Assembly: GCA_963716395.1 (NCBI GenBank)
Contig: OY970309.1
Location: 1,664,001-1,728,000, forward strand
Direction of reading: 5' to 3'
Source of the DNA: an uncultured Fibrobacteria bacterium
Lineage (GTDB): Bacteria; Fibrobacterota; Fibrobacteria; UBA11236
DNA: 64,000 nt
Part shown: piece by piece, positions 1 to 64,000 of the stretch
How the letters are laid out: every line of letters starts with the position of its first letter
How positions within the stretch are numbered: position 1 is the first letter of the stretch
Translations under genes and position numbers: made by a program
The notes under the pieces: model-generated
What the model saw: only the letters and a program-made list of their open reading frames with translations
Told to the model about the DNA's origin: nothing
The model's database searches: none

Positions 1-75
1 GGCAAGAATGTCCGGATTCGGAGCAAATGCTCCTGGCTTGAGAGCGACTGTATTACGGCTGTAAATGATGGACAT
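1..75 (-). CDS. Imm71/Imm72-type immunity protein paralogue, 5' end only (runs off the window edge)
   Basis: Minus-strand ATG at 75 reads MSIIYSRNTVALKPGAFAPNPDILA, aligning with MTINFENRESPLKQGAFAPNRQTLA of the 945-1841 protein. It lies directly downstream of the orphan toxin tip and is not in the ORF track. Confidence 0.75.
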   Translation of the reverse strand, partial: MSIIYSRNTVALKPGAFAPNPDILA

Positions 76-112
76 TTTACCCTCGGGGCATTATTTGTTT
101 TTTGACAGGCGT

Positions 113-718
113 TCAATGTTTTGTTTCCAATTCCAACGGTTCAAGATGTTCGGCCTCGGGATGCGACGGAGGAATATTGACTTGCATGTAATCTTGCCAA
201 TTGGTCGGAGTCTGCCTGCGTTTCAAGACTTCATCGAGAGCGTCTTTATTATTCGGATTGCGAAAGTCGATTAAAAGTTGGGTGCCGCCTCCTGGCAAAG
301 ATTGGCCAAAAGCCAAATTTTGATCTCCGTTTTCCAATTTTGCGTCTCTATCGATTTGGCTAGATGCTTTACCTTCCCAAGCCCAAAGCTCGGTTCCTTC
401 AGGAACCTCGAATTCGAGATAATATCCATTCTTGCTGAATTTATTCAGTACCGCCAAATCCTTTCGCCAATCTTCTCCACTTGCAGGTAGATGGTATGTC
501 CACCATAAACCGTCATTGGGTTTTCCTTCCTGAATAACACGATAGACTTTTGTTCTTTCGGGTAATTTGACCGGACGTATGGGCCCGCTGAACGCTGCAA
601 TGGCCCAATAATCTTTGGGTTCCTCTTCTACTTCACGTTTCCAGGACCGGCCTGCAATTCCTACGAAAAGTGTTGAATCCCGGGGCCAAAAATCAACCTG
701 AAGCGGCGCTTTCCACAA
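113..718 (-). pseudogene. Orphan toxin C-terminal cassette, paralogous to the tip of 1885-3627, with no FIX/N-terminal part
   Basis: AFSGPI..RVIQEGKP..GLWWTYHLP.SGEDWRKDLAVLNKFSKNGYY..WEGKASSQID..GGGTQLLIDFRN aligns along its length with the C-terminal ~190 aa of 1885-3627. Homology fades near 650 and the GTG start is doubtful. Confidence 0.75.
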
Positions 719-816
719 GGGGGCGCGGGATCCTCCGGGAGATCGCTCAGGATGGTTCCACCCTCCGTCAGAATGCCTCCAATTGGGAACGACGGAAACA
801 CGACGCCGACCAGGCC

Positions 817-909
817 ACCCCGGACGCGCACCGCAATGCCATCAAATCTGCGGTGGTGCTCGAAGTTGAGAACGGCAAGTACGTATACAAGGAAACTATC
901 GCGCCTTGA
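817..909 (+). pseudogene. 3' remnant of a LivJ/LivK-like ABC substrate-binding protein gene
   Basis: DAHRNAIKSAVVLEVENGKYVYKETIAP* resembles the typical C-terminus of branched-chain amino-acid binding proteins. The upstream part of the 670-909 ORF does not. Confidence 0.5.
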
Positions 910-944
910 AACCAACTGAGCGCGGGTGATATTAAGCCGAGGCC

Positions 945-1841
945 CTAAGGCCCCGGAGCCACCGGCGGATCTTTGGGGAATTGCGTGTAGTCGTCGAGCA
1001 AATATTCCTGCTCTTCCAAAGGAATTTTCCCATCACGATATCGTGTGTCTTCCCACACCAATTCCCAGGTGCAGGGGAATTCGGCGGAGTTGTAATGCGT
1101 AAAGGTGACCCGTGATGAGCCGGGATTATCGGTATCGGTCCTAATTTCTTCAAACTTAGATACGGCAATATTCGCAGGTGGTGCCTTGCGACCTCGAGTG
1201 AAATAATTCGGACAGCCGCCTTTGATTTTAAGCGGTTCCCAAATTCCAGAAATTGGAATATCGTCACCATTGCGAATGCAAATGCCCTTGCGTAATGGGT
1301 ATCCACCGATGATATCTGGAAATTTAAACTTGGAATTATCAAGTAATGGATACCAAAGTTTTCCGCTTAAGGCGGACTCGATAGGAATAGTCATTTGCAA
1401 CGCGTTTTCCATCCAACACCAAAGGCCAATGGAAGTTGGGGCGTTTGGTTGATCAAAGTCCCCCTTCTTACCAAGGGGAGAGTAATCCATGTCTCCACCA
1501 AATCGGCCGTAGTAGAATAAATCGCGAAATCCAATGCCATTCAAAATTTTGAAATATCCGGAATGGTTACCTTTTTTTAATTCCATTAATCCAGTTTCGA
1601 GTTGGCCTAACGCGCCATGGCCTTCAGAAAGCGCCGTTAAGTAGGCTCCTGGTTCTGTTTGTTTCGCGACAAAGTCTTTAAATCCTGGCATAAAGTTTTG
1701 AACAAGTTCGATCATTCGTCCGATGTAGGTCACCGAGGTATTTCGTTTGTATAACCAAAAGGTTTTGGCCAATGTTTGGCGATTAGGTGCAAAGGCTCCT
1801 TGCTTAAGAGGGGATTCTCTATTCTCGAAGTTAATGGTCAT
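945..1841 (-). CDS. Imm71-Imm72 fused polymorphic-toxin immunity protein
   Basis: Motifs FWLYKRNTS, GDDIPISGIWEP, GCPNYF and WEDTRY (WxDxRY)..DGKIPLEEQEY. AT-rich and directly downstream of the toxin gene. Confidence 0.8.
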   Translation of the reverse strand: MTINFENRESPLKQGAFAPNRQTLAKTFWLYKRNTSVTYIGRMIELVQNFMPGFKDFVAKQTEPGAYLTALSEGHGALGQLETGLMELKKGNHSGYFKILNGIGFRDLFYYGRFGGDMDYSPLGKKGDFDQPNAPTSIGLWCWMENALQMTIPIESALSGKLWYPLLDNSKFKFPDIIGGYPLRKGICIRNGDDIPISGIWEPLKIKGGCPNYFTRGRKAPPANIAVSKFEEIRTDTDNPGSSRVTFTHYNSAEFPCTWELVWEDTRYRDGKIPLEEQEYLLDDYTQFPKDPPVAPGP

Positions 1842-1884
1842 TAGGATGTGCTCGATTTTTTTAGAAACCTTTAATAGAGAAGGT

Positions 1885-3627
1885 TCAATTTGTTTTCGTT
1901 TCGACTTCCTCTGGTGTTAATCGATCGGTCTCGGTATGCTTTTTGGGTATCCCGATATCATTAAAATTAGTCCAATTAGTTTCGTCGAGCTTTGAATTCT
2001 CAATATCAGTTTTCGCAAATACGTTATCTTCGTTTTTAAAATCAATAAAAAATTGTTTGCCTCCTCCTTTTAGTCGTTGCCTGTAGGAAGGATTCCGTTC
2101 CCCGTTTCTCAAAAAAGGTTCGGTGTCGATTTGGCTGGAGGCTTTGCCTTCCCAAGCAACCAGCTTTTTGCCTTTCGGAACTGTGTATTTAACATAGTAT
2201 CCATTATTGCTGAATCTGTTTAACACTGCGAGATCTTCTCGCCAGTCATTTCCGGAATCCGGGAGACGATAAGTCCACCATACCCCGGTTTTGGGCTTGC
2301 CTGCTTGGATAACCCGAATAATAGTGGTTCCCTCTCCCAGTTCTATTCCTTCAATAGGTCCACTGAAAGCTTCGATCAACTCATAATGTTCAACACCATT
2401 AACCATCTCTACTTTTTTTCTCAAATCCGGCCACCCTTCCTTATGGTGGTAATCCGACAGGCTGTTCTGCGGAAACGGCATTTTCTCCGCCAGCTTGGCT
2501 TCATCCGCCACTTCGACCAGGCGCGCCTCGGCCTCGCGCGTTTCGCTGGTGACCGCGGAACCTTTGGGCACGGGAATCCAATCGCCCTGGTAAACCTTGT
2601 TTTGCACGGAATGGAGCTTGGAGTTGATATCCTTGACCGCCTTCGGAATCATCTCTTCGCCTTTTTTGGCCAAGGCATCAAAGCCGTTGCGCAAATCCGC
2701 CAGGCGGTTGCACATGCCTTCGGTCATGAGCCCGCCCAGGCGTTTCAAGGCCGCGGCCAACACGCCGTCGAGGCGGTTCATTAAATCGCCCCAATGGGAC
2801 TTCAAGGGGCCGATGTATTTCTCAAAATCGAGTTCCTTGATCCATTTGCGGGCGTCCCCGATGCCCACGCGATTCAAGAACGCGATCAGTTCACCGATTT
2901 TGACAGACTCTTTGGCCGCGTCTTCGCCCACCCGCACCACCAATTTGCCCACGCCCTTGAGCACGCCGCCCAAAATCGGAATCAAGGCCAAAAGCATGAT
3001 CACCAGAATCACCCATTCGGCGACTTCTTCGCGTTTCTTGGGATCGTCAACCAAGCGGATTACCACCGCCAGCAGATCGCGCACGGCCGTGACATCGCCC
3101 ACCAGGGGTATCATGCCGATGACGGCATCAACCATAATTTGGCTGACGGTTTGCTTTTCGTTGAAGCCGCCTTGCAAGGTTCCCCACACCCAATGAAAGG
3201 CGTCGAGGGCGAAGCTTTCCCGTGCCGGCGGCGGCAGGGCGCCATCGGGTCGCGGGCCGGCTTGAGCCTGCGTCACCGTGTCGTTGGCGTCGGCCTCGGT
3301 GAACGATTCCAGATATTCGGGATTGGGCGTTTGATCGGCGCGCGTATACGCTCGGCTGTCGGCGCCGAAGCGCACGCGTTTCGGAGGTGAGGGCAAATTG
3401 ACGACGCGCGCCTCCCCGTTCTCGTCCAGCTTTCCCTGGATGACTTGGCCGTTTTCCAATTCGAGTTCGAAGGGCGCGTCGACCACCGGCGAATCGTCAT
3501 GGTACCGTCGGCGCAGAGTCACGGTCTGCGTCGCGATGTCGACATCGTAGCGTTGACCCGTGGGCGCGTCGATGAACTCGGATTGGCCGCTGGCGTTCGG
3601 GGTCCACTCCAATACGGGATCGCTCAT
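1885..3627 (-). CDS. FIX-domain polymorphic toxin (T6SS-effector-like): transthyretin-like domain, FIX, helical linker, toxin tip
   Basis: RYHDDSPVVDAPFELELENGQVIQGKLDENGEARV is the TTR-like module seen on VgrG extensions. WVWGTLQGGFNEKQTVSQIMVDAVIGMIPLVGDVTAVRDL is FIX-like. The C-terminal tip has RVIQ/WWT/GGGKQ, and an immunity gene follows. Confidence 0.8.
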   Translation of the reverse strand: MSDPVLEWTPNASGQSEFIDAPTGQRYDVDIATQTVTLRRRYHDDSPVVDAPFELELENGQVIQGKLDENGEARVVNLPSPPKRVRFGADSRAYTRADQTPNPEYLESFTEADANDTVTQAQAGPRPDGALPPPARESFALDAFHWVWGTLQGGFNEKQTVSQIMVDAVIGMIPLVGDVTAVRDLLAVVIRLVDDPKKREEVAEWVILVIMLLALIPILGGVLKGVGKLVVRVGEDAAKESVKIGELIAFLNRVGIGDARKWIKELDFEKYIGPLKSHWGDLMNRLDGVLAAALKRLGGLMTEGMCNRLADLRNGFDALAKKGEEMIPKAVKDINSKLHSVQNKVYQGDWIPVPKGSAVTSETREAEARLVEVADEAKLAEKMPFPQNSLSDYHHKEGWPDLRKKVEMVNGVEHYELIEAFSGPIEGIELGEGTTIIRVIQAGKPKTGVWWTYRLPDSGNDWREDLAVLNRFSNNGYYVKYTVPKGKKLVAWEGKASSQIDTEPFLRNGERNPSYRQRLKGGGKQFFIDFKNEDNVFAKTDIENSKLDETNWTNFNDIGIPKKHTETDRLTPEEVETKTN

Positions 3628-3658
3628 ATATTCAAAACCCGAACAAGGATCGCTGAGA

Positions 3659-4179
3659 TTACTTGGTTTTTACGGTGGACGTTAAATTGCTTTTTAAATA
3701 CTTCAACAAACTAATATTCGAATCAGATTTAATATCGGCGATTTTCCACTTTTCATGCATCCAAGCAAGTGTAAAAATGATGTTTTCTTTATGGTCGCAA
3801 TTCGTAAATCGGGCACCGCTTTCGATGCGAGTATTTTCAATGCGGTTGATTGAAACCGCCACATGAAATGTGTCGCACCAATCTTGGCAATTACAAATGA
3901 GATCAGCATCAAGAAGGCCGACTTCTCCATTCGCCAAACTGTCATCAAGACGGATCAATTTCAATAACTCGGGCGTGAAAAGGGTATCGGCGGCCTTGCC
4001 AAATAATTCGGCCCCGAGTCGGATGACGTAGTTGGAACGACGTTCGAATTATATCCCTTGTACAGATTCAAAATGAATGACTTCGCTGCCGCCGAATCTT
4101 GGCCAAAAATATTAGCGATCCAGAATAATCCTACTAAAACGGAAATCAATAATGAATTTGTTTTTGCCCCGGATTTCAT
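3659..4179 (-). pseudogene. DUF3828/YbjP-like exported protein (candidate peptidoglycan-effector immunity), split by a 1-nt frameshift
   Basis: ORF 3961-4179 has a signal peptide plus AAAKSFILNLYKGY; ORF 3659-3964 has LDADLICNCQD...WKIADI. Adding one G near 4000 fuses them as GPNYLGKAADTLFTPELLKLIRLDD (~173 aa). Confidence 0.7.
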
Positions 4180-4646
4180 TTGGCCAGTTTTAGAATTTTG
4201 GTTAAAGCAAATTGTTTCGAGATATTTTGAATCTGATTGTGAACCTTTATAGACGCTGAATCAGGAGTGAAATCGTCGAATTCCCAATTACTATCCAGCC
4301 CGAGGGCTTTTGCACATATTATCCGTTTCTCTGGAGTATAAACTAGGCAAGTATTTGGTTTCCCTTGCAAGGGTTCCAATTCCATTGTGAACCAGGTAAA
4401 CCCCTGCGAATGATCGAAGACGTTGAACGTGGTGTCACTTCCTCGAATAAGCGTATCGATCGATGCATCCTGATAAATGAGATAAACTTCGGTTGCATGT
4501 TGCATGTTTTGTTGCACATCGACGACGATTTTTTGAGGTTTCGGTTTTGTAAATTCGATGCTATCTACGATAGGTTTCGCAGCCTCCGACCTACAGCAGG
4601 CAAAGCCAAAACAAATCATAAAAAGGAGGCGGAAATTTAAATTCAT
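4176..4646 (-). CDS. Exported protein, candidate cognate immunity for the upstream lytic transglycosylase effector
   Basis: Signal/lipoprotein-like N-terminus (LLFMICFGFACC), AT-rich, with an ATGA overlap on the effector stop codon. Confidence 0.55.
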   Translation of the reverse strand: MNLNFRLLFMICFGFACCRSEAAKPIVDSIEFTKPKPQKIVVDVQQNMQHATEVYLIYQDASIDTLIRGSDTTFNVFDHSQGFTWFTMELEPLQGKPNTCLVYTPEKRIICAKALGLDSNWEFDDFTPDSASIKVHNQIQNISKQFALTKILKLAK

Positions 4647-6229
4647 TGATTTTTTCTCGCTAATATATGAGCAACATATTCCGCTATTTCTCGAAACTTA
4701 TCCTTTTTACCCCAACTTTCCGGGATGGCTTTGAAGAGAGGCGAGGTTTCGTTGGGCGTCTTAATTAGATCATCCCAAAGCGCCGCTTTTTTATTTGAAA
4801 ACTTATAGGCTTGCTGTATCGTGCCTTGGCCGGCGTTGTAGGCTGCGAGGTAAAACTTGGATTTTTCGTCCTCGTTTAATTCTTGATCATAATTGGAAAA
4901 CACATTTTGGTCGATTGCATTTTTCTTGAGGGAAAACTCTCTGGCCCCAGCTTGGATGGATTTTCCCGAATCAAACCGCTCGTCTCCAGCAAAGTCAAAG
5001 AACCAGTTCGACCCTATTTTCCTGGTATTGCCAACATGCAACCCCACTTCATGGATAGCGTCGCCTCCGATTTGTGTAAGACCCGCAAAGCCATGGTTGT
5101 TATGAGCTTTCGGATCAAAACCGCTTTCTTGGGCTATTAAGGATTTAAGAATGATGGGATCGATTCCATTTGCTTCTGCGGCAGACTTGATTTCATTGTT
5201 GTACTTGTTTTGGTCCGAAATATTTCGACCAAATCCTTGGTTCCAATTTGTCCAGACCGGATCTTCATTTTTCGGATTTGCCTGTCCTTCACCACCATTA
5301 TCGCTATCCGCATCATCATCGTCATCACCCCCATCGCCGGGCAACACCTGCGGCGCCAGCGGCTTTCCGTCGGTGCCGGTGGGTGTGAAGCCGGTCAGAC
5401 GCACGCGTCCGGCCTTGGGCTTGTCGACGCGCAAGATGCCGCTATCGGGGACGTCCGCGGTTTTTTTGGTGCCGTCGGGCAAAATCAGGGTTGCTTGGCC
5501 GCGTTGGCCGAAATCGAATTCCACCCAACTGTCATAAGGAATGGGAGCGGATTCGGCGGCCGCGCCCAGGCATTCGGCGCGCACCCGGAAATTCGGGACG
5601 GCATAGTCCTCGGCATTTTTGGCCAGGGTCCCCTTGCTTGCAAAAGTGCTTTCGTCGCCGGGATAGGTTCCCTGCCATTGCGCCGAGGCCTTGCCGTTAT
5701 TGACCAGGGCTTCAAGGCAGGCCAGGCGCGTGCGCGCGTGGTGGCGGTTTTCCACCACGATTTCAAAACGGCATACGGCCCCGTTGGGCGCACCCTGAAC
5801 CTTGGCTTCTACCGTATAGGTTTGCGCGGCTTCGACGTCTTTCAGCGCCTTGCCTTGCGCGTCCAAAAGGCGCACGTCGGAAATTTTCACCGCCGGCCCC
5901 ACCTTGACCTTGGGCCCCACGGCCTGGATCGCATGCGCCTTCAGTTCGGCTTCGAAATACATGCCGCCGGTTTTGTTGGGCTTGGTCACGGGATAAAGCG
6001 CGCGGAATAAATCGGAAACCACGTGCCCCTTCAGAGTTTCTACGACCTGGCCCTCGAGATCTTTGATGGTAACGTCGATTTCGGAGCCGTCGGCCACCCA
6101 ATGCGTCCACACTTCCAACGGGATTTTCCCGCCTTGGGCCACGGCGTCGCGGCCCCAACCCGTGCGCACAATCGAAGACGGCAGCTTGAGCTGCAAGACC
6201 TGATCGGTTTGGCCTTGGGTTTTGGGCAT
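4643..6229 (-). CDS. Repeated N-module, Ig-like domain, TTR-like domain and SLT lytic transglycosylase (candidate secreted antibacterial effector)
   Basis: AAEANGIDPIILKSLIAQESGFDPKA..GFAGLTQIG..LAAYNAGQG are SLT motifs. It has an acidic linker GDGGDDDDDADSD and no signal peptide; the N-terminal 112 aa are shared with 10443-11339 and 13506-14378. Confidence 0.85.
   Translation of the reverse strand: MPKTQGQTDQVLQLKLPSSIVRTGWGRDAVAQGGKIPLEVWTHWVADGSEIDVTIKDLEGQVVETLKGHVVSDLFRALYPVTKPNKTGGMYFEAELKAHAIQAVGPKVKVGPAVKISDVRLLDAQGKALKDVEAAQTYTVEAKVQGAPNGAVCRFEIVVENRHHARTRLACLEALVNNGKASAQWQGTYPGDESTFASKGTLAKNAEDYAVPNFRVRAECLGAAAESAPIPYDSWVEFDFGQRGQATLILPDGTKKTADVPDSGILRVDKPKAGRVRLTGFTPTGTDGKPLAPQVLPGDGGDDDDDADSDNGGEGQANPKNEDPVWTNWNQGFGRNISDQNKYNNEIKSAAEANGIDPIILKSLIAQESGFDPKAHNNHGFAGLTQIGGDAIHEVGLHVGNTRKIGSNWFFDFAGDERFDSGKSIQAGAREFSLKKNAIDQNVFSNYDQELNEDEKSKFYLAAYNAGQGTIQQAYKFSNKKAALWDDLIKTPNETSPLFKAIPESWGKKDKFREIAEYVAHILARKNQ
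5894..6229 (-). repeat. N-module copy 1 (MPKTQGQTDQVL..VGPKVKVGP)
   Basis: Near-identical DNA to 11004-11339 and strongly similar to 14043-14378. Confidence 0.95.
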
Positions 6230-6237
6230 GGGCCAAA

Positions 6238-6278
6238 ATTATAACCAGGGTGCGGGGCGGGTTGTGATCCCGGACACA
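6238..6278 (-). promoter_or_regulatory. CRP/FNR-like box plus -10 element, leaderless-type promoter, copy 1
   Basis: Minus strand reads TGTGT-CCGGGA-TCACA, 19 nt, TATAAT, 8 nt, ATG, with no Shine-Dalgarno. Confidence 0.7.
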
Positions 6279-6361
6279 AGGCTTGATGGCCGGAGCTTTA
6301 AGGATGAAGATTAGCTTTACAATCCGGGATTCACTGTGACGTTCGGGAAAGGTCGAAGCGA

Positions 6362-9259
6362 ATGGCGCCTTCCAAAGTTACTTCGGACGGAAAACGAAAA
6401 GTTGTCGGCCATGAACCCGGGGTCATCCTGTACCCGGCTTTGGGCAATCCGGAATTGGTTTCGGGTGATGATTCGCTTCATCTCATTCTCTGCCTGGCGG
6501 TCGAGCCCTCCAAGATGAAGGGAGAAGCCGGTCAAAAAATCCTAGCCGCCGGGTTGAAGTTCATGTCGCTGGAGTCCGCTGAAAATTTCAAATTGCAAAG
6601 GCTGGGCGCAAACGACTTCCACGGCGCCTTGAATCCGTCTCTCGTCAAATCAATCGAATCTCTCTCCGCATTTTTTTCCCAGGATCCCCCGGTTGTCGAT
6701 ATCGCGAAGAAAAGATGGCAGGCGATTTTTAAAACCTCCATCGTCCGCTATTTCTCTTCGGGAACCCTGCATGGCTACAGTGACGAGAGGTTGCAGAAGG
6801 CGGGGTTGCAAAACGCCTATCACGTCGAGATGGATGGCCCGGTCCTCCGAAATTGGCTGTCGGAAAACGCCGGGGAAGAGCTGGCACAACATTGTTTCGT
6901 CACCTGGATGAGTAAGCCGCCGGAGGAAGGGTTTCGCGAAATCGAAGAAGAGGCGGTGACCAATGGCCTGCGCGAGGTTCAGCTAGGCGGGAAAAACAAG
7001 TTCATCGGCGCCCGGGTGCGAAGCGCCTGCGATCACTTTGTGTTGGATAACGACGACACCTTGGTGGGGCCCGACGGCCCTCTGCGGGTGTTTGATATCT
7101 TCCAGTGGCAATTCAGCCTTTATCATCCTCTGGCCACCTTACACCCGGTCTTTTTTTATGATGACGACGTTTGCCTGAACGTGGGCTATATCAGCGATCT
7201 CCACGTCGTATCCCGTCTGGAAATTCTGCGACGTTCGGATTTTCAAATGGTGCCGGGCGTGCATCCCGACTATTCGCCGAAAGTATCCGACCTGATTTCC
7301 ACCACCGGCCGGGCCGTCAAAGAGCTTTTGGACAAGGCCGGAACGGCCGGCACAGCGGGCGATACGCAAGACGGTGAAGTGGACGTGCTCGTGGTGGGCG
7401 GTGACCTCATTGATTTTGCGCAAAGCAGCTTCCCCGGTGCGGATTCGCTGGCCGAGGTATTGCCCGCGCAAAAAGTCAGGGATTTGGTGAACGCCGACGA
7501 GAATTCCTTGGATCGGTTATACGACTACGGCGTTGATCTCATGGCCATTTACGAATTGATCGTCGATTTTTATCGCACCTACCAAAAGCCGGTGGTGATT
7601 CTATCCGGCAACCACGATGCCTACGATGCGCCTTTCGGTGTTTCGCCGCGGATTGTTTTAAAAAGTAAGATGGGGAATCCGGGAATTCCCGCCGATGCGA
7701 ATTTGACCGTGGCCGAAGCCTGTCTGCTCTACGGTGATAATTACGACAAGCATTTTTTCAGCATCGGGGATTTTAATGCGGATGTGATGGACTGCTTTTA
7801 CCTCGTTTTCACCCCGGTGCTTTCCTTCACGGCGAAGATGGGGAAAATGCAATGGATATCGCTGGGATGGGGCGACGATGAGAATATGTTCACCGAGGGT
7901 CCGTCCATCGGACATTTGCCCAACGCCAACGATTCGGTGTCGGCCAGCGAAAGCACCTTGATCGATCAGGCGGTGAAATATGCGCAGGACCATGGGGTGA
8001 CAGGTCTCATGGTTTCCCACTTTACCTGGGCCAGTTTCGACGATGCGTTGCGGCAAGACCCGAAGCGGGTCGGCTATTTCCCCTGGGGCAATCCTGCGGA
8101 TTTGCTGACACCCAACGACGTCACCAAATACAATCTCGGCACGTGCGAATTGAACCGGAAAAAGGTGTACGAGCATTTGTACAACGGTCGGATTCACGCT
8201 GCGATATCCGGCCATTCCCACCGCGCCGGCCTGTACCAGATCGACAGCTTGCATTACGTCGGCGACCGGGTTTCGGTGACGTCGCGCGGGATGGACGATT
8301 TTCAAGCAAAAAAAGATTCGGTCGACGCGCCTTACATCATTGTTTCCGACTCCTCCGGCCCCTTGCCGCGGGAAAACGTCGAACCCGTCGCGGTGCAGGA
8401 CGAAGACGGTTTTGCGGCCGGGGCCTTCAACGGATGGGGAAGCCATGCGCCGTCATTTACCAAACTCACCTTCGATTCCATGGGCGAACTGACCGATCTC
8501 CGCCGCGTGTGGACCACGCAGCCGAGAACCAAGCCGCGCCTGGCCGTGGCCATGGATTATTACGAGCTGGAAAATCAGCCTACGCTTGGAAACGACTTCT
8601 GGCTGAAAGACATCACCACGCTCAAACCCATCACCATGGACGGCGTCGATCAAATGAAACGGGATGCGAACGGCAAAATCCCTTTGCATCTCCATTGGTT
8701 CAAAGATCACATTCCCGCGTGGATCGGCGTGGCCTCGGCCACCTTGCATTTCCGGACCCATCCTCCCCGGGCGCCGGGTTTTTACACCTTCCGGATTTTC
8801 TATGCCGGCAATTCGTGGATTCTCGACGACCCGGACTTTACACTGCTGGATCTGCAAGATGATTTTTCCGTCACTGGATTTCTATCCATCATCTTGGGGA
8901 CCTACCATGACAAAACCGCCGGAAGTTCGGTGGACCGGTATAACATCTCCAGCCCATGGGTGGTGGCCGTAAACATCAAGGTTACGGCGGCGGCTCCCGG
9001 GTTTCTGGGTCTGACTACCAACGATTTCAAATTGAAAATTTCCCGAGTGTGGGATTTTGTCAAATACCCCGCGCAATCTGCTTATGTGAAACTCCTGCCG
9101 TCATCTGGCGGCGAGCCGGTTTCGACGCCGGAAGGGGGCGCCGATTCGCCCGGGCGAGGAGCAGGTGCGACACCTTCCAACGGGTCGCAGGGGGTCGGTG
9201 ACGACAGCGGTTCCCGCCCGGATCCCGGCTTCCAGATCAAAATTCCATTGCCGTTTTGA
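6362..9259 (+). CDS. Large calcineurin-like metallophosphoesterase protein (candidate effector)
   Basis: Metal-binding motifs SDLH, GGDLID, SGNHD and SGHSHR. No signal peptide; Gly/Ser/Pro-rich C-terminal tail. Confidence 0.8.
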   Translation: MAPSKVTSDGKRKVVGHEPGVILYPALGNPELVSGDDSLHLILCLAVEPSKMKGEAGQKILAAGLKFMSLESAENFKLQRLGANDFHGALNPSLVKSIESLSAFFSQDPPVVDIAKKRWQAIFKTSIVRYFSSGTLHGYSDERLQKAGLQNAYHVEMDGPVLRNWLSENAGEELAQHCFVTWMSKPPEEGFREIEEEAVTNGLREVQLGGKNKFIGARVRSACDHFVLDNDDTLVGPDGPLRVFDIFQWQFSLYHPLATLHPVFFYDDDVCLNVGYISDLHVVSRLEILRRSDFQMVPGVHPDYSPKVSDLISTTGRAVKELLDKAGTAGTAGDTQDGEVDVLVVGGDLIDFAQSSFPGADSLAEVLPAQKVRDLVNADENSLDRLYDYGVDLMAIYELIVDFYRTYQKPVVILSGNHDAYDAPFGVSPRIVLKSKMGNPGIPADANLTVAEACLLYGDNYDKHFFSIGDFNADVMDCFYLVFTPVLSFTAKMGKMQWISLGWGDDENMFTEGPSIGHLPNANDSVSASESTLIDQAVKYAQDHGVTGLMVSHFTWASFDDALRQDPKRVGYFPWGNPADLLTPNDVTKYNLGTCELNRKKVYEHLYNGRIHAAISGHSHRAGLYQIDSLHYVGDRVSVTSRGMDDFQAKKDSVDAPYIIVSDSSGPLPRENVEPVAVQDEDGFAAGAFNGWGSHAPSFTKLTFDSMGELTDLRRVWTTQPRTKPRLAVAMDYYELENQPTLGNDFWLKDITTLKPITMDGVDQMKRDANGKIPLHLHWFKDHIPAWIGVASATLHFRTHPPRAPGFYTFRIFYAGNSWILDDPDFTLLDLQDDFSVTGFLSIILGTYHDKTAGSSVDRYNISSPWVVAVNIKVTAAAPGFLGLTTNDFKLKISRVWDFVKYPAQSAYVKLLPSSGGEPVSTPEGGADSPGRGAGATPSNGSQGVGDDSGSRPDPGFQIKIPLPF

Positions 9260-9269
9260 ACCCGCGTCC

Positions 9270-10415
9270 ATGTACCGTCGACTTCTGGTTCTTTCTCTGT
9301 TTCCCTTGGGGTTTCACATGCACAATGATCACCACGCTGACCTGGACAGCCTGCTCAAAGACGTGCCCGCATTCAATCGGCGTTTTGCATCGACCGTACT
9401 GGAGGTGGGGGACGACCATTGGCCGGATTACGCCGTGACGGGAATGGAACTCCGTGGGGCGCGTTTCTCGGGGACCGAATTCTCGGGAAGCCGGATTTCC
9501 CAATCGAAATTCTCGGATTGCCGGTTCCAAGACGTGGCGTTTACTGCCGCCGAACTGCAAGACGTCGAATTCGACCGCTGCCGATTCGAGCACTGCGTTT
9601 TCACGGCTGCGAAGGTGTCGAATTGTCGGTTTCGGGGCGGGGATTTCAGCGAAACGGTTTTGCAATTCGAAAAAGACAGCCCCCATTGGACCATCGTGGA
9701 AAATTCGAAATTCGACAGCGTGCGCTTTGCCGGATTGCATCTGAACAAAGCGAATTTTAGCAACTCCTTTTTTCAAAAGGACACGTTCGAAGACATCGAC
9801 TACGAAGACGCGCTGTTTTCCAAATGTTCGTTCCAAGCGCCGCGCTTTGCCGGAAAAGATTTCTCCAATGTCCAGTTCACCGAATGCCTTTTGGAACATC
9901 CCGTTTACCAAGGCCCGAAACTGCAAAAGGCGGCGTATGCAAAAACGGTGATTATTGGAGTCCAATTGGCGCCGGAGTCGAACTGGAGCGAACGGAATTT
10001 CGGAGTGCTGGGTGTCGTGTTCAAAAATTCGACGTTTGATTTATCCAAGTTGCGCGGAAACTTCGGATTGAACGGCGGCGAAGATTGCACGATCGAGAAT
10101 TTCGATTCCGAAGGTTCGTTCGGGTTGAGCGGGGTTTACACCCGTGTTATGATCAAAAACATTCGTGCCAGGCGGCTTGATCTGGATCACGGCACGGTGT
10201 GCAAGCAGGTCCGCTTTGAAGAGGTCGAAGCCCGCGACGTGTACTTGGATAAGTCGCAATTCACGGATTGCATGTTCCGAAATTTTACGGCCGGGAAATT
10301 CATGCGCGCCGACAGCGCCACGTTTGAAAACGTGCGCTGGGAAAACGCCAAGTTGGGCGCGGGTGCGGTCTTTTCCGCCAAAGGCACCATTTACGAACAG
10401 CACCCTCCGTTTTAA
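9270..10415 (+). CDS. Pentapeptide-repeat protein, possibly exported
   Basis: Regular xFxxx repeats (ARFSG TEFSG SRISQ SKFSD CRFQD VAFTA). Probable start ATG at 9270 (MYRRLLVLSLFPLG), 10 nt after the previous stop. Confidence 0.85.
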   Translation: MYRRLLVLSLFPLGFHMHNDHHADLDSLLKDVPAFNRRFASTVLEVGDDHWPDYAVTGMELRGARFSGTEFSGSRISQSKFSDCRFQDVAFTAAELQDVEFDRCRFEHCVFTAAKVSNCRFRGGDFSETVLQFEKDSPHWTIVENSKFDSVRFAGLHLNKANFSNSFFQKDTFEDIDYEDALFSKCSFQAPRFAGKDFSNVQFTECLLEHPVYQGPKLQKAAYAKTVIIGVQLAPESNWSERNFGVLGVVFKNSTFDLSKLRGNFGLNGGEDCTIENFDSEGSFGLSGVYTRVMIKNIRARRLDLDHGTVCKQVRFEEVEARDVYLDKSQFTDCMFRNFTAGKFMRADSATFENVRWENAKLGAGAVFSAKGTIYEQHPPF

Positions 10416-10442
10416 GTCGGTGGCCGCTCCCGGCGGGTTGCC

Positions 10443-11339
10443 TCAACGAAGCAAATCGGCAATCGCGCTTTCGTCAACGTGGTACATGCCCGGCTTGGTT
10501 TTCGGCACTTCGATTTGCCCGTCGGCGGGGATGACGTATTCTTTTTTTTCGCCGTCGGGCGCGGTGACCGAAATTTTCTTGCCCGCGAATTTTCCCGCTG
10601 TTCCCGGAGAAAATTCATAGATGAGCAGCATTGCCTGCACGGCGGGTACTGCATTTGACTTCGCCGTCACGCCCCAAAGCTCCAAGGTGAACACGAATGC
10701 GGGGTGGTAGTACTTCCCGCCGTGTTTATCCAAATCGCTTTGGGTCAGGATTTCTTTCACGTCTTTGGGAAAGGGTTTGTTCCAGGTGAATTGAATTTTG
10801 CCTTTTTGCACTTCGGCCCGGGTGGAAAGCACGCGCAAGACGTTGTGTTCATCAGCTTGGAAAAGCACGAGAGCGCTCACCGTGGCGCCCGCAGGCGCGC
10901 CCTCGACCGAGGCTTGGCATAATACCGCTTCGCCGTCCTGTACTTCTTTCAATTCGGATTGTCCTTTTTCGTCCAGCCATTTCAAATTCTTGAATTGCAC
11001 CCCCGGCCCCACCTTGACCTTGGGCCCCACGGCTTTGACCGCATGCGCCTTGAGTTCGGCTTCGAAATACATGCCACCGGTTTTGTTGGGCTTGGTCACG
11101 GGATAAAGCGCGCGGAACAAATCGGAAACCACGTGCCCCTTCAGAGTTTCTACGACCTGGCCCTCGAGATCTTTGATGGTAACGTCGATTTCGGAGCCGT
11201 CGGCCACCCAATGCGTCCACACTTCCAACGGGATTTTCCCGCCTTGGGCCACGGCGTCGCGGCCCCAGCCCGTGCGCACAATCGAAGACGGCAGCTTGAG
11301 CTTCAAAACCTGATCGGTTTGGCCTTGGGATTTGGGCAT
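10443..11339 (-). CDS. N-module, Ig-like and TTR-like protein with no toxin domain (candidate adaptor/tether)
   Basis: Shared N-module. Ends right after ISVTAPDGEKKEYVIPADGQIEVPKTKPGMYHV, equivalent to the pre-linker domain of 4643-6229. Confidence 0.75.
   Translation of the reverse strand: MPKSQGQTDQVLKLKLPSSIVRTGWGRDAVAQGGKIPLEVWTHWVADGSEIDVTIKDLEGQVVETLKGHVVSDLFRALYPVTKPNKTGGMYFEAELKAHAVKAVGPKVKVGPGVQFKNLKWLDEKGQSELKEVQDGEAVLCQASVEGAPAGATVSALVLFQADEHNVLRVLSTRAEVQKGKIQFTWNKPFPKDVKEILTQSDLDKHGGKYYHPAFVFTLELWGVTAKSNAVPAVQAMLLIYEFSPGTAGKFAGKKISVTAPDGEKKEYVIPADGQIEVPKTKPGMYHVDESAIADLLR
11004..11339 (-). repeat. N-module copy 2
   Basis: Long stretches identical to 5894-6229. Confidence 0.95.
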
Positions 11340-11347
11340 GGTTGAAA

Positions 11348-11387
11348 GTTATAAACGACTGGGAATCGAGTTGTGATCTTGAACACC
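11348..11387 (-). promoter_or_regulatory. CRP/FNR-like box plus -10 element, copy 2
   Basis: Minus strand reads GGTGT-TCAAGA-TCACA, 18 nt, TATAAC, 8 nt, ATG. Confidence 0.65.
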
Positions 11388-11418
11388 AAGGCTTCATGAC
11401 CGGGGCTTGCAGGCTTGG

Positions 11419-11593
11419 GGGTACCTCTACTAATCGCATTCCGGCTGCGGCTCCGCCTGCGGCGGACGAAGGCCTCCGGCTTCGTTGTCCGCCGCAGGCG
11501 GAGCGATATTCAAGCCATATCGCCTTTCTCACGCGCCTTGCCGGCGGCCTTCTCGCTAGGCCTCGCTTACGAAAGCCGATTATTAGAGGTCCC
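11419..11593. mobile_element. MITE-like element (175 bp) with imperfect terminal inverted repeats and a 4-bp TTGG target duplication
   Basis: Left end GGGTACCTCTACTAATCG, right end CGATTATTAGAGGTCCC. TTGG occurs at 11415-11418 and 11594-11597. Long internal hairpin GCTCCGCCTGCGGCGGAC...GTCCGCCGCAGGCGGAGC; related copy at 32967. Confidence 0.7.
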
Positions 11594-11712
11594 TTGGACA
11601 AGCCAAAAGAAAAACTCACAGAGAGGGGGACCGATTCAAGCTGCAAGGTTTAATCCGATGGTTACCTGTCGTCATCAAGGAAAAGTTTGGAGATCGGAAA
11701 TTGCCGGGAGTA

Positions 11713-12939
11713 TCATTCCGTCGGCCAAGCGGGAGGTTCATCCAAATCATTGCGAGCGGGGAGAGGATCTGTTTGAGCTTCTACTTCCAAATCCGCAGGC
11801 ACCACATCCGCGCTGACCTGACTCCCTTCGGGCGAATGCAACAATGCGGTTGCATATTGAACGGCCTGTGGCCCGCTGCCGTTGTAATTTTGCCAAGCGG
11901 GGCGCGCCCAGTCTTTCCAGGTAATTCCAGCGGCGAAGTTATGCCTGAGCAGTCCTAAGAAAAGATTCATGCCCAGGTCGACATTCGCCGTCCAATCCCA
12001 AGCTATGGCCCCGGGGATCGTGCGCGCGCCGACTTTTGTGTATTGCGAAATACCCACGCCGAAATCGAAAGTCGCCAAGGGGAAATGCGGCGGATCATCC
12101 GGCCAATCGAAGACCACATGACAATCCGGTTGCGTCGGGTCGTTTTGATGATGGCGTTGGGTGAAATTCATGGCGGCACGTGTCTGCGCGTCGTTTTTGA
12201 ATTGAGTAAAAGCGGATTCGTGGGCGAAAACGGCGCGTACCATATGGCGGATATTTTCATTCCGATCGGACAGGGCGTCATCGACATGCCGGAGCACGGC
12301 GGCTGAACCGGGGTTCGCGCCTCCGATGCGCATGTGTACGAAATCAAGCAGCGGCGGGCTCACGCGCCCGGGGTTCGCGGACAGGGAGAGAATGGCGTGC
12401 CCCCCCAAAACCGGCGACCCGGGATCCATTGAGTTATAAGTGCATTGCAAATCTTCATTGGACACGTCATCGAATAGAACGAAGTCATTTTTGCCGCTCC
12501 AACCCTACCACTCCAAATTAAAGATTTCGCAGGCCCCGCCGTACCGATAATGCCCGTGGTTTGTGTGGCGGCACAGCACATGACGGCATTGCAATCGCCA
12601 TTGGATGGGAAACTCCGTGGGATCGAATCCCGACACTTCGCATTCCACATGCAACTTTGGCATGCGCGGGTCTTCGGTAAGGCTGAACACGTTCCGATTG
12701 AATGTGGAACGCCGTGGAACGTCATTTTCATGATAGCCCGGCGGGTCGGCGGCGTCCAAATTCGTGATGCGAAGCCCGAACACCCCATCGGCGGCAATTT
12801 GATGCGTCGCGCCCGTTGCGAATCGGGTGTTTCGGGCGGCCGGCGAAAGGCTTCCCTGGTTTCTAAACGGCAACGCCAAACCGTCATTGCTGCCGCTGAA
12901 ATTGTTATCGAGAAGATGCCAATCCGGAGTGTGCGCCAT
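11713..12939 (-). pseudogene. Lysozyme/SLT-like protein (~408 aa) interrupted by one in-frame TAG at 12505-12507
   Basis: ORFs 12505-12939 and 11713-12465 share a frame and read ...NLEW*GWSGKNDFVLFDDVSNEDL.... C-terminal motifs AVFAHES, GVGISQ, WDWTANVDLG and YNGSGPQAVQYA are SLT-like. Confidence 0.7.
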
Positions 12940-12940
12940 G

Positions 12941-13492
12941 TCAGTTCCGGGGACAATGGAACGAGTAGGTGGCGTTGCCTTCGCAGGGGTTGGCTTCGGA
13001 ACGGCATTTCCATTCGCAATCGATCTCCAAGGTGTCTACTGCGCCGGAAGCCGTGAAAGCAAGGCCCGTGACCTGGCAGATGGAATTGCCGGGCAGTTCT
13101 TGGGCGGGCTGCCAACCTTCTTTTCCTTTCGTCAAGCCCGCGCGCTTTGCGCCTTGATGCATCCAGTCCGCGGATGGATCTCCGGAGCATTTCAACGAGT
13201 CGAGTTGCCAATCAATGCTTGGGAATTTTTTACCGGAAGGCGGCGTTTGCCGGATTCGGGCGCGGCCACGGCATTGATAAGACGCGTCGTCGAGGAAAGC
13301 CTTTACCGAATAAATGCAAAGCCGCGAAATCGAGTCCGCCGGCGGCGCCGCTTCTTTGGCGGTGGATGAATGGATGGAGTCGGCAGCGCCATTTTTTATG
13401 GGCCATGGTTTTTCCGCGGACGAGATGCCCAGGCAGGCGATATACGCCAAAATGAGCGCACGGCAAATCCGTGAAAAAAGGATGGATGCCAT
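12941..13492 (-). CDS. Exported Cys-rich hypothetical protein (candidate immunity)
   Basis: Signal peptide (ALILAYIACLGISSA); stop lies 1 nt before the start of the lysozyme-like gene. Confidence 0.55.
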   Translation of the reverse strand: MASILFSRICRALILAYIACLGISSAEKPWPIKNGAADSIHSSTAKEAAPPADSISRLCIYSVKAFLDDASYQCRGRARIRQTPPSGKKFPSIDWQLDSLKCSGDPSADWMHQGAKRAGLTKGKEGWQPAQELPGNSICQVTGLAFTASGAVDTLEIDCEWKCRSEANPCEGNATYSFHCPRN

Positions 13493-13505
13493 ATCACGAA
13501 AGATA

Positions 13506-14378
13506 TCAGTTATCGGAAAAACCTTTAAATAGAACGGGTCCCGGAACGGCAGTCTTCACATTGAGGTACCCGTCTTCCGGAACGGAAATTTCTTTTTTGG
13601 TTCCGTCGGGGAATTCAAATATTGCTTTGCGCGCCATTTTACGCTTTTGCGCCGGACCAAAATTAAAAGCAATCCAGGAATTCAACTTCAACTCCTGAGA
13701 CATTTTCTTGACGCCCAAGTGAAAGGCTTCGAACGAATAAACCGGTTGAAAATAATCCAGCCCGTATTTTGAGACATCATGGTCCGTGGGGATATCCTCG
13801 AATTTACCTGGGAAAGAAACCTTCCAATCCACGCGGACCTGCCCCGATTCGATCTCGACAGAAAAGGATTTGAATGAAGCCGGGCGGTGTTCTTGCGTGC
13901 GGCAAAAAAGTGAAAGGGCGGCGCGATCGCCTTCCTGAGCGCCTTTGATTTGGGCCGTTAATTCAACCTTGGCCCCTGCGGCAATTTCGGAAACCTCTTT
14001 CCCCTTCTCGTCGACCCATTTCAAATCGCTCCATTGCACCGCCGGCCATACCTTGACCTTGGGTCCCACGGCCTTGATCGAATGCTCATGGAGTTCGGCT
14101 TCGAAATACATGCCGCCGGTTTTGTTGGGCTTGGTCACCGGATACAACACGCGGAACAAATCGGAAACCATGTGCCCCTTCACGGTTTCCACGATCTGGC
14201 CTTCGAGATCTTTAATGGCGATGTCAATCTCAGATCTATCGGCCACCCAATGCGTCCACACTTCCAACGGGATTTTCCCGCCTTGGGCCACGGCGTCGCG
14301 GCCCCAGCCCGTGCGCACAATCGAAGACGGCAGCTTGAGCTTCAAAACCTGATCGGTTTGGCCTTGGGTTTTGGGCAT
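13506..14378 (-). CDS. N-module, Ig-like and TTR-like protein with no toxin domain (candidate adaptor/tether)
   Basis: Shared N-module; ends at AIFEFPDGTKKEISVPEDGYLNVKTAVPGPVLFKGF. Confidence 0.75.
   Translation of the reverse strand: MPKTQGQTDQVLKLKLPSSIVRTGWGRDAVAQGGKIPLEVWTHWVADRSEIDIAIKDLEGQIVETVKGHMVSDLFRVLYPVTKPNKTGGMYFEAELHEHSIKAVGPKVKVWPAVQWSDLKWVDEKGKEVSEIAAGAKVELTAQIKGAQEGDRAALSLFCRTQEHRPASFKSFSVEIESGQVRVDWKVSFPGKFEDIPTDHDVSKYGLDYFQPVYSFEAFHLGVKKMSQELKLNSWIAFNFGPAQKRKMARKAIFEFPDGTKKEISVPEDGYLNVKTAVPGPVLFKGFSDN
14043..14378 (-). repeat. N-module copy 3
   Basis: Same sequence as copies 1 and 2 with more substitutions. Confidence 0.95.
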
Positions 14379-14386
14379 GGGCTAAA

Positions 14387-14427
14387 GTTATAAACCGGGC
14401 TCGGACCGGGTTGTGATCGCCGACACC
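14387..14427 (-). promoter_or_regulatory. CRP/FNR-like box plus -10 element, copy 3
   Basis: Minus strand reads GGTGT-CGGCGA-TCACA, 19 nt, TATAAC, 8 nt, ATG. Confidence 0.65.
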
Positions 14428-14572
14428 AGTCCCCTGGCCCGTGGGCTTAATGCATCGTAGGAACCATCCCATTTTCAAATCTGCGAATGGAACAATACGG
14501 GCTGAAAAAATGCGAACGAAGAGGTTACCTCGGATGGCACGCCGCTGAGAGCGGAAGCCTCCGAGGCGGACT

Positions 14573-15793
14573 TTAAATCTTCGGGTAGACGGCCTGGGCC
14601 GTCCCCTGGCGCGTTTGCACGCGCAGGCTGTAAAGACCCGGGCGTAATTCTCCGACGTCGATGAAATTGCGGCCCGTGCCATGCCACGAAGCGACACGAA
14701 CGCCTTGCATATCAAAAGCCTCCACCGTGAGAATTTCGGACGAAGCCTGAATGCGGCTGCCGCGGAAAGAGAAAATATTGCCCGCATTGGATTGCAGCGA
14801 GGCGATGCTGCTGACCCCTGAACAGGCCTTCGGGTTATTCTTGACGAAATAAGCGCGATAGGCGGTGTCGTTCTGGTTCATGCAACCCACCAGGTTCAGC
14901 ACTTCGATCTGGGCGAATTCGGTGGAAGTGCCTTCCATCTGGATGGAGATGTATCCGGAATCCACCGGTGTCGTATTACCGGGGCTGCTGGTGCTGGTTA
15001 CCTGGCCATAACGGGGGTGGGTGAAGTTAAAGACCGAATCCCAGGCCGTATCGGCGCGGCTGCGCACCCAGTAGGTGATGGAGGTGGAGTCCAGCACCCG
15101 TGCCATGGAATATTCCCAGATGTCTTTGCCCGGCCAGGTGGCGTTGGTCGAATTGGCGCCTTTCACTGAGGTGGTCGATGAATCGTATTGCAAGCTGTGG
15201 AACTTGGATTGGGTGCAATGATGGCCGGTACCGTCGGAATACCATTGACCGTTGACATCGGCCGATGAATTCACCAGGCATAGGTTCGAGGTGGTTGAAT
15301 TCGGGGGATTGCTTATGCCGGCACTCCAATATCCCAATAACTGGTCTTCGAAAGACTGAGGATAATCCTGACCCACGCTCATGGATTGGGGCGATTGGCA
15401 ATGCAGCATGACGCCGTTGTTTTGTACGGTCCAACTGCCGATATTGCAATTGCAGGCATAAGATTGGCGTGCGGGAAAATGGTATTGCGCCACTACGATA
15501 TAATCGGAATAGGGGATTTTATAGAAAAGATGCCCATATCCGTACGTTGAGGCATTGTAGTTCACCGTGTCGGTGACGATGAGCCGGGGCTGACCGTCGG
15601 GGGTTTCCGCATAGCTAAAACTGTGATAGGGATTTTGCCCCGCCGCCTGGCCTTGGATTTTGGGAATCCAGTCGCTGAGCGTGGAGTCGCCTTTCCTTAA
15701 CATTTGCACCCAGTTTGAATCGTTGGGCCCCGCGTAAAGGGCGGTGCAGGCCGATGCCAATATGCATACGAATGCGGGATACACGAGTCTCAT
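14573..15793 (-). CDS. DUF1080 (3-keto-disaccharide hydrolase-like) secreted protein with C-terminal sorting-like tail
   Basis: Motifs DWIPKIQG, YGHLFYKIPYSDY, NNGVMLHCQSPQSM..QDYPQSFEDQLLG and GYISIQMEG. Probable start 15793 with a signal peptide; tail AFDMQGVRVA..LRPGLYSLRV. Confidence 0.75.
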   Translation of the reverse strand: MRLVYPAFVCILASACTALYAGPNDSNWVQMLRKGDSTLSDWIPKIQGQAAGQNPYHSFSYAETPDGQPRLIVTDTVNYNASTYGYGHLFYKIPYSDYIVVAQYHFPARQSYACNCNIGSWTVQNNGVMLHCQSPQSMSVGQDYPQSFEDQLLGYWSAGISNPPNSTTSNLCLVNSSADVNGQWYSDGTGHHCTQSKFHSLQYDSSTTSVKGANSTNATWPGKDIWEYSMARVLDSTSITYWVRSRADTAWDSVFNFTHPRYGQVTSTSSPGNTTPVDSGYISIQMEGTSTEFAQIEVLNLVGCMNQNDTAYRAYFVKNNPKACSGVSSIASLQSNAGNIFSFRGSRIQASSEILTVEAFDMQGVRVASWHGTGRNFIDVGELRPGLYSLRVQTRQGTAQAVYPKI

Positions 15794-15987
15794 TTCCACC
15801 TCATCAAAAGTGCTGAATTTCAAATAAATATAGCGCCCGGGAAATTTTTCGGTGGGTAAAATCGCGACGCGGGAGAGATTGATTTTCATCGGAAAACCGG
15901 GTTCGGATGTTTCCCAAAATCGGTGCCATAAAAATCAAATCCGACCCTATTTTAACCTTGGGGAAAATTCGTGAGGGGAGGAGTCTA

Positions 15988-17013
15988 ATGAAAACTCTGC
16001 GACTTTCGGTTTTGGCGTTGTTGCTGCAAATGGGATTGGCCCAGGCGTTGAATCTGGGCGGAACCGATGTGCCCAAGGATCACATCGTGGTTTACATCCT
16101 GATCGGCCATTCCAATATGGCCGGAATCACGTACTCCAATACCGACAACACACCGTCGCCGAACGTGTGGAATTATCAATGGTTTTCGAACAAGCAATGG
16201 GTTGAGGCGAAGGAAGCTCCGGGCAGTGCATCCAACGGGCTTTCGCCCAACGGCGAAGGCGGCCCGGGAATGCCCTTTCTCAAAGGCCTGGCCGCGGCCC
16301 ACCCCGGCTATTATATCGGCGTGATTTCCAATGCCAGCCTGTCGGCCACGGTGCGCGGCGTTGATACCGGAATCAACACTTCCGGATTACCGGCCGACAG
16401 CAACCGTTATTTTAAGGGTGCGCATCTCTACAATCAAATCATGGGCGTGGCCCAATCTATTGAGGCCGATGTGACTTTCGGCGGCATTGTGTGCATGCTT
16501 GGCACCGTCGACGCCACGCGCACCAGCACCGCCACCTGCCAGAATTTCGCCAACGACGTCGACACCATGGTCACCGACATGCGCGCCGATTTGGGCTTGC
16601 CGAACCTGCCTTATCTCATGGGCGAATACGAGCATGGGGCCACCGGCAATTTCAGTTTGAGTTTGCCCTGGCCGCATCTGGTGGATTCCTGCATCAAGGC
16701 CTTGCCCTCGATGTTACCTCATTCCGCTACGGTCAACTCTGTGGGCATTCCCATGAAAGACGATCACCATTATACCTGGCCCGCGGGCGAAACCATGTTC
16801 GCCGATCGTGCGGATTCGTTGGTAGCCGCCAATAATTTTTTCACGCAGGTGACCACGGCCATCGCTCCATCACGGGAGGAGAAAACCGCTGCGGGCGCGC
16901 TTTCGCAATTGCATTTGCAACCCCAGGGTGAGATTTTATCGGTGTTGGAACCCGACGGCAATTCCCGCCTGTTCCGGGTAAATGGCAGCCGCTTGCCGGC
17001 TAGTGCGCCTTGA
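15988..17013 (+). CDS. SASA/CE6-like carbohydrate acetylesterase, secreted
   Basis: ILIGHSNMAG (variant of GQSNMxG), GPGMPF and DDHHY. RBS GGAGGAG before ATG 15988; signal peptide. Confidence 0.75.
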   Translation: MKTLRLSVLALLLQMGLAQALNLGGTDVPKDHIVVYILIGHSNMAGITYSNTDNTPSPNVWNYQWFSNKQWVEAKEAPGSASNGLSPNGEGGPGMPFLKGLAAAHPGYYIGVISNASLSATVRGVDTGINTSGLPADSNRYFKGAHLYNQIMGVAQSIEADVTFGGIVCMLGTVDATRTSTATCQNFANDVDTMVTDMRADLGLPNLPYLMGEYEHGATGNFSLSLPWPHLVDSCIKALPSMLPHSATVNSVGIPMKDDHHYTWPAGETMFADRADSLVAANNFFTQVTTAIAPSREEKTAAGALSQLHLQPQGEILSVLEPDGNSRLFRVNGSRLPASAP

Positions 17014-17479
17014 CGAAGAACGGGGCCGGCGTGGTCGATACCTTGTTCGAGTCTTCGGGGTGAACGTATTCCTGCACTCGCAACAGACAGGTGTCCCCGT
17101 CCATGGGCAGGTTCAACCCGCTGAAAGAAACCGTATCCGCGATTTTCCATTTGAAGGGTGAACTGCCCGGCGGCAGGGAACTCTGATTGAGGTAAACCCA
17201 ATACTTCCCGTTGTCGGGAGACAGTTCCACGTCGACCTCGCCCAGCGTTCCGTTCAAGTCGGATTTTCCCGTGGTGTCCCAGGTCACGGTCAGGGTGTCG
17301 CCGATATAAAAGATTTCGCCGCCTGTGGGGGAGGTGAGAAGCAATTGCTTGGTTCCGGTATACGGCGCGGGCCCGGTGCTGGAATCGCAACCGGCCAGAT
17401 TCAGCAGCCCGGCGCCGGCCGCCGCGATGGCGGCCACCGCGCCCCAGCGCCGGACGGAGTGGAAGTTGTGCTTTTTCAT
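17000..17479 (-). CDS. Lipoprotein with Ig-like (SPxGGE) domain
   Basis: Lipobox LAGC; TSPTGGEIFYIGDTLTVTW. Paralogous to 21884-22381. Confidence 0.7.
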   Translation of the reverse strand: MKKHNFHSVRRWGAVAAIAAAGAGLLNLAGCDSSTGPAPYTGTKQLLLTSPTGGEIFYIGDTLTVTWDTTGKSDLNGTLGEVDVELSPDNGKYWVYLNQSSLPPGSSPFKWKIADTVSFSGLNLPMDGDTCLLRVQEYVHPEDSNKVSTTPAPFFVKAH

Positions 17480-17602
17480 CGGCTCTCCCTTTTCATATTC
17501 AGCAAGTTCTGAAATTCCGTCTGCCGTCAGCCTATCCCGGCATTGGCCAATAAAGATAGGCCGCCCGGGGTCGCGCAGCCATGCGAATTTGCCAAGAAGC
17601 GG

Positions 17603-19621
17603 CTAAGAACCTGCGCCCCAGCCTCCCGGATAGGCGAACAAATCACGGGCCGACATCATCCAAATCACCAGCCGTTTGCCTTTCAAGGCGTCGGGGCCCG
17701 CCAACCGCAATTTGCGGGGCGCTTCGGGCCCGCCGCCCCAGCCCATGATCAAATCCACCGGCCCGCCGATGGTCTTGGCCAGACGCGCCGTAACACCGGC
17801 GTGACGGCAGCCCGTCTGCTCGTAAACCCCCGTGTAACTGTCGCCCAAAACCAATATCGGCGCGTTCTGGGCGTCGGCGTAGTAATGGCCGGTCGAATCC
17901 ACCACTTGCCGGCCCCGCAGTTTTTCTGGACCCAGGCCGGTGCGCGCCTGCGGCGGCAGGCGATCATACAGGTCGCCCAATTGCGAAAACACCGTGTCGT
18001 GATCGGTATACGGCACCTCGGTGGGGTAGGCTTCGCCGAACCAGGAATAACCCATGACGCGTTCGCCCACGGTTGCGGCCGCCAGTTCCAAGCCGGCCGC
18101 GGTCCAATGGGTGTCTTGGCGCTGGTACAGCGAATCGCCGCCTTGGCGGGCGGCCGTCTGGAATTTCGAAAGCAGATCCAAGGTTTCGACTTTGTGCTGG
18201 GCCAAATCCCACAGGAGTTTGCGGAGATAGGGCTGGGGCGTGGCGCCCGGCAGCTTGGCGGCGGCAGCCGAAATGATTTCGGGATACACGTCGGCCTTGG
18301 TGGGGATGGGCACGAATAAGAAGTCGATGCCGAGCGAGGCCAATGAATCGCGCAGCGACACGATGGCGGTGAGCGGATTTTTTTCCGGCGGCAGTTTTTG
18401 CAAATCGCCGGCCAGCAGGTATTCCATGCCGCGACGGAACAGGAGATAGCCTTGGCGGCCGCGCAAGGCCTCGACCGAAGCGGGTTGGGAGGCGAGCAGC
18501 GCCGACACCTGGCGGTGGAACGGATCGAGTTTGTGGAACCAGGCGTCCCACGATCCGTGTCCGAATTTGGCCACGAGGGAAGAGTCGTGATCGCGGATCG
18601 AGGCCAGATATTCCCCGAGGTTGTCGGAAACGCTACGACTCAATACGCTCATGGGCGCCGCGGCGCCCGCCTGCGGTTTGTCTTGGCCCATGCCCGGAAT
18701 CACCAACACGAAGTACACGCCGAGACCCTGGGGTTTGCCGCGCAGGGCGAACACGGGTTGGGGAAAGGTCTGGCCATGCAATTCGCGCTTCACGTCAGCG
18801 TCGACGGTAGGGTCGGGCCAGGATCCGCCGCCGCGCAAGTCGATGAAATCGGTGTTGCGCGACGGATACCAATAGGCCGCGAGTTGGTGCCCGTAATCGA
18901 TGACTTCGGATTCGGACAAAACATGGGTGGAATAAGTTCGGCGCAGCAGCGCGTATACCTGCGGGGTGAATTTGGCCGGATCGATCTGCGCGTAAATTGC
19001 GGGGAATCCGTCGTGATCGGCGTCATGCATCAACGCGGGAACCGGGCGCACCCAGGGTTTGAGTTCGACCTTCACCCAGGCCGAGGAGTCTTGGTGGGAC
19101 AGGTAGAGATCGGTGAACTCCACCAGGGGCGCGGGCACGTCGCCGGGGTAGCCGAAATGGGCGGCGGTGACGCGGCCGTAAGCTTCGGCCAGGTCGCGCA
19201 CGAGGGTGAAGGAATCGCCCAATAAATAATCCAGCGCCGGTTTCCAATGCAGCGGGGCGGCGCGTTCGGAATCGGAAAGCGGCAGCTCACCGACCGAGGA
19301 TTTGAAATCGCGGATCAGCCCGTCGAATCCCAAATCGGCGGCGGTTAAAGCCCGCGGCAGGCGCACTGTGTCTTGGGAGGGATTCCACAACATGACGTCG
19401 GCCGCATAGGCGGCATGATCGAGATGCGCCAAGGTGGGCACGTCGACTTCGCGCACCAGCACCCGCGAGGCGGTGCGTCGGTATCCGGCGTTCAGGGTTT
19501 TGTCGGCGGGAGAAATCGCGTTCGCCGCGGCCGTGCCCGGCGTTTCGGCATGGCGGCATTGCAGCAGCAGGGTTGCCGGCGACAGCGCCAAAATCCAAGC
19601 GAGACGGTGCAGGGTTTTCAT
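17603..19621 (-). CDS. AlgX/AlgJ-family SGNH polysaccharide O-acetyltransferase with a long N-terminal extension
   Basis: Motifs GRQGYLLF, FVPIPTKADVYPE, DTHWT and LVLGDSY; signal/lipoprotein N-terminus. Confidence 0.8.
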   Translation of the reverse strand: MKTLHRLAWILALSPATLLLQCRHAETPGTAAANAISPADKTLNAGYRRTASRVLVREVDVPTLAHLDHAAYAADVMLWNPSQDTVRLPRALTAADLGFDGLIRDFKSSVGELPLSDSERAAPLHWKPALDYLLGDSFTLVRDLAEAYGRVTAAHFGYPGDVPAPLVEFTDLYLSHQDSSAWVKVELKPWVRPVPALMHDADHDGFPAIYAQIDPAKFTPQVYALLRRTYSTHVLSESEVIDYGHQLAAYWYPSRNTDFIDLRGGGSWPDPTVDADVKRELHGQTFPQPVFALRGKPQGLGVYFVLVIPGMGQDKPQAGAAAPMSVLSRSVSDNLGEYLASIRDHDSSLVAKFGHGSWDAWFHKLDPFHRQVSALLASQPASVEALRGRQGYLLFRRGMEYLLAGDLQKLPPEKNPLTAIVSLRDSLASLGIDFLFVPIPTKADVYPEIISAAAAKLPGATPQPYLRKLLWDLAQHKVETLDLLSKFQTAARQGGDSLYQRQDTHWTAAGLELAAATVGERVMGYSWFGEAYPTEVPYTDHDTVFSQLGDLYDRLPPQARTGLGPEKLRGRQVVDSTGHYYADAQNAPILVLGDSYTGVYEQTGCRHAGVTARLAKTIGGPVDLIMGWGGGPEAPRKLRLAGPDALKGKRLVIWMMSARDLFAYPGGWGAGS

Positions 19622-20703
19622 GCGCCGGTCGAAAGCAAAGCGTGCCGGGCATGCCGGGCCACGGCGTCAACGGCGATGCGGCGCAGCGCTTCGGGCAAAG
19701 ACATCCGCGGTTCCCAGCCGAGCAAGGTGCGCGCCTTGCGGATGTCGGGCAGGCGGCGATCGGAATCGTCGTAGCCTTCGCCGTAGAAATCGCGGGCCGC
19801 GACGGTGATTTCGGGGTGGGTGCGGTACTCCGGCCGGCCGGTGGCTTCGGCGAAGGCTGCGCGCATGAGGCCGGCCAATTCGCGGATGGCGACTTCGTTG
19901 CCGGGATGCCCAAGATTGAAGATCTGGTTCTGCGCGGCTTCGGGACGATCGAGCATGCGCAGCACGGCGTCGACGGCATCGTCGATGTGCAGAAACGTCC
20001 GGCGGGAGAGCCCTCCGTCGACCAAGGGAAAAGGTTCGCCTTTCAGCAGGGCCGACAAGAAGCAGGCGAGCACGCGGGGCACGCCTTCGCCGGCTTCGAA
20101 GCCGGGCAAGAAATCCATGTGCGGGCCGATGAAATTGAAAGGGCGCACCACGGTGAAACGCAGGCCGCGTTCGCGGTGCTGCGCGTAAATCCAGCGTTCG
20201 AGCAATTGCTTGGCGCAGGCATAGCTCCAGCGGGCGCTGTGCACGGGGCCGAGCAAGAGCGGCGATTCGTCTTCGCGCAGTAAATTGAGATCGAGCCGGG
20301 TCTCGGCTTCGGGCCCGAGCTGCGACGCCAAAGTTTTGCCGTACACTTCGCTGGTGGAAAAATGCAGCAGCCAGGCGCCGCGCCGGGTTAAAGCTTCAAA
20401 GAGACGCGCGGGCTGCAGAAAATTGCTTTCGATCACGGCGATGCCGTCGCCGGCATAGCGCGAGGGCCAGCAGATGGCGGCCAGCGAAATCACGACTTCG
20501 CAAGCGGCGAGCCGCGCTACGAGTTCCGGGTCGCGGTACAAGTCGCCTTCGATGAAATCGCAGCGCGGATGATGGCGCAAAGGCGCCAGCCGATGCGCAT
20601 CGGAATCCCAACCGACCACTTCAAAGTCGCCGCGCCGCAGCAAGGCCGCGAGCAAATGGCTGCCGATAAAGCCCCCGCAGCCGAGCAGGGCCACGCGCCG
20701 CAT
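19618..20703 (-). CDS. UDP-D-apiose/UDP-D-xylose synthase-like NAD-dependent decarboxylase (extended SDR)
   Basis: Motifs GCGGFIG, LAAICWP, FSTSEVYGKT, RWSYACAKQLLER, RPFNFIGPHMDFLPG..EGVPRVLACF, LVDGG and FYGEGYDDSDRRLPD. Confidence 0.8.
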   Translation of the reverse strand: MRRVALLGCGGFIGSHLLAALLRRGDFEVVGWDSDAHRLAPLRHHPRCDFIEGDLYRDPELVARLAACEVVISLAAICWPSRYAGDGIAVIESNFLQPARLFEALTRRGAWLLHFSTSEVYGKTLASQLGPEAETRLDLNLLREDESPLLLGPVHSARWSYACAKQLLERWIYAQHRERGLRFTVVRPFNFIGPHMDFLPGFEAGEGVPRVLACFLSALLKGEPFPLVDGGLSRRTFLHIDDAVDAVLRMLDRPEAAQNQIFNLGHPGNEVAIRELAGLMRAAFAEATGRPEYRTHPEITVAARDFYGEGYDDSDRRLPDIRKARTLLGWEPRMSLPEALRRIAVDAVARHARHALLSTGA

Positions 20704-21887
20704 CAGAAAAAGGTTCCGCGCACGCCCACGGTGCCGAGATAATTCATGGGGGCCGTGAACCGCCCCCGGTCGGACATCTGGTTCAGCGACCAGGGAATGC
20801 CGAAGGCGATGAAGGCGGGGAAATTGGGATTGGATATTTCCAGGCCGAGGCTGAGTTTGAGGGTGATGTCATAGGAACGGTAGCGCTGCGACACCTTGCC
20901 GAGGCCGGGGCCGTAGTCCCACCAATAGGTCGGGGCCGTGGGCACCGTCAAGGTGAGGCCGGCGCTTTGCACCGAGTGTTCTTCTTTGCGGCCCACATGC
21001 GCGTAGAGGCTGAAGTCGTCGGCGCCGGTGGCGCCGGTGCCGGGCACGCCATAGCTCTGCTGCCACGAGGCGGGGTTGCCGCCCCAAGGCTGATGCTTCA
21101 AATCCCACAGCTTCCAGGTCAGCGGCGAAGGCGCCAAGGTCTGGCAGTTGATTACCTGGTCATTGATGGCGGTGGAGGTCGTGGTGTCGCGACAGGACAT
21201 GTCTTGATACGCGAAAGCCGCGGTGTAGCTGCCGCCGAAGATGAACAGGCCCCAATCCCGGTCGCGGGTGTATTCGTAGGTGAGACCGGCGGTGTAAAGA
21301 CCCGTGCCCGGCTGATCGAAAGGGCTGAGCCAGCGGATGTCGTCGGGTCCACCCGCCGTGCTTTTTTGGTACAGGCGTTTGATGTCGTCTTGGCCCGTGG
21401 GCAGACCGATAGAAAGACCAAGGCTGTGGTTGTTTTCGTCGCCGAACAAGCGGTTCACGGTCAAGCCGAGATCAGCCAAGCCGGCGTCTTCGATAAGCAG
21501 CGGCGGAATCGGGTCGCCGTTGGTTTTATACCCGATATACTCGAAGTTGCTTTGCTTCCACCCCAGTGACAGCCCCGCCGTGTAATTGGGCCAAGTCGGT
21601 TTGTGAAAGGTGAACGAAACCGAGGTGGCGTCGTAATCGTAGTCTCCGCCCAAGGTTTTGTTTTGCAGCAATTCCAGATCGACGAGCCCGCCCGATACGC
21701 TGCGTCCAATCCATTTGCCGGCGCCGGCCGCCACGCCGCCGCCCGAAGCGCCGCAACCGCCGATATTGCGCCACGCCGCCAGCGCGCCGGGATCGCGCAG
21801 GCGCGTCTGCACCGCGCGTTCGGTGACCACGGTCAAAGCCGCGAGAAGCGCGGCGCCCACCCAAATTCCCATCGAAGGTGCTTTCAT
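20703..21887 (-). CDS. Hypothetical outer-membrane beta-barrel-like protein
   Basis: N-terminal hydrophobic segment, alternating beta-strand patterns, IGLPTG, and C-terminal GVRGTFF. Confidence 0.5.
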   Translation of the reverse strand: MKAPSMGIWVGAALLAALTVVTERAVQTRLRDPGALAAWRNIGGCGASGGGVAAGAGKWIGRSVSGGLVDLELLQNKTLGGDYDYDATSVSFTFHKPTWPNYTAGLSLGWKQSNFEYIGYKTNGDPIPPLLIEDAGLADLGLTVNRLFGDENNHSLGLSIGLPTGQDDIKRLYQKSTAGGPDDIRWLSPFDQPGTGLYTAGLTYEYTRDRDWGLFIFGGSYTAAFAYQDMSCRDTTTSTAINDQVINCQTLAPSPLTWKLWDLKHQPWGGNPASWQQSYGVPGTGATGADDFSLYAHVGRKEEHSVQSAGLTLTVPTAPTYWWDYGPGLGKVSQRYRSYDITLKLSLGLEISNPNFPAFIAFGIPWSLNQMSDRGRFTAPMNYLGTVGVRGTFF

Positions 21888-22381
21888 GTGGAATCCTTGA
21901 TGCTGAAGAACTCATCGGAAACATCATTATAAAGGGCGTTATTGTAATCGCTGACCTCAACCTGCACCGAATCTGAAACCAGGCCGACGGAGTCGGCCGG
22001 TGCATAATGAGATAGCAGCGAGTCGGGAATGGCAAAAACCAAATCGCAGTGGCGATAGACGTTTAGATTGCCCGCAGTTCCCGGCGGGATTAACACGATT
22101 TTATAACCGGAAGGGGTTTTGATTTTAAGCGTGACCGCCGCATTGGAATCGTCCAGACTCTCCGTCACCCGCACGTGCAGCGTATCCCCCACTTTGAAAA
22201 TCTCTCCGCCATTCGGCTGGATGACTTTAAACACCGGATACGGATCGTTGGGGTTGGCCTGCGCCACGCTGTCTCCCAAGTCCGGGCAACTTTTTTCCGC
22301 GGCCGGCCCGGTGGTCTGGCTGCAAGCCAGCAGGAACACCGTGAGCGCTAGGCCACAGTATCCGATCCCTCCGCCGTTCAC
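21884..22381 (-). CDS. Lipoprotein with Ig-like (PNGGE) domain
   Basis: Lipobox LLAC; VIQPNGGEIFKVGDTLHV. Confidence 0.7.
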   Translation of the reverse strand: MNGGGIGYCGLALTVFLLACSQTTGPAAEKSCPDLGDSVAQANPNDPYPVFKVIQPNGGEIFKVGDTLHVRVTESLDDSNAAVTLKIKTPSGYKIVLIPPGTAGNLNVYRHCDLVFAIPDSLLSHYAPADSVGLVSDSVQVEVSDYNNALYNDVSDEFFSIKDST

Positions 22382-22402
22382 GACCGGAACCGTCGGGCCC
22401 GG

Positions 22403-23617
22403 TTAGGGCCCTACCCACAAATGCGAGTAGGTGCCGGTATTGAATCCGCCCGATCCCAGCCGCAAATACCCTTGCGCCTGGTACAAAGTGTCGCGCGAGG
22501 CCGAGGTCAGATCGGGCAATTTGACGGCATAGAGATCGCAGTCGCTGGTTTGCGATTCGTTCGGGCGTTCCGTCACCGAGGTCGCGAACAGGGGATCGGT
22601 CGACCAGCGCGGTTTATCCCACAAGTAGTAGCGGCTCGCGTCGGGCAATTTGCCCTGCCAGATGATGAGGTCTTGCTTGTCGTGAATCCACAGGTTCTGG
22701 TGTTCGGCTTCGGTGAGCGAGTCGATGGGCGTGTGGTACTCGATACCCGAGCCGCCGAAGCCGAGCAGCATGAGAAAATCCGCATTGACGCTGCCGGCCG
22801 GAAAGGGATTCATGGAAGGGTTGCATTTTTGCTGCTGCCCGGCCAAAAGAATGGGCGGTACCGTGGGTGTGGTGGTGTTGTACAAGCCGGCCGGGCTGTA
22901 GGCGGTGCCGGCCCAGACGCCGTCGCGCGAAAGCCCGCCGCGGAAAATGCCCGGCAGTCCCGTGGTTTGCAGCGAGTCGATGGTCGAATCGTTTTCCAAA
23001 GCCACCCGGTAGGTATGGCCGTCGAATTGCGCGCAGGCGGCGGTGTACCCGACGGTATTCTCCGTGTTGTCGAAGTAAATCCAGGGCTTTCCATTGCGGA
23101 CCAGCCAATGCGGATCGGCCGTATAGTAACCGGTGGTGGACAGGGGGATGCGCCAGCTCGAAGCAGAGGGGGAGGCCACGTTGAGCGCAAAACCCTGCGC
23201 GCCCTGCTGCGCCGAATAGGCAATCCAATTGCCGTCGGGCGAAAATTGCGGATTGCTGAAATTGGCCAGCCCGCCGGTGGGCGACTCATCACCTTGATCC
23301 AATTCATACACTTGCGGCGCGCCCGTGGATCCCCATTCGATTAAAAACAACGAGGTTGCCTGCGCCACCACCAATCTCACCGAGCTGCTCCCGAAAAACG
23401 CCGAAACCGAATCGCCCGGAGCCCAGGTGATGCCGGCCATGGCCGCTGGCCGGAAAGAAATTTTTTCGGCCTTATGCTGTGACGGCACGCCTTCGGGCGG
23501 GTAGAGAGAATCGGCGTCAAGGCAAGTGCTGGTCGACGGAGGCGGGGAGGTGGGTTGGCTGTTGCACGCGACCAACCCCAGGGCCGTTGCTAACATCACC
23601 CAGGCACGAAAAGACAT
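22403..23617 (-). CDS. TolB-like beta-propeller lipoprotein (TIGR02171-like domain)
   Basis: Lipobox LVAC; PQFSPDGNWIAY, GGLSRDG, QKCNPSM and WDKPRWS. Probable start 23617. Confidence 0.65.
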   Translation of the reverse strand: MSFRAWVMLATALGLVACNSQPTSPPPSTSTCLDADSLYPPEGVPSQHKAEKISFRPAAMAGITWAPGDSVSAFFGSSSVRLVVAQATSLFLIEWGSTGAPQVYELDQGDESPTGGLANFSNPQFSPDGNWIAYSAQQGAQGFALNVASPSASSWRIPLSTTGYYTADPHWLVRNGKPWIYFDNTENTVGYTAACAQFDGHTYRVALENDSTIDSLQTTGLPGIFRGGLSRDGVWAGTAYSPAGLYNTTTPTVPPILLAGQQQKCNPSMNPFPAGSVNADFLMLLGFGGSGIEYHTPIDSLTEAEHQNLWIHDKQDLIIWQGKLPDASRYYLWDKPRWSTDPLFATSVTERPNESQTSDCDLYAVKLPDLTSASRDTLYQAQGYLRLGSGGFNTGTYSHLWVGP

Positions 23618-23696
23618 GGTGGAAATATAGACGCGTTCCGAAAATGCCGCCCTGCCTAAAATTCCGTTCCCACGAACTTTGGCCGGCGGCCGCGGG

Positions 23697-25346
23697 TTAT
23701 TTCGATCCCAGCCACGCAATGGGCATATAGAAGCCGGCGCCCGATGCCAGTTTCAGGGTTTCGCGCGTGGAGATTTTGATCAAATACAAGTCGGGCTGCA
23801 CCGGATTGCCGTTGGCGTCCAAGCCGCGCGTAGAGGCCACGGCGTAATCGGGCCGGTTCGACCATTCCGGATCGTCCCAGGTTTTGCCCAGGGCCAGTTC
23901 TGCGGGCGGCGTGTCGATGAAGTCAACGATGTGGCCGGGTAACGTGGAGGTCGCGTCGCCAATGAGCAGGATTTGGTGCTGCGCGTACAACTTCGGCGCC
24001 ACCAGATTCGGATAGCCAGGCGCATCGAACACCCCGAAATCTTCGAACAAAGCGCGCGCCGGTTGCGCGGGATCGGGCGAGATGGACATGTTGCACACCT
24101 GCACCGAATCGGGCAGCGGCGAGGGACTGCCGGGATAAACGTGCAGGAAGATTTTTTGGCCGGTACCGCGGTTGAGCAGCACGGCCCGCGGCGAACCCCC
24201 GGCCAGCCAATTGCTGTCTTGGGAAAGGCCGGCATTGTAGCTGCCCGCCGCGAGGATCCGGGGCGATCCGATGAGTTGCCCGCCGGAAAATTGCTGCCAA
24301 TAGGTTTTGCCGGTGTCGTTCCAGCCGTAGTCGTCGCCGGAAGAGCACCACACCAGGGCCGTGTCGACGCCGTCGGTCCAGAAACGGGGATTGGTGGCCG
24401 GATAGCCGGGGCCGTCGATGCGGGCGCCGCTCAGCGCCTGAATATAGACGCGGCTGACCACGCTGCCGTTGTTTACGGTCGCGCCTTCCAGGCCGGTTTC
24501 GTAGGTCAAATAGTTGCCGTCCGGCGACCAGGCGGGCAAGGTCGCACCTTTGGAAGTCGCGAAGGTATGGGTGACCAAGGTGTCGCCCATTTCCGCCAGG
24601 TCGGCGTAGTTCAGATAATACGCCGTAGCCACCGCGTCATAACTCAGCCAGGCTACGCGCAAATCCAGGCTGTCTCCGATGAATAATTGAATTTGCTGTT
24701 TCAGGCCGGCCGATTGCGGCAGCAGTTCCATGGCCACCGAATCCGAGAACTGCCTCAGGCGAAGGCGCCGCGTCAAATAGCCCGAGTCCGTGAATTCCAG
24801 CGTCATCCGCGGTAGCGTGTCAGTTACGGCGGCGCGGGCCAACGCCTTCGCCGCCGCAGGTGGGTTCAGCGCCACAACTTCGCTTCCCCGCACCAGCACC
24901 GGATAGGCTGTACGCTGCGCGCCGCGGCGCACCACCAATATCCGCAAGGCCATCGACAGCGGGTGTGTTTCGACCGCGATGGCTTGTGTCGCTTGCGGCG
25001 GAAGCCGGCGTTTCCATTCCCGCGTCCCGTCTTCGCGCCACCAGGAAAGCTCGACGGCCGCGTCGCTCCGGTTTTCGACCTGCAACGCAAGACCTTGCAA
25101 ACGCCACGTCAATCCCTCGTCTCGCAATTTGGGTTGGAATACGGCCAGCGATCCCTGTAAATGGAAAACGCCGTTGCTGTCGGTGCTTGCGGATTGCCCG
25201 GTTTCGAGCAAGGTTACCCGGGCCCCGGCTAGACCCTTCCCGTTGGGATCGTGAACCGTTCCCGAGACCTGCACGGTTTGCGCGTAAGCCCCGGCAAACG
25301 CAAAGCACAAGATGTACCACAAAGCCATTCGCGAGGCGCGCCGCAT
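23697..25346 (-). CDS. Secreted protein with carboxypeptidase-regulatory-like domain and TolB-like propeller (TIGR02171-like)
   Basis: VSGTVHDPNGKGLAGARVTL..TDSNGVF; PAWSPDGNYLTYETGLEG, QVCNMSISPD and WDDPEWSN. Confidence 0.7.
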   Translation of the reverse strand: MRRASRMALWYILCFAFAGAYAQTVQVSGTVHDPNGKGLAGARVTLLETGQSASTDSNGVFHLQGSLAVFQPKLRDEGLTWRLQGLALQVENRSDAAVELSWWREDGTREWKRRLPPQATQAIAVETHPLSMALRILVVRRGAQRTAYPVLVRGSEVVALNPPAAAKALARAAVTDTLPRMTLEFTDSGYLTRRLRLRQFSDSVAMELLPQSAGLKQQIQLFIGDSLDLRVAWLSYDAVATAYYLNYADLAEMGDTLVTHTFATSKGATLPAWSPDGNYLTYETGLEGATVNNGSVVSRVYIQALSGARIDGPGYPATNPRFWTDGVDTALVWCSSGDDYGWNDTGKTYWQQFSGGQLIGSPRILAAGSYNAGLSQDSNWLAGGSPRAVLLNRGTGQKIFLHVYPGSPSPLPDSVQVCNMSISPDPAQPARALFEDFGVFDAPGYPNLVAPKLYAQHQILLIGDATSTLPGHIVDFIDTPPAELALGKTWDDPEWSNRPDYAVASTRGLDANGNPVQPDLYLIKISTRETLKLASGAGFYMPIAWLGSK

Positions 25347-25501
25347 TTTCCTAATCTACTCGCAACGGGTCGGGGGATCCTTCCGTCCCAGGCATGCGGA
25401 GCAGAGGCCGAGCCTGACGGGGGTAAGTAAATTGTAAACCGGTTTTGGACGGCTGAAGAGCGGAAGCCGCCGTTACAACTGATCCGGAAAAGGAGGCCGG
25501 C

Positions 25502-26413
25502 ATGGTGGAGATGGGCAACCGCGCGATGGCAGCCTTGGTGTTGGCCGCGGTTTCGGTACTGACCGGAAATGCCGCCGAATTGACTTTGGAAAAGGCCTTG
25601 CCCATTGAATCCTCCGAATTGCTTCAGCCTTCGGGCCTGACCATGGAAAACGGGAATCTATACATGGTTTCGGCCCGGGAAGACGGAGTCATTTATCGCC
25701 TGGATCTCAAAGGCGATCAAGCCGTGATGTCGACGGCGGTAAACATTCGGCCTCCCTCCACGGCTTCGGAAGGGGCGGAAAAACACCTGGTGTTGCGCGC
25801 GGTGGCGGCCGATTCGGCCGGCGACTTTTATGTGCTCAGCGAAGCGGCCTGCCGCATTTTACAGGTGAAAAAAAACGGCCAAGCCGAATGGCTGGGGCCC
25901 AGCTTGCTCTCCGCCGGAGTGGAAAAAGATTTGTTTTCGGGTGAAAATTCGGGCGCCGACGGCATCGCCCGCCTGGGCCCCGGACGCTTTTATGTCGGCG
26001 CGGCCCGGCAGCCGCGCGGCTTGCTGCGCGTGGATCTTTCCGGCGAGAAACCTCAGATTCTGGCCTTCAAGCTCGACCAGACCTCGCTCACCCCGACCGT
26101 CGGAAGCAAACCCGAATTGTTGGATCTGACCGTGGACAGTCGGAAAAATCTGTACGGCCTCATGGCCAATGCCGACGCGATTTGCCGCATCAAAACCGGC
26201 GAGGTCGTTGCAGAAGGGGAATGCTGGAGTTACGCGGCGACTTCGGGCGACGCCAAATATCAGTTTCAAGGGTTCAAATCGGGATTGGGCCGCGGCCTGG
26301 CCGTCGACGACCACGATTTTTACGTGCTGCTTGACAACCATGGCATGGCGCGCGTCTCTGATTCCAAGGATCGCCGGGCCTTGCTGCTGATTTTCAAGCG
26401 TCCCTCGTCTTGA
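25502..26413 (+). CDS. Exported beta-propeller protein (SdiA-regulated/phytase-like)
   Basis: RBS AAGGAGG, signal peptide, and blade motifs QPSGL, ADGIA and GLAVD. Confidence 0.55.
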   Translation: MVEMGNRAMAALVLAAVSVLTGNAAELTLEKALPIESSELLQPSGLTMENGNLYMVSAREDGVIYRLDLKGDQAVMSTAVNIRPPSTASEGAEKHLVLRAVAADSAGDFYVLSEAACRILQVKKNGQAEWLGPSLLSAGVEKDLFSGENSGADGIARLGPGRFYVGAARQPRGLLRVDLSGEKPQILAFKLDQTSLTPTVGSKPELLDLTVDSRKNLYGLMANADAICRIKTGEVVAEGECWSYAATSGDAKYQFQGFKSGLGRGLAVDDHDFYVLLDNHGMARVSDSKDRRALLLIFKRPSS

Positions 26414-26423
26414 GTCCAGCCCC

Positions 26424-27203
26424 GTGACGGTTCCGGAAAAATTTCCCGCCGGAGTACGGGCGGTGTTGGCCCAATTGGCCGCCGTTCCTTACGAAAACCT
26501 GAGCAAAATCGTGGCGCGGCATCGCAAGGGTAACCCGGAAAGCGCGCTGGACTTTTCTTGCTTCCGGCCCGGGGATCCGCTGCGTCCGCATTGGGGCGGT
26601 ACCTGCTTCGCGCTCACCCATTGGCTCAAAATCAGAATGGACGAACTGAACCAGAGTACGGCTTATCTTATGGCCGGCAAGCCGCAGTCTGCCGATATCC
26701 ATTGCGGGTTGTTGTGGGAATATGCGGGCGGATTGTATCTGCTCGATCCCGGATATTTGCTCTTCGATCCCCTGCCTTTGCCGGAGAATGGAGGCCAAGC
26801 TTTCGCGTCGGCGCCGCCCCACGCGATTCGCCTCGAAGACCAGGTTGAAGCGGGTTTGTGGCGCCTTTTCACCGGCCCCGAATCGGGTCTCAAATACCGT
26901 TTTGATTTCCGCAAAGAGCCGGTCGGCGACGCGGAATTCCAACGGCATTGGGAGGCTTCGTTCACCTGGCCCATGATGCGCTACCCCGTGCTGAACCGGG
27001 TGGAAAACGGCGTACAGTTTTATTTGCAGAGAAACAATTTGCTGGTGCGTACGGCGGCGGAAAGCACGATGCGGCGTCTGACCGGGGATGAGGTCGCGGC
27101 CACGGCCGAATCGACGTTCGGATTGCCGCGGCCGCTGGTGCAAGAGGCGTTAGCGTTATTGTACGGGGGCGGCGCGACCAATCCGATGCGGCCCCCGCGG
27201 TGA
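26424..27203 (+). CDS. Arylamine N-acetyltransferase family protein
   Basis: VPYENL, GGTCF (catalytic Cys), IHCGL and YLLDPGY. Confidence 0.8.
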   Translation: MTVPEKFPAGVRAVLAQLAAVPYENLSKIVARHRKGNPESALDFSCFRPGDPLRPHWGGTCFALTHWLKIRMDELNQSTAYLMAGKPQSADIHCGLLWEYAGGLYLLDPGYLLFDPLPLPENGGQAFASAPPHAIRLEDQVEAGLWRLFTGPESGLKYRFDFRKEPVGDAEFQRHWEASFTWPMMRYPVLNRVENGVQFYLQRNNLLVRTAAESTMRRLTGDEVAATAESTFGLPRPLVQEALALLYGGGATNPMRPPR

Positions 27204-27265
27204 TCCGGAAACCCAATGTTAACCTTCTGGTTACTGGCGCCGGCTCGTGGAAAGTGTGAAAATTT

Positions 27266-28537
27266 TCAGGCGGCGGGTCCGGACAACCGTTCGGGAATGC
27301 TCTCGAATTGCAGCAGGTGATCGAAGGTCTGGCGGGCGCGAATGACTTCTTCGCGCTCTACGCTGATCAGTACTTCGGGGGCGAGTCGGCGTGAATTGTA
27401 GTTGCTGGACATGGCCGCGCCGTAGGCCCCCGCGTCCTGAAGCACCAGATAATCTCCGACCTTGGCTTCGGGCAGCGAACGCGTGGTCACCACGCCGCCT
27501 TCTTCTTGCGTGAACACGTCGCCCGACTCGCATAAGGGGCCGGCCACGACGGCGTCTTGCATCGTGGTGATTTCGCGGCCGTCGCCCGGACAAATCGAAA
27601 TCTCATGGTAAGCGCCGTACAGCGCCGGGCGTACCAAGGTGTCGAATCCGGCGTCGACGAGATAAAAACGGTTGCCGGCGGTTTTCTTCACCGAACGGAT
27701 TTGCGCCACCAGAATGCCGGACTCGGCCACGAGGTAGCGGCCCGGTTCCACCTCAAGCCGCACGGCATGGCCTACTTCGCGTGCGATTTCTTGGCGGGCC
27801 CTGTCCCACAGCGCGTAATAGGCCTGCACATCGATGCGCGCCTGGTTTTTGCGGTAGGGAATGGGCAGGCCGCCGCCGGCGCTGATGACGTCGAGTTCGG
27901 GCCCCATGCGCCGCGCCAGGCGTACCATGGCGTCGCATACCTGCGCCAAGTGATCGAAATCGGCTCCCGAGCCGATGTGCATGTGCAGGCCGTGGATGCG
28001 CACGCCGGCTTCACGGCCCAGGCGCAGGCATTCGTCCAGTTGCGCGTGCCAGATGCCGTGCTTCGACCATTCTCCGCCCGTGTTGGTTTTGCGCGAATGG
28101 CCGTGGCCGAAACCGGGGTTGATGCGCAGGATGACGGAGGCACCGGGATAAAATGACCCGAGCTGCGGAAGCATGTCGGGCGATCCGGCGTTGACGGGAA
28201 TGCGGTGGGCCGCGATGGCGGCGACGGCGTCGGCGTCGAACAAATCGGCGGTGTACACGATGCCGGGCGGATCGCCTTCGCCGCGGAAACCGGCCCGCAG
28301 CGCGCGCTGGATTTCTCCGGCCGATACGGCGTCGACCACGGCGCCCAATTTTCTCATCAAGGCGAGCAGGGCGAGATTGGAACAGGCTTTTTGCGCGTAG
28401 CGAATCACGTCGAAGCGGCGCAATTCGGCGACGCGCTGTCCGATCACCGCCTCGTCATAGAGAAAGACGGGCGTGCCGTGGCGCGCGGCCAATTCGGCGA
28501 TGGAGCGGCCCGCAAAGTGGGTCATGACGTTTTGCAT
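27266..28537 (-). CDS. lysA: Diaminopimelate decarboxylase
   Basis: YAQKACSN, HMHIGSG, AGGG, EPGRYLVAESG, GPLCESGD and GAYGAAMSSNYNSR. Confidence 0.95.
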   Translation of the reverse strand: MQNVMTHFAGRSIAELAARHGTPVFLYDEAVIGQRVAELRRFDVIRYAQKACSNLALLALMRKLGAVVDAVSAGEIQRALRAGFRGEGDPPGIVYTADLFDADAVAAIAAHRIPVNAGSPDMLPQLGSFYPGASVILRINPGFGHGHSRKTNTGGEWSKHGIWHAQLDECLRLGREAGVRIHGLHMHIGSGADFDHLAQVCDAMVRLARRMGPELDVISAGGGLPIPYRKNQARIDVQAYYALWDRARQEIAREVGHAVRLEVEPGRYLVAESGILVAQIRSVKKTAGNRFYLVDAGFDTLVRPALYGAYHEISICPGDGREITTMQDAVVAGPLCESGDVFTQEEGGVVTTRSLPEAKVGDYLVLQDAGAYGAAMSSNYNSRRLAPEVLISVEREEVIRARQTFDHLLQFESIPERLSGPAA

Positions 28538-28603
28538 CGGCTTTCCGGATTCGGGGAAAAAGAAAACTAACTCAAGCGCGCCGCCCGGTCGCCGCCGGCG
28601 AAA

Positions 28604-28771
28604 TCAGGATTCGGGTTCGGGAGAACCGCTGAAGTTGTAGCGCTTGGTCATGTATTTCTCCAGCATGGTGACCTGGGCGTTCATGCGCGTTTCCAGCCGG
28701 GCCACATGCAAAAAAACGCTCAGGAAAAAAAGCGCCAGGCAGACGGTGAACAAGGCGAGAATCAGAGTCAT
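28604..28771 (-). CDS. Small single-TM membrane protein, probably leaderless and upstream of lysA
   Basis: MTLILALFTVCLALFFLSVFLHV.... TATAAT (28779-28784, minus strand) lies 7 nt before the ATG. Confidence 0.55.
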   Translation of the reverse strand: MTLILALFTVCLALFFLSVFLHVARLETRMNAQVTMLEKYMTKRYNFSGSPEPES

Positions 28772-28815
28772 ACCCCGCATTATAGTCGGCCGCGGGAGCC
28801 GCGCGCAAGCGCGGC

Positions 28816-30192
28816 TTAGGCTTCGGGGTGCGGATTTTCTTCGCTTTCCCAATAACCCCGGATTCCATGCGTATGCATGCGCGAGTACAGGGCCCGGCGG
28901 GTGATACCCAGCAGGCCCGCGGCCCGGGTTTTGTTGCCCCCGGTTTTTTCCAGCGCCTGCAGAATCAAGTTTTTCTCCAGTTCGTCCAGCGACAGCCCGC
29001 TGTCGGGGAGTTTGAAGGCGGCCGGAGTTTCCAGCAGCTTGCGGTTGCGGATATGCTCGGGAAGATCGGCCACGGCGATGGGCCGCAGTCCTGCGATGAT
29101 GGCCGCTCGCTCCAGGCAGTTTTCCAGTTCGCGCACATTGCCGGGCCAGGCGTATTCCAACAGTCGGGTCAACACGCCTTCACCCAGGCCCGCAGTATGC
29201 CCGAACTTGGCCAGCAGGGCGTCGCACAGGGCCGGCATATCCTCGGGCCGCTCGCTCAGCGAGGGCACGAAGATGGGAAAGACGTTGAGACGGAAATACA
29301 GGTCTTCACGGAAATGTCCGAGGCGCAGTTCCTCTTCGAGATTGCGGTGCGTGGCCGCGATCACGCGGGCCGAAGTGCGCAAAAGTTGCGAGCCGCCCAC
29401 GCGCGTGAATTCACGCTCCTGCAACACGCGCAACAGCTTGACCTGCATGGCCGGAGTGACGTCGCCGATCTCGTCGAGAAAGATGGTGCCGGTGCCGGCG
29501 CGCTCGAAGTATCCGGGTTTCTGCGCCGCGGCGCCGGTGAAGGCGCCTTTTTCGTGGCCGAACAGTTCGGATTCCAGCAGGCTCTCCGGTACGGCTCCGC
29601 AGTTCACGGCCAGAAAGGGGTCGCGCCCGCTTTCGGCGTGGATGCCGCGCGCGATCAGCTCTTTGCCGCTGCCGCTGCGCCCGCGGATCAATACCGTGGT
29701 GTCACGGCCCGCCACCATCTTCGCCTGGCGGATCACCTCTTGCATGGCCTTGGATCGGCCCACCACGCGATCCAGGCGATGGCGGTCGCTTTCGCGGCGG
29801 CTGTAATCCTCGAGCGCGCGGCGCAAACGATCTTTTTCCAGGGCCGCGCGCACCAACAGCACCATTTCGTCCATTTCAAAGGGCTTGAGCACATATTCCA
29901 AGGCTCCTTGCCGCATGGCTTCTACGCCCGTGCCGGATTCGGCGTAAGCCGTCATCACGATGCAGGCGCAGGCGGGGCGCGCTGCCCGGAGGCGCTGCAA
30001 AAGTTCCAGCCCCGACTGTCCCGGCAAGCGCACGTCGGTGATGACCACGTCGAAGGCGCCGGCCGAAAAGCGGGCGAAGGCAGCTTCGGCGCTGCCCTCG
30101 GCCGCCACCTCCCAGCCTTCGGCCGCCAGGGCTTCGGCCAGCAGCAGCCGCAGCTTGGGTTCATCATCCACCACTAAAATTTGTGTCGCCAT
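28816..30192 (-). CDS. Sigma54-dependent NtrC-family response regulator
   Basis: Receiver ILVVDDE; AAA+ motifs GRSGSGKE, ESELFGHEKGAFTGA and WPGNVRELEN; Fis HTH. Start ATG at 30192. Confidence 0.95.
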   Translation of the reverse strand: MATQILVVDDEPKLRLLLAEALAAEGWEVAAEGSAEAAFARFSAGAFDVVITDVRLPGQSGLELLQRLRAARPACACIVMTAYAESGTGVEAMRQGALEYVLKPFEMDEMVLLVRAALEKDRLRRALEDYSRRESDRHRLDRVVGRSKAMQEVIRQAKMVAGRDTTVLIRGRSGSGKELIARGIHAESGRDPFLAVNCGAVPESLLESELFGHEKGAFTGAAAQKPGYFERAGTGTIFLDEIGDVTPAMQVKLLRVLQEREFTRVGGSQLLRTSARVIAATHRNLEEELRLGHFREDLYFRLNVFPIFVPSLSERPEDMPALCDALLAKFGHTAGLGEGVLTRLLEYAWPGNVRELENCLERAAIIAGLRPIAVADLPEHIRNRKLLETPAAFKLPDSGLSLDELEKNLILQALEKTGGNKTRAAGLLGITRRALYSRMHTHGIRGYWESEENPHPEA

Positions 30193-31541
30193 TAGCCGTT
30201 CTCCTTGCCGGGCGGTTCTCCGGTCGTGGCGAATTCCAGCGCCACGCAGGCGCCGATTTTCTCGCCGGGAAAGCTGCGCCGCGCCCGCGCCGGCGTCCAC
30301 AACCCCACCTGCCAACCCATGCGCCCGCAGAGGGTTTTGACGATGGCGAGTCCCAGCCCCGCCCCGGTGCGCGATCCGGTCACGAACGGATCGAACAGGG
30401 TTTTGCGCAGGGCCTTGGGAACGCCCGGCCCCTGATCGGCGATCAGCAGCCGCAGGCGGCCCGGGCGGGGACTCTCGGCGTGCAGAAAGATGCACCCCGA
30501 ACCCTGCATGGCCTGGGCGGCATTGTGGAAAATATTTTCCAGCACCTGACGCGCCGCGTCGGGGTCGGCCGCCACCTCGGCGTCGAGCGATGATTTGCAA
30601 ACCACTTCGACGCCGGGGTGCGCGGCGCGCAAGGTCACGCCGGCGGCGGCCACGGTTTGCGCCAGCGGCAGGGGCTGCGTCCCCAGGCGGCGGTCATGCG
30701 AGAAGCTCAGGATGTTGGTGATGATGCGCGACAAGCGCATGGTTTCATCGGAGAGGAATTGAAAAGCGGCGTTTTGACCTTGGGGGTCGAGCCGTCGGCG
30801 CAACACATCGATGGAGGATTTGATGACCGCCAGTGGATTTTTGAGTTCGTGCGCCAGTTCGGCGCTGGTGCGGCCGAGAAAGGCCAATTGCTCGTGTCGC
30901 CGCGCGGCCGCCAGAGCCGCCTGCGCACGGCGATCCAGCGCCAGCAAAGCGGCTATCAGCGCCAGCAGGGAAACCAGGAGGCAGGCCGCCAACCCGTAGG
31001 TAATGCGCCGCGAGGATTCGAATTGGCTGAGCAGGTTGCGATCGGATTCGAGCACGACCACCTGTTCCGTACCGTAAAAATCGAAGGGGAAGTACAGCGA
31101 CTGGCGTGAAGCCGAGTGCGCGGCGCGGGCGAATACAGGCAGGCGCATGCGCAACGCCTGATCGTAGCCCACGCTGTCGAGCAGATACGGCCGAATATCG
31201 GCCCCGGTGGCCAGACTCGGCGTGGTGGCGATGTAGACGTCGCCCAGCGAATCGGTGAGCGCCACCCGCTGCAGCCCCGTGGCCGCGGCCAGCCGATGCA
31301 GCCAAGCGCCTTTTTCCTGCACGAAGTCTTTCGGTAAATTGCGCGGCGTCAACACGAAGGTGTATGAGAAAATGTCTTCATGCAAATTCTCGACGATGTA
31401 TTGCGCCAAATCGCGCATACGCTGCCGCGATGCGGCTTCGGCCTGGGTCAGGTTGCGCGACAACTGCACCATGACGAAGCCGGCGCTGATCAGCGGCGCG
31501 ACTGCGGCTAGGCCGAGAGTGGCCCATAAATAGCGCCGCAT
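30192..31541 (-). CDS. Membrane sensor histidine kinase
   Basis: Two TM segments, AHELKNPL (H box), NAAQA, DQGPG, FDPF and GAGLGL. Confidence 0.95.
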   Translation of the reverse strand: MRRYLWATLGLAAVAPLISAGFVMVQLSRNLTQAEAASRQRMRDLAQYIVENLHEDIFSYTFVLTPRNLPKDFVQEKGAWLHRLAAATGLQRVALTDSLGDVYIATTPSLATGADIRPYLLDSVGYDQALRMRLPVFARAAHSASRQSLYFPFDFYGTEQVVVLESDRNLLSQFESSRRITYGLAACLLVSLLALIAALLALDRRAQAALAAARRHEQLAFLGRTSAELAHELKNPLAVIKSSIDVLRRRLDPQGQNAAFQFLSDETMRLSRIITNILSFSHDRRLGTQPLPLAQTVAAAGVTLRAAHPGVEVVCKSSLDAEVAADPDAARQVLENIFHNAAQAMQGSGCIFLHAESPRPGRLRLLIADQGPGVPKALRKTLFDPFVTGSRTGAGLGLAIVKTLCGRMGWQVGLWTPARARRSFPGEKIGACVALEFATTGEPPGKENG

Positions 31542-31545
31542 GCGA

Positions 31546-32877
31546 TCAATCTCCCCAGCGGAAAAAAGCTCCGAACCGGAAAATGGGTCCCGAGGGATTT
31601 CCCGTGGCGTGGTTCAATTCATAGCCGCCGCCGGCGTAAAACCAAAAACTGGAATGGGCCCACAACCGATATTCGTATTCTCCGGTCAAATCCAAATCCT
31701 GGCGCACGCCCGGAGTCGCCACGTTATAAACGTCGGGTCCGGAATAGCGGTCGCGTTGCCAGGCATACTCGAATTTCAGGCCGGGGCGGTGGGGGCCGGA
31801 TCGAAGCATGGATTCCAGGGAAAATTCCAGGGACTCGAATCCGCTGTAAGAAGGCGATTCGGGTAACCCGGGAATCGGGCCGCTCAGGGCAATCGCGTTC
31901 CACGCGCCGGTGAGAACCGCAACCTGCCGCCAGTGCGCGCCCAAATGCGAGAATTCGGAATTGGCCGAATAGGCCATCCAGTCGCGGCGCAACTGAGCCA
32001 CACCGGCCTGGTAACTCCCGAACCAATCCAGCGCCCCGTCGACGAAACCGAGGTATCCCGCCGTCGCCGACCAGGTGGGTCCGACCCAGCCTTTCGACAG
32101 GACGACCTCCGGCGGCAGGGCTTGGTCCATCGGCGCTTCGAAATCATAGAGCTGCCCGGCTCCGAGATTGGAGTACCACCCTTCGTAGTGGGCCCGGACG
32201 GCGACATCCGCGGAAAACAGATCCCATCCGCTCTGCGGCAAAGCCGTGAAAAAACTGTCGGGATGCGCCGGCAGCCCCGTGCGCAGACGCGTATCCATTT
32301 CCGCGGTCGCCGAAAAGCGAATGCCGCTGCGGCCCCGGCGCCGTTCCTCATCGACCTGGGCGCGGTCGACGAAGAAGTCGCGCGAGTAGGAAGGGCTGTG
32401 GCTGGAGAGCAAGCCGTTCTGGGTGGAAAAGGCCGCGTACCATTTTTTAGATGCACCCGCCCGGCGGGCGTCCTCAGGCAACGGTTCGGGCGAATCCATG
32501 CGGCCGAGATAGGGCGAGTCGGAAAATTCGTCGTGCAACAGAACCGCGTAAGCCGCGGCCTGCAAAGAATCGCCCTGCGCGCGGGCGCTTTTCCACAACC
32601 GAAAAAGAATCTCTTCACGCCGGGGTCCGTGTAATACCAAGGCGCGGCGCCAGGAGGCGGCGGCCAAATCGAGGCGCCGCAATGCCGCGAAACCCATTCC
32701 CTGAAGGTAGAACGCTTCCTGCGCCTGCGCTTCGGAACAGGCATGGTTGTCCACCGTCCAAGCCAGAAAAGCCGGGTCATCGCCGTGATAGGCGGCGCGC
32801 AAAGAATCGAGAAAGGCGGAACAGTCTTGGTCGCGGGCCCCGGCCGCACCCAGCCATAAAACCAACCCCATTTGCAT
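31546..32877 (-). CDS. Hypothetical exported TPR plus beta-barrel-like protein
   Basis: Probable start 32877 (MQMGLVLWLGAAGA). Helical TPR-like N-part, aromatic beta-rich C-part ending FGAFFRWGD. Confidence 0.55.
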   Translation of the reverse strand: MQMGLVLWLGAAGARDQDCSAFLDSLRAAYHGDDPAFLAWTVDNHACSEAQAQEAFYLQGMGFAALRRLDLAAASWRRALVLHGPRREEILFRLWKSARAQGDSLQAAAYAVLLHDEFSDSPYLGRMDSPEPLPEDARRAGASKKWYAAFSTQNGLLSSHSPSYSRDFFVDRAQVDEERRRGRSGIRFSATAEMDTRLRTGLPAHPDSFFTALPQSGWDLFSADVAVRAHYEGWYSNLGAGQLYDFEAPMDQALPPEVVLSKGWVGPTWSATAGYLGFVDGALDWFGSYQAGVAQLRRDWMAYSANSEFSHLGAHWRQVAVLTGAWNAIALSGPIPGLPESPSYSGFESLEFSLESMLRSGPHRPGLKFEYAWQRDRYSGPDVYNVATPGVRQDLDLTGEYEYRLWAHSSFWFYAGGGYELNHATGNPSGPIFRFGAFFRWGD

Positions 32878-32966
32878 CCCCGCCCTCCACGGCCGGAAAA
32901 CCCGGTTGCGCAATTCCGTTCGCGAAGGATTCGGCAAAGGAAATTCTCCAAAACGCTGTGGCTTAA

Positions 32967-33208
32967 GGGTACTTCTCATCCTCGAATTCCGACTGCGGCT
33001 CCGCCTGAGGTGCCAAGACCCCCGGCTTCATCGACCGCCTCCGCCGGAGCGCTATTCAAACTATATCGCTTCGTGGTTTTCGCTTCCGTCGCCTGCGCTT
33101 TCGGCGCTTCGGGGTCGCGCGGCTGTGTCGCTCGACCTTCGACATCCCTCGTCCGGCTCGGGAACCGGACCCAAGCCTACGCCCCGGCGAGCGATTGCGC
33201 GAAGCCGC
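32967..33208. mobile_element. Diverged MITE-like copy lacking the right terminal repeat
   Basis: GGGTACTTCTCATCCTCGAATTCCGACTGCGGCTCCGCCTG..CCGGCTTC..CGGAGCGCTATTCAAACTATATCGC aligns with 11419-11523. Confidence 0.6.
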
Positions 33209-33211
33209 CAT

Positions 33212-33243
33212 AAAAAAACTTCCCGCCTTGCGGCGGGAAGTTT
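33212..33243 (-). terminator. Intrinsic terminator of 33284-33874
   Basis: Stem AAACTTCCCGCC-N4-GGCGGGAAGTTT followed by a T run on the minus strand. Confidence 0.8.
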
Positions 33244-33283
33244 CAGGCAACCGGTCGGTTCGACCGGTCCTCACCCCGAGTAT

Positions 33284-33874
33284 TTACGGCCCGGTTTTGT
33301 TTCCGGAGCCGGCTTTGACATCGGCCGCTTCGTATTGTCGGCGCAAGTCTTGGTAATCCTTTTTGTTTTGTTGAATCAAGGTCTGAATTTCGTCGCGGCG
33401 GGAATCCATCAGTCTCTCGTACGTCTGGCGGGCTTCATCGACGGCGCGTTTGTGATCGGCATGCAATTCGGCCCGCAGAGTGTTGAGTTTTTGCGCCAAC
33501 TCGACTGCCATTTTTTGCTGTTGGGCATCGGAAGCGCCTTTGAAGCGATCTTTATATTCGTCGACCAAGGCCTTGGTTTTGTCCTCGAATTCTTTGTCGA
33601 CGTCTTTCCAGGCCTCGACTTCGGATTTGTGATCGGCTTGGAGTTGATCGACCTCGGCCTGGTGCTCCTGCAAGATGGCCTGGCATTGCTGCACCGAAAG
33701 TTCGTGTTGCGCGTCCAAGGCCTGCTGAAGGTTTTGCGCGTCGTTGTCGGGAGGCGGAAGTTGGTTCGCGGGCACGGGATTGTTGCCGGGAGGGAGGGGT
33801 GGAACGGGTTTTCCGTCTTGGGCAACGCCTACCCCCATGCAGATTGCGAAGCATAAAGCCAACGGTTTCAACAT
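33284..33874 (-). CDS. Exported all-helical protein (Spy/ZraP-like role inferred)
   Basis: Signal peptide, Pro-rich linker, charged coiled coil; preceded by a sigma54 promoter. Confidence 0.65.
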   Translation of the reverse strand: MLKPLALCFAICMGVGVAQDGKPVPPLPPGNNPVPANQLPPPDNDAQNLQQALDAQHELSVQQCQAILQEHQAEVDQLQADHKSEVEAWKDVDKEFEDKTKALVDEYKDRFKGASDAQQQKMAVELAQKLNTLRAELHADHKRAVDEARQTYERLMDSRRDEIQTLIQQNKKDYQDLRRQYEAADVKAGSGNKTGP

Positions 33875-33900
33875 TGGTCCCGACCCCCCGCTACCGCTTC

Positions 33901-33916
33901 AGCAATGGGCGTGCCA
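33901..33916 (-). promoter_or_regulatory. Sigma54 (-24/-12) promoter
   Basis: Minus strand TGGCAC-GCCCA-TTGCT is an exact consensus match. An AT-rich IHF-like AATCAAACCATTT lies just upstream. Confidence 0.85.
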
Positions 33917-34047
33917 CGATTCAGTCGCAAAAATGGTTTGATTTTCACAAAAATTCAGGCACGGAAGCTCTTCACTTGCGCGCGGTGTACGCATCGGTGC
34001 GTGCGTCGTACGAAATAGTCCGAAACGCGCTGCGTTCCGGACCCGCG

Positions 34048-35985
34048 TCATTCGATACGATTCAATTCCACCCGCCGGTTCATGGCGCGCCCCTCGGCGG
34101 TATTGTTGGTGGCGATGGGTTTGGAGGAACCGTAACCCATGACCCGCAGACGTTTGGCATCGACACCTTTGAGGATTAAGTAGTTGGCTACGGTCTGAGC
34201 CCGCGCCCGCGACAGCGCCTGGTTTTTGAGAGGATTGCCGCGATTGTCCGTATGACCCGCCACTTCAAACCGGGTCTCGGGGCTCAGCTGCAATTGCGCC
34301 GCCACCCCGTCGAGCACCTGATACGACTCGGGCGTCAGCTCGGCGGAGCCGGAACGGAAATTGACGCCCTTGAGCACCATAGTTTTCACGATCTGGGTTT
34401 GCTTGACCGTGTCGGGGCAGCCGTCTTCATCCTCGAATCCGTTCCGGGTTTCGGGGGCGTCGGGGCATTTGTCGGAGCCGTGGCACACCGACGCATACTT
34501 CGCGCTCAGGCCCTGCGCCGCCACCCAGGGATCGCAGATGCCGTCGTGATCGTTATCGGGATCGGGACAGCCGTCTTCGTCCTGGAATCCGTCTTTGTCT
34601 TCGGCCTCATGCGGGCATTTGTCCTTGTCGTCGGGGATGCCGTCACCGTCGGCGTCGAGTACGGGGCAGCCGTCGACGCCGTTGGGTCCTTGTGCCACGT
34701 TGGGGCATTTGTCTTTAATATCGGGCACGCCGTCGTGATCGTTGTCGAGATCGGGACAGCCGTCTTCGTCCTGAAATCCGTCGATGTCTTCGGGGTCGTT
34801 CGGGCATTTGTCGGAGCCGTGGCATACCGACGCGTATTTCGCGCTGAGACCTTTTTCGGCCACCCAGGGATCGCAAATGCCGTCGTGATCGTTATCGGGA
34901 TCGGGGCAGCCGTCTTCGTCCTGGAATCCGTCTTTGTCTTCGGCGTCATCCGGGCATTTGTCCAGCGCGTTGGGAATGCCGTCGTGATCGCGATCCTGCG
35001 ACAGCAGAAAACCCGACCACTGCACGCCGACATAAATGCCGACTTGCGGGGCCGCGCTCATGGAGAACTGATCGTAGCCGGGGCCTTGCGGGTTCGCGTA
35101 ATCCACCGGAATCGATTTCAGATTGTCCACGGCGATTTGCGCGCCGGCCTGCACCTGAAAATTTTCCGGCAGGCGCGCTGTGGCCATCAAGGTCAGCAGG
35201 GTGGGCTCGGTGTCGAACCAGGTCGCGGAATTAATCTGGTTGAAGCGGCTTTCATTATACAGTTCGGCGCTGAGCAGCAAATAGGTGCTGACTCCCCATT
35301 CCAGAGCCGTGCCGCCGAAAAAGACGTTTTCAAAAGGCGGATCGCCCACCGGATTCGGCGTGCGCACGCCGCCGTTCAAATGCCAGCGCAATTCCAGCCC
35401 CGGATCGATGGCGCCGAAGTCGAACGTCACCCCCAAAGCGCCGAGGAATCCGGGACGGCCGAGCCCGAAGGGCGTTGAGCCCTGGTTGAATTGGGCCGGG
35501 TCGTTGGTATAGAGCTCCAGTTGACGCGGCAAGGTGCCGCCGTCGGCGGCCGTGGGCGCCGAACCGCCGAGAATGGCGGCCAGATGAAACACCTTCTGAT
35601 TGGGGATGGGCAACTCCACTTTGAGCCGGTATTGCAAGTCGCCGGGCAAATGCTCGTTGATCGAAAGGTTGCCTCCGCCCACGTATTCGTAGTAAAGGGG
35701 CAGGCCCAGGCTGATTTCGGTATACGCACCGAGCCCCAAAGACAAGGCGGCATGCGAAGTGGCCGTGAAATAGGAGTTGATGGAATAGGTTTGGCCGTCC
35801 CGCGTCAGCGAGGAACCGCCCAGGATGCTTTCGTCGTTGGCCATGAGCGATCCGAGGTCTACGCCCAGGCGCATGTTTCCCGCGGAGACCGCGCTGAAAA
35901 TATGCCCCACTCCGGAAAGCCCGTCCTGGTCCAGCGCGGCGGAAAGGGAAATGACCGACAATAACGAAAGTACAAGACGTCGCAT
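34048..35985 (-). CDS. OmpA-family protein with N-terminal barrel and thrombospondin type-3 Ca-binding repeats
   Basis: Start 35985 after RBS AGGAG; DxDxDGIPDxxDKCP repeats; GHTDNRG..NQALSRARA..NRRVE. Confidence 0.9.
   Translation of the reverse strand: MRRLVLSLLSVISLSAALDQDGLSGVGHIFSAVSAGNMRLGVDLGSLMANDESILGGSSLTRDGQTYSINSYFTATSHAALSLGLGAYTEISLGLPLYYEYVGGGNLSINEHLPGDLQYRLKVELPIPNQKVFHLAAILGGSAPTAADGGTLPRQLELYTNDPAQFNQGSTPFGLGRPGFLGALGVTFDFGAIDPGLELRWHLNGGVRTPNPVGDPPFENVFFGGTALEWGVSTYLLLSAELYNESRFNQINSATWFDTEPTLLTLMATARLPENFQVQAGAQIAVDNLKSIPVDYANPQGPGYDQFSMSAAPQVGIYVGVQWSGFLLSQDRDHDGIPNALDKCPDDAEDKDGFQDEDGCPDPDNDHDGICDPWVAEKGLSAKYASVCHGSDKCPNDPEDIDGFQDEDGCPDLDNDHDGVPDIKDKCPNVAQGPNGVDGCPVLDADGDGIPDDKDKCPHEAEDKDGFQDEDGCPDPDNDHDGICDPWVAAQGLSAKYASVCHGSDKCPDAPETRNGFEDEDGCPDTVKQTQIVKTMVLKGVNFRSGSAELTPESYQVLDGVAAQLQLSPETRFEVAGHTDNRGNPLKNQALSRARAQTVANYLILKGVDAKRLRVMGYGSSKPIATNNTAEGRAMNRRVELNRIE
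34420..34995 (-). repeat. Internal TSP3 repeats, including a duplicated DGICDPWVA..GLSAKYASVCHGSDKCP block
   Basis: Near-identical DNA blocks at about 34460-34625 and 34800-34960. Confidence 0.85.
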
Positions 35986-36047
35986 AAGGACTCCTATGCA
36001 GTTCCGGGAAATCAATTTTAAACTTAATAGCGGAACTGCAAAAAATC

Positions 36048-37781
36048 TCAGGACAATTCGGACTTTTCCGCCGCGGCCAGCGATGCGGCCCTTTGCAAGG
36101 CCGCATCGAAATGCGGCAACAGGTTGTCCTGCCCCATCATCTCGGCCAGCCCGCTTTGATGCAAGGTCAAAAAAGGCTGCGTGTGCAGGCCGGAAAGCAC
36201 CAGGGCGATGCCCTGGCGCCGGCAATCGGCGTGCACGCGTTCCAGGGCATGCAGGCCCGTGGCATCCAAGGCCATGAGGTTCCGCAGCCGCAAGACCAAC
36301 ACCCGCGGGCGACGCGTGATCGCGGTCAAGGTTTCTTCGAACTTTTGCGCGGCCCCGAAAAAGAGCGGACCGTTGATTTCGTAAACTTCGACACCCTCGG
36401 GGATGCGGTGAAAATCGAGCGGAATGTCCTCGCCCGAATCGGCCTCTTCGCGCAGGTCTTGCGTCAGGGCGTTGACATTCACGGCTTCGGACATTTGCCG
36501 GATGAAAAGCAGCATGGAAACGATGAGGCCGACCTCGATGGCCACGGTGAGGTCCACGGCCACGGTCAGCCCGAAGGTCAGCAGCAGCACCAGCGCGTCG
36601 GCGCGCGGGCCGCGCAGCAGCGACCGGAACACCCGCCATTCGCTCATGTTGTACGCCACCACCAACAGAATGGCGGCCAGGACGCACAAGGGAATGAAGG
36701 CGGCGTAACGCCCCAGCACGAGCATGATGACGAGCAAGGTCAGGGCATGCACGATACCAGCTACGGGCGTGCGTCCGCCGTTTTTGATGTTGGTCGCGGT
36801 GCGCGCGATGGCGCCGGTGGCGGGAATGCCTCCGAACAGGGGACACACCACATTGGCCACGCCCTGGGCCACCAATTCCATGTTGGAGCGGTGGTGCGTG
36901 CCGATCATGCCGTCGGCCACGGTGGCCGAGAGCAGCGATTCGATACCCGCCAGCAGGGCGATGGTGATGGCCGGCTGCACCAGGCCGCGCAGCATGTCGA
37001 CATGCCAGGCGGGAAAGCCGGGCCGCGGCAGACCGTGGGGAATGCCGCCGAAGTGGCTGCCGATGGTTTCGATGTGCAGGTGGAGCAGGCGGGCCGCCAC
37101 GGTACACAAGACGAGGGCCACGAGTGAGCCGGGAATGCGCCGCGATACCCGGGGCCAAAGCAGAATCACGACCATGCCGAAAACTCCCAGTTCCAAGGCC
37201 GCGACATTGACCGTGGCCCCCGCGTGCAAAAAGACCGCCCATTTGGCGAAGAAATCGGCCGGCACCGCAGCCGGGCGCAAGCCGAAGAAATCTTTGATCT
37301 CGGAGGTGGCGATGATGACGCCGATGCCGCTGGTGAAGCCCACGATGACCGGATAGGGAATGAATTTGATCAGCGAGCCGAAGCGCGCCAGGCCCATGGC
37401 GATGAGGAGCACGCCGGCCATCATGGTGGCTACGGTCAATCCTTCCAGGCCGTATTTTTGCACAATGCCGTAAACGATGATCACGAAGGCGCCCGTGGGA
37501 CCGCCGATTTGCACGCGGCTGCCGCCCAGAGCCGAGATGATAAAACCGGCCACCACCGCGGTGATTAAGCCTTTTTCCGGAGGGACTCCCGACGCGATGG
37601 CAAACGCAATGGCCAAAGGCAGCGCCACCACGCCCACCACCAGGCCCGCGATGACGTCTTCAAAAAAAGCGGCGCGCGTATACCCGCGCAAGGTTGTCAG
37701 CAGTTTGGGGCGTAGCGCGTCGCGACTTGAGATCGGCCGCTGTGGGTGTAAATCGGTGGGGGGTAAGGCCGGGTGAACCAT
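36048..37781 (-). CDS. SulP family anion permease with STAS domain
   Basis: VALPLAIAFAIASGV, GGPTGAF, ELVAQGVAN, GAIARTATN and GPLFFGAA. Confidence 0.95.
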   Translation of the reverse strand: MVHPALPPTDLHPQRPISSRDALRPKLLTTLRGYTRAAFFEDVIAGLVVGVVALPLAIAFAIASGVPPEKGLITAVVAGFIISALGGSRVQIGGPTGAFVIIVYGIVQKYGLEGLTVATMMAGVLLIAMGLARFGSLIKFIPYPVIVGFTSGIGVIIATSEIKDFFGLRPAAVPADFFAKWAVFLHAGATVNVAALELGVFGMVVILLWPRVSRRIPGSLVALVLCTVAARLLHLHIETIGSHFGGIPHGLPRPGFPAWHVDMLRGLVQPAITIALLAGIESLLSATVADGMIGTHHRSNMELVAQGVANVVCPLFGGIPATGAIARTATNIKNGGRTPVAGIVHALTLLVIMLVLGRYAAFIPLCVLAAILLVVAYNMSEWRVFRSLLRGPRADALVLLLTFGLTVAVDLTVAIEVGLIVSMLLFIRQMSEAVNVNALTQDLREEADSGEDIPLDFHRIPEGVEVYEINGPLFFGAAQKFEETLTAITRRPRVLVLRLRNLMALDATGLHALERVHADCRRQGIALVLSGLHTQPFLTLHQSGLAEMMGQDNLLPHFDAALQRAASLAAAEKSELS

Positions 37782-37881
37782 GGTGGCCCCTATTGTACCT
37801 ATTTGATGCCTGTTTGATACCCGTTTGCGTCTCTTTCGGGACGCGAGATTTTGGGAACCGCGATCAAGATCGGGCGGAGGG

Positions 37882-38916
37882 TCAGGGAGACTGCGTCAGG
37901 TGAAACAAGGTGTCGGGGTCGACCGCGGTTTTGCACAGGGCTTGGGGATCTTCTTGTCGGAACAAGGTCCAGAAACCCGCGGCCGTGTCGTTGCCGTTCC
38001 ACCACACAAAAAAACCATTCTGGCCGGGGTCTCGGGTGATGCGTAGCAGGTAATCGCCCGTCGAGGTCTGCCACGGGCCCGATCCGTATTGGCCGATCGT
38101 GCGCTCTTGGAATTGTTTGGCAACCAGAAAAGAACCCAGGGTGAACCATTGCGCGGCTTGGGTTTCATAACCCCACCATCCGGCCGGATCGTCCGGCGAC
38201 ACGGCTCCGAAAACTTCGCCGCCGAGAAAGTAGATGCGCGAAGAAAACCTCCCCGAATCGCAGCGGCTCAAATCGAAATCGCGGTACACGGAAAAGGGTT
38301 GGGTGGGATTTTGCGAATCGAATTCCTGGTAGGTGTAATGGGCCGGAACCAGGGCGCCTTGCGACATGGGCCGGTACCATACCCAAATCGCGGGCGTGTC
38401 CGCCACGATCGTTGGGATGCCGCCGCTTCCGACCGCGAAAAAAACGAGCACGGATTCTTTACGGAGAAACTCGCCGCCGGTGAGACCGATGATACTGTCG
38501 GTGGTGTCGGGCAGAGCATTCCATCCATCGAACACCCCGGCCGACCAGGGGTCGAGCGCCGCGTTGGTGTCGACGCCGCTTTGCACCCGCTGCGTCAGTT
38601 TCAGGCCGGAGGCCGAGATTTGGCAGCGGGCCTTCATGCGCACGACCGCGTCGTTGTTGCGAATGCCGATGAATTGCAGGCTGTCTTGGGTCAGAATGAG
38701 ATCCGATTCCAAACCATATTCCGCCAGGCTGCCGTAATCTCCGCGATACCATCCGCTTCCGGGCGCCTGGCCCGAGGCGTAGAGCGCCGCCGGTGCAGCC
38801 GGATGATCGGCGTCGCCTCCGAACAGGCAGGCGTTGATGAACAGAGCGGCGGTCAGGCCGCACGCACCCAAAGGCCCGGGTCGAAGGCGGGGCGGGCGAA
38901 GGGCGCGTCCGGACAT
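37882..38916 (-). CDS. Hypothetical lipoprotein
   Basis: Lipobox-like FINAC; beta-rich sequence. Confidence 0.55.
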   Translation of the reverse strand: MSGRALRPPRLRPGPLGACGLTAALFINACLFGGDADHPAAPAALYASGQAPGSGWYRGDYGSLAEYGLESDLILTQDSLQFIGIRNNDAVVRMKARCQISASGLKLTQRVQSGVDTNAALDPWSAGVFDGWNALPDTTDSIIGLTGGEFLRKESVLVFFAVGSGGIPTIVADTPAIWVWYRPMSQGALVPAHYTYQEFDSQNPTQPFSVYRDFDLSRCDSGRFSSRIYFLGGEVFGAVSPDDPAGWWGYETQAAQWFTLGSFLVAKQFQERTIGQYGSGPWQTSTGDYLLRITRDPGQNGFFVWWNGNDTAAGFWTLFRQEDPQALCKTAVDPDTLFHLTQSP

Positions 38917-38935
38917 GTCCGATTAAATCAGCGGT

Positions 38936-40309
38936 TCAGCGCGCGAGTTTGCAGTGAAAGAAAACCCCCGGACCTTGACCCACGGCCAGCGCCGGGCCCG
39001 TTTGCGCCGGTCGCCACGCGGCGACTCCGTTGCGCACGGACAGCCTCGCGATTTGCCGGCCCAGGAAATCGCGGATTTGCACCTGGTCGATTCCCTCCAG
39101 GCCGCTCAGAACAAAAGCGCCGCCGATCCATTGCACGGTCGGTGTCCGCAAGCGGGCGGGGGCGGAAGGAAGCACGGCGACATTAAATTGGGCGTAAACC
39201 CAGCGACCGCGTTGTGAATTATCCCAACTGCCGTTGCCGCTATTCCAAACGAGGCGAAGGGATTGCAGGATGTTGCCGCTGCTGTCATAGGTGGACGCGG
39301 TCTTATTCATGTTTTGCCAGGCCGCGCCCCCCCATCGGGAATACACATAGGCGGTATCGTTGCCCAGTGAATCATAAGCGTAATCCTCTTTATAACTGTT
39401 CTGCCATTGCGAACCATTCCAGCTTTGGGTGATCACTTCGCTGGGATGCCCTACGCCCGCCCAGGTAAACACGCGGTTAATCCTATTGACATATTCGCCC
39501 AGGCTGTCGCGCGCCACCTCGGTTTGATTGGAGAGCAAGCCGGAGTCGTTGTAAACCAAGGTATCGCGGGTATCCAGCACCCATTGTTGCTGCGGCGCAT
39601 TCCAAGATTCATGCGTATATCGCAACGGCAACTCTTGGGCATTGAAAAGGTTAGCATACCGGTCTGAATTGAGCCAAGCGCTGTCGGTCCAGTACTGCAC
39701 CACGGTCAACAGCGGGTTCTGTTGGGCGTCGGCCACACTGGAGTCGTGTTCGTCGTTGACCCATTTGCTCGCGGAGTCGTCCCAATTTTCGTGGAGAAAA
39801 AGCTGCACCGAGTCGTTCGGATAAGCATAAGACAGGCGCACATAAGGCGCCCATTGCCCCAGCGAATCCCAAAACACCTGGTTGAGGGTCGACGATCTCC
39901 CCAGGGAATCGTAGGTCAACGATCCCGAATCGATATTTTGCCACGCGGAGTTGTAAAAGTGTTGATCCTTGAAACCGATCACTTGAGCGTTGCTGTTCAC
40001 GGTGTATTCGGACTGGGTGTCGTTGGCCCATCCATTGCCCGTCCATGCGTCGATATTGAGTTGGGTGGCCACCTCGGTGTCTTTGGCGACGCCGGCCGCC
40101 TTGGCCAAGGCTTTGGGTGGCGTCTGGGGATTCGTCGTGATCAGGCGTTGCCAACCCGGAAACAACCCGAGGGAATTTCTGTCGCGCGCATGCGTGGTTA
40201 AGGGGCGCAAGCCGCGCCAGATCTTTATTCCGGTGGCCGTAGACCCGACGTTGCCGCCCAGGGTCAAGGCCGCCCACGCAAACAGAATCGAAAAAGGCCG
40301 AGGTTTCAC
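38936..40309 (-). CDS. Secreted WxN..YD beta-repeat protein (DUF3836-like) with C-terminal sorting-like tail
   Basis: About ten ~28-aa repeats (WNGSQWQNSYKEDYAYDSLG); tail IRDFLGRQIA. Confidence 0.65.
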   Translation of the reverse strand: MKPRPFSILFAWAALTLGGNVGSTATGIKIWRGLRPLTTHARDRNSLGLFPGWQRLITTNPQTPPKALAKAAGVAKDTEVATQLNIDAWTGNGWANDTQSEYTVNSNAQVIGFKDQHFYNSAWQNIDSGSLTYDSLGRSSTLNQVFWDSLGQWAPYVRLSYAYPNDSVQLFLHENWDDSASKWVNDEHDSSVADAQQNPLLTVVQYWTDSAWLNSDRYANLFNAQELPLRYTHESWNAPQQQWVLDTRDTLVYNDSGLLSNQTEVARDSLGEYVNRINRVFTWAGVGHPSEVITQSWNGSQWQNSYKEDYAYDSLGNDTAYVYSRWGGAAWQNMNKTASTYDSSGNILQSLRLVWNSGNGSWDNSQRGRWVYAQFNVAVLPSAPARLRTPTVQWIGGAFVLSGLEGIDQVQIRDFLGRQIARLSVRNGVAAWRPAQTGPALAVGQGPGVFFHCKLAR

Positions 40310-40437
40310 AGCACCTCCTCTGCCGTCACTGGCTTCAAAGTAATTCCGCGCGGCCGGCTGCGACGCGGGTTTTGAGTATACGGCTTTTTGCCTGCCTCAG
40401 GGTTTTCAAAATCGCAGCGGGAAAGCAACTTTTCAGC

Positions 40438-41412
40438 ATGGCTCGTCTGCGTTGGGGAATTTTGGCCGCCAGCAACATCGCGCGCAAATTCGTGCGTGAT
40501 GTGCAGTTGCGCCAGATGACCGTTCAAGCCGTGGCCAGCCGCGACCCGGAGAAAGCCGCGCGCTTCGCGGCCGAGTTCGGGCTGCCCGGTGCGCATGGAA
40601 GTTACCAGGCTTTGCTGGACGACCCCGCCGTCGACGTGGTCTACATCTCGTTGCCCAACCACCTGCACGTTTCCTGGTGCCTGGCGGCGGCCCAGGCCGG
40701 CAAGCACATTCTGTGCGAAAAGCCGTTATGCGCCACCGAGGCGGAATGCGAGCGCGTGCTGCAGGCCGTGGAGCGGGCCGGGGTTTTTTTCATGGAAGCG
40801 TTCATGTATCGCTGCCATCCCCTGTGGACCGCGGTGCGCGAGCGCCTGGGCCGCGGCGACTTGGGAGAAATCCGTCTCATCCACTCCTACCATTCCTATG
40901 ACATGGGGCTGAACCTGGCCAATGTCCGCCATCAGCCGGGGACCGAAGGCGGCGCCTTGATGGATGTCGGTTGTTATTGCGTGTCGCTCAGCCGCTATTT
41001 GCTGGGCGAAGAACCCGAGGCGACGCAGGCCTTGTCGCATGTGGGAGAGCAAACCCGCGTCGACGAATGGACGGCGGGCCAGATGCGCTTTCCGTCGGGC
41101 GCCGTGGCTTCCTTTCAATGCGCCACGCGCGTGCCGCAGCCCACCTTGGCCGTGGTGTTCGGATCGCGGGGGCGCGTGGAGGTTCCTTCGCCCTGGCATC
41201 TCGATAAAGACGCGGCCGAAGCGCGCTGGTTTCACGGCGGTGAACCTGAGGTGACGCGGCACGGGGACGGGCTGCCTTTATATGCCCGCGAAGCCCTGGC
41301 CGTTGAAGCCCATCTCGGCGCCCGGCAATGCCCGGCCATGCCTTGGGCCGACAGTTTGGGGCAGGCGCGCGCCCTGGAAATGTTGCGCAGCAGCGCGGGC
41401 TTGGTGGGGTAA
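40438..41412 (+). CDS. Gfo/Idh/MocA oxidoreductase
   Basis: LRWGIL, PNHLH, HILCEKP, EAFMYRCHP and GGALMDVGCY. Confidence 0.92.
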   Translation: MARLRWGILAASNIARKFVRDVQLRQMTVQAVASRDPEKAARFAAEFGLPGAHGSYQALLDDPAVDVVYISLPNHLHVSWCLAAAQAGKHILCEKPLCATEAECERVLQAVERAGVFFMEAFMYRCHPLWTAVRERLGRGDLGEIRLIHSYHSYDMGLNLANVRHQPGTEGGALMDVGCYCVSLSRYLLGEEPEATQALSHVGEQTRVDEWTAGQMRFPSGAVASFQCATRVPQPTLAVVFGSRGRVEVPSPWHLDKDAAEARWFHGGEPEVTRHGDGLPLYAREALAVEAHLGARQCPAMPWADSLGQARALEMLRSSAGLVG

Positions 41413-41420
41413 CTTAAGCG

Positions 41421-42713
41421 TTAAGCCTGCGCGAGTAGTTTGGGCAGTTCGGGGGAAACGCCTTTGGGAACCACCGCCGCCGAAGCCCAGGCCTCGGGCC
41501 GCAGAATCTCGCGGGCACAGTGCAGTACGTCGTCGCGCGTCACCGCCGCCAGCCGCGCCAGCACGCGATCGATGGTTTCGCCGGGGGCGCGCCCCAGCAG
41601 ACGGCGGGCCAAAGTCGCCATGCGCGTATGCGTCGATTCGAGTCCGAGCAAAACGCCGCCGGCCACGCTTTTCTGGGCGAAGGCCAGTTCCGAAGCCGAA
41701 AGCCCCTTGCGCCGCAAGACGGCCAACTCGCGGCCGATTTCCTTCACGGCCTTGACCAGGTTTTTTGGTTCGGTGGCGAAGCCGATGGAGAACAAACCCT
41801 CCCGCGCCAAAAATTCGGGATTGGAAAAAATGCTGTACACCAGCCCGTATTTCTCGCGCAGGTTTTGAAACAATTTCGATCCCATACCGTCGCCCAGCAT
41901 GGAGTGGAGCAGCAGCAGGGCATAGCGGCGCGGTGAACTCCAGGCATAACCGGGGCCGCCCAGGAGCACGGTGGCCTGCTGCACGTCTTTGTGCTGCACC
42001 CGATGCCCGGGGTGAAACCGGCCGGCACGGCGGGCCAACGCGGAGCGTACCGGCGACACCGCCGCTCCACGTTTCTGCAGTCGAAAGCGGGCGCGCACCT
42101 GGTCGGCCACGGCGGCGTGGTTCACATTGCCCACGGCCGCCACCACCACCGGAATGCGCTGATGCGCGGATTCGCGGTGGTGAAGCAACTGCGCCCGGCT
42201 CAGGCCGCGTACGGTTTTTTCCGTGCCGGCGATGGGACGGCCCAGGGCCTGGGAACCGAAGGCGGCGTGCGAAAAAAGGTCGTAGATGAGATCGTCGGGA
42301 TTGTCTTCGGTGCTGCGGATTTCTTCGAGCACCACTTCTTTTTCTTTGCGGATGTCGTCGGGATCAAATTTGGCGCCGAACACCATGTCGAGCAGAGCGT
42401 CGAGCGCGCCTTCGACTTCGGTGTCGACCACCTTGCCGTAAAAGCAGGTTTGTTCTTTGGAGGTGTAGGCGTTGACGTGGCCGCCGGTGGCTTCGAAACG
42501 CTGCACGATGTCGAGCGGGCCGAGGCGGCCCGTGCCTTTGAACACCATGTGTTCGAAGAAATGCGACAGTCCGTTGCAGGCGGGCGCCTCGTCGCGCGAA
42601 CCCGTGTCGAGGTAAATTCCCAGACTGACCGAGCGCACATGCGGCAAGGCTTCGGTGGCGACCCAGACGCCGTTCGACAGGCGGTCGCAATGCGACGGGA
42701 TTTCGTTCACCAC
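41421..42713 (-). CDS. M16 family zinc peptidase
   Basis: HFFEHMVFKGT and NAYTSKEQT; conserved position downstream of pnp. Confidence 0.92.
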   Translation of the reverse strand: MVNEIPSHCDRLSNGVWVATEALPHVRSVSLGIYLDTGSRDEAPACNGLSHFFEHMVFKGTGRLGPLDIVQRFEATGGHVNAYTSKEQTCFYGKVVDTEVEGALDALLDMVFGAKFDPDDIRKEKEVVLEEIRSTEDNPDDLIYDLFSHAAFGSQALGRPIAGTEKTVRGLSRAQLLHHRESAHQRIPVVVAAVGNVNHAAVADQVRARFRLQKRGAAVSPVRSALARRAGRFHPGHRVQHKDVQQATVLLGGPGYAWSSPRRYALLLLHSMLGDGMGSKLFQNLREKYGLVYSIFSNPEFLAREGLFSIGFATEPKNLVKAVKEIGRELAVLRRKGLSASELAFAQKSVAGGVLLGLESTHTRMATLARRLLGRAPGETIDRVLARLAAVTRDDVLHCAREILRPEAWASAAVVPKGVSPELPKLLAQA

Positions 42714-42738
42714 GGGGCTCCCATCCCGTCGCCGTCGT

Positions 42739-44823
42739 TCAGGCGGTTTGCAGCAAAGCCTTGCGGCTCAACTTGATTTTGCCCTGCGGATCGACGCCGA
42801 TGCATTTGACCTCCAACTCGTCGCCCATGGCCAACACGTCTTCGACTTTTTCCACGCGTTGCGGCGCGAGTTCGGAGATGTGCACCAGACCTTCTTTGCC
42901 CGGCAGAATCTCGACGAAGGCCCCGAAGGAGGCGATGCCCTTGACCTTGCCCTTGTACACCTTGCCGACCTCGGCTTCGGCGAACAGTTCATTCACCATT
43001 TTGAAGGCCACCATGGCGTTGCCGCGATGGGGGGCGGAAATGGTCACTAAGCCCGTGTCGTCGACGTCGATGTTGGCGCCAGCGTTTTCCTGGATGCCGC
43101 GAATGATCTTGCCGCCCGGGCCGATGAGGTCTTTGATCTTGTCGGGCGGAATGCGTTTTTGCACGATGGCCGGCGCCAGCTTGGAAAGGTCGCGCGGAGC
43201 GGGCAGGGCTTCCTGCATTTTGTCCAGGATGAACAGGCGGCCGGTGCGCGCCTGGTGCAACGCCTGGTGCATGATTTCCTTGGTGATGCCGCGCAGTTTG
43301 ATATCCATCTGAAACGAGGTGATGCCTTCGGCCGTGCCGCAGACTTTGAAATCCATGTCGCCCAAATGGTCTTCGGTGCCGTTGATGTCGGAGAGGGTTT
43401 CGAAGCGGCTGCCGTCGGAAACCAAGCCCATGGCGATGCCGGCCACGGGCGCCTTGATCTTCACGCCCGCATCCATGAGCGACAGGGTGCCGCCGCATAC
43501 CGAGGCCATCGAAGAAGAGCCGTGTGATTCGAGAATGTCGGAAACCACGCGGATGGTGTAGGGAAAGCTTTCCGAGGTGGGCAAAACCGGCGCCAAAGCG
43601 CGTTCCGCCAGAAAACCATGGCCCACTTCGCGTCGGCCCGTGGCGCCCATACGTTTGGCCTCGCCCACGGAGAAACCGGGAAAGTTGTAGTGGAGCATGT
43701 AATTCTTGAAGGTTTCGCCCTGCAGCGATTCGACCCGCTGTTCGTCCTGCTTGGTTCCCAAGGTGACCACGACCAACGCCTGGGTTTCCCCACGCTGGAA
43801 AAGGGCCGAACCGTGGGCGCGGGGTAACACCTGGGTTTCGATGACGATGGGACGGATGTCGTTGGGGCCGCGGCCGTCGATGCGGCGCTTTTCCGACAGC
43901 ACCATTTCGCGCATGTCGCGCCATTGGATGTCTTCGAGGTACCGGGCGATTTCTTTTTCGCGCTCGGGATAGTGCGGCGCCAGCCCGGCCACTACGTCTT
44001 TTTTGATTTGGCCCATCACCGCGTAATGGGCTTTTTTCAGCATGTCGGTGTGAAAGGCCTGGTGCAGCAGGGGTTTGGCCGCGGCCTCCACGGTTTTGAA
44101 CAGGGCCTCGTCGACTGGCGCGGGCGTGAACGACGTCTTTTCGGCCTTGAACTTCGCCAGCAACTCGTTTTGCCCCTGTACCAAGGTCCGGATGGCGGCA
44201 TGCCCCGCCATGATGGCGTCGACCATGACGTCTTCGGACACTTCGAAGGCCGAGCCTTCGACCATGAGAATCGAGGTTTCCGATCCGGCCACCACCAATT
44301 CGATGTCGGCGGTTTCCAATTCTTCATAGGTGGGGTTGATGATGAACCGGCCGTCGCGCGAGCCCGCCACCTTCACCGCCGCCACCATTTCTTCGAAAGG
44401 GATCGGCGAAAGGCCCAGGGCCGCCGAGGCACCTACCACCGCAATGGTGTCGGCGTCGAATTTTTCATCGGCCGAAAGCACGGTGCATACGATTTGCACC
44501 TCGCGTTTGTAGCCCTCGGGAAACATGGGCCGCAACGGGCGGTCGATGATGCGCGAGGTCAACACCTCTTTGTCGTTGGGACGGGTTTCGCGTTTGAAAT
44601 AACCGCCGGGAATTTTGCCGGCCGCGTAGAATTTCTCGCGGTATTCCACCGTCAGGGGGAAGAAGTCGCCGTCTTTGTCTTCGCCGGTGCAGACGGTGCA
44701 CAGCACCATGGTGTCGCCCATGCGGGCCAGCACCGCGCCACCCGCCTGTTTGGCCAAACGGCCGGTTTCGAGGATGACGGTTTTTCCGTCCGGAAGGGAA
44801 ATGGAAACGGTTTCTTGCGGCAT
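42739..44823 (-). CDS. pnp: Polyribonucleotide nucleotidyltransferase
   Basis: FFPLTVEYRE, RREVGHG, GDMDFKV, and KH and S1 domains. Confidence 0.98.
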   Translation of the reverse strand: MPQETVSISLPDGKTVILETGRLAKQAGGAVLARMGDTMVLCTVCTGEDKDGDFFPLTVEYREKFYAAGKIPGGYFKRETRPNDKEVLTSRIIDRPLRPMFPEGYKREVQIVCTVLSADEKFDADTIAVVGASAALGLSPIPFEEMVAAVKVAGSRDGRFIINPTYEELETADIELVVAGSETSILMVEGSAFEVSEDVMVDAIMAGHAAIRTLVQGQNELLAKFKAEKTSFTPAPVDEALFKTVEAAAKPLLHQAFHTDMLKKAHYAVMGQIKKDVVAGLAPHYPEREKEIARYLEDIQWRDMREMVLSEKRRIDGRGPNDIRPIVIETQVLPRAHGSALFQRGETQALVVVTLGTKQDEQRVESLQGETFKNYMLHYNFPGFSVGEAKRMGATGRREVGHGFLAERALAPVLPTSESFPYTIRVVSDILESHGSSSMASVCGGTLSLMDAGVKIKAPVAGIAMGLVSDGSRFETLSDINGTEDHLGDMDFKVCGTAEGITSFQMDIKLRGITKEIMHQALHQARTGRLFILDKMQEALPAPRDLSKLAPAIVQKRIPPDKIKDLIGPGGKIIRGIQENAGANIDVDDTGLVTISAPHRGNAMVAFKMVNELFAEAEVGKVYKGKVKGIASFGAFVEILPGKEGLVHISELAPQRVEKVEDVLAMGDELEVKCIGVDPQGKIKLSRKALLQTA

Positions 44824-44889
44824 GCGCGATTCTCCCAGTGGTGTGGCCCGAACTATTTCGGGCTTATCGAGGTGCGGGCGAAAGGCCGA

Positions 44890-45162
44890 TTACCGCCGCA
44901 AATCCAATTGCTTGATGACGGCGCGGTATCCGGCGAGATCGGTTCGGGTCAGATAATTCAGCAACCGCCGGCGCTGCGCCACCAAGGTGGTCAGCCCGCG
45001 ACGGGAATGCTTGTCCATTTTGTGCACTTTCAAATGCTCGGTGATTTGCGCGATGCGATGGGTCAGCAAGGCGATTTGCACGCGCGGATTGCCTGAATCT
45101 TTCTCGTTTTTGCCGAACTCTTTCACGAGTTTGGCGGCCGTATCTTGGGTCATGGTCGGCAT
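44890..45162 (-). CDS. rpsO: 30S ribosomal protein S15
   Basis: DSGNPRVQIALLT..HLKVHKMDKHSRRGL..RRRLLNYL. Confidence 0.98.
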   Translation of the reverse strand: MPTMTQDTAAKLVKEFGKNEKDSGNPRVQIALLTHRIAQITEHLKVHKMDKHSRRGLTTLVAQRRRLLNYLTRTDLAGYRAVIKQLDLRR

Positions 45163-45214
45163 AAATCAACTTTCCGTCTTGACTATTTCTTCTTTGATTC
45201 GTTGAAGGGGCTGA

Positions 45215-45243
45215 ATATTAACAACTACGCAGGGCCCAGGCAA
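45215..45243 (-). promoter_or_regulatory. Sigma70 promoter of rpsO-pnp
   Basis: Minus strand TTGCCT-17 nt-TAATAT. Confidence 0.7.
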
Positions 45244-45323
45244 CCGGATCATGGAAATAGAGCCTTAAAATTCCGGATTTCTCCGGAAAGAGGAGAACGG
45301 AATTAAGATGAGAGGCAAAAAGA

Positions 45324-45455
45324 CTAAAAGTTCCAGCTGACATTGGGCATGAAGACCCCGATCAGCAACAACGCGACGACCAAAATCGCCCCGATAATCA
45401 TCAATGGAACCACAATGCTCTTTTCTTCATCAGTCAGAGAATTGTTCGTAACCAT
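45324..45455 (-). CDS. 43-aa single-TM small protein (not in the ORF track)
   Basis: AAGGAG-N5-ATG; MVTNNSLTDEEKSIVVPLMIIGAILVVALLLIGVFMPNVSWNF*. Confidence 0.65.
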   Translation of the reverse strand: MVTNNSLTDEEKSIVVPLMIIGAILVVALLLIGVFMPNVSWNF

Positions 45456-45540
45456 GGCTGCTCCTTGAACCCGCTCTTCCAGCTTTCGGCACCGAATTGC
45501 AGGCTCAAGCAGAAGGTAGATTTTTCGGGTGTCGGGCGCA

Positions 45541-46461
45541 CTAGGCCGTCCATTGCTTGGCCCAGCCCGAGGTGTCTTCAGAGATTTGTCGCTGCAACTC
45601 TTCTTTGGAATCGAAGCGCTTTTCCGCGCGGATGCGTTGATTCAACTCAAATTCCAAGGTTTGCCCATATAAATCGGCGTTGATGCCCAAGAGATGAATT
45701 TCGACCAAGGGTTTGGGGTCGCCGCCGAAGGTGGGGCGAAGTCCGATATTGGCGATGGCCGGAATTCGTTGCCGGTCCAGTAATACCGTGCCGCCGTAGA
45801 CCCCGAACGACGGCAGGGTTTTGCGCACGTCTTCCAATGCGAGATTGGCCGTGGGAAAGCCCAAGCCTCTTCCGCGTTGTGCACCCGCTACCACCCGGCC
45901 GCGCAGGCTATAGGCGCGGCCCAACATGCGATTGGCGAAGTCGATGTTGCCCGCTTCCAAATGCCGGCGGATCAGGGAAGAGCTGACGGTTTCCCCGTTT
46001 TCATCCACCACCGGCGGAATTTCTTCCACCCGATCTTCGCCCACCAGGTTGCGCAGCAGAACCGCATCGCCGCGGGCGCCCTTTCCGAAGCGGTGGCCGG
46101 GTCCGAGGAAAAAAAGCGCGCCCCGCAGGCGTTTCTGCAACACATCGGTGATGAAGGTTTCTCCCTCCAGGGCCGCAACGGCGGCGTCGAAACGCAAGGT
46201 GACGGCCTCGACGCCTTGCGCGTGCAGCAGGGCCGCTTTTTCCCTCGGGGGCGTCAACCAGGAAATCGGTTTATCGGGCCACAGGATTTCACTCGGATGG
46301 GGATCGAAGGTGAGCACCACGGGTTCCAATCCGGACCGAACCGCTTTCTCGCGCAGCACCTCGAGGATGCGCCGATGGCCCAGGTGTACGCCGTCGAAAT
46401 TTCCCAGAGCCGCGGCCGTGGGGTGCGGGCGCACCAGCGCGGCCCAGGCCAGCGCCGTCAT
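45541..46461 (-). CDS. ribF: Riboflavin kinase / FAD synthetase
   Basis: GNFDGVHLGH, SSSLIR, GFPTAN and NIGLRPTF; ATGA overlap with truB. Confidence 0.95.
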   Translation of the reverse strand: MTALAWAALVRPHPTAAALGNFDGVHLGHRRILEVLREKAVRSGLEPVVLTFDPHPSEILWPDKPISWLTPPREKAALLHAQGVEAVTLRFDAAVAALEGETFITDVLQKRLRGALFFLGPGHRFGKGARGDAVLLRNLVGEDRVEEIPPVVDENGETVSSSLIRRHLEAGNIDFANRMLGRAYSLRGRVVAGAQRGRGLGFPTANLALEDVRKTLPSFGVYGGTVLLDRQRIPAIANIGLRPTFGGDPKPLVEIHLLGINADLYGQTLEFELNQRIRAEKRFDSKEELQRQISEDTSGWAKQWTA

Positions 46462-47372
46462 GCCGTCGGCAACACCTTGCGCGGACACAATTGTCCGAAC
46501 GGGGTCACGGTGCCGACGGCCAGCAATTTACCGGCGGGCGAATAAATTCCGTAATCCGGAGATCCGGCGGGGTTAAGGTTTGCGGCCGCCGCCGCGCCCG
46601 GCATGGGAACATAGCCGGCCGCCGGAACGGGATTGCCGTTCAACAAGGCAGGCACCCAGGAAGGCCGCAATTGCAAGGCCGGCATGTGGTGTACGGCCCG
46701 TTCCAGCGGCAGCAGGTGATCGGATCCGATGACGGTTTCAGGGGCCACGGCATCTTCGACCCGGAACGGGCCGATGGACAGACGGCGGATCTTTTCAGCC
46801 ACAGCCCCGCACCCCAGGAGTTGTCCAATGTCATGCGCGATGGTGCGCACATAGGTGCCTTTGGAACATTCCATTTCCAAAGTCGCGGTTCCGGGAGAAA
46901 ATTCGATCAACTCCAGGCGATGAACCCGGACACGGCGCGGTTGCAAAACCACGGTTTCACCAGCACGCACCCGGTCACAGGCGCGTTTCCCCCGGATCTT
47001 CACCGCCGAATAGGCGGGCGGCAGTTGTTCGATTTCGCCCCGGAATTCCGGAAGCGTGGCTTCGACCCGGGCCGCGGTAATATCCGCGGCCGACCGTTCC
47101 TCCAGCACCCGCCCTTCGCCGTCGAAGGTATCGGTCGTCACCCCCAGGCGGAGGGCGAAGCGATAACTTTTCGGCTGGATTTCCAGAAATTCCAAGAGGC
47201 GCGTTCCCAGACCCACGCCCACCACCAACAGTCCCGATGCGGCGGGATCCAAAGTGCCGGCATGCCCGATTTTCTTTCCGCGGAAGACGCGTTTCACCGG
47301 ATACAGGGCCTGGAACGAAGAGACCCCCTCGGGTTTATCCAGCAGCAGCAGGCCGTCTTGCGCCGGAGTCAA
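46458..47372 (-). CDS. truB: tRNA pseudouridine(55) synthase
   Basis: KIGHAGTLDP, PPAYSAVK and CSKGTYVR. Confidence 0.97.
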   Translation of the reverse strand: MTPAQDGLLLLDKPEGVSSFQALYPVKRVFRGKKIGHAGTLDPAASGLLVVGVGLGTRLLEFLEIQPKSYRFALRLGVTTDTFDGEGRVLEERSAADITAARVEATLPEFRGEIEQLPPAYSAVKIRGKRACDRVRAGETVVLQPRRVRVHRLELIEFSPGTATLEMECSKGTYVRTIAHDIGQLLGCGAVAEKIRRLSIGPFRVEDAVAPETVIGSDHLLPLERAVHHMPALQLRPSWVPALLNGNPVPAAGYVPMPGAAAAANLNPAGSPDYGIYSPAGKLLAVGTVTPFGQLCPRKVLPTA

Positions 47373-47749
47373 GCGGCCCCCCCGGGCGTGCCGCGGTCCG
47401 GCGGCGTTGGTTCGGGCGGCAGGGTTTTCAGCAGCTCGGCGATGCGGAATCCGTGATCGAGGTTGCGATCGATTTCAAACAAGAGACGGGGCACGGTGCG
47501 CGTCTGCAGCGTTTTGGCCAGGTGCGTGCGCATGCGCGGCGCTTCCTGGGCCAGCGAAGCCAGGGTGCGTCGCTTTTCCGCCTCGTCTCCGAACACCGAC
47601 ACCAGCACTTTGGCCTGACTCAAATCGGCGGTGAGGTCGACGCGTGACACGGTGAGAAAACCGAGCGGCGATCGCGCCAGATCGCGCAGCAAATAGGATC
47701 CAATTTCGCGTTGGATGACGTGGCCGAGGCGTTCGGTGCGTCGCGACAT
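47369..47749 (-). CDS. rbfA: Ribosome-binding factor A
   Basis: TVSRVDLTADLSQAKV..RTVPRLLF; conserved operon position. Confidence 0.95.
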   Translation of the reverse strand: MSRRTERLGHVIQREIGSYLLRDLARSPLGFLTVSRVDLTADLSQAKVLVSVFGDEAEKRRTLASLAQEAPRMRTHLAKTLQTRTVPRLLFEIDRNLDHGFRIAELLKTLPPEPTPPDRGTPGGAA

Positions 47750-47780
47750 GCTGGGCTCGAAAGGCGGGTTCTCCGCCGCG

Positions 47781-50654
47781 TCAGGCGTTGACGGGCGTCA
47801 GTTTGCGGGCCACTTCCACCTTGCGGAAAAAGGCCAGAACGTCGCCTTCTTGAATGTCCTTCAAGCCTTCGAGACCGATGCCGCATTCCATGCCGGCTTT
47901 GACGGATTTGGCATCGTCTTTTTCGCGTTTGAGCGACACCACTTTGGCCTCGCCCACTTCGATGCCGCCGCGGTAAAGACGGGCTTTGAGATCTCGTTCG
48001 ACCAGGCCGCTTTGCACCTTGCAGCCGGCCACCGTGCCCACCTTGGGAATGCGGAAGAGCTTGAGAATCTGCGCTTCGCCCGCCACTTCTTCGCGGAGTT
48101 CGGGCTGCAACATGCCCTCCATGGCGGCTTTGATTTCGTCGACCACTTCGTAGATGATGCGGTAGCTGTTGATGGTGACGCCTTCCTGCTCGGCCAATTC
48201 GCGTACCGACTCCGAAGGCAACACGTGGAAGGCGATAATGAGCGCCTCGGAAGCCGCGGCCAGATGCACGTCGGCGTCGCGCACTGCGCCGACGCCCTTA
48301 TGGATGACCAACACGCGCACTTCTTTGGTCGAAAGTCTTTCCAGCGCCGTGGCGATGGCTTCGACCGAACCGTCCACGTCGCCTTTGATGATGACCTTGA
48401 GTTCGTGGAACTCGCCCGACTTGATTTGATCGTAGAGCTGATCGAGGGTGATGTGGCGTTTCTGCCGCAACTCGCGATCTTTGGCCGCCATGCGGCGGCG
48501 CCCCGCGATTTCGCGCGCCTCGCGTTCGTCGCCGACGACCATGAACGAATCGCCGGCCTGCGGCGTGCCTTCGAGGCCCAGTACCTGCACGGGCGTCGAG
48601 GGCCCGACCTCGTTGCGGGGATTGCCGCGTTCGTCGAGCAGAGAGCGTACCTTGCCGGCGAAGACACCGGTAACGAAGGGGTCGCCGACCCGTAAGGTGC
48701 CGTTTTGCACCAGCACCGAAGCCACGGCGCCTTTTCCCTTATCCAGACGCGATTCGAGCACGGTGCCGCTGGCCGGCCGCTCGGAATGGGCCTTGAGATC
48801 GAGAATTTCGCTTTCGAGCGCCAGGGTTTCCAAAAGTTTATCCATGCCGGTGCCGGCTTTGGCCGAAATTTCGAGACAGGGATATTTTCCGCCCCATTGC
48901 TCCACTTCGACGCCGTTCTCCGCCAATTGAGTCCGGATTTTATCCGGGTTGGCGGTGGGCAAATCGATTTTATTGATGGCCACCACGATTTGGCAATTGG
49001 CGTTTTTCGCCAGTTGAATGGCCTCGCGGGTTTGCGGCATGACCATGCTGTCGGCGGCCACCACCAACAGCACGACGTCGGTGACGTTGGCTCCGCGGGC
49101 GCGCATGGCCGAAAACGCTTCGTGACCCGGGGTGTCGAGAAAGCAAATCGGTCCGTGGATGGTGTCGACAAGATGGGCGCCGATGTGCTGGGTAATGCCG
49201 CCCGCTTCCCCCGCGATCACATTGGTCTTGCGGATGTAGTCGAGAATCGAAGTCTTGCCGTGATCGACATGACCCATGACCGTGATGATGGGCGCGCGTC
49301 GCGTGCCGCCTTCACCATCGTCCGTTTCGCCGGCAGCCGCCGTCTCCTGGGCGTATTCGTCCATGAGCTGGGCCTCATAGCCGAATTCGTCGGCGACAAG
49401 GGCGATGATTTCGTGATCGAGCCTTTGATTGATGGTCACCATGAGACCCAATTCCATGCACTTGGCGATGACCTGGGCCGGCAATACGTTCATCAAGCCG
49501 GCCAATTCACCGATGGTCACGAATTCCGAAACCGTGAGTTGTTTCTTTTCTTCACTGCCCTCTTCTTCGCCTTCTTCCTTGTGGTTCTTCAGACGGCCCT
49601 TGGCACCCGGCGATCGCGAAAGGCTGGCCATCACCTTGCTGACGTTGTTGCGCGCCGCAAGCAATTCCTGTTCGATTTGCTCGCGCGATTTGCGGCGATG
49701 GCCTCCGCCGCCGCGGCGTTGCGGCGTGTGACCGCCTTCGGTGCGGGCCCGTTCCTTTTCTTTCTCCTTGTCGCGATCGGTCCAGCCGGTGTTGACCACA
49801 CCTGCTTCCTGGGCGCGCAAGGCATAGATGTCTTTGGGCGGTTCGAAACTGCGTTCACCGCTCGGACGGTCGGGCCGCGGGCTGCGTGCGCCGAAGCCGC
49901 CTCCGGGCGCTGATCCGGTGCGGTTTCCGGGTCCGGTACCCGGAGTGCTGGGACGAAACGTTCCGGGGCCTCGCGGCGTGAAAGGTCCACTGCGACCCAG
50001 TCCGCCTTCGCGTCCCGGACTTCCGCGTCCCGGCCCGCCGGGCGCAACGCGATGCAGATGTCCGGAATATCCCTGCTCCCGCTCTTCGCGACTGCGGAAA
50101 CGCGCCGTGTTTTCGGCCTGGGTTTTGGCGATGCGGGCCAACAAGGCGGCATCGGGTTTTTCCACCGACACCTTGAGTTCGGAGTGCAATTCGCGCGCCT
50201 TGGCTTCGGCTTCGGCCGGGGTGGTCACCGGGCGCGGCGGGGCCGGCGCTTCGGGAACGGCCACCGGCGCGGGTTCGACCGGTGGCGGCAAATTCACGAC
50301 GGGCTCGACCGGCGCTTCGGTTTCGGTTTCGCTGGGCGCGACTGCGGCCGGAGGTTCCGGCCCGTCTAAGGCGGGTTCGGGCGCGGCCGCCGGAGTCGGG
50401 GGAACGATCGGCGCTTTTTTCAGCACCGCCCGCATGGGAATTTTTTTGCCGGCCTTCACCAGATCATCGCGTTCCTGCTTTTCCTTTTCCGCCACGATCA
50501 ACGGTTTGACTTTCATGAAGCTGGGCTGATCGATCATGCTGGAAGTCGATTTTACTTCGACACCGGCTTCGACCAATAACCGGACCAAGGTGTCGCCCGA
50601 AATTTCATATTGCTTGGCCAGCGAAGAGACGCGTTTTTTTGCGGATTCTGTCAT
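47781..50654 (-). CDS. infB: Translation initiation factor IF-2
   Basis: [21 protein letters not shown] and GMECGI. Start at 50654 ([14 protein letters not shown]). Confidence 0.98.
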
Positions 50655-50754
50655 AATATTCAGGTGCAATGTAGTATTATTGGGCCCCGCAATTGCGCAA
50701 CGAGGCGACCTTACGAGGTGAGTCGGTTGCCCGCCGGCACAGTGAGAGCGGCGA

Positions 50755-51972
50755 TTATTCTTCGGCCGGCTTTTTCTTGGCGAACAGCGATTCCAATTCG
50801 GAGAACTTACTGGAGGCCGAAGCCGGCGCGGTTGCGGCTTCGATTTGCGGCTTCGCGCCCTCCGTCGGTTTGAAGAGGCCTTCGCGCTCCTCTTCGGGCA
50901 TGTTATTGAACTCGGTTTGCCCGTAGATATCGAGTTCGCGTTCCACCAGCTTGCTGGCCAGGCGCACATTCTGCCCGCCGCGTCCGATGGCTTGGGACAA
51001 ATCCTCGTCGGCCACGATCACCACCACCCGGCCGTCGCTGATGTCGGTAATCTGGCGGATGTTCGCCGGTGAAAGCGCCCGGCGAATGTACACGCTGAGA
51101 TCCTCGCTCCAGTGGATGATGTCGATGCGCTCGTTGCTGAGCTCGCGCACGATGGCCTGTACGCGGTTCCCCTTCATTCCCACGCAGGCGCCCACGGGAT
51201 CGATGCGCTCGTCTTTGCTGATCACCGCGATTTTGGCGCGAAAGCCGGGATCGCGCGCCACGCCTTTCACGATCACGATGCCGTCGCCGATTTCGGGCAC
51301 CTCGAGTTCAAAGAGCCGGGCCAAAAGTTCGGGATGCGTGCGTGACAGCAGAATCTGCGGGCCTTTGGTGTTGGTGCTGACGTTGGCGATATAGGCGCGG
51401 ATGGTGTCGCCCTGGCGGTAGCGCTCTTTGCGGATTTGCTCCTTAAGCGGAAGAATGCCTTCGGTTTTTCCCAGGCTGATGAGAATGTTCCCGCGATCCA
51501 CCTGCTGCACCGAACCCGACACCAACGAGCCGACGCGATGCTGGTACTCTTCGAAAATCTTCTCGCGCTCGGCGTCGCGCACCTTTTGCAGCAACATTTG
51601 CTTGGCGGCCTGCACGGCGGCCCGGCCGAAATTTTCCACCGGGATTTCCATTTCGAGGTAGTCGCCGGCCTCGGCTTCGGCGTTGTATTCGCGCGCTTCG
51701 TCGAGCAGCATGTATTTCTCGTCGAAGGCCGACACCTCTTCGGCCGTCATTTCCGGCGGCACGTCGGGATAATCCTCGACCACGGTCACGCGCAGAAACA
51801 CGCGGATGTCCCCGCTCTCGGGGTCGATGTCGGCCTCGATATTCTTCTGCAGGTTGAGATATTTCCGCGCGGCATTCACCAGCGCCTGCTTGAGGGTTGA
51901 AACCACCACGTCGTTGTTCAGGTTCTTCGACTTGGCGATGAGGCTCAGACTTTCGAGAATGTCGCTGGCCAT
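50755..51972 (-). CDS. nusA: Transcription termination factor NusA
   Basis: FGRAAVQAAKQ, FELEVPEI, DPVGACVGMKG and AIGRGGQNVRLAS. Confidence 0.98.
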   Translation of the reverse strand: MASDILESLSLIAKSKNLNNDVVVSTLKQALVNAARKYLNLQKNIEADIDPESGDIRVFLRVTVVEDYPDVPPEMTAEEVSAFDEKYMLLDEAREYNAEAEAGDYLEMEIPVENFGRAAVQAAKQMLLQKVRDAEREKIFEEYQHRVGSLVSGSVQQVDRGNILISLGKTEGILPLKEQIRKERYRQGDTIRAYIANVSTNTKGPQILLSRTHPELLARLFELEVPEIGDGIVIVKGVARDPGFRAKIAVISKDERIDPVGACVGMKGNRVQAIVRELSNERIDIIHWSEDLSVYIRRALSPANIRQITDISDGRVVVIVADEDLSQAIGRGGQNVRLASKLVERELDIYGQTEFNNMPEEEREGLFKPTEGAKPQIEAATAPASASSKFSELESLFAKKKPAEE

Positions 51973-51983
51973 GGCGTGCTCCT

Positions 51984-52442
51984 TTACGCGAATCTGATTT
52001 CCACTTTGGCCGAGGCCACATTGCGCAAGGGAATGCGCACGCGGCGTCCGGCGGATTCAATCACGGCCTCCTGCTCGTCGGCGGAGAGGAGGCGTCCCTG
52101 GAATTGCAGTTTCCCCTCCACCGGATCGCGGCAGACGACGCGCACGTCGCGGCCGAGATTGCGGCGCCAGTCGGCCGGGGTTTTGAAGGGCCGATCCAAT
52201 CCGGGCGACGAAACCTCCAGGGTATAGGAGTCGTCGCCCAACCAGTTTTCGGCGTCGAGTACGGCGGCCATCTCCCGGCTCACCTGGGTGCAATCGTCGA
52301 CGCTGACACCGGCGGGTTTGCCGATGAAAACGCGCAGCATGCGGCGTCGCCCCGTGCCTTGCATTTCCACGTCGACCAACTCCAGCCCCCGGGCTTCGGC
52401 AATGCCTTGCGCCAGCGATGATATTTTGTCCAAAACATCCAT
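51984..52442 (-). CDS. rimP: Ribosome maturation factor RimP
   Basis: GVSVDDCTQVSR and YTLEVSSPGLDRP. Confidence 0.96.
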   Translation of the reverse strand: MDVLDKISSLAQGIAEARGLELVDVEMQGTGRRRMLRVFIGKPAGVSVDDCTQVSREMAAVLDAENWLGDDSYTLEVSSPGLDRPFKTPADWRRNLGRDVRVVCRDPVEGKLQFQGRLLSADEQEAVIESAGRRVRIPLRNVASAKVEIRFA

Positions 52443-52470
52443 GCGACTTTCCGCTCGCGTTTCGGCCCCG

Positions 52471-52504
52471 AAAACAAAAACCCCTTTCGGGTTTGCCGAA
52501 GGGG
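52471..52504 (-). terminator. Terminator/attenuator hairpin in the rimP 5' leader
   Basis: Minus strand CCCCTTCGG-CAAAC-CCGAAAGGGG followed by TTTTTGTTTT, between the promoter and the rimP start. Confidence 0.7.
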
Positions 52505-52589
52505 CTCATCCCGACGGAGTTCGCCGTTTGTGGCAGACCCCGTCCGGCACCCGCGCCGCCAGAGCGGCGGAATGCCTGCTAAAAAGTAA

Positions 52590-52618
52590 AATGTAGTAGC
52601 TTTTGGCGAGCATGCCAA
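52590..52618 (-). promoter_or_regulatory. Sigma70 promoter of the rimP-nusA-infB operon
   Basis: Minus strand TTGGCA-17 nt-TACATT. Confidence 0.6.
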
Positions 52619-52649
52619 GCCGGCAAATAAGCGGAATCGAGGCGGAATT

Positions 52650-52871
52650 GTGATCGTCCTGAAAATTTTGGTCCTGTGCATCGTCGGCGCCGCCGGCATG
52701 GGCTTCAGCGTGCGCCATCTGCGGCGGAATTACCTTGAGGTGCGGGCCAAACCCCGCGGCTCGATCAAGACCATGGATTGGGTCTTCAACTACGGGCTGA
52801 GCTTTCTCTGGTTCGCCTACCTCTTCGCCTTTTTCGCCGGACTCATCGTCAATAATCTGATTCTTAAATAG
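52650..52871 (+). CDS. Small two-TM membrane protein
   Basis: Two hydrophobic segments; GAGG before the GTG start. Confidence 0.6.
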   Translation: MIVLKILVLCIVGAAGMGFSVRHLRRNYLEVRAKPRGSIKTMDWVFNYGLSFLWFAYLFAFFAGLIVNNLILK

Positions 52872-52903
52872 AATTCGGAATACGTAACTTAAAAGTTACC
52901 GAC

Positions 52904-53716
52904 TCATTCGCCAGCGGCGGGCGGCTGAGCTTTCACCCGTTCCCACAGCGCGTTCATAGCTTCGGATCTGAGCGAGGCGAAAGGGCTTCCCTGCTCCCGC
53001 GCGAGTTCTTCCATACGCCGGAAGCGCTCCATGAATTTGCGGTTGGCGTCGGCCAGCACGCGTTCGGGATCGAGATCGAAAAAGCGGCCCAAATTCACCA
53101 CGGCGAACAACAAATCTCCCAGTTCTTCGGCGGCGGCTTTCGGGTTTTCCGCCGCGGCCTGGAACTCGCGTAATTCTTCTTCGACCTTGGCCAACGGGCC
53201 TTTCCAATCGGGCCAGTCGAAGTTGGCCTTGGCGGCCCGCTTCTGGATTTTCAAGGCTTTGAGCAAGGCCGGAAGGTGGGTGGGAATTTCACCCAAGGCG
53301 CTGGCGAGCGACGATTTTTTTTCGGCCTTCTTCAACTCGTCCCATTGTTCCTGAACCTGCGCGGCTTTTTCCAGCCGGGTTTCGCCGAACACATGCGGGT
53401 GCCTGCGAACCAGTTTTTCGCATAAGCCTTGGATAACCGTCCCGACGTCGAAGCGGCGCGCTTCGGACGCCATCTGCGCATGAAACACGACTTGCAGCAG
53501 CAAATCTCCCAGCTCTTCGCGCATGTTGTCGACATCGTCGCGTTCGACGGCGTCGACGAATTCATAGGCCTCTTCGATGAGGCAGCTCAGGATGGAGGCA
53601 TGGGTTTGTTCGCGATCCCAGGGGCAGCCGTCGGGCGCGCGCAAACGCGCCATGATGCGGAGTAAATCCTCAAAAGTGTAGGCGGGAATTTCGTCAGAAT
53701 TGGAATGGGAATCCAT
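52904..53716 (-). CDS. mazG: Nucleoside triphosphate pyrophosphohydrolase MazG
   Basis: GCPWDREQT, EEAYE, EELGDLLLQVVFH, RRHPHVF and a second EELGDLLF. Confidence 0.96.
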   Translation of the reverse strand: MDSHSNSDEIPAYTFEDLLRIMARLRAPDGCPWDREQTHASILSCLIEEAYEFVDAVERDDVDNMREELGDLLLQVVFHAQMASEARRFDVGTVIQGLCEKLVRRHPHVFGETRLEKAAQVQEQWDELKKAEKKSSLASALGEIPTHLPALLKALKIQKRAAKANFDWPDWKGPLAKVEEELREFQAAAENPKAAAEELGDLLFAVVNLGRFFDLDPERVLADANRKFMERFRRMEELAREQGSPFASLRSEAMNALWERVKAQPPAAGE

Positions 53717-53878
53717 GGGGTTTCACAGCGGAAGGGGGAAGAAGCGAAGATAATAGAAGCGGCCTTGAAAATCTCCGATCTTCAAGCTGCCTTTCAATTT
53801 TGGCGGGAATTCGCCAAAGGCAGCCAACCGTGAATTGGTTCGCCGTTGGATTTCTGGCCCGAGAAGTCAAATTCAATC

Positions 53879-53907
53879 TTGATATCTGCTCAAACGTTCA
53901 GTACCAT
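53879..53907 (+). promoter_or_regulatory. Leaderless sigma70 promoter of dprA
   Basis: TTGATA-17 nt-TACCAT-6 nt-ATG (53914). Confidence 0.65.
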
Positions 53908-53913
53908 TTTCGC

Positions 53914-55095
53914 ATGGAATCGTCGCCCGCTTGGGTGTTTTCAGCAGAAGAACAAATTCTGTTGGGTTGTCTGGCTACGCAGGCCGGCCTGGGATACGTT
54001 GGCTTGAGCCGGCTTTTATCGGCGTTTTCTTTGCCCGGCAACATCTACAAAACCGGGGAGCGGGATTTGCTTGCGGCCAGTCCGGGGCTGTCGGTAGTTC
54101 AGGTGAAGGCGATTCGGCGGGGGCCGGATGCGGGTGCCTGGCAGTCGCTTTTACAGCGCTGCCGCCGATTGGGTCAACGCCTTCTCGTCCTGGGTTCGCC
54201 GGAATATCCGCGTTCCATCGCCGCGCTGCGCGCGCCTCCTCCGCTGCTTTTCGCCCAAGGCGAAGCGGGGTTTCCCGATGAAAGTCAGTCCGTGGCCATG
54301 GTGGGTACACGCCGGCCCACGGAATATGGGCGCCGTGCGGCGTATACTTTGGCGCGCGATCTGGCCCAAGCTGGCGTGACCATCATCTCGGGAATGGCCG
54401 CGGGTATCGACGCTGCAGCCCATGCCGGAGCCTTGGACGGCGCGGGCCAAACGCTGGCGGTTGTGGGTTGCGGGCTCGATATTCTTTATCCGCCCGAGAA
54501 TGCCGATTTGCGCCAACGCCTGTTATCCCGCGGCGCCCTGCTTTCCGAGTTCGCGCCGGGAACGCCCCCACGCCGCGGCCACTTTCCGCGCCGCAACCGC
54601 CTGCTCAGTGCCTTGGCGCGCGCGGTGATCGTGGTCGAAGCCGGAACGCGCAGCGGAGCGCTGATCACCGCGGCCTTCGCGCGCGACCAGGGCAAAGCGT
54701 TGTTCGCCGTTCCCGGATCCATTTTCAATCCTGCGGCCGCGGGTGCGCATGCCTTGCTGCGCCGGGGCGCGCGGCCGGCCGCTTCGGCGTCCGAGGTCTT
54801 GCAGGCCTGGGGAGAGAATAATCCGCGCTCCGTAGAAAAGGCGGGGGATTTGCGGCGTACGTTGACCACTTCCGATCGCGACGCGAAGGGGCAAGGGCAA
54901 CATCCCGTGTTGTCCCTGTGGCGCGGCGAGGAGGTTTGCGCTTTGGACGCCCTGGAAGAACGCGCGCAATCTGCGGGCCGGGAATTGCAAATGCGCGGCA
55001 TGGGATCGCTATTGCATGCTTTATTGCAATTGGAGATGCAGGGTTTGATCGAGCGGTTGCCCGGGTCGTTTTATCGCAATAAATCGGCATTGTGA
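53914..55095 (+). CDS. dprA: DNA-processing protein DprA
   Basis: VAMVGTR, SGMAAGIDAAAH, FPRRNRLLS and VEAGTRSGALITA. Confidence 0.95.
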   Translation: MESSPAWVFSAEEQILLGCLATQAGLGYVGLSRLLSAFSLPGNIYKTGERDLLAASPGLSVVQVKAIRRGPDAGAWQSLLQRCRRLGQRLLVLGSPEYPRSIAALRAPPPLLFAQGEAGFPDESQSVAMVGTRRPTEYGRRAAYTLARDLAQAGVTIISGMAAGIDAAAHAGALDGAGQTLAVVGCGLDILYPPENADLRQRLLSRGALLSEFAPGTPPRRGHFPRRNRLLSALARAVIVVEAGTRSGALITAAFARDQGKALFAVPGSIFNPAAAGAHALLRRGARPAASASEVLQAWGENNPRSVEKAGDLRRTLTTSDRDAKGQGQHPVLSLWRGEEVCALDALEERAQSAGRELQMRGMGSLLHALLQLEMQGLIERLPGSFYRNKSAL

Positions 55096-55203
55096 AATGC
55101 CCGTTTGCCGTGGGACAACAACTTCGCCGGGCGCGGTGAAACCTCCGCAGTCATGTGGGCAGCGGGTCGATTTGCAGTTATTCCGCATTACTTTTAACCC
55201 CAG

Positions 55204-55509
55204 ATGAAAAAGTCCCGGTTCCGGTTGCGCTGGATTTTGCTTGCGGTGGCGGTCGTGGTTTTATACCGCTTGTTCGCCGGTCCCACAGGATTCTTGAAAT
55301 TGGCGGAACTTCGGCGGCAGCGGCAAACGCAGGCGCGAATGATGGATAGCCTTGCCACGCGGCAACGCGAATTGGAAATCGAAAAGCAAAAGTTGCTGAC
55401 CGACTCCGCTTATCTGGAAAAAGTCGCGCGCCAGGAATTGGGCATGGCCAAGCCGGGCGAAAAAGTCTATCGCTTCATCCAACCCGATAGCGTCCGACGC
55501 GATCCCTGA
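55204..55509 (+). CDS. FtsB/DivIC septum formation initiator family protein
   Basis: TM segment, coiled coil, and YLEKVARQELGMAKPGEKVY. Confidence 0.9.
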   Translation: MKKSRFRLRWILLAVAVVVLYRLFAGPTGFLKLAELRRQRQTQARMMDSLATRQRELEIEKQKLLTDSAYLEKVARQELGMAKPGEKVYRFIQPDSVRRDP

Positions 55510-55518
55510 GCCAGAGCA

Positions 55519-55553
55519 AAAAAACCTCTTTCGGATCGCTCCGAAAGAGGTTT
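55519..55553. terminator. Hairpin terminator between convergent genes
   Basis: AAACCTCTTTCGGA-TCGC-TCCGAAAGAGGTTT, with a longer A run on the left. Confidence 0.8.
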
Positions 55554-55578
55554 GCGTCAACGTTGCGCGGAACGAATT

Positions 55579-56127
55579 TTATTTCTTCGGCTTTTCTTTG
55601 CAAGCGATGGCGTAACCCGCCAGCATGCCGTCCATGTAAAAGCGCGAAACGGTCAAAATCGAATTCAGGTTTTTGCCGTAGCGGGCCTCCTGCTGGGCTT
55701 CAAATTGCAGCGACTTGTCCTGCCACGGCGCCCGCACCAGCGATTCTAGCGAAGCTTCGCTGCCGACCACCCGGGACACCAGTTTCCCTAGCGGTTTGCC
55801 GAGCATTTCCACCTGGGTATGCCCGTAAAGTTGGCGAGCCGCTTCATTCCAACCGATGATGCGCAAATCGGGATCGGTGATCACCACCGCCGGGCCGCTG
55901 AGGCTGCGGTTATGCGTGATGGCCCGCGCCGTGCGCGCGTAGATTTCTTCGTCGAGAGCTTCGGGTGAAATTCCAATCTCCTCGACATAGCGCATGACCG
56001 CTTCTTCCGTAAGGCGGCGAGGACCCCGGCCGATGCGTTCGTACGGCATGCGTCCCTGGTCCAGCCAGTTGATTACGGTTTGCGCGGAGACATGGAACAA
56101 TTTTGCCACTTCTCCAGTCGTCAACAT
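55579..56127 (-). CDS. Excisionase-type HTH plus PAS domain regulator
   Basis: LTTGEVAKLFHVSAQTVINW; VVITDPDLRIIGWNEAARQLYGH..EMLGK. Confidence 0.85.
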   Translation of the reverse strand: MLTTGEVAKLFHVSAQTVINWLDQGRMPYERIGRGPRRLTEEAVMRYVEEIGISPEALDEEIYARTARAITHNRSLSGPAVVITDPDLRIIGWNEAARQLYGHTQVEMLGKPLGKLVSRVVGSEASLESLVRAPWQDKSLQFEAQQEARYGKNLNSILTVSRFYMDGMLAGYAIACKEKPKK

Positions 56128-56333
56128 TGCTTCAAACTCCTCAGCTTCGCCTGACGCTCATGCGGTGCGGAAGGCCGAACTTTCAATGGGCTTATTATTG
56201 CAGTCTTCATAGGATTTTTCAATGAGTTTCTTTTTTGAGGCTGGGAGAGTTTTTCCGCTCGTCCCGTCGCAACGAGCGTTGCGCCGGATGCTTCGGTGCT
56301 ATAATCCATCGAGAATACGGACACTTATAACAA

Positions 56334-57314
56334 ATGAGCAGCCGCGAAATCCCGGTTTATTTTGTCGGAGCCGATCCCGCTCTGGCGGAGCGTCTGCAAC
56401 ATTGCTATGAAAGCATTGAATGGGACCCGGAATACCATGTGCGCCCCGTTTTCCACTCCCTGACGCGGCACCAGGCCGATTCGGGCCTGCCGGCCCGGGG
56501 CGAAGGCCTGGTTTTCATCGAAACCAGCGACGACGTGGTGGAAGAATCGGCCCTCATCCTGTATTTGCAGCAGCGCAATCCCCGCCTGCAACTGGTGCTG
56601 CTGGCCGAAGACGATATCGATTATTTCAAAGTGGCCAGCCGGGGCCACATAGGGAATATCCTCAAGAAAGGGCGATTCGACGCCTCGGTGGTGCGGGCGT
56701 TAACGGTGCGGTTGGCGACGGGAAACATATTCGGATTCGCTCCTTATTTCCCCAACGGATATTCCCTCGGGCCGCTTATCCGCACCTATGCCGGAACCGT
56801 GGATCTCGCCGAGTTGATCCAGGACACCTACGAGTTTTTCGGGGAATGCGTTCCCGAGGAGAATCAACTCCACTTTCGCATGTTTCTGCATGAATTGCTG
56901 AGCAATACCTTCGCCTACGCCATCGGCGGAATTTCGCCCGATGAGCGCGATCAGCTCGGCGCGCAGCCCCCGCCCCGTCTTTTCATTCCCGACCGCAAGG
57001 GCATCAAGGTGAGCTTGGCCGCCGACGCCGAAAAGGTCGGCGTGTCGGTGCAGGATTCCACCGGAAATCTGAGCCTGTTGCGGGTGTTGGAAAAGTTGCG
57101 CCGCCAGTCGCGTATCGGCGGCGAAACGGCTCCGCCCGGTTTGCTCGACGAAACCGGACGCGGCATTTCGCTGGTGTACCGTTATAGCCGCCTCATCGTG
57201 AACATTCTGCGTGGGGTCCGCACCGAAACGATATTCCTGCAATACCACCGCGAAGAGATGAACCGTTACGAAAGCATCATCGTCACTGAAGTGGCGCCGC
57301 TGCAAGTTTCGTAA
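56334..57314 (+). CDS. Receiver-like plus HATPase (anti-sigma kinase-like) protein
   Basis: LHELLSNTFAY, VSVQDSTG and ETGRGISL. Confidence 0.65.
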   Translation: MSSREIPVYFVGADPALAERLQHCYESIEWDPEYHVRPVFHSLTRHQADSGLPARGEGLVFIETSDDVVEESALILYLQQRNPRLQLVLLAEDDIDYFKVASRGHIGNILKKGRFDASVVRALTVRLATGNIFGFAPYFPNGYSLGPLIRTYAGTVDLAELIQDTYEFFGECVPEENQLHFRMFLHELLSNTFAYAIGGISPDERDQLGAQPPPRLFIPDRKGIKVSLAADAEKVGVSVQDSTGNLSLLRVLEKLRRQSRIGGETAPPGLLDETGRGISLVYRYSRLIVNILRGVRTETIFLQYHREEMNRYESIIVTEVAPLQVS

Positions 57315-57341
57315 CCGCGTGGAATTTTTATTTATGCGGGT

Positions 57342-58250
57342 ATGGGGAAGCTGCGGAGGTCTATGCCGGCAAACAGTGCAGCTCCCGGAGGCGCCGCGCC
57401 CGCCGATTTGGCCCGCCTGCAAGCGTGGTTCGGCCGCGCCGTCTCGCGCCATCTGCTGGAGGGCAATGCCACCAATCCCGCGGGCATCGAGGGTGCGTGG
57501 TTGGCCGACGAGGCCGGCGCCCGGGTGCGAGCCGCCAACGGCGTCGACGGCTTGGAACGCGTGGCCATTTACAACCGCCAATACTGGTTCCGGCTGATCG
57601 ACTGCATGCAGCGGGAGTATCCCTGCGGCGTGCATGTGCTCGGTCTCGACCCCTTTAATCTTTGGGTGATCCGTTACCTCGAAGCGCATCCCAGCCGATC
57701 GCCCTACCTGGCCGATCTCGACGCGGGGTTCGCCGATTTCGTCGCCGCACGCCACCAAGGTCGCGATCCGGAAATGGTGATCGAAGCGTTGCGCTATGAT
57801 CGCGCTTTCTCGCGCACCTTCGACGCCCCGCCGGGCCGACCGTTGCGTCTGCAAGGCCTGGAACAGGCGCGTTTGCAACTGTCTCCGACGTGCGTTCCGC
57901 TCTGGCTGCATTGGGATTTCCAGGCCTATCGCAGTCTATGCCGCGCCGATGCCGCGTTAACCGCCGTGTTACCGCTGGCCGCCAAAGAACACGGAGTGGT
58001 GGTGTACCGGCAAGATCAGGGCGTGCACGAAAAGCCGGTTTCGCACGCGGCCTTTTTGCTGCTCGACGCCTTGCGCACGCCATGCACCCTGGCCGATTTG
58101 TTCGCGTCGCTGGAACCCCGGCTGTCACGCGCCGCCGGGGAAGAAATCGCCGGACACCTGACCGAGTGGTTCCGGGTGTGGGTGGAACGCGGTTGGCTAT
58201 GCGCGGCCGACGGCTCCGTGGATACCGCCGAGTCCTTCGGTACCATCTAG
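57342..58250 (+). CDS. DUF2063 (HvfC/BufC-like) family protein
   Basis: LARLQAWF, ERVAIYNRQYWFRL..EYP, and YLEAHPSRSPYLADLDAGF. Confidence 0.8.
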   Translation: MGKLRRSMPANSAAPGGAAPADLARLQAWFGRAVSRHLLEGNATNPAGIEGAWLADEAGARVRAANGVDGLERVAIYNRQYWFRLIDCMQREYPCGVHVLGLDPFNLWVIRYLEAHPSRSPYLADLDAGFADFVAARHQGRDPEMVIEALRYDRAFSRTFDAPPGRPLRLQGLEQARLQLSPTCVPLWLHWDFQAYRSLCRADAALTAVLPLAAKEHGVVVYRQDQGVHEKPVSHAAFLLLDALRTPCTLADLFASLEPRLSRAAGEEIAGHLTEWFRVWVERGWLCAADGSVDTAESFGTI

Positions 58251-58251
58251 G

Positions 58252-59517
58252 TTACTTTCCGATACCGTTGAGCACCGATTCGAAAAAGGCGCGCGCCTCA
58301 GCGGCATTGCCCGGATGCGCGTGCAACGGCAGCGTCCGATCACCCTCCCAGGCGTTTTCGATTTGCAGGTCCAGATTCGAAAGCACCCGGATCAGCAGAT
58401 TGGAGGCCGCCACCTGCATGTCTTCGGATCCATCCATACGCAGCAGCATCAGGCGGTTGGCACCGGCCGGAAATTCGCGCAAGGCGGGATCGACGCCGAT
58501 CCAGGCGCCGTCCAGAAAGGCTTCGGCCCAGGCATGCCCGATGAATACGCCGCGCCTTAGGGTGGCGAAGCCCAGCGCGACCCGGGCGGGAATGCCGCAG
58601 GCCCGCAGCAGGGCCGCGGTGAGCACCGCGGCTTCGGAGCAATCGCCCTGCATGTCGCGCATCACGGCGCGACTGGTACCGAACAGCGAGGCGCCCAGAC
58701 GAAACCTGAAAGTTTCGGTAACATAGGTGTAAATCCTGGAGGCAATGGCCGAATCCGAAGCGGCGCCGCGGCGCAACGTGGCGGCCTCGGCTTGCAGCAA
58801 AGAGTCGCCGAGATCGAGATAGGGGCAGGAGGCCAGATCGACGGCCAAGGAATCGGGGATGGGAACGCGTTGATGCGGCAGGGATGGGACCTGGGTTTCA
58901 ACCTCGGCCCAGGCGCGGCCCCGGCGCAGCACCTTCTGCCCGGGGCCCTGCGGCAGGCGAGGTAATGAGTCGCCGCTGCGCAGCGAGACGCGCAGGCGCA
59001 GCCGGGTGGCTTCGCGGTCTTCCGGCGCGCGGCGCGACACCGGAAACAGGCCGCTGTCGGGGGCTACGGAGCCCGCTTCGAGTGCGCCGCTTCGCGCGAC
59101 AAGCGGGGCGCCGGCACCTTTGAGTTCCTCGAACTCGGCCACCCGCCAGCCTTCGGGCCGCCGGTACAAATGCACGGCTTGCACCGAATGCAGACTGTCC
59201 ATTCCCATCACCGGCTTCCGGAAGACGGCGTCGGAGACATCTTTCAATACGCACCATCGCCCCGCCTGTTTTTGTTCGACCACGGTGTCACGGCTTTTGG
59301 TGCTGTCGAGAAAGGGATCGATTTTCTGCTCGGCTTCCAGCATGAATCCGAACAGGCGCAGGGCGGTGCCCGTGCATAAAGCTCGCGCGCCGGCGGTGTC
59401 GTTCGTGTCCATCAAAGAGTCAAGGCGCTGGAACACCTGCAGCGGGGTCAAGGTGTCGGGCGAAACCGCCACCACGCGAACCGCCGTCAGCGTCAGGGCA
59501 AGGAGCAAAAAGCGCAT
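58252..59517 (-). CDS. Exported transglutaminase-like domain protein
   Basis: GDCSEAAVL..RACGIPARVALG..HAWAE..VDP catalytic triad; signal peptide. Confidence 0.88.
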   Translation of the reverse strand: MRFLLLALTLTAVRVVAVSPDTLTPLQVFQRLDSLMDTNDTAGARALCTGTALRLFGFMLEAEQKIDPFLDSTKSRDTVVEQKQAGRWCVLKDVSDAVFRKPVMGMDSLHSVQAVHLYRRPEGWRVAEFEELKGAGAPLVARSGALEAGSVAPDSGLFPVSRRAPEDREATRLRLRVSLRSGDSLPRLPQGPGQKVLRRGRAWAEVETQVPSLPHQRVPIPDSLAVDLASCPYLDLGDSLLQAEAATLRRGAASDSAIASRIYTYVTETFRFRLGASLFGTSRAVMRDMQGDCSEAAVLTAALLRACGIPARVALGFATLRRGVFIGHAWAEAFLDGAWIGVDPALREFPAGANRLMLLRMDGSEDMQVAASNLLIRVLSNLDLQIENAWEGDRTLPLHAHPGNAAEARAFFESVLNGIGK

Positions 59518-59688
59518 GGTTTTTTTCCGGGAGGTCGTAGGTTATCTGGCGGGGCCGGATGGGAGGAAGTTAATTTATGGACCCCATGGGATCGGCAGAC
59601 GGGCATCGGTTCACAATCCGTTGGGTACGGACGATCTCCGCAGTACCTGTCTTCGCGGGGGAACGGTGCGCCCTTTCGGCGGTATAAG

Positions 59689-60432
59689 GTGATTTCCATT
59701 GACTCCCTGGCTTCCGAAGCGCAGAATTCAGAGCATCCCGTGAACATGGATCTCTCCGTCTCGGCCCAACCCGACGATGAAAGCTGCGGTATCACCTGCC
59801 TGCAGGCCATTTACCGCTATTACGGCCGGGAGATTTCTCTGGAGGCGCTTAAGCGGGAAGTCGTGCATTGGCAAACCGGGGGGACCGTGGGTGTGAACCT
59901 GGGCCGGCATGCGTTGACGCATGGCTATACGGCCGAGATCTACACCTATAACATCAAGGTGTTCGATCCCACCTGGCGCTCGCTGCCGGCGGCAGCCTTG
60001 CGCACCAAACTCAAGCTGCGCCAAAGCCGCATCCGCAGTCACCGCCAGAAAAAAATGATCGGCTTCTACCTCGAATTCCTGCGCCTGGGCGGGCACCTGC
60101 GATTCGACGACCTCGACGAAAGCCTGATGCAGCGCCTGTTCGACGCCGGGCTGCCCGTGATCTGCGGTCTGTCGGCCACCTACCTCTACCAATCGGTGCG
60201 CGAGTTGCCGAACGGTCAGGAAAACGACGTCACCGGGCATCCCGTCGGGCATTTCGTGATCGTGTCGGCCTACGACGCCGGTTCGCGCGAAGTGCGCATT
60301 CAGGATCCGTTGCGGCGCATCCCCCTGGCCGTCACCGGCACCTATTCGCTGCCCTTTCAGAAGTTCAGCAACGCCGTGATGCTGGGCATTCAAACTTATG
60401 ACGCCAACCTGCTCGTGATCGGCCGACCATGA
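59689..60432 (+). CDS. Peptidase C39-like papain-fold protein (start may be 59740 or 59746)
   Basis: QPDDESCGITCL..GHFVIV..IQDP. Confidence 0.8.
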   Translation: MISIDSLASEAQNSEHPVNMDLSVSAQPDDESCGITCLQAIYRYYGREISLEALKREVVHWQTGGTVGVNLGRHALTHGYTAEIYTYNIKVFDPTWRSLPAAALRTKLKLRQSRIRSHRQKKMIGFYLEFLRLGGHLRFDDLDESLMQRLFDAGLPVICGLSATYLYQSVRELPNGQENDVTGHPVGHFVIVSAYDAGSREVRIQDPLRRIPLAVTGTYSLPFQKFSNAVMLGIQTYDANLLVIGRP

Positions 60433-60451
60433 TTCGGCAGGCTTCCAAGAC

Positions 60452-61996
60452 ATGATCCGCAATCTCTGCGTGGTGGACAACGTGCGACACTGGCGCAAAA
60501 AAGTGCCCAATATGGAATTCATCAGCCCCAATGAATATCTGTTCGGGGTCGAATTTCAGGAGCTGCGGCAATTACGGGTGATCAACCTGGTGCGCAATTA
60601 CGGGTATCTGGGTGGCGGCTATTACGTGAGCTTGGTGGCTGAAGCCCGCGGGCACAAGGTGATTCCCGGGCTGCCCACCTTGCAGGCCCTGTCGAAAAAG
60701 GAACTGTATCTGATTGAAGCCGACGATTTATCGGCGCAAATCCAAAAGGACTTCGCGCATCTCGGCGACGATCGTTTCGAGTTGTCGGTGTATTTCGGAC
60801 GCAACGTGTCGAAGAAATACGAGAAGCTGTCGCGCATGTTCTTCCACCTCTTTCCCTGCCCGGCCTTCCGGGTTTTTTTCACGCGCGAAAAGCGATGGAT
60901 CATCACTTCGATCCGGCCTCTGTCTCTCGACAAGGTGCAGGAGTCGCATCAAGAAGCCTTTCTCGAAGCCTTGGTGGCCTACAGCGCCGACCGCTGGGGC
61001 GTGCGCAAGAACGCCCCAGCCCGCTACGACCTGGCCATTCTCTATAACCCGCAGGAACGCTTCGCGCCCTCGAATGCCGGCGCCATCCAAAAATTCGTCA
61101 AGGCCGGCAAAGCCGCGGGGCTGGCCGTCGAGGTGATCGAAAAGCGCGATTACGGATTCCTGCCGCAATTCGATGGATTGTTCCTGCGCGAGACCACGGC
61201 CATCGATCACCACACCTACCGCTTCGCCAAGAAAGCCGAAAAAGAAGGCCTGGTGGTCATCGACGATCCCAAATCCATTTTATACTGCACCAACAAAATT
61301 TTTCTGTACGAACTGTTCAAGCGCGCCGGCATCGGCCGTCCCAAGACCTTCGTGTTCGGTGAGGACAATATTCCCGACTTGGGGCAGCAGCTCGCCTACC
61401 CCGTCATCATCAAGATTCCCGACGGATCGTTTTCGCGCGGCATCGAAAAGGTGGAAGACTCGGCCCGGCTCGAAGCCGTGTGCCGCGAATTCTTCCGCCA
61501 TTCCGACTATCTCGTGGCGCAGGAGTTCATGCCCACCGATTTCGACTGGCGCATCGGTGTGTTCAACCACAAGCCGCTCTTTGCCTGCCAGTACTTCATG
61601 TCCCGAAACCACTGGCAGATCTATGATCATAGCGCCGAAGGCAACGGCGCCGAAGGCGCCCATCGCACCCATGCCGTGGAAAGCATCGATCCGCGCATTA
61701 CCTCGCTGGCCGTGCGCGCCGCGCGCCTGATCGGCGACGGACTTTACGGTGTCGACATCAAAGTGGTGGGTGGCAAGCCGTTCGTGGTCGAAGTGAACGA
61801 CAACCCCAACATCGATGCGGGCGTCGAAGATGAGGTGTTGAAAGATCGCCTGTATGCCACCCTCATGCAGGAGTTCGCGGCCCGTATCGAGCGCATGAAA
61901 ATGCGCATGGCGCCGCCCATGCCTTTGGCGTCGGCGGCCCACCCCGCGCCAGCCGGAACGGCCGCGTCTCAGCCGGTACCGGCGCAGCCCGCCTGA
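60452..61996 (+). CDS. RimK-family ATP-grasp ligase with N-terminal RLAN domain
   Basis: GYYVSLVAEARGH, IKIPDGSFSRG, QEFMPTDFDWR and YGVDIK..EVNDNP. Confidence 0.9.
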   Translation: MIRNLCVVDNVRHWRKKVPNMEFISPNEYLFGVEFQELRQLRVINLVRNYGYLGGGYYVSLVAEARGHKVIPGLPTLQALSKKELYLIEADDLSAQIQKDFAHLGDDRFELSVYFGRNVSKKYEKLSRMFFHLFPCPAFRVFFTREKRWIITSIRPLSLDKVQESHQEAFLEALVAYSADRWGVRKNAPARYDLAILYNPQERFAPSNAGAIQKFVKAGKAAGLAVEVIEKRDYGFLPQFDGLFLRETTAIDHHTYRFAKKAEKEGLVVIDDPKSILYCTNKIFLYELFKRAGIGRPKTFVFGEDNIPDLGQQLAYPVIIKIPDGSFSRGIEKVEDSARLEAVCREFFRHSDYLVAQEFMPTDFDWRIGVFNHKPLFACQYFMSRNHWQIYDHSAEGNGAEGAHRTHAVESIDPRITSLAVRAARLIGDGLYGVDIKVVGGKPFVVEVNDNPNIDAGVEDEVLKDRLYATLMQEFAARIERMKMRMAPPMPLASAAHPAPAGTAASQPVPAQPA

Positions 61997-62003
61997 TTCG
62001 CCC

Positions 62004-63221
62004 ATGGCGCACCGTCTTTTTTCCGTCCACGGCGTGGAAATCGAGTACGCCGTGATGCAGCGCCACGACGCGGCGGTAGCCCCCGTGGTCGCCGACTTGT
62101 TGGCGGCCTTGGGCGGAAGCCCCGACGCGCACCCCGTCTTTGGTTCCGTAGAACTCGACAATGAGCTGGCCGCCCACGTGCTGGAAATGAAGGCGAGCGC
62201 ACCCGCGCCCAAACTGCTGCCGCTGCTGGCGGATTTCAACGCCGCGGTGCGGGGCGTGAATGCCGCGCTCGCCGGCCTGGGCGCGCAGTTGCTGCCCGGC
62301 GGAATGCACCCGGGCATGGATCCCGCGCGCGAATCGCATCTTTGGGATTACGAAGACAACCGCATTTACCGCGCCTTCGACCGCGTCTTCGGCTGCCGCG
62401 GGCATGGATGGTTCAATCTGCAAAGCGTGCATCTGAACCTGCCGTTTCAGGGGGATGGCGAGTTTTCGCAATTGCATAACGGCATCAGCCTGTTGTTGCC
62501 GCTGTTGCCGGCGTTGTCGGCCGCCAGCCCGATATGGGACGGCGTTCCTGGGCCGTGGCTGGATGGACGCCTCTACCATTACGCGCAGAACCAGCGCAAG
62601 CTGCCGGAGATTGCGGGGCCTTTGATTCCCGAGCCCGTCGCCAGCGAAGCCGAATACCGCGAATGCATTTTACAACCCATGTACCGCGCCATCGCACCTT
62701 TCGATCCCGAAGGCGTGTTGCAGGAGGAATGGCTCAATTCGCGCGCGGCCATTGCCCGCTTTGATCGCGGCGCCATCGAAATCCGTTGTCTGGATACGCA
62801 GGAGTATCCGCAGGCGGATTTGGCGCTGTGCCATTTCACCGTATGCGCCTTGAAGCAACTGCTGGCGGCCGAGGAAGACCTGCACGGCTTGCATGCCGCC
62901 TTACCACCGGATCTCTTACGAACCTTCTTCCTCGAAACCGCCCGCCGGGGCCGCGCGGCCGCGGTGCCCGCGCTTTATCCGGCGCGGTTGTTCGGCCCGG
63001 GTATTCCCAACGGGACGGTAGCTGAAATGTTACTCTCGGCCCTGCCGGCGATCTATCGGCACTCGGATGCCGAAGAGGAAAACCGGTTTCGACCGGAAGT
63101 GGAGCGAATTTTGGCGCAGGGCAATGCGGCGGAAAGCATGCTGCGGGTGTTTGCCGAAACCGCATCGTGGCGGCAGTTGTGCTTTCGGCTCCAGGCCGGC
63201 CTGGCCGCGCATTGCGCGTGA
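62004..63221 (+). CDS. GCS2-family carboxylate-amine (glutamate-cysteine-like) ligase
   Basis: GVEIEY, NELAAHVLE, GMHP, NLQSVHLNLPF and RGAIEIR. Confidence 0.88.
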   Translation: MAHRLFSVHGVEIEYAVMQRHDAAVAPVVADLLAALGGSPDAHPVFGSVELDNELAAHVLEMKASAPAPKLLPLLADFNAAVRGVNAALAGLGAQLLPGGMHPGMDPARESHLWDYEDNRIYRAFDRVFGCRGHGWFNLQSVHLNLPFQGDGEFSQLHNGISLLLPLLPALSAASPIWDGVPGPWLDGRLYHYAQNQRKLPEIAGPLIPEPVASEAEYRECILQPMYRAIAPFDPEGVLQEEWLNSRAAIARFDRGAIEIRCLDTQEYPQADLALCHFTVCALKQLLAAEEDLHGLHAALPPDLLRTFFLETARRGRAAAVPALYPARLFGPGIPNGTVAEMLLSALPAIYRHSDAEEENRFRPEVERILAQGNAAESMLRVFAETASWRQLCFRLQAGLAAHCA

Positions 63222-63382
63222 AATCGGGCGGTGGAATCGCCGCGGCGACCTGCCCGTCAGTACTGACGAAAGGCTCTTTGCGAATTTCGGCCCGGCGGAA
63301 ACGGTTCCTTAATCCGGTTTTTCCAAATCGACCCAGGGGCAGCGTTTGATGTGGATGCTTGTGCGCGCAGCCATAGGATGCC

Positions 63383-64000
63383 TTAGCGGGCGGCCCGATC
63401 CGAATCCGGCGGCAAGTCGAGCACCTGCCAGCCCCTTTCACCGAAGCGGATGTCGCGCTCGACAAAAGTCCAAATCACCAGTTTTTTGTGCTGCAACAGT
63501 TCGGGTTTGCGGAACAATTCTTGGCGCACCACGGTCGACGCGCCGCCGTCATTCACGATGGACGCCAGCGGAAAACCCAAAGCGTAGGCGACCTGCGAAA
63601 TGATGCCCGCGCTTTTGGGTTCGTCGGTTTGGTAAATGCGCGAGAAACTGTCGCCCAGCCATAATATCGGGCTATGGGGATCGTCGCGGTAGGGCTTTCC
63701 GGTGGCCGAATCCCAAACTTGCTCGGCCACCACGGGTTGCTCGGCGAAGTCGCGGTGGCGTTCGGGCAGCTTGGTCATTTCGGCGACGTCGCCGAAGCGA
63801 TCGACTTTCACCGCCTTCCGGAAATACGTCCGCTCCGCGGAGTCGGATGCTTTGATCCACGGGTAGTTTTGCCGCAAGGCCGCCACGATGGCCTGTGCCG
63901 CGATCTGCAAGCCGGCGGGCGTCCAATGCGAATCGAGATGCAGGTACAGCGAATCTCCGAATTCGCTTTTGGCCCGCAGCAGCGCGCCGCGCACGTCGAC
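63383..64000 (-). CDS. AlgX/AlgJ-family O-acetyltransferase, 3' part (truncated by the window edge)
   Basis: LYLHLDSHWT, LWLGDSF and LVIWTFVER. Confidence 0.85.
   Translation of the reverse strand, partial: VDVRGALLRAKSEFGDSLYLHLDSHWTPAGLQIAAQAIVAALRQNYPWIKASDSAERTYFRKAVKVDRFGDVAEMTKLPERHRDFAEQPVVAEQVWDSATGKPYRDDPHSPILWLGDSFSRIYQTDEPKSAGIISQVAYALGFPLASIVNDGGASTVVRQELFRKPELLQHKKLVIWTFVERDIRFGERGWQVLDLPPDSDRAAR

Follow-up and report, generated by a model that had tools for sequence, protein, structure and literature searches.

A PAAR-related trunk in a putative polymorphic class of Fibrobacterota T6SS effectors and adaptors

What role might be played by a protein module that opens three genes of one bacterial island in nearly identical form and then gives way to divergent sequence? 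The genes lie within a 64,000-nucleotide stretch of DNA (the window), and an earlier note had interpreted the module of ~112 amino acids, unassigned to a family, as an N-terminal marker for traffic through a contractile secretion machine, with toxin and immunity genes gathered around it. Our analyses favour, with a probability of roughly 0.7, the interpretation that these genes belong to a new polymorphic class of T6SS effectors and adaptors, comparable with the MIX, FIX, RIX, PIX and WHIX classes. The contractile machine concerned would be the T6SS, and the marker is better described as a trunk of ~290 amino acids, part of which is common to PAAR proteins.

A shared module within a three-domain trunk

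All three genes are open reading frames on the (-) strand, located at 4643..6229 (P0001, 528 amino acids), 10443..11339 (P0002, 298 amino acids) and 13506..14378 (P0003, 290 amino acids). In P0001, a trunk comprising domains D1, D2 and D3 (residues 1 to ~290; profile match 1-288, E 2.3e-98) is followed by an acidic linker and a C-terminal SLT lytic transglycosylase toxin (residues 347-481, E 3e-12). The other two paralogues consist of the trunk only, in agreement with the earlier assignment of a toxin to the first gene alone. P0003 is recognized by the trunk profile at E 1.6e-108, and P0002, which was assigned by alignment, gave no match in a family search up to E 10. The N-termini of all three proteins are hydrophilic, and no signal peptide was evident on reading by eye.

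The D1 module (residues 1-112), delimited by alignment and DNA repeats and, for P0001, by a structural model, is encoded on the (-) strand at 5894..6229 in P0001, 11004-11339 in P0002 and 14043-14378 in P0003. In this region P0002 is 96% identical to P0001, and P0003 is 88% identical to either. The resemblance is also present in the DNA, where one family of three direct repeats of 300 nt each (5885-6184, 10995-11294 and 14034-14333) exhibits 97% and 89% identity, and where identity among the genes runs from ~40 nt 5' of the ATG to near codon 113. Exactly these three copies of D1 exist in the genome (3.75 Mb, one contig), and none exceeds 68% identity to any other protein. Beyond the module, residues 113-290 retain pairwise identities of only 27-31%, below the 37-45% that the D2-D3 regions reach with proteins of other organisms. 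Judging from these alignments, the near-identity over 112 amino acids reflects homogenization of D1 within the genome rather than the extent of the family unit, a mosaic evolution in which D1 has been homogenized among three otherwise old paralogues. Homogenization of D1 but not of D2-D3 would fit a single shared docking partner.

The conserved family unit is instead the whole trunk, which is formed from three beta-sandwich domains. An AlphaFold2 model of the P0002 trunk (pLDDT 91.1) is all-beta and has three domains, and D1 modelled alone (pLDDT 90.4) is an Ig/macroglobulin-like sandwich preceded by a conserved but disordered N-terminal peptide of 17 residues. D2 is Ig-like and D3 is transthyretin-like, and homologues match Big_1, CarboxypepD_reg and SpaA (prealbumin-like) over D2/D3, which bears out the Ig-like and TTR-like domains first read by eye. 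Searches of the trunk against Pfam (E up to 10) and NCBIfam (E up to 0.1) returned no family, and its one match among PDB sequences was a weak one to a Bacteroides fragilis PAAR chain (8gra_J, E 0.0056), so the module is indeed unassigned to a known sequence family. A VIA-align structural search with D1 is headed by 9jdh_A (Z 12.5, rmsd 8.7 A over 112 residues), the N-terminal domain of a T6SS effector, and by 9jg8_C (Z 12.2). However, these matches (rmsd 8.2-8.7 A) do not stand above generic Ig-like proteins such as PECAM-1 (Z 12.0, rmsd 2.0 A) and alpha-2-macroglobulin (Z 11.6, rmsd 2.4 A). The modelled D1 fold is thus best regarded as a generic Ig/macroglobulin sandwich, which counts against our preferred reading. 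An ancient duplication of D2 may also have given rise to D1 (hhalign probability 52%, E 1.4e-4).

The trunk profile matches both PAAR-M23 proteins of the source genome through profile positions 114-292 (E 2.1e-21), and hhalign aligned the trunk with a PAAR-family alignment over 224 columns (probability 99.7%, E 9.6e-26). These comparisons indicate homology between D2-D3 and the domains located after the PAAR cone in Fibrobacterota PAAR spike proteins. D1 thus occupies the place of PAAR, and the family is a relative of PAAR proteins carrying D1 instead. The architecture parallels specialized or 'evolved' PAAR proteins (PAAR, extension and toxin), whose extension in Fibrobacterota is the homologous region; both families include a short canonical form as well as toxin-extended forms, and in the source genome members of either family agree at the N-terminus and diverge in their toxin ends. 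Unlike those proteins, the trunk lacks a PAAR domain, with no match to PF05488 at E up to 10. Since D1 is a single sandwich without a three-fold cone, it presumably could not cap VgrG in the manner of PAAR.

Neighbouring genes in the island

The beginning of the window holds a classical polymorphic toxin array with orphan cassettes, of the kind treated by Zhang et al. 2012 (PMC3482391). A toxin candidate of 580 amino acids (1885..3627, (-)) carries an N-terminal region, a hydrophobic stretch at ~165-235 and a C-terminal toxin module of ~165 amino acids that belongs to no known family; the protein as a whole gave no family match below E 0.01. Its C-terminus is duplicated in the orphan toxin tip noticed earlier (113..718, (-), 201 amino acids; 52% identity to residues 415-578, BLASTP E 9e-58). 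Between them lies an Imm72-family immunity protein (945..1841, (-), 298 amino acids; PF15584, E 4.6e-18), which substantiates the immunity-like neighbour of the earlier note. An Imm72 paralogue located just outside the window (L055:5179-6075) is 64% identical overall and identical over the last ~45 residues. The toxin of this array is a neighbour whose N-terminus differs, and the array lies outside the D1 family. The label 'FIX toxin', also given in the earlier note, is not supported, with no match in the family libraries, which contain no FIX model.

Two further candidates for immunity lie downstream of the SLT gene. An ORF of 156 amino acids (4176..4646, (-)) directly follows that gene with a 4-nt overlap; it matched nothing in family searches, and its position and hydrophobic N-terminus with a Cys, read by eye, suggest a periplasmic immunity protein. 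A DUF3828 gene (3659..4179, (-)) is split into ORFs of 72 and 101 amino acids, in different frames with a 4-nt overlap. The shorter is signal-peptide-like and the longer matches DUF3828 (E 3.2e-7) across profile positions 43-123 only; the gene is immunity-like.

On the (+) strand, the metallophosphoesterase noted earlier proved to be a calcineurin-like protein of 965 amino acids (6362..9259; PF00149, E 1.8e-5) and is a candidate large cargo effector. Its homologues adjoin trunk genes in genomes from two other families of the phylum (L046, E 6e-67; L054, E 1e-41). A pentapeptide-repeat protein of 416 amino acids (9165..10415, (+); Pentapeptide_4, E 5.7e-24) might provide immunity to the metallophosphoesterase or act as its partner; in L054, three pentapeptide genes separate the metallophosphoesterase and trunk genes.

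The reading of 11713-12465 as a second lysozyme-like gene is not supported, with no Pfam or PDB match found. This segment is the C-terminal part of a gene of ~400 amino acids (11713..12939, (-)) that is broken by an in-frame TAG (12505-12507), leaving ORFs of 144 and 250 amino acids that match residues 1-149 and 165-411, respectively, of a 422-amino-acid homologue (P0191). Homologues are mostly 370-437 amino acids long and belong to no Pfam family. Between this gene and P0003, and directly after the latter, is a Cys-rich ORF of 183 amino acids with a hydrophobic N-terminus (12941..13492, (-)) that had no match in family searches. P0003 is followed by this ORF and then by the interrupted gene, and P0002 and the pentapeptide gene converge. 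Neither of the two trunk-only genes in the window directly precedes a large intact effector gene, which counts against our preferred reading.

Spread of the family and its association with T6SS genes

A search of 1.84 billion proteins yielded 125 cluster representatives at E<=1e-3. This unnamed family has so far been found almost only in Fibrobacterota, with one match outside the phylum labelled Zixibacteria. D1 is the best-conserved part across genomes and lies at the N-terminus of 138 of the 139 stored proteins that match it. Among 124 proteins with a full D1, 57 are 250-330 amino acids long and 40 exceed 330. Domains related to the cell wall (CHAP, SLT, M23, pesticin, GH46, OmpA, PG_binding_1 and Beta-lactamase2) were found in 12 of 42 long forms scanned, and one more (P0103) is a trunk-Amidohydro_2 fusion. 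Four others gave Ig/TTR matches alone, three gave spurious repeat matches and 22 gave no match at their C-termini in the domain scan, which we count against our preferred reading. In L012, a trunk-OmpA-lysozyme fusion precedes a gene for an LprI lysozyme inhibitor. The earlier idea of a toxin system therefore stands with respect to polymorphic C-termini, but most members carry no toxin and resemble adaptors.

Of 296 Fibrobacterota genomes, 53 contain D1 and 115 contain TssC, with 51 containing both; of the two D1 genomes lacking TssC, one is 79% complete and the other is in 780 contigs. Counted by genus, TssC is present in 18 of the 20 that have D1. These tallies are confounded by descent, with a single family without T6SS-linked D1 contributing 151 of the 296 genomes. 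D1 is absent from 64 of the 115 TssC-positive genomes and so is not a core T6SS part. The source genome encodes TssK, TssM, TssA, TssB, TssC, Hcp and TssG, one VgrG-DUF2169 locus and the two PAAR-M23 genes, and its T6SS is proteobacterial-like in type (VipA/VipB, IcmF and VasE families). The island lies at least 480 kb from any of its T6SS genes, a distance that also counts against our preferred reading.

Closer linkage was observed in a hand-picked, non-random sample of 18 loci from 18 genomes. In this sample nine loci have a PAAR gene within 10 kb. VgrG is a neighbour at six loci and DUF2169 at four, and DcrB/DUF1795 lies just upstream of the trunk at five; neither VgrG nor PAAR was found within the examined stretch at eight. 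Arrays of the form VgrG-DUF2169-PAAR-...-trunk, all on one strand, are present in L011, L040, L047 and L049, and the order of PAAR protein, small accessory gene and trunk recurs. In eight cases an ORF of 527-1624 amino acids directly follows a trunk-only gene (five Amidohydro_2 and one Metallophos). Members without a toxin that lie just upstream of such large effector candidates look like adaptors.

A possible loading module, its counterparts and its alternatives

These observations are consistent with a trunk that would serve as a cytoplasmic carrier and T6SS loading module of ~290 amino acids. D1 would dock the protein on a component of the spike complex of the same cell, which might be VgrG, a PAAR protein or an accessory protein. 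Cargo would be either fused at the C-terminus or encoded by the next gene. Fused cargo would mostly be cell-wall enzymes active in the periplasm, for example the SLT domain of P0001, and next-gene cargo would be a large protein of the Amidohydro_2 or metallophosphoesterase type, as with the 965-amino-acid gene beside P0001 and P0002.

The proteobacterial MIX, FIX, RIX, PIX and WHIX classes likewise join an N-terminal domain to interchangeable C-terminal toxins and are confined to T6SS-bearing genomes. According to sections of PMC6688995, more than 96% of FIX genomes carry a T6SS and 70% of directly upstream genes are T6SS components; RIX also occurs in secreted adaptors, to judge by the title of PMC10435454, and these resemble the trunk-only forms. 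The present family differs in its lineage and in its architecture, D1 being one folded Ig-like sandwich of a three-domain trunk homologous to PAAR-protein extensions. A second parallel is the paired delivery of Bacteroides fragilis GA3, in which the PAAR-effector BtpeA, the adaptor BtapC and the effector BtaeB assemble on VgrG (PDB 9JG8 and 9JDH). In this arrangement, one spike is loaded with both a PAAR-fused effector and a second effector whose N-terminal region is a beta-sandwich (PMC13699834 and PMC13402684). The gene order seen here is similar, and the GA3 structures are those at the top of the D1 search. However, no sequence match was found, the T6SS here is of the proteobacterial-like type, and the accessory genes encode DUF2169 or DcrB proteins rather than BtapC.

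The trunk might be delivered by the T6SS without D1 being the docking element. Loading would then proceed through D2-D3 or an adaptor. The role of D1 would lie in the target cell, where it might bind envelope components and so hold cell-wall toxins in the periplasm, or D1 would be only a recombination handle for cassette exchange. We consider this rather unlikely. D2-D3 are the parts common to genuine spike proteins, D1 has a fold often used for binding and may derive from D2, and gene conversion alone would also produce DNA near-identity beginning 5' of the ATG. Yet the conservation of D1 across genomes, its N-terminal position and its selective homogenization are expected of a part that fits one self partner, and a role in the target cell is hard to reconcile with the many toxin-less forms.

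Trunk-only proteins could alternatively be chaperones or adaptors retained in the cytoplasm of the producer, like Tap/DUF4123 or Eag/DUF1795, with fused forms being secondary. Their position before large effector candidates and the adjoining DcrB/DUF1795 genes agree with this proposal, which we nevertheless judge improbable. About one-third of full-D1 proteins carry C-terminal extensions, among them cell-wall enzymes that act in the periplasm, lack signal peptides and would need to be exported together with the trunk. In PAAR proteins, the regions homologous to D2-D3 belong to the secreted T6SS spike. It is very improbable that the family has no connection to the T6SS and consists of lineage-specific cell-wall remodelling or phage-derived lysin-like proteins, with co-occurrence arising from shared descent. 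The generic fold, the remoteness of the source island, the loci without spike genes and the non-independence of related genomes would suit such an origin. Against it stand the PAAR homology, the same-strand arrays, the distribution of TssC among genomes and genera, the N-termini and the finding of no phage genes around trunk genes in the window or the examined loci.

If our preferred reading of a T6SS effector and adaptor class is correct, it would extend the known kinds of effector-loading domain to the little-studied phylum Fibrobacterota, where toxins that degrade the cell wall, and other large effectors, would be loaded onto the T6SS by this carrier.

The trunk family and its distribution

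Sequence comparisons indicate that the trunk is a real, well-delimited feature that most likely represents a new class of polymorphic T6SS effectors and adaptors in Fibrobacterota. The earlier note took the N-terminal ~112-aa module (D1) as the conserved element. D1 is indeed N-terminal and shared, but the conserved unit of the family is the entire protein of ~290 aa (domains D1, D2 and D3), and relatives of 268-303 aa align over their full length. With D1 alone as the query, 125 proteins among 1.84 billion representatives matched at E ≤ 1e-3. A D1 HMM matches 139 of the collected proteins, and in all except one, a repeat protein, D1 lies inside the first 40 residues (138/139). Proteins with a full D1 number 124, including 8 redundant cluster members; 57 are 250-330 aa long, 40 exceed 330 aa, and 27 are shorter, most of them from short contigs.

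The trunk has no match in Pfam (E up to 10), NCBIfam (E up to 0.1) or PDB sequences. A phmmer search of PDB sequences with P0002, one of the three paralogues in the window, gave chance-level matches alone (E ≥ 0.7), and Foldseek searches with the trunk and with D1 returned nothing beyond tandem macroglobulin/Ig domains. Relatives are annotated as 'hypothetical protein' and originate from Fibrobacterota/Fibrobacteres MAGs, with one labelled Zixibacteria, and the range outside Fibrobacterota rests on few source names. The AlphaFold2 model of the trunk is all-beta with three domains (pLDDT 91.1), and D1 modelled alone forms an Ig/macroglobulin-like sandwich (pLDDT 90.4). The Ig-like and TTR-like domains previously noticed behind the module are borne out, with D2 Ig-like and D3 transthyretin-like in the model, and with homologues matching Big_1, CarboxypepD_reg and SpaA at D3. 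D1 may have arisen from D2 by an ancient duplication (hhalign probability 52%, E 1.4e-4). The first ~17 residues are conserved, and among 23 sequences T8, S18 and W25 never vary and G6 hardly does. Residues 1-10 have a pLDDT of only 46-58 despite this conservation, and the N-terminus thus has the appearance of a putative binding peptide.

A link between D1 and a contractile secretion machine had also been proposed, and the genomes of the phylum agree with it. D1 (E ≤ 1e-5) occurs in 53 of 296 genomes and TssC in 115, and both are present in 51 of the 53, compared with TssC in 64 of the 243 D1-negative genomes. These genomes are kin, one D1-less family contributing 151 of them, and we claim an association with no statistic attached. 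The unpublished genome G254 is part of these totals; when it is left out, 50 of 52 D1-positive genomes have TssC. The two D1 carriers lacking a TssC match are G068, which is 79% complete, and G058, which is 96% complete in 780 contigs. Of the 20 D1-bearing genera, 18 have TssC.

The C-terminal ends of the family are varied. Among 42 long forms scanned, 12 carry cell-wall-related domains (CHAP, SLT, M23, pesticin, GH46 below its cut-off, Beta-lactamase2, OmpA in three and PG_binding_1 in three), one carries Amidohydro_2, and four match Ig/TTR domains only; 22 have no match of any kind and three are spurious repeat proteins. Phage_lysozyme is also among the domains fused to the trunk C-terminus.

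Gene neighbourhoods and homology to PAAR proteins

We examined 18 loci from 18 genomes, picked by hand for family spread and long contigs, by scanning their ORFs against Pfam. A pattern scan with one genome per species, which is much less sensitive than the trunk profile scan, found only two loci. In the hand-picked set, PAAR genes occur in nine loci, with a tenth (L039) inferred from a D2-D3 profile match, VgrG in six and DUF2169 in four. Same-strand arrays in the order VgrG-(DUF2169)-PAAR-...-trunk are present in L011, L040, L047 and L049, and neither VgrG nor PAAR was found in the stretches examined for eight of the 18 loci or in the window itself. In five of the 18 loci, drawn from genomes that span three families, a gene for an Eag-chaperone-like DcrB/DUF1795 protein lies directly 5ʹ of the trunk gene (L045:8441-8872, L046:10620-11078, L047:9114-9602, L048:10238-10714 and L049:9604-10044). 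This protein is a candidate dedicated chaperone for the trunk, and its gene is absent from the window's own genome.

Trunk genes are extended in five of the 18 loci. The extension comprises OmpA plus lysozyme in L012, where a gene for the lysozyme inhibitor LprI follows directly, PG_binding_1 in L040 and L041, Beta-lactamase2 in L053, and a region without an assigned domain in L047. In eight further cases a trunk-only gene is followed directly by an ORF of 527-1624 aa, of which five encode Amidohydro_2, one Metallophos, one LysM, and one a protein without an identified domain. The trunk-Amidohydro_2 pairing also exists as a single fused protein (P0103). Homologues of the window's 965-aa metallophosphoesterase are encoded in L046 (E 6e-67), where the gene overlaps the end of the trunk gene, and in L054 (E 1e-41). 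In L054, three pentapeptide-repeat genes separate metallophosphoesterase from trunk, and the window has these three kinds of gene as well. At L011:9923-12831, in a MAG, a 345-aa trunk ORF is overlapped by a 759-aa ORF in a different frame; either a frameshift within a fusion gene or faulty assembly could explain this.

The genome that contains the window encodes a T6SS core cluster (TssK, TssM, TssA, TssB, TssC, Hcp and TssG), one VgrG-DUF2169 locus and two PAAR-M23 toxins, all distant from the island. Positions 114-292 of the trunk profile match both of these PAAR-M23 proteins (E 2.1e-21), the profile also matches many PAAR proteins of 360-380 aa in other genomes, and hhalign aligns trunk positions 48-295 with positions 147-375 of the PAAR family (probability 99.7%, E 9.6e-26). 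Therefore, the PAAR proteins of this phylum are built as PAAR, TTR-like, D2 and D3 with or without a toxin, whereas the trunk is built as D1, D2 and D3 with or without a toxin. The two share the Ig-like and TTR-like extension and differ in the PAAR cone: neither P0002 nor P0003 matches PF05488 even at E 10, whereas the genome's true PAAR proteins match it at E 7.7e-20. This homology offers a concrete evolutionary path from spike protein to cargo adaptor. The extension itself might already appear among the domain lists that supplement a PAAR survey (PMC8651086).

DUF2169 genes lie between VgrG and a PF05488-type PAAR gene at L015:10834-11931, L011:3522-5141, L012:1094-2194, L040:13702-14802 and L042:11878-13002, and the adjacent PAAR proteins contain both PAAR motifs and 'PIPH'. 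DUF2169 is reported to co-occur strictly with DUF4150/'PIPY' spikes (PMC11883445), and the 'PIPH'-bearing proteins may be an intermediate form.

Three paralogues within a low-GC island

The complete 3.75-Mb genome holds exactly three copies of D1, all on the minus strand of the window: P0001 (4643-6229, 528 aa), P0002 (10443-11339, 298 aa) and P0003 (13506-14378, 290 aa). As the earlier note had described, they share a near-identical N-terminal module (96% and 88% identity over residues 1-112, compared with 27-31% over residues 113-290), and P0001 alone carries a recognisable toxin domain (SLT, E 3e-12). The DNA contains a corresponding 300-nt repeat at 97% and 89% identity, and DNA similarity reaches from ~40 nt 5ʹ of the ATG to near codon 113. 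Upstream blocks (GATCACAAC ... GTTTATAAC-TTT) are kept before all three ATGs (6230-6275, 11340-11385 and 14379-14424, minus strand), and these could be a common promoter/leader or just part of a converted tract.

The remainder of each paralogue resembles proteins from other organisms at least as closely as it resembles its siblings. D2-D3 of P0003 is 45% identical to P0007, that of P0002 is 37% identical to P0006, and that of P0001 is 37% identical to P0004, P0005 and P0010, whereas D1 is at most 68% identical to any protein beyond the trio. The paralogues therefore represent old lineages whose D1 has been homogenised in this genome. Such homogenisation would fit a module that needs to match one cellular partner, and it would also fit gene conversion alone. 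It points to a putative docking interface that is open to test. The genome's PAAR-M23 toxins (L016:8773-10491 and L017:8984-10813, at ~0.055 and 1.181 Mb) repeat the pattern of an identical N-terminal part and divergent toxin ends: their first ~370 residues are identical and the difference is confined to the M23 end, giving 73% identity overall and a second case of cassette-like exchange.

The first 16 kb of the window are low in GC (0.47-0.55, compared with ~0.61 elsewhere), a property that extends ~5 kb upstream of the window, and the rest of the window encodes housekeeping functions, among them PNPase, IF-2 and DprA. Scans for an island border revealed no tRNA gene within window positions 1-20000 or the 20 kb upstream. 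Among 11 congeners, the left-flank gene is present in ten and the right-flank gene in one, on a different contig; D1 occurs in none and TssC in one. The congeners have genomes of 1.9-2.7 Mb, compared with 3.75 Mb here, and this strain may have gained a large set of genes of its own, the T6SS and its effectors among them. Neither promoter-like sites (17, compared with 11.4 ± 3.4 in shuffles) nor terminator-like sites (23, compared with 25.5 ± 4.6) occur in useful excess.

Behind P0001 lie, in order, a 156-aa ORF, DUF3828, a 580-aa protein, Imm72 and an orphan toxin copy. The 156-aa ORF, a candidate immunity gene by its position directly behind the SLT toxin gene, has no family match and an N-terminus that reads by eye as lipoprotein-like. 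The DUF3828 gene (3659-4179, minus strand), which has no PDB match, seemingly falls into two ORFs in different frames with a 4-nt overlap, one of 72 aa and signal-peptide-like, the other of 101 aa. The 580-aa protein (1885-3627) has a hydrophobic middle and a C-terminal toxin module without a family name, to which the orphan copy behind Imm72 is 52% identical. Its previous designation as a FIX toxin finds no supporting Pfam/NCBIfam match, and the FIX motif is published as a figure only. A second Imm72, just outside the window, is 64% identical overall, with the last ~45 residues identical.

Behind P0003 come a Cys-rich ORF of 183 aa and then a gene of ~400 aa whose family has no name. An in-frame TAG at 12505-12507 (minus strand) interrupts the latter gene, whereas its relatives run uninterrupted over 370-437 aa; a pseudogene, an error in sequencing and read-through are candidate explanations. 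The lysozyme-like label of its C-terminal part, the 250-aa ORF at 11713-12465, is unsupported: neither this ORF nor its full-length homologues match Pfam or PDB. The pentapeptide-repeat protein at 9165-10415 partly matches the model of HalA, an anti-phage effector of the Hailong system, at E 7.7e-18 and with 64.8 bits where the cut-off is 250, probably through shared repeats only. At the island edge, a 438-aa 3-keto-disaccharide-hydrolase-like protein (14573-15889) weakly matches TIGR04183, the C-terminal sorting domain of the T9SS, at E 1e-4 and narrowly below the cut-off.

Relation to known T6SS loading systems

The trunk resembles the MIX/FIX/RIX/PIX/WHIX class in its N-terminal position, its varied C-terminal toxin domains, the near-universal presence of a T6SS in carrier genomes, and, in the hand-picked loci, linkage to spike and adaptor genes. 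FIX is reported to be likewise N-terminal and to precede varied toxins, with T6SS genes upstream and a T6SS in >96% of carrier genomes (PMC6688995), and what was found for the trunk parallels the properties by which FIX was defined there. RIX, PIX and WHIX belong to the same class. D1 has no match to these markers in Pfam/NCBIfam, libraries not established as containing those models. The proposal that the module is an N-terminal T6SS marker agrees with its position (138/139), its varied toxin ends and its co-occurrence with TssC (51/53). The principle of an N-terminal loading domain is known; what is new is the three-domain form derived from PAAR proteins, for which secretion and a docking partner are putative.

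A functional precedent is the Bacteroides fragilis BtpeA-BtapC-BtaeB complex, in which VgrG is reported to be loaded with a PAAR-fused effector together with a second one (PMC13699834, PMC13402684). The BtaeB N-terminal domain (9JDH) tops the VIA-align list for D1 (Z 12.5, rmsd 8.7 Å, 112 residues), tied with generic Ig domains (PECAM-1, Z 12.0, rmsd 2.0 Å; A2M MG, Z 11.6, rmsd 2.4 Å), and the whole trunk aligns to BtaeB with Z 11.6 and rmsd 15.6 Å. This likeness between a model and BtaeB is a lead only.

A bolder proposal, which we consider unlikely, holds that the trunk joins Hcp, VgrG and PAAR as a fourth kind of carrier secreted by the T6SS, a PAAR-protein derivative in which an Ig-like docking domain and a short conserved N-terminal peptide replaced the tip-capping cone. 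A single VgrG/PAAR spike could then bear several trunks along its side, each with its own fused or adjoining effector. If true, this arrangement would explain how a genome with one VgrG fires at least five different spike-borne effectors.

Full-text literature searches found no study of T6SS effectors in Fibrobacterota. To our knowledge, no signal is common to all T6SS effectors, and the discovery of each N-terminal marker has given access to a catalogue of unknown toxins. As a class of effectors and adaptors, the trunk would open such a catalogue for Fibrobacterota. It flags as candidate effectors several groups without a known toxin role, namely the large Amidohydro_2 proteins, the ~400-aa unnamed family and the metallophosphoesterase paired with pentapeptide-repeat proteins, and it marks the 22 of 42 long-form C-termini without a family as candidate effector families.
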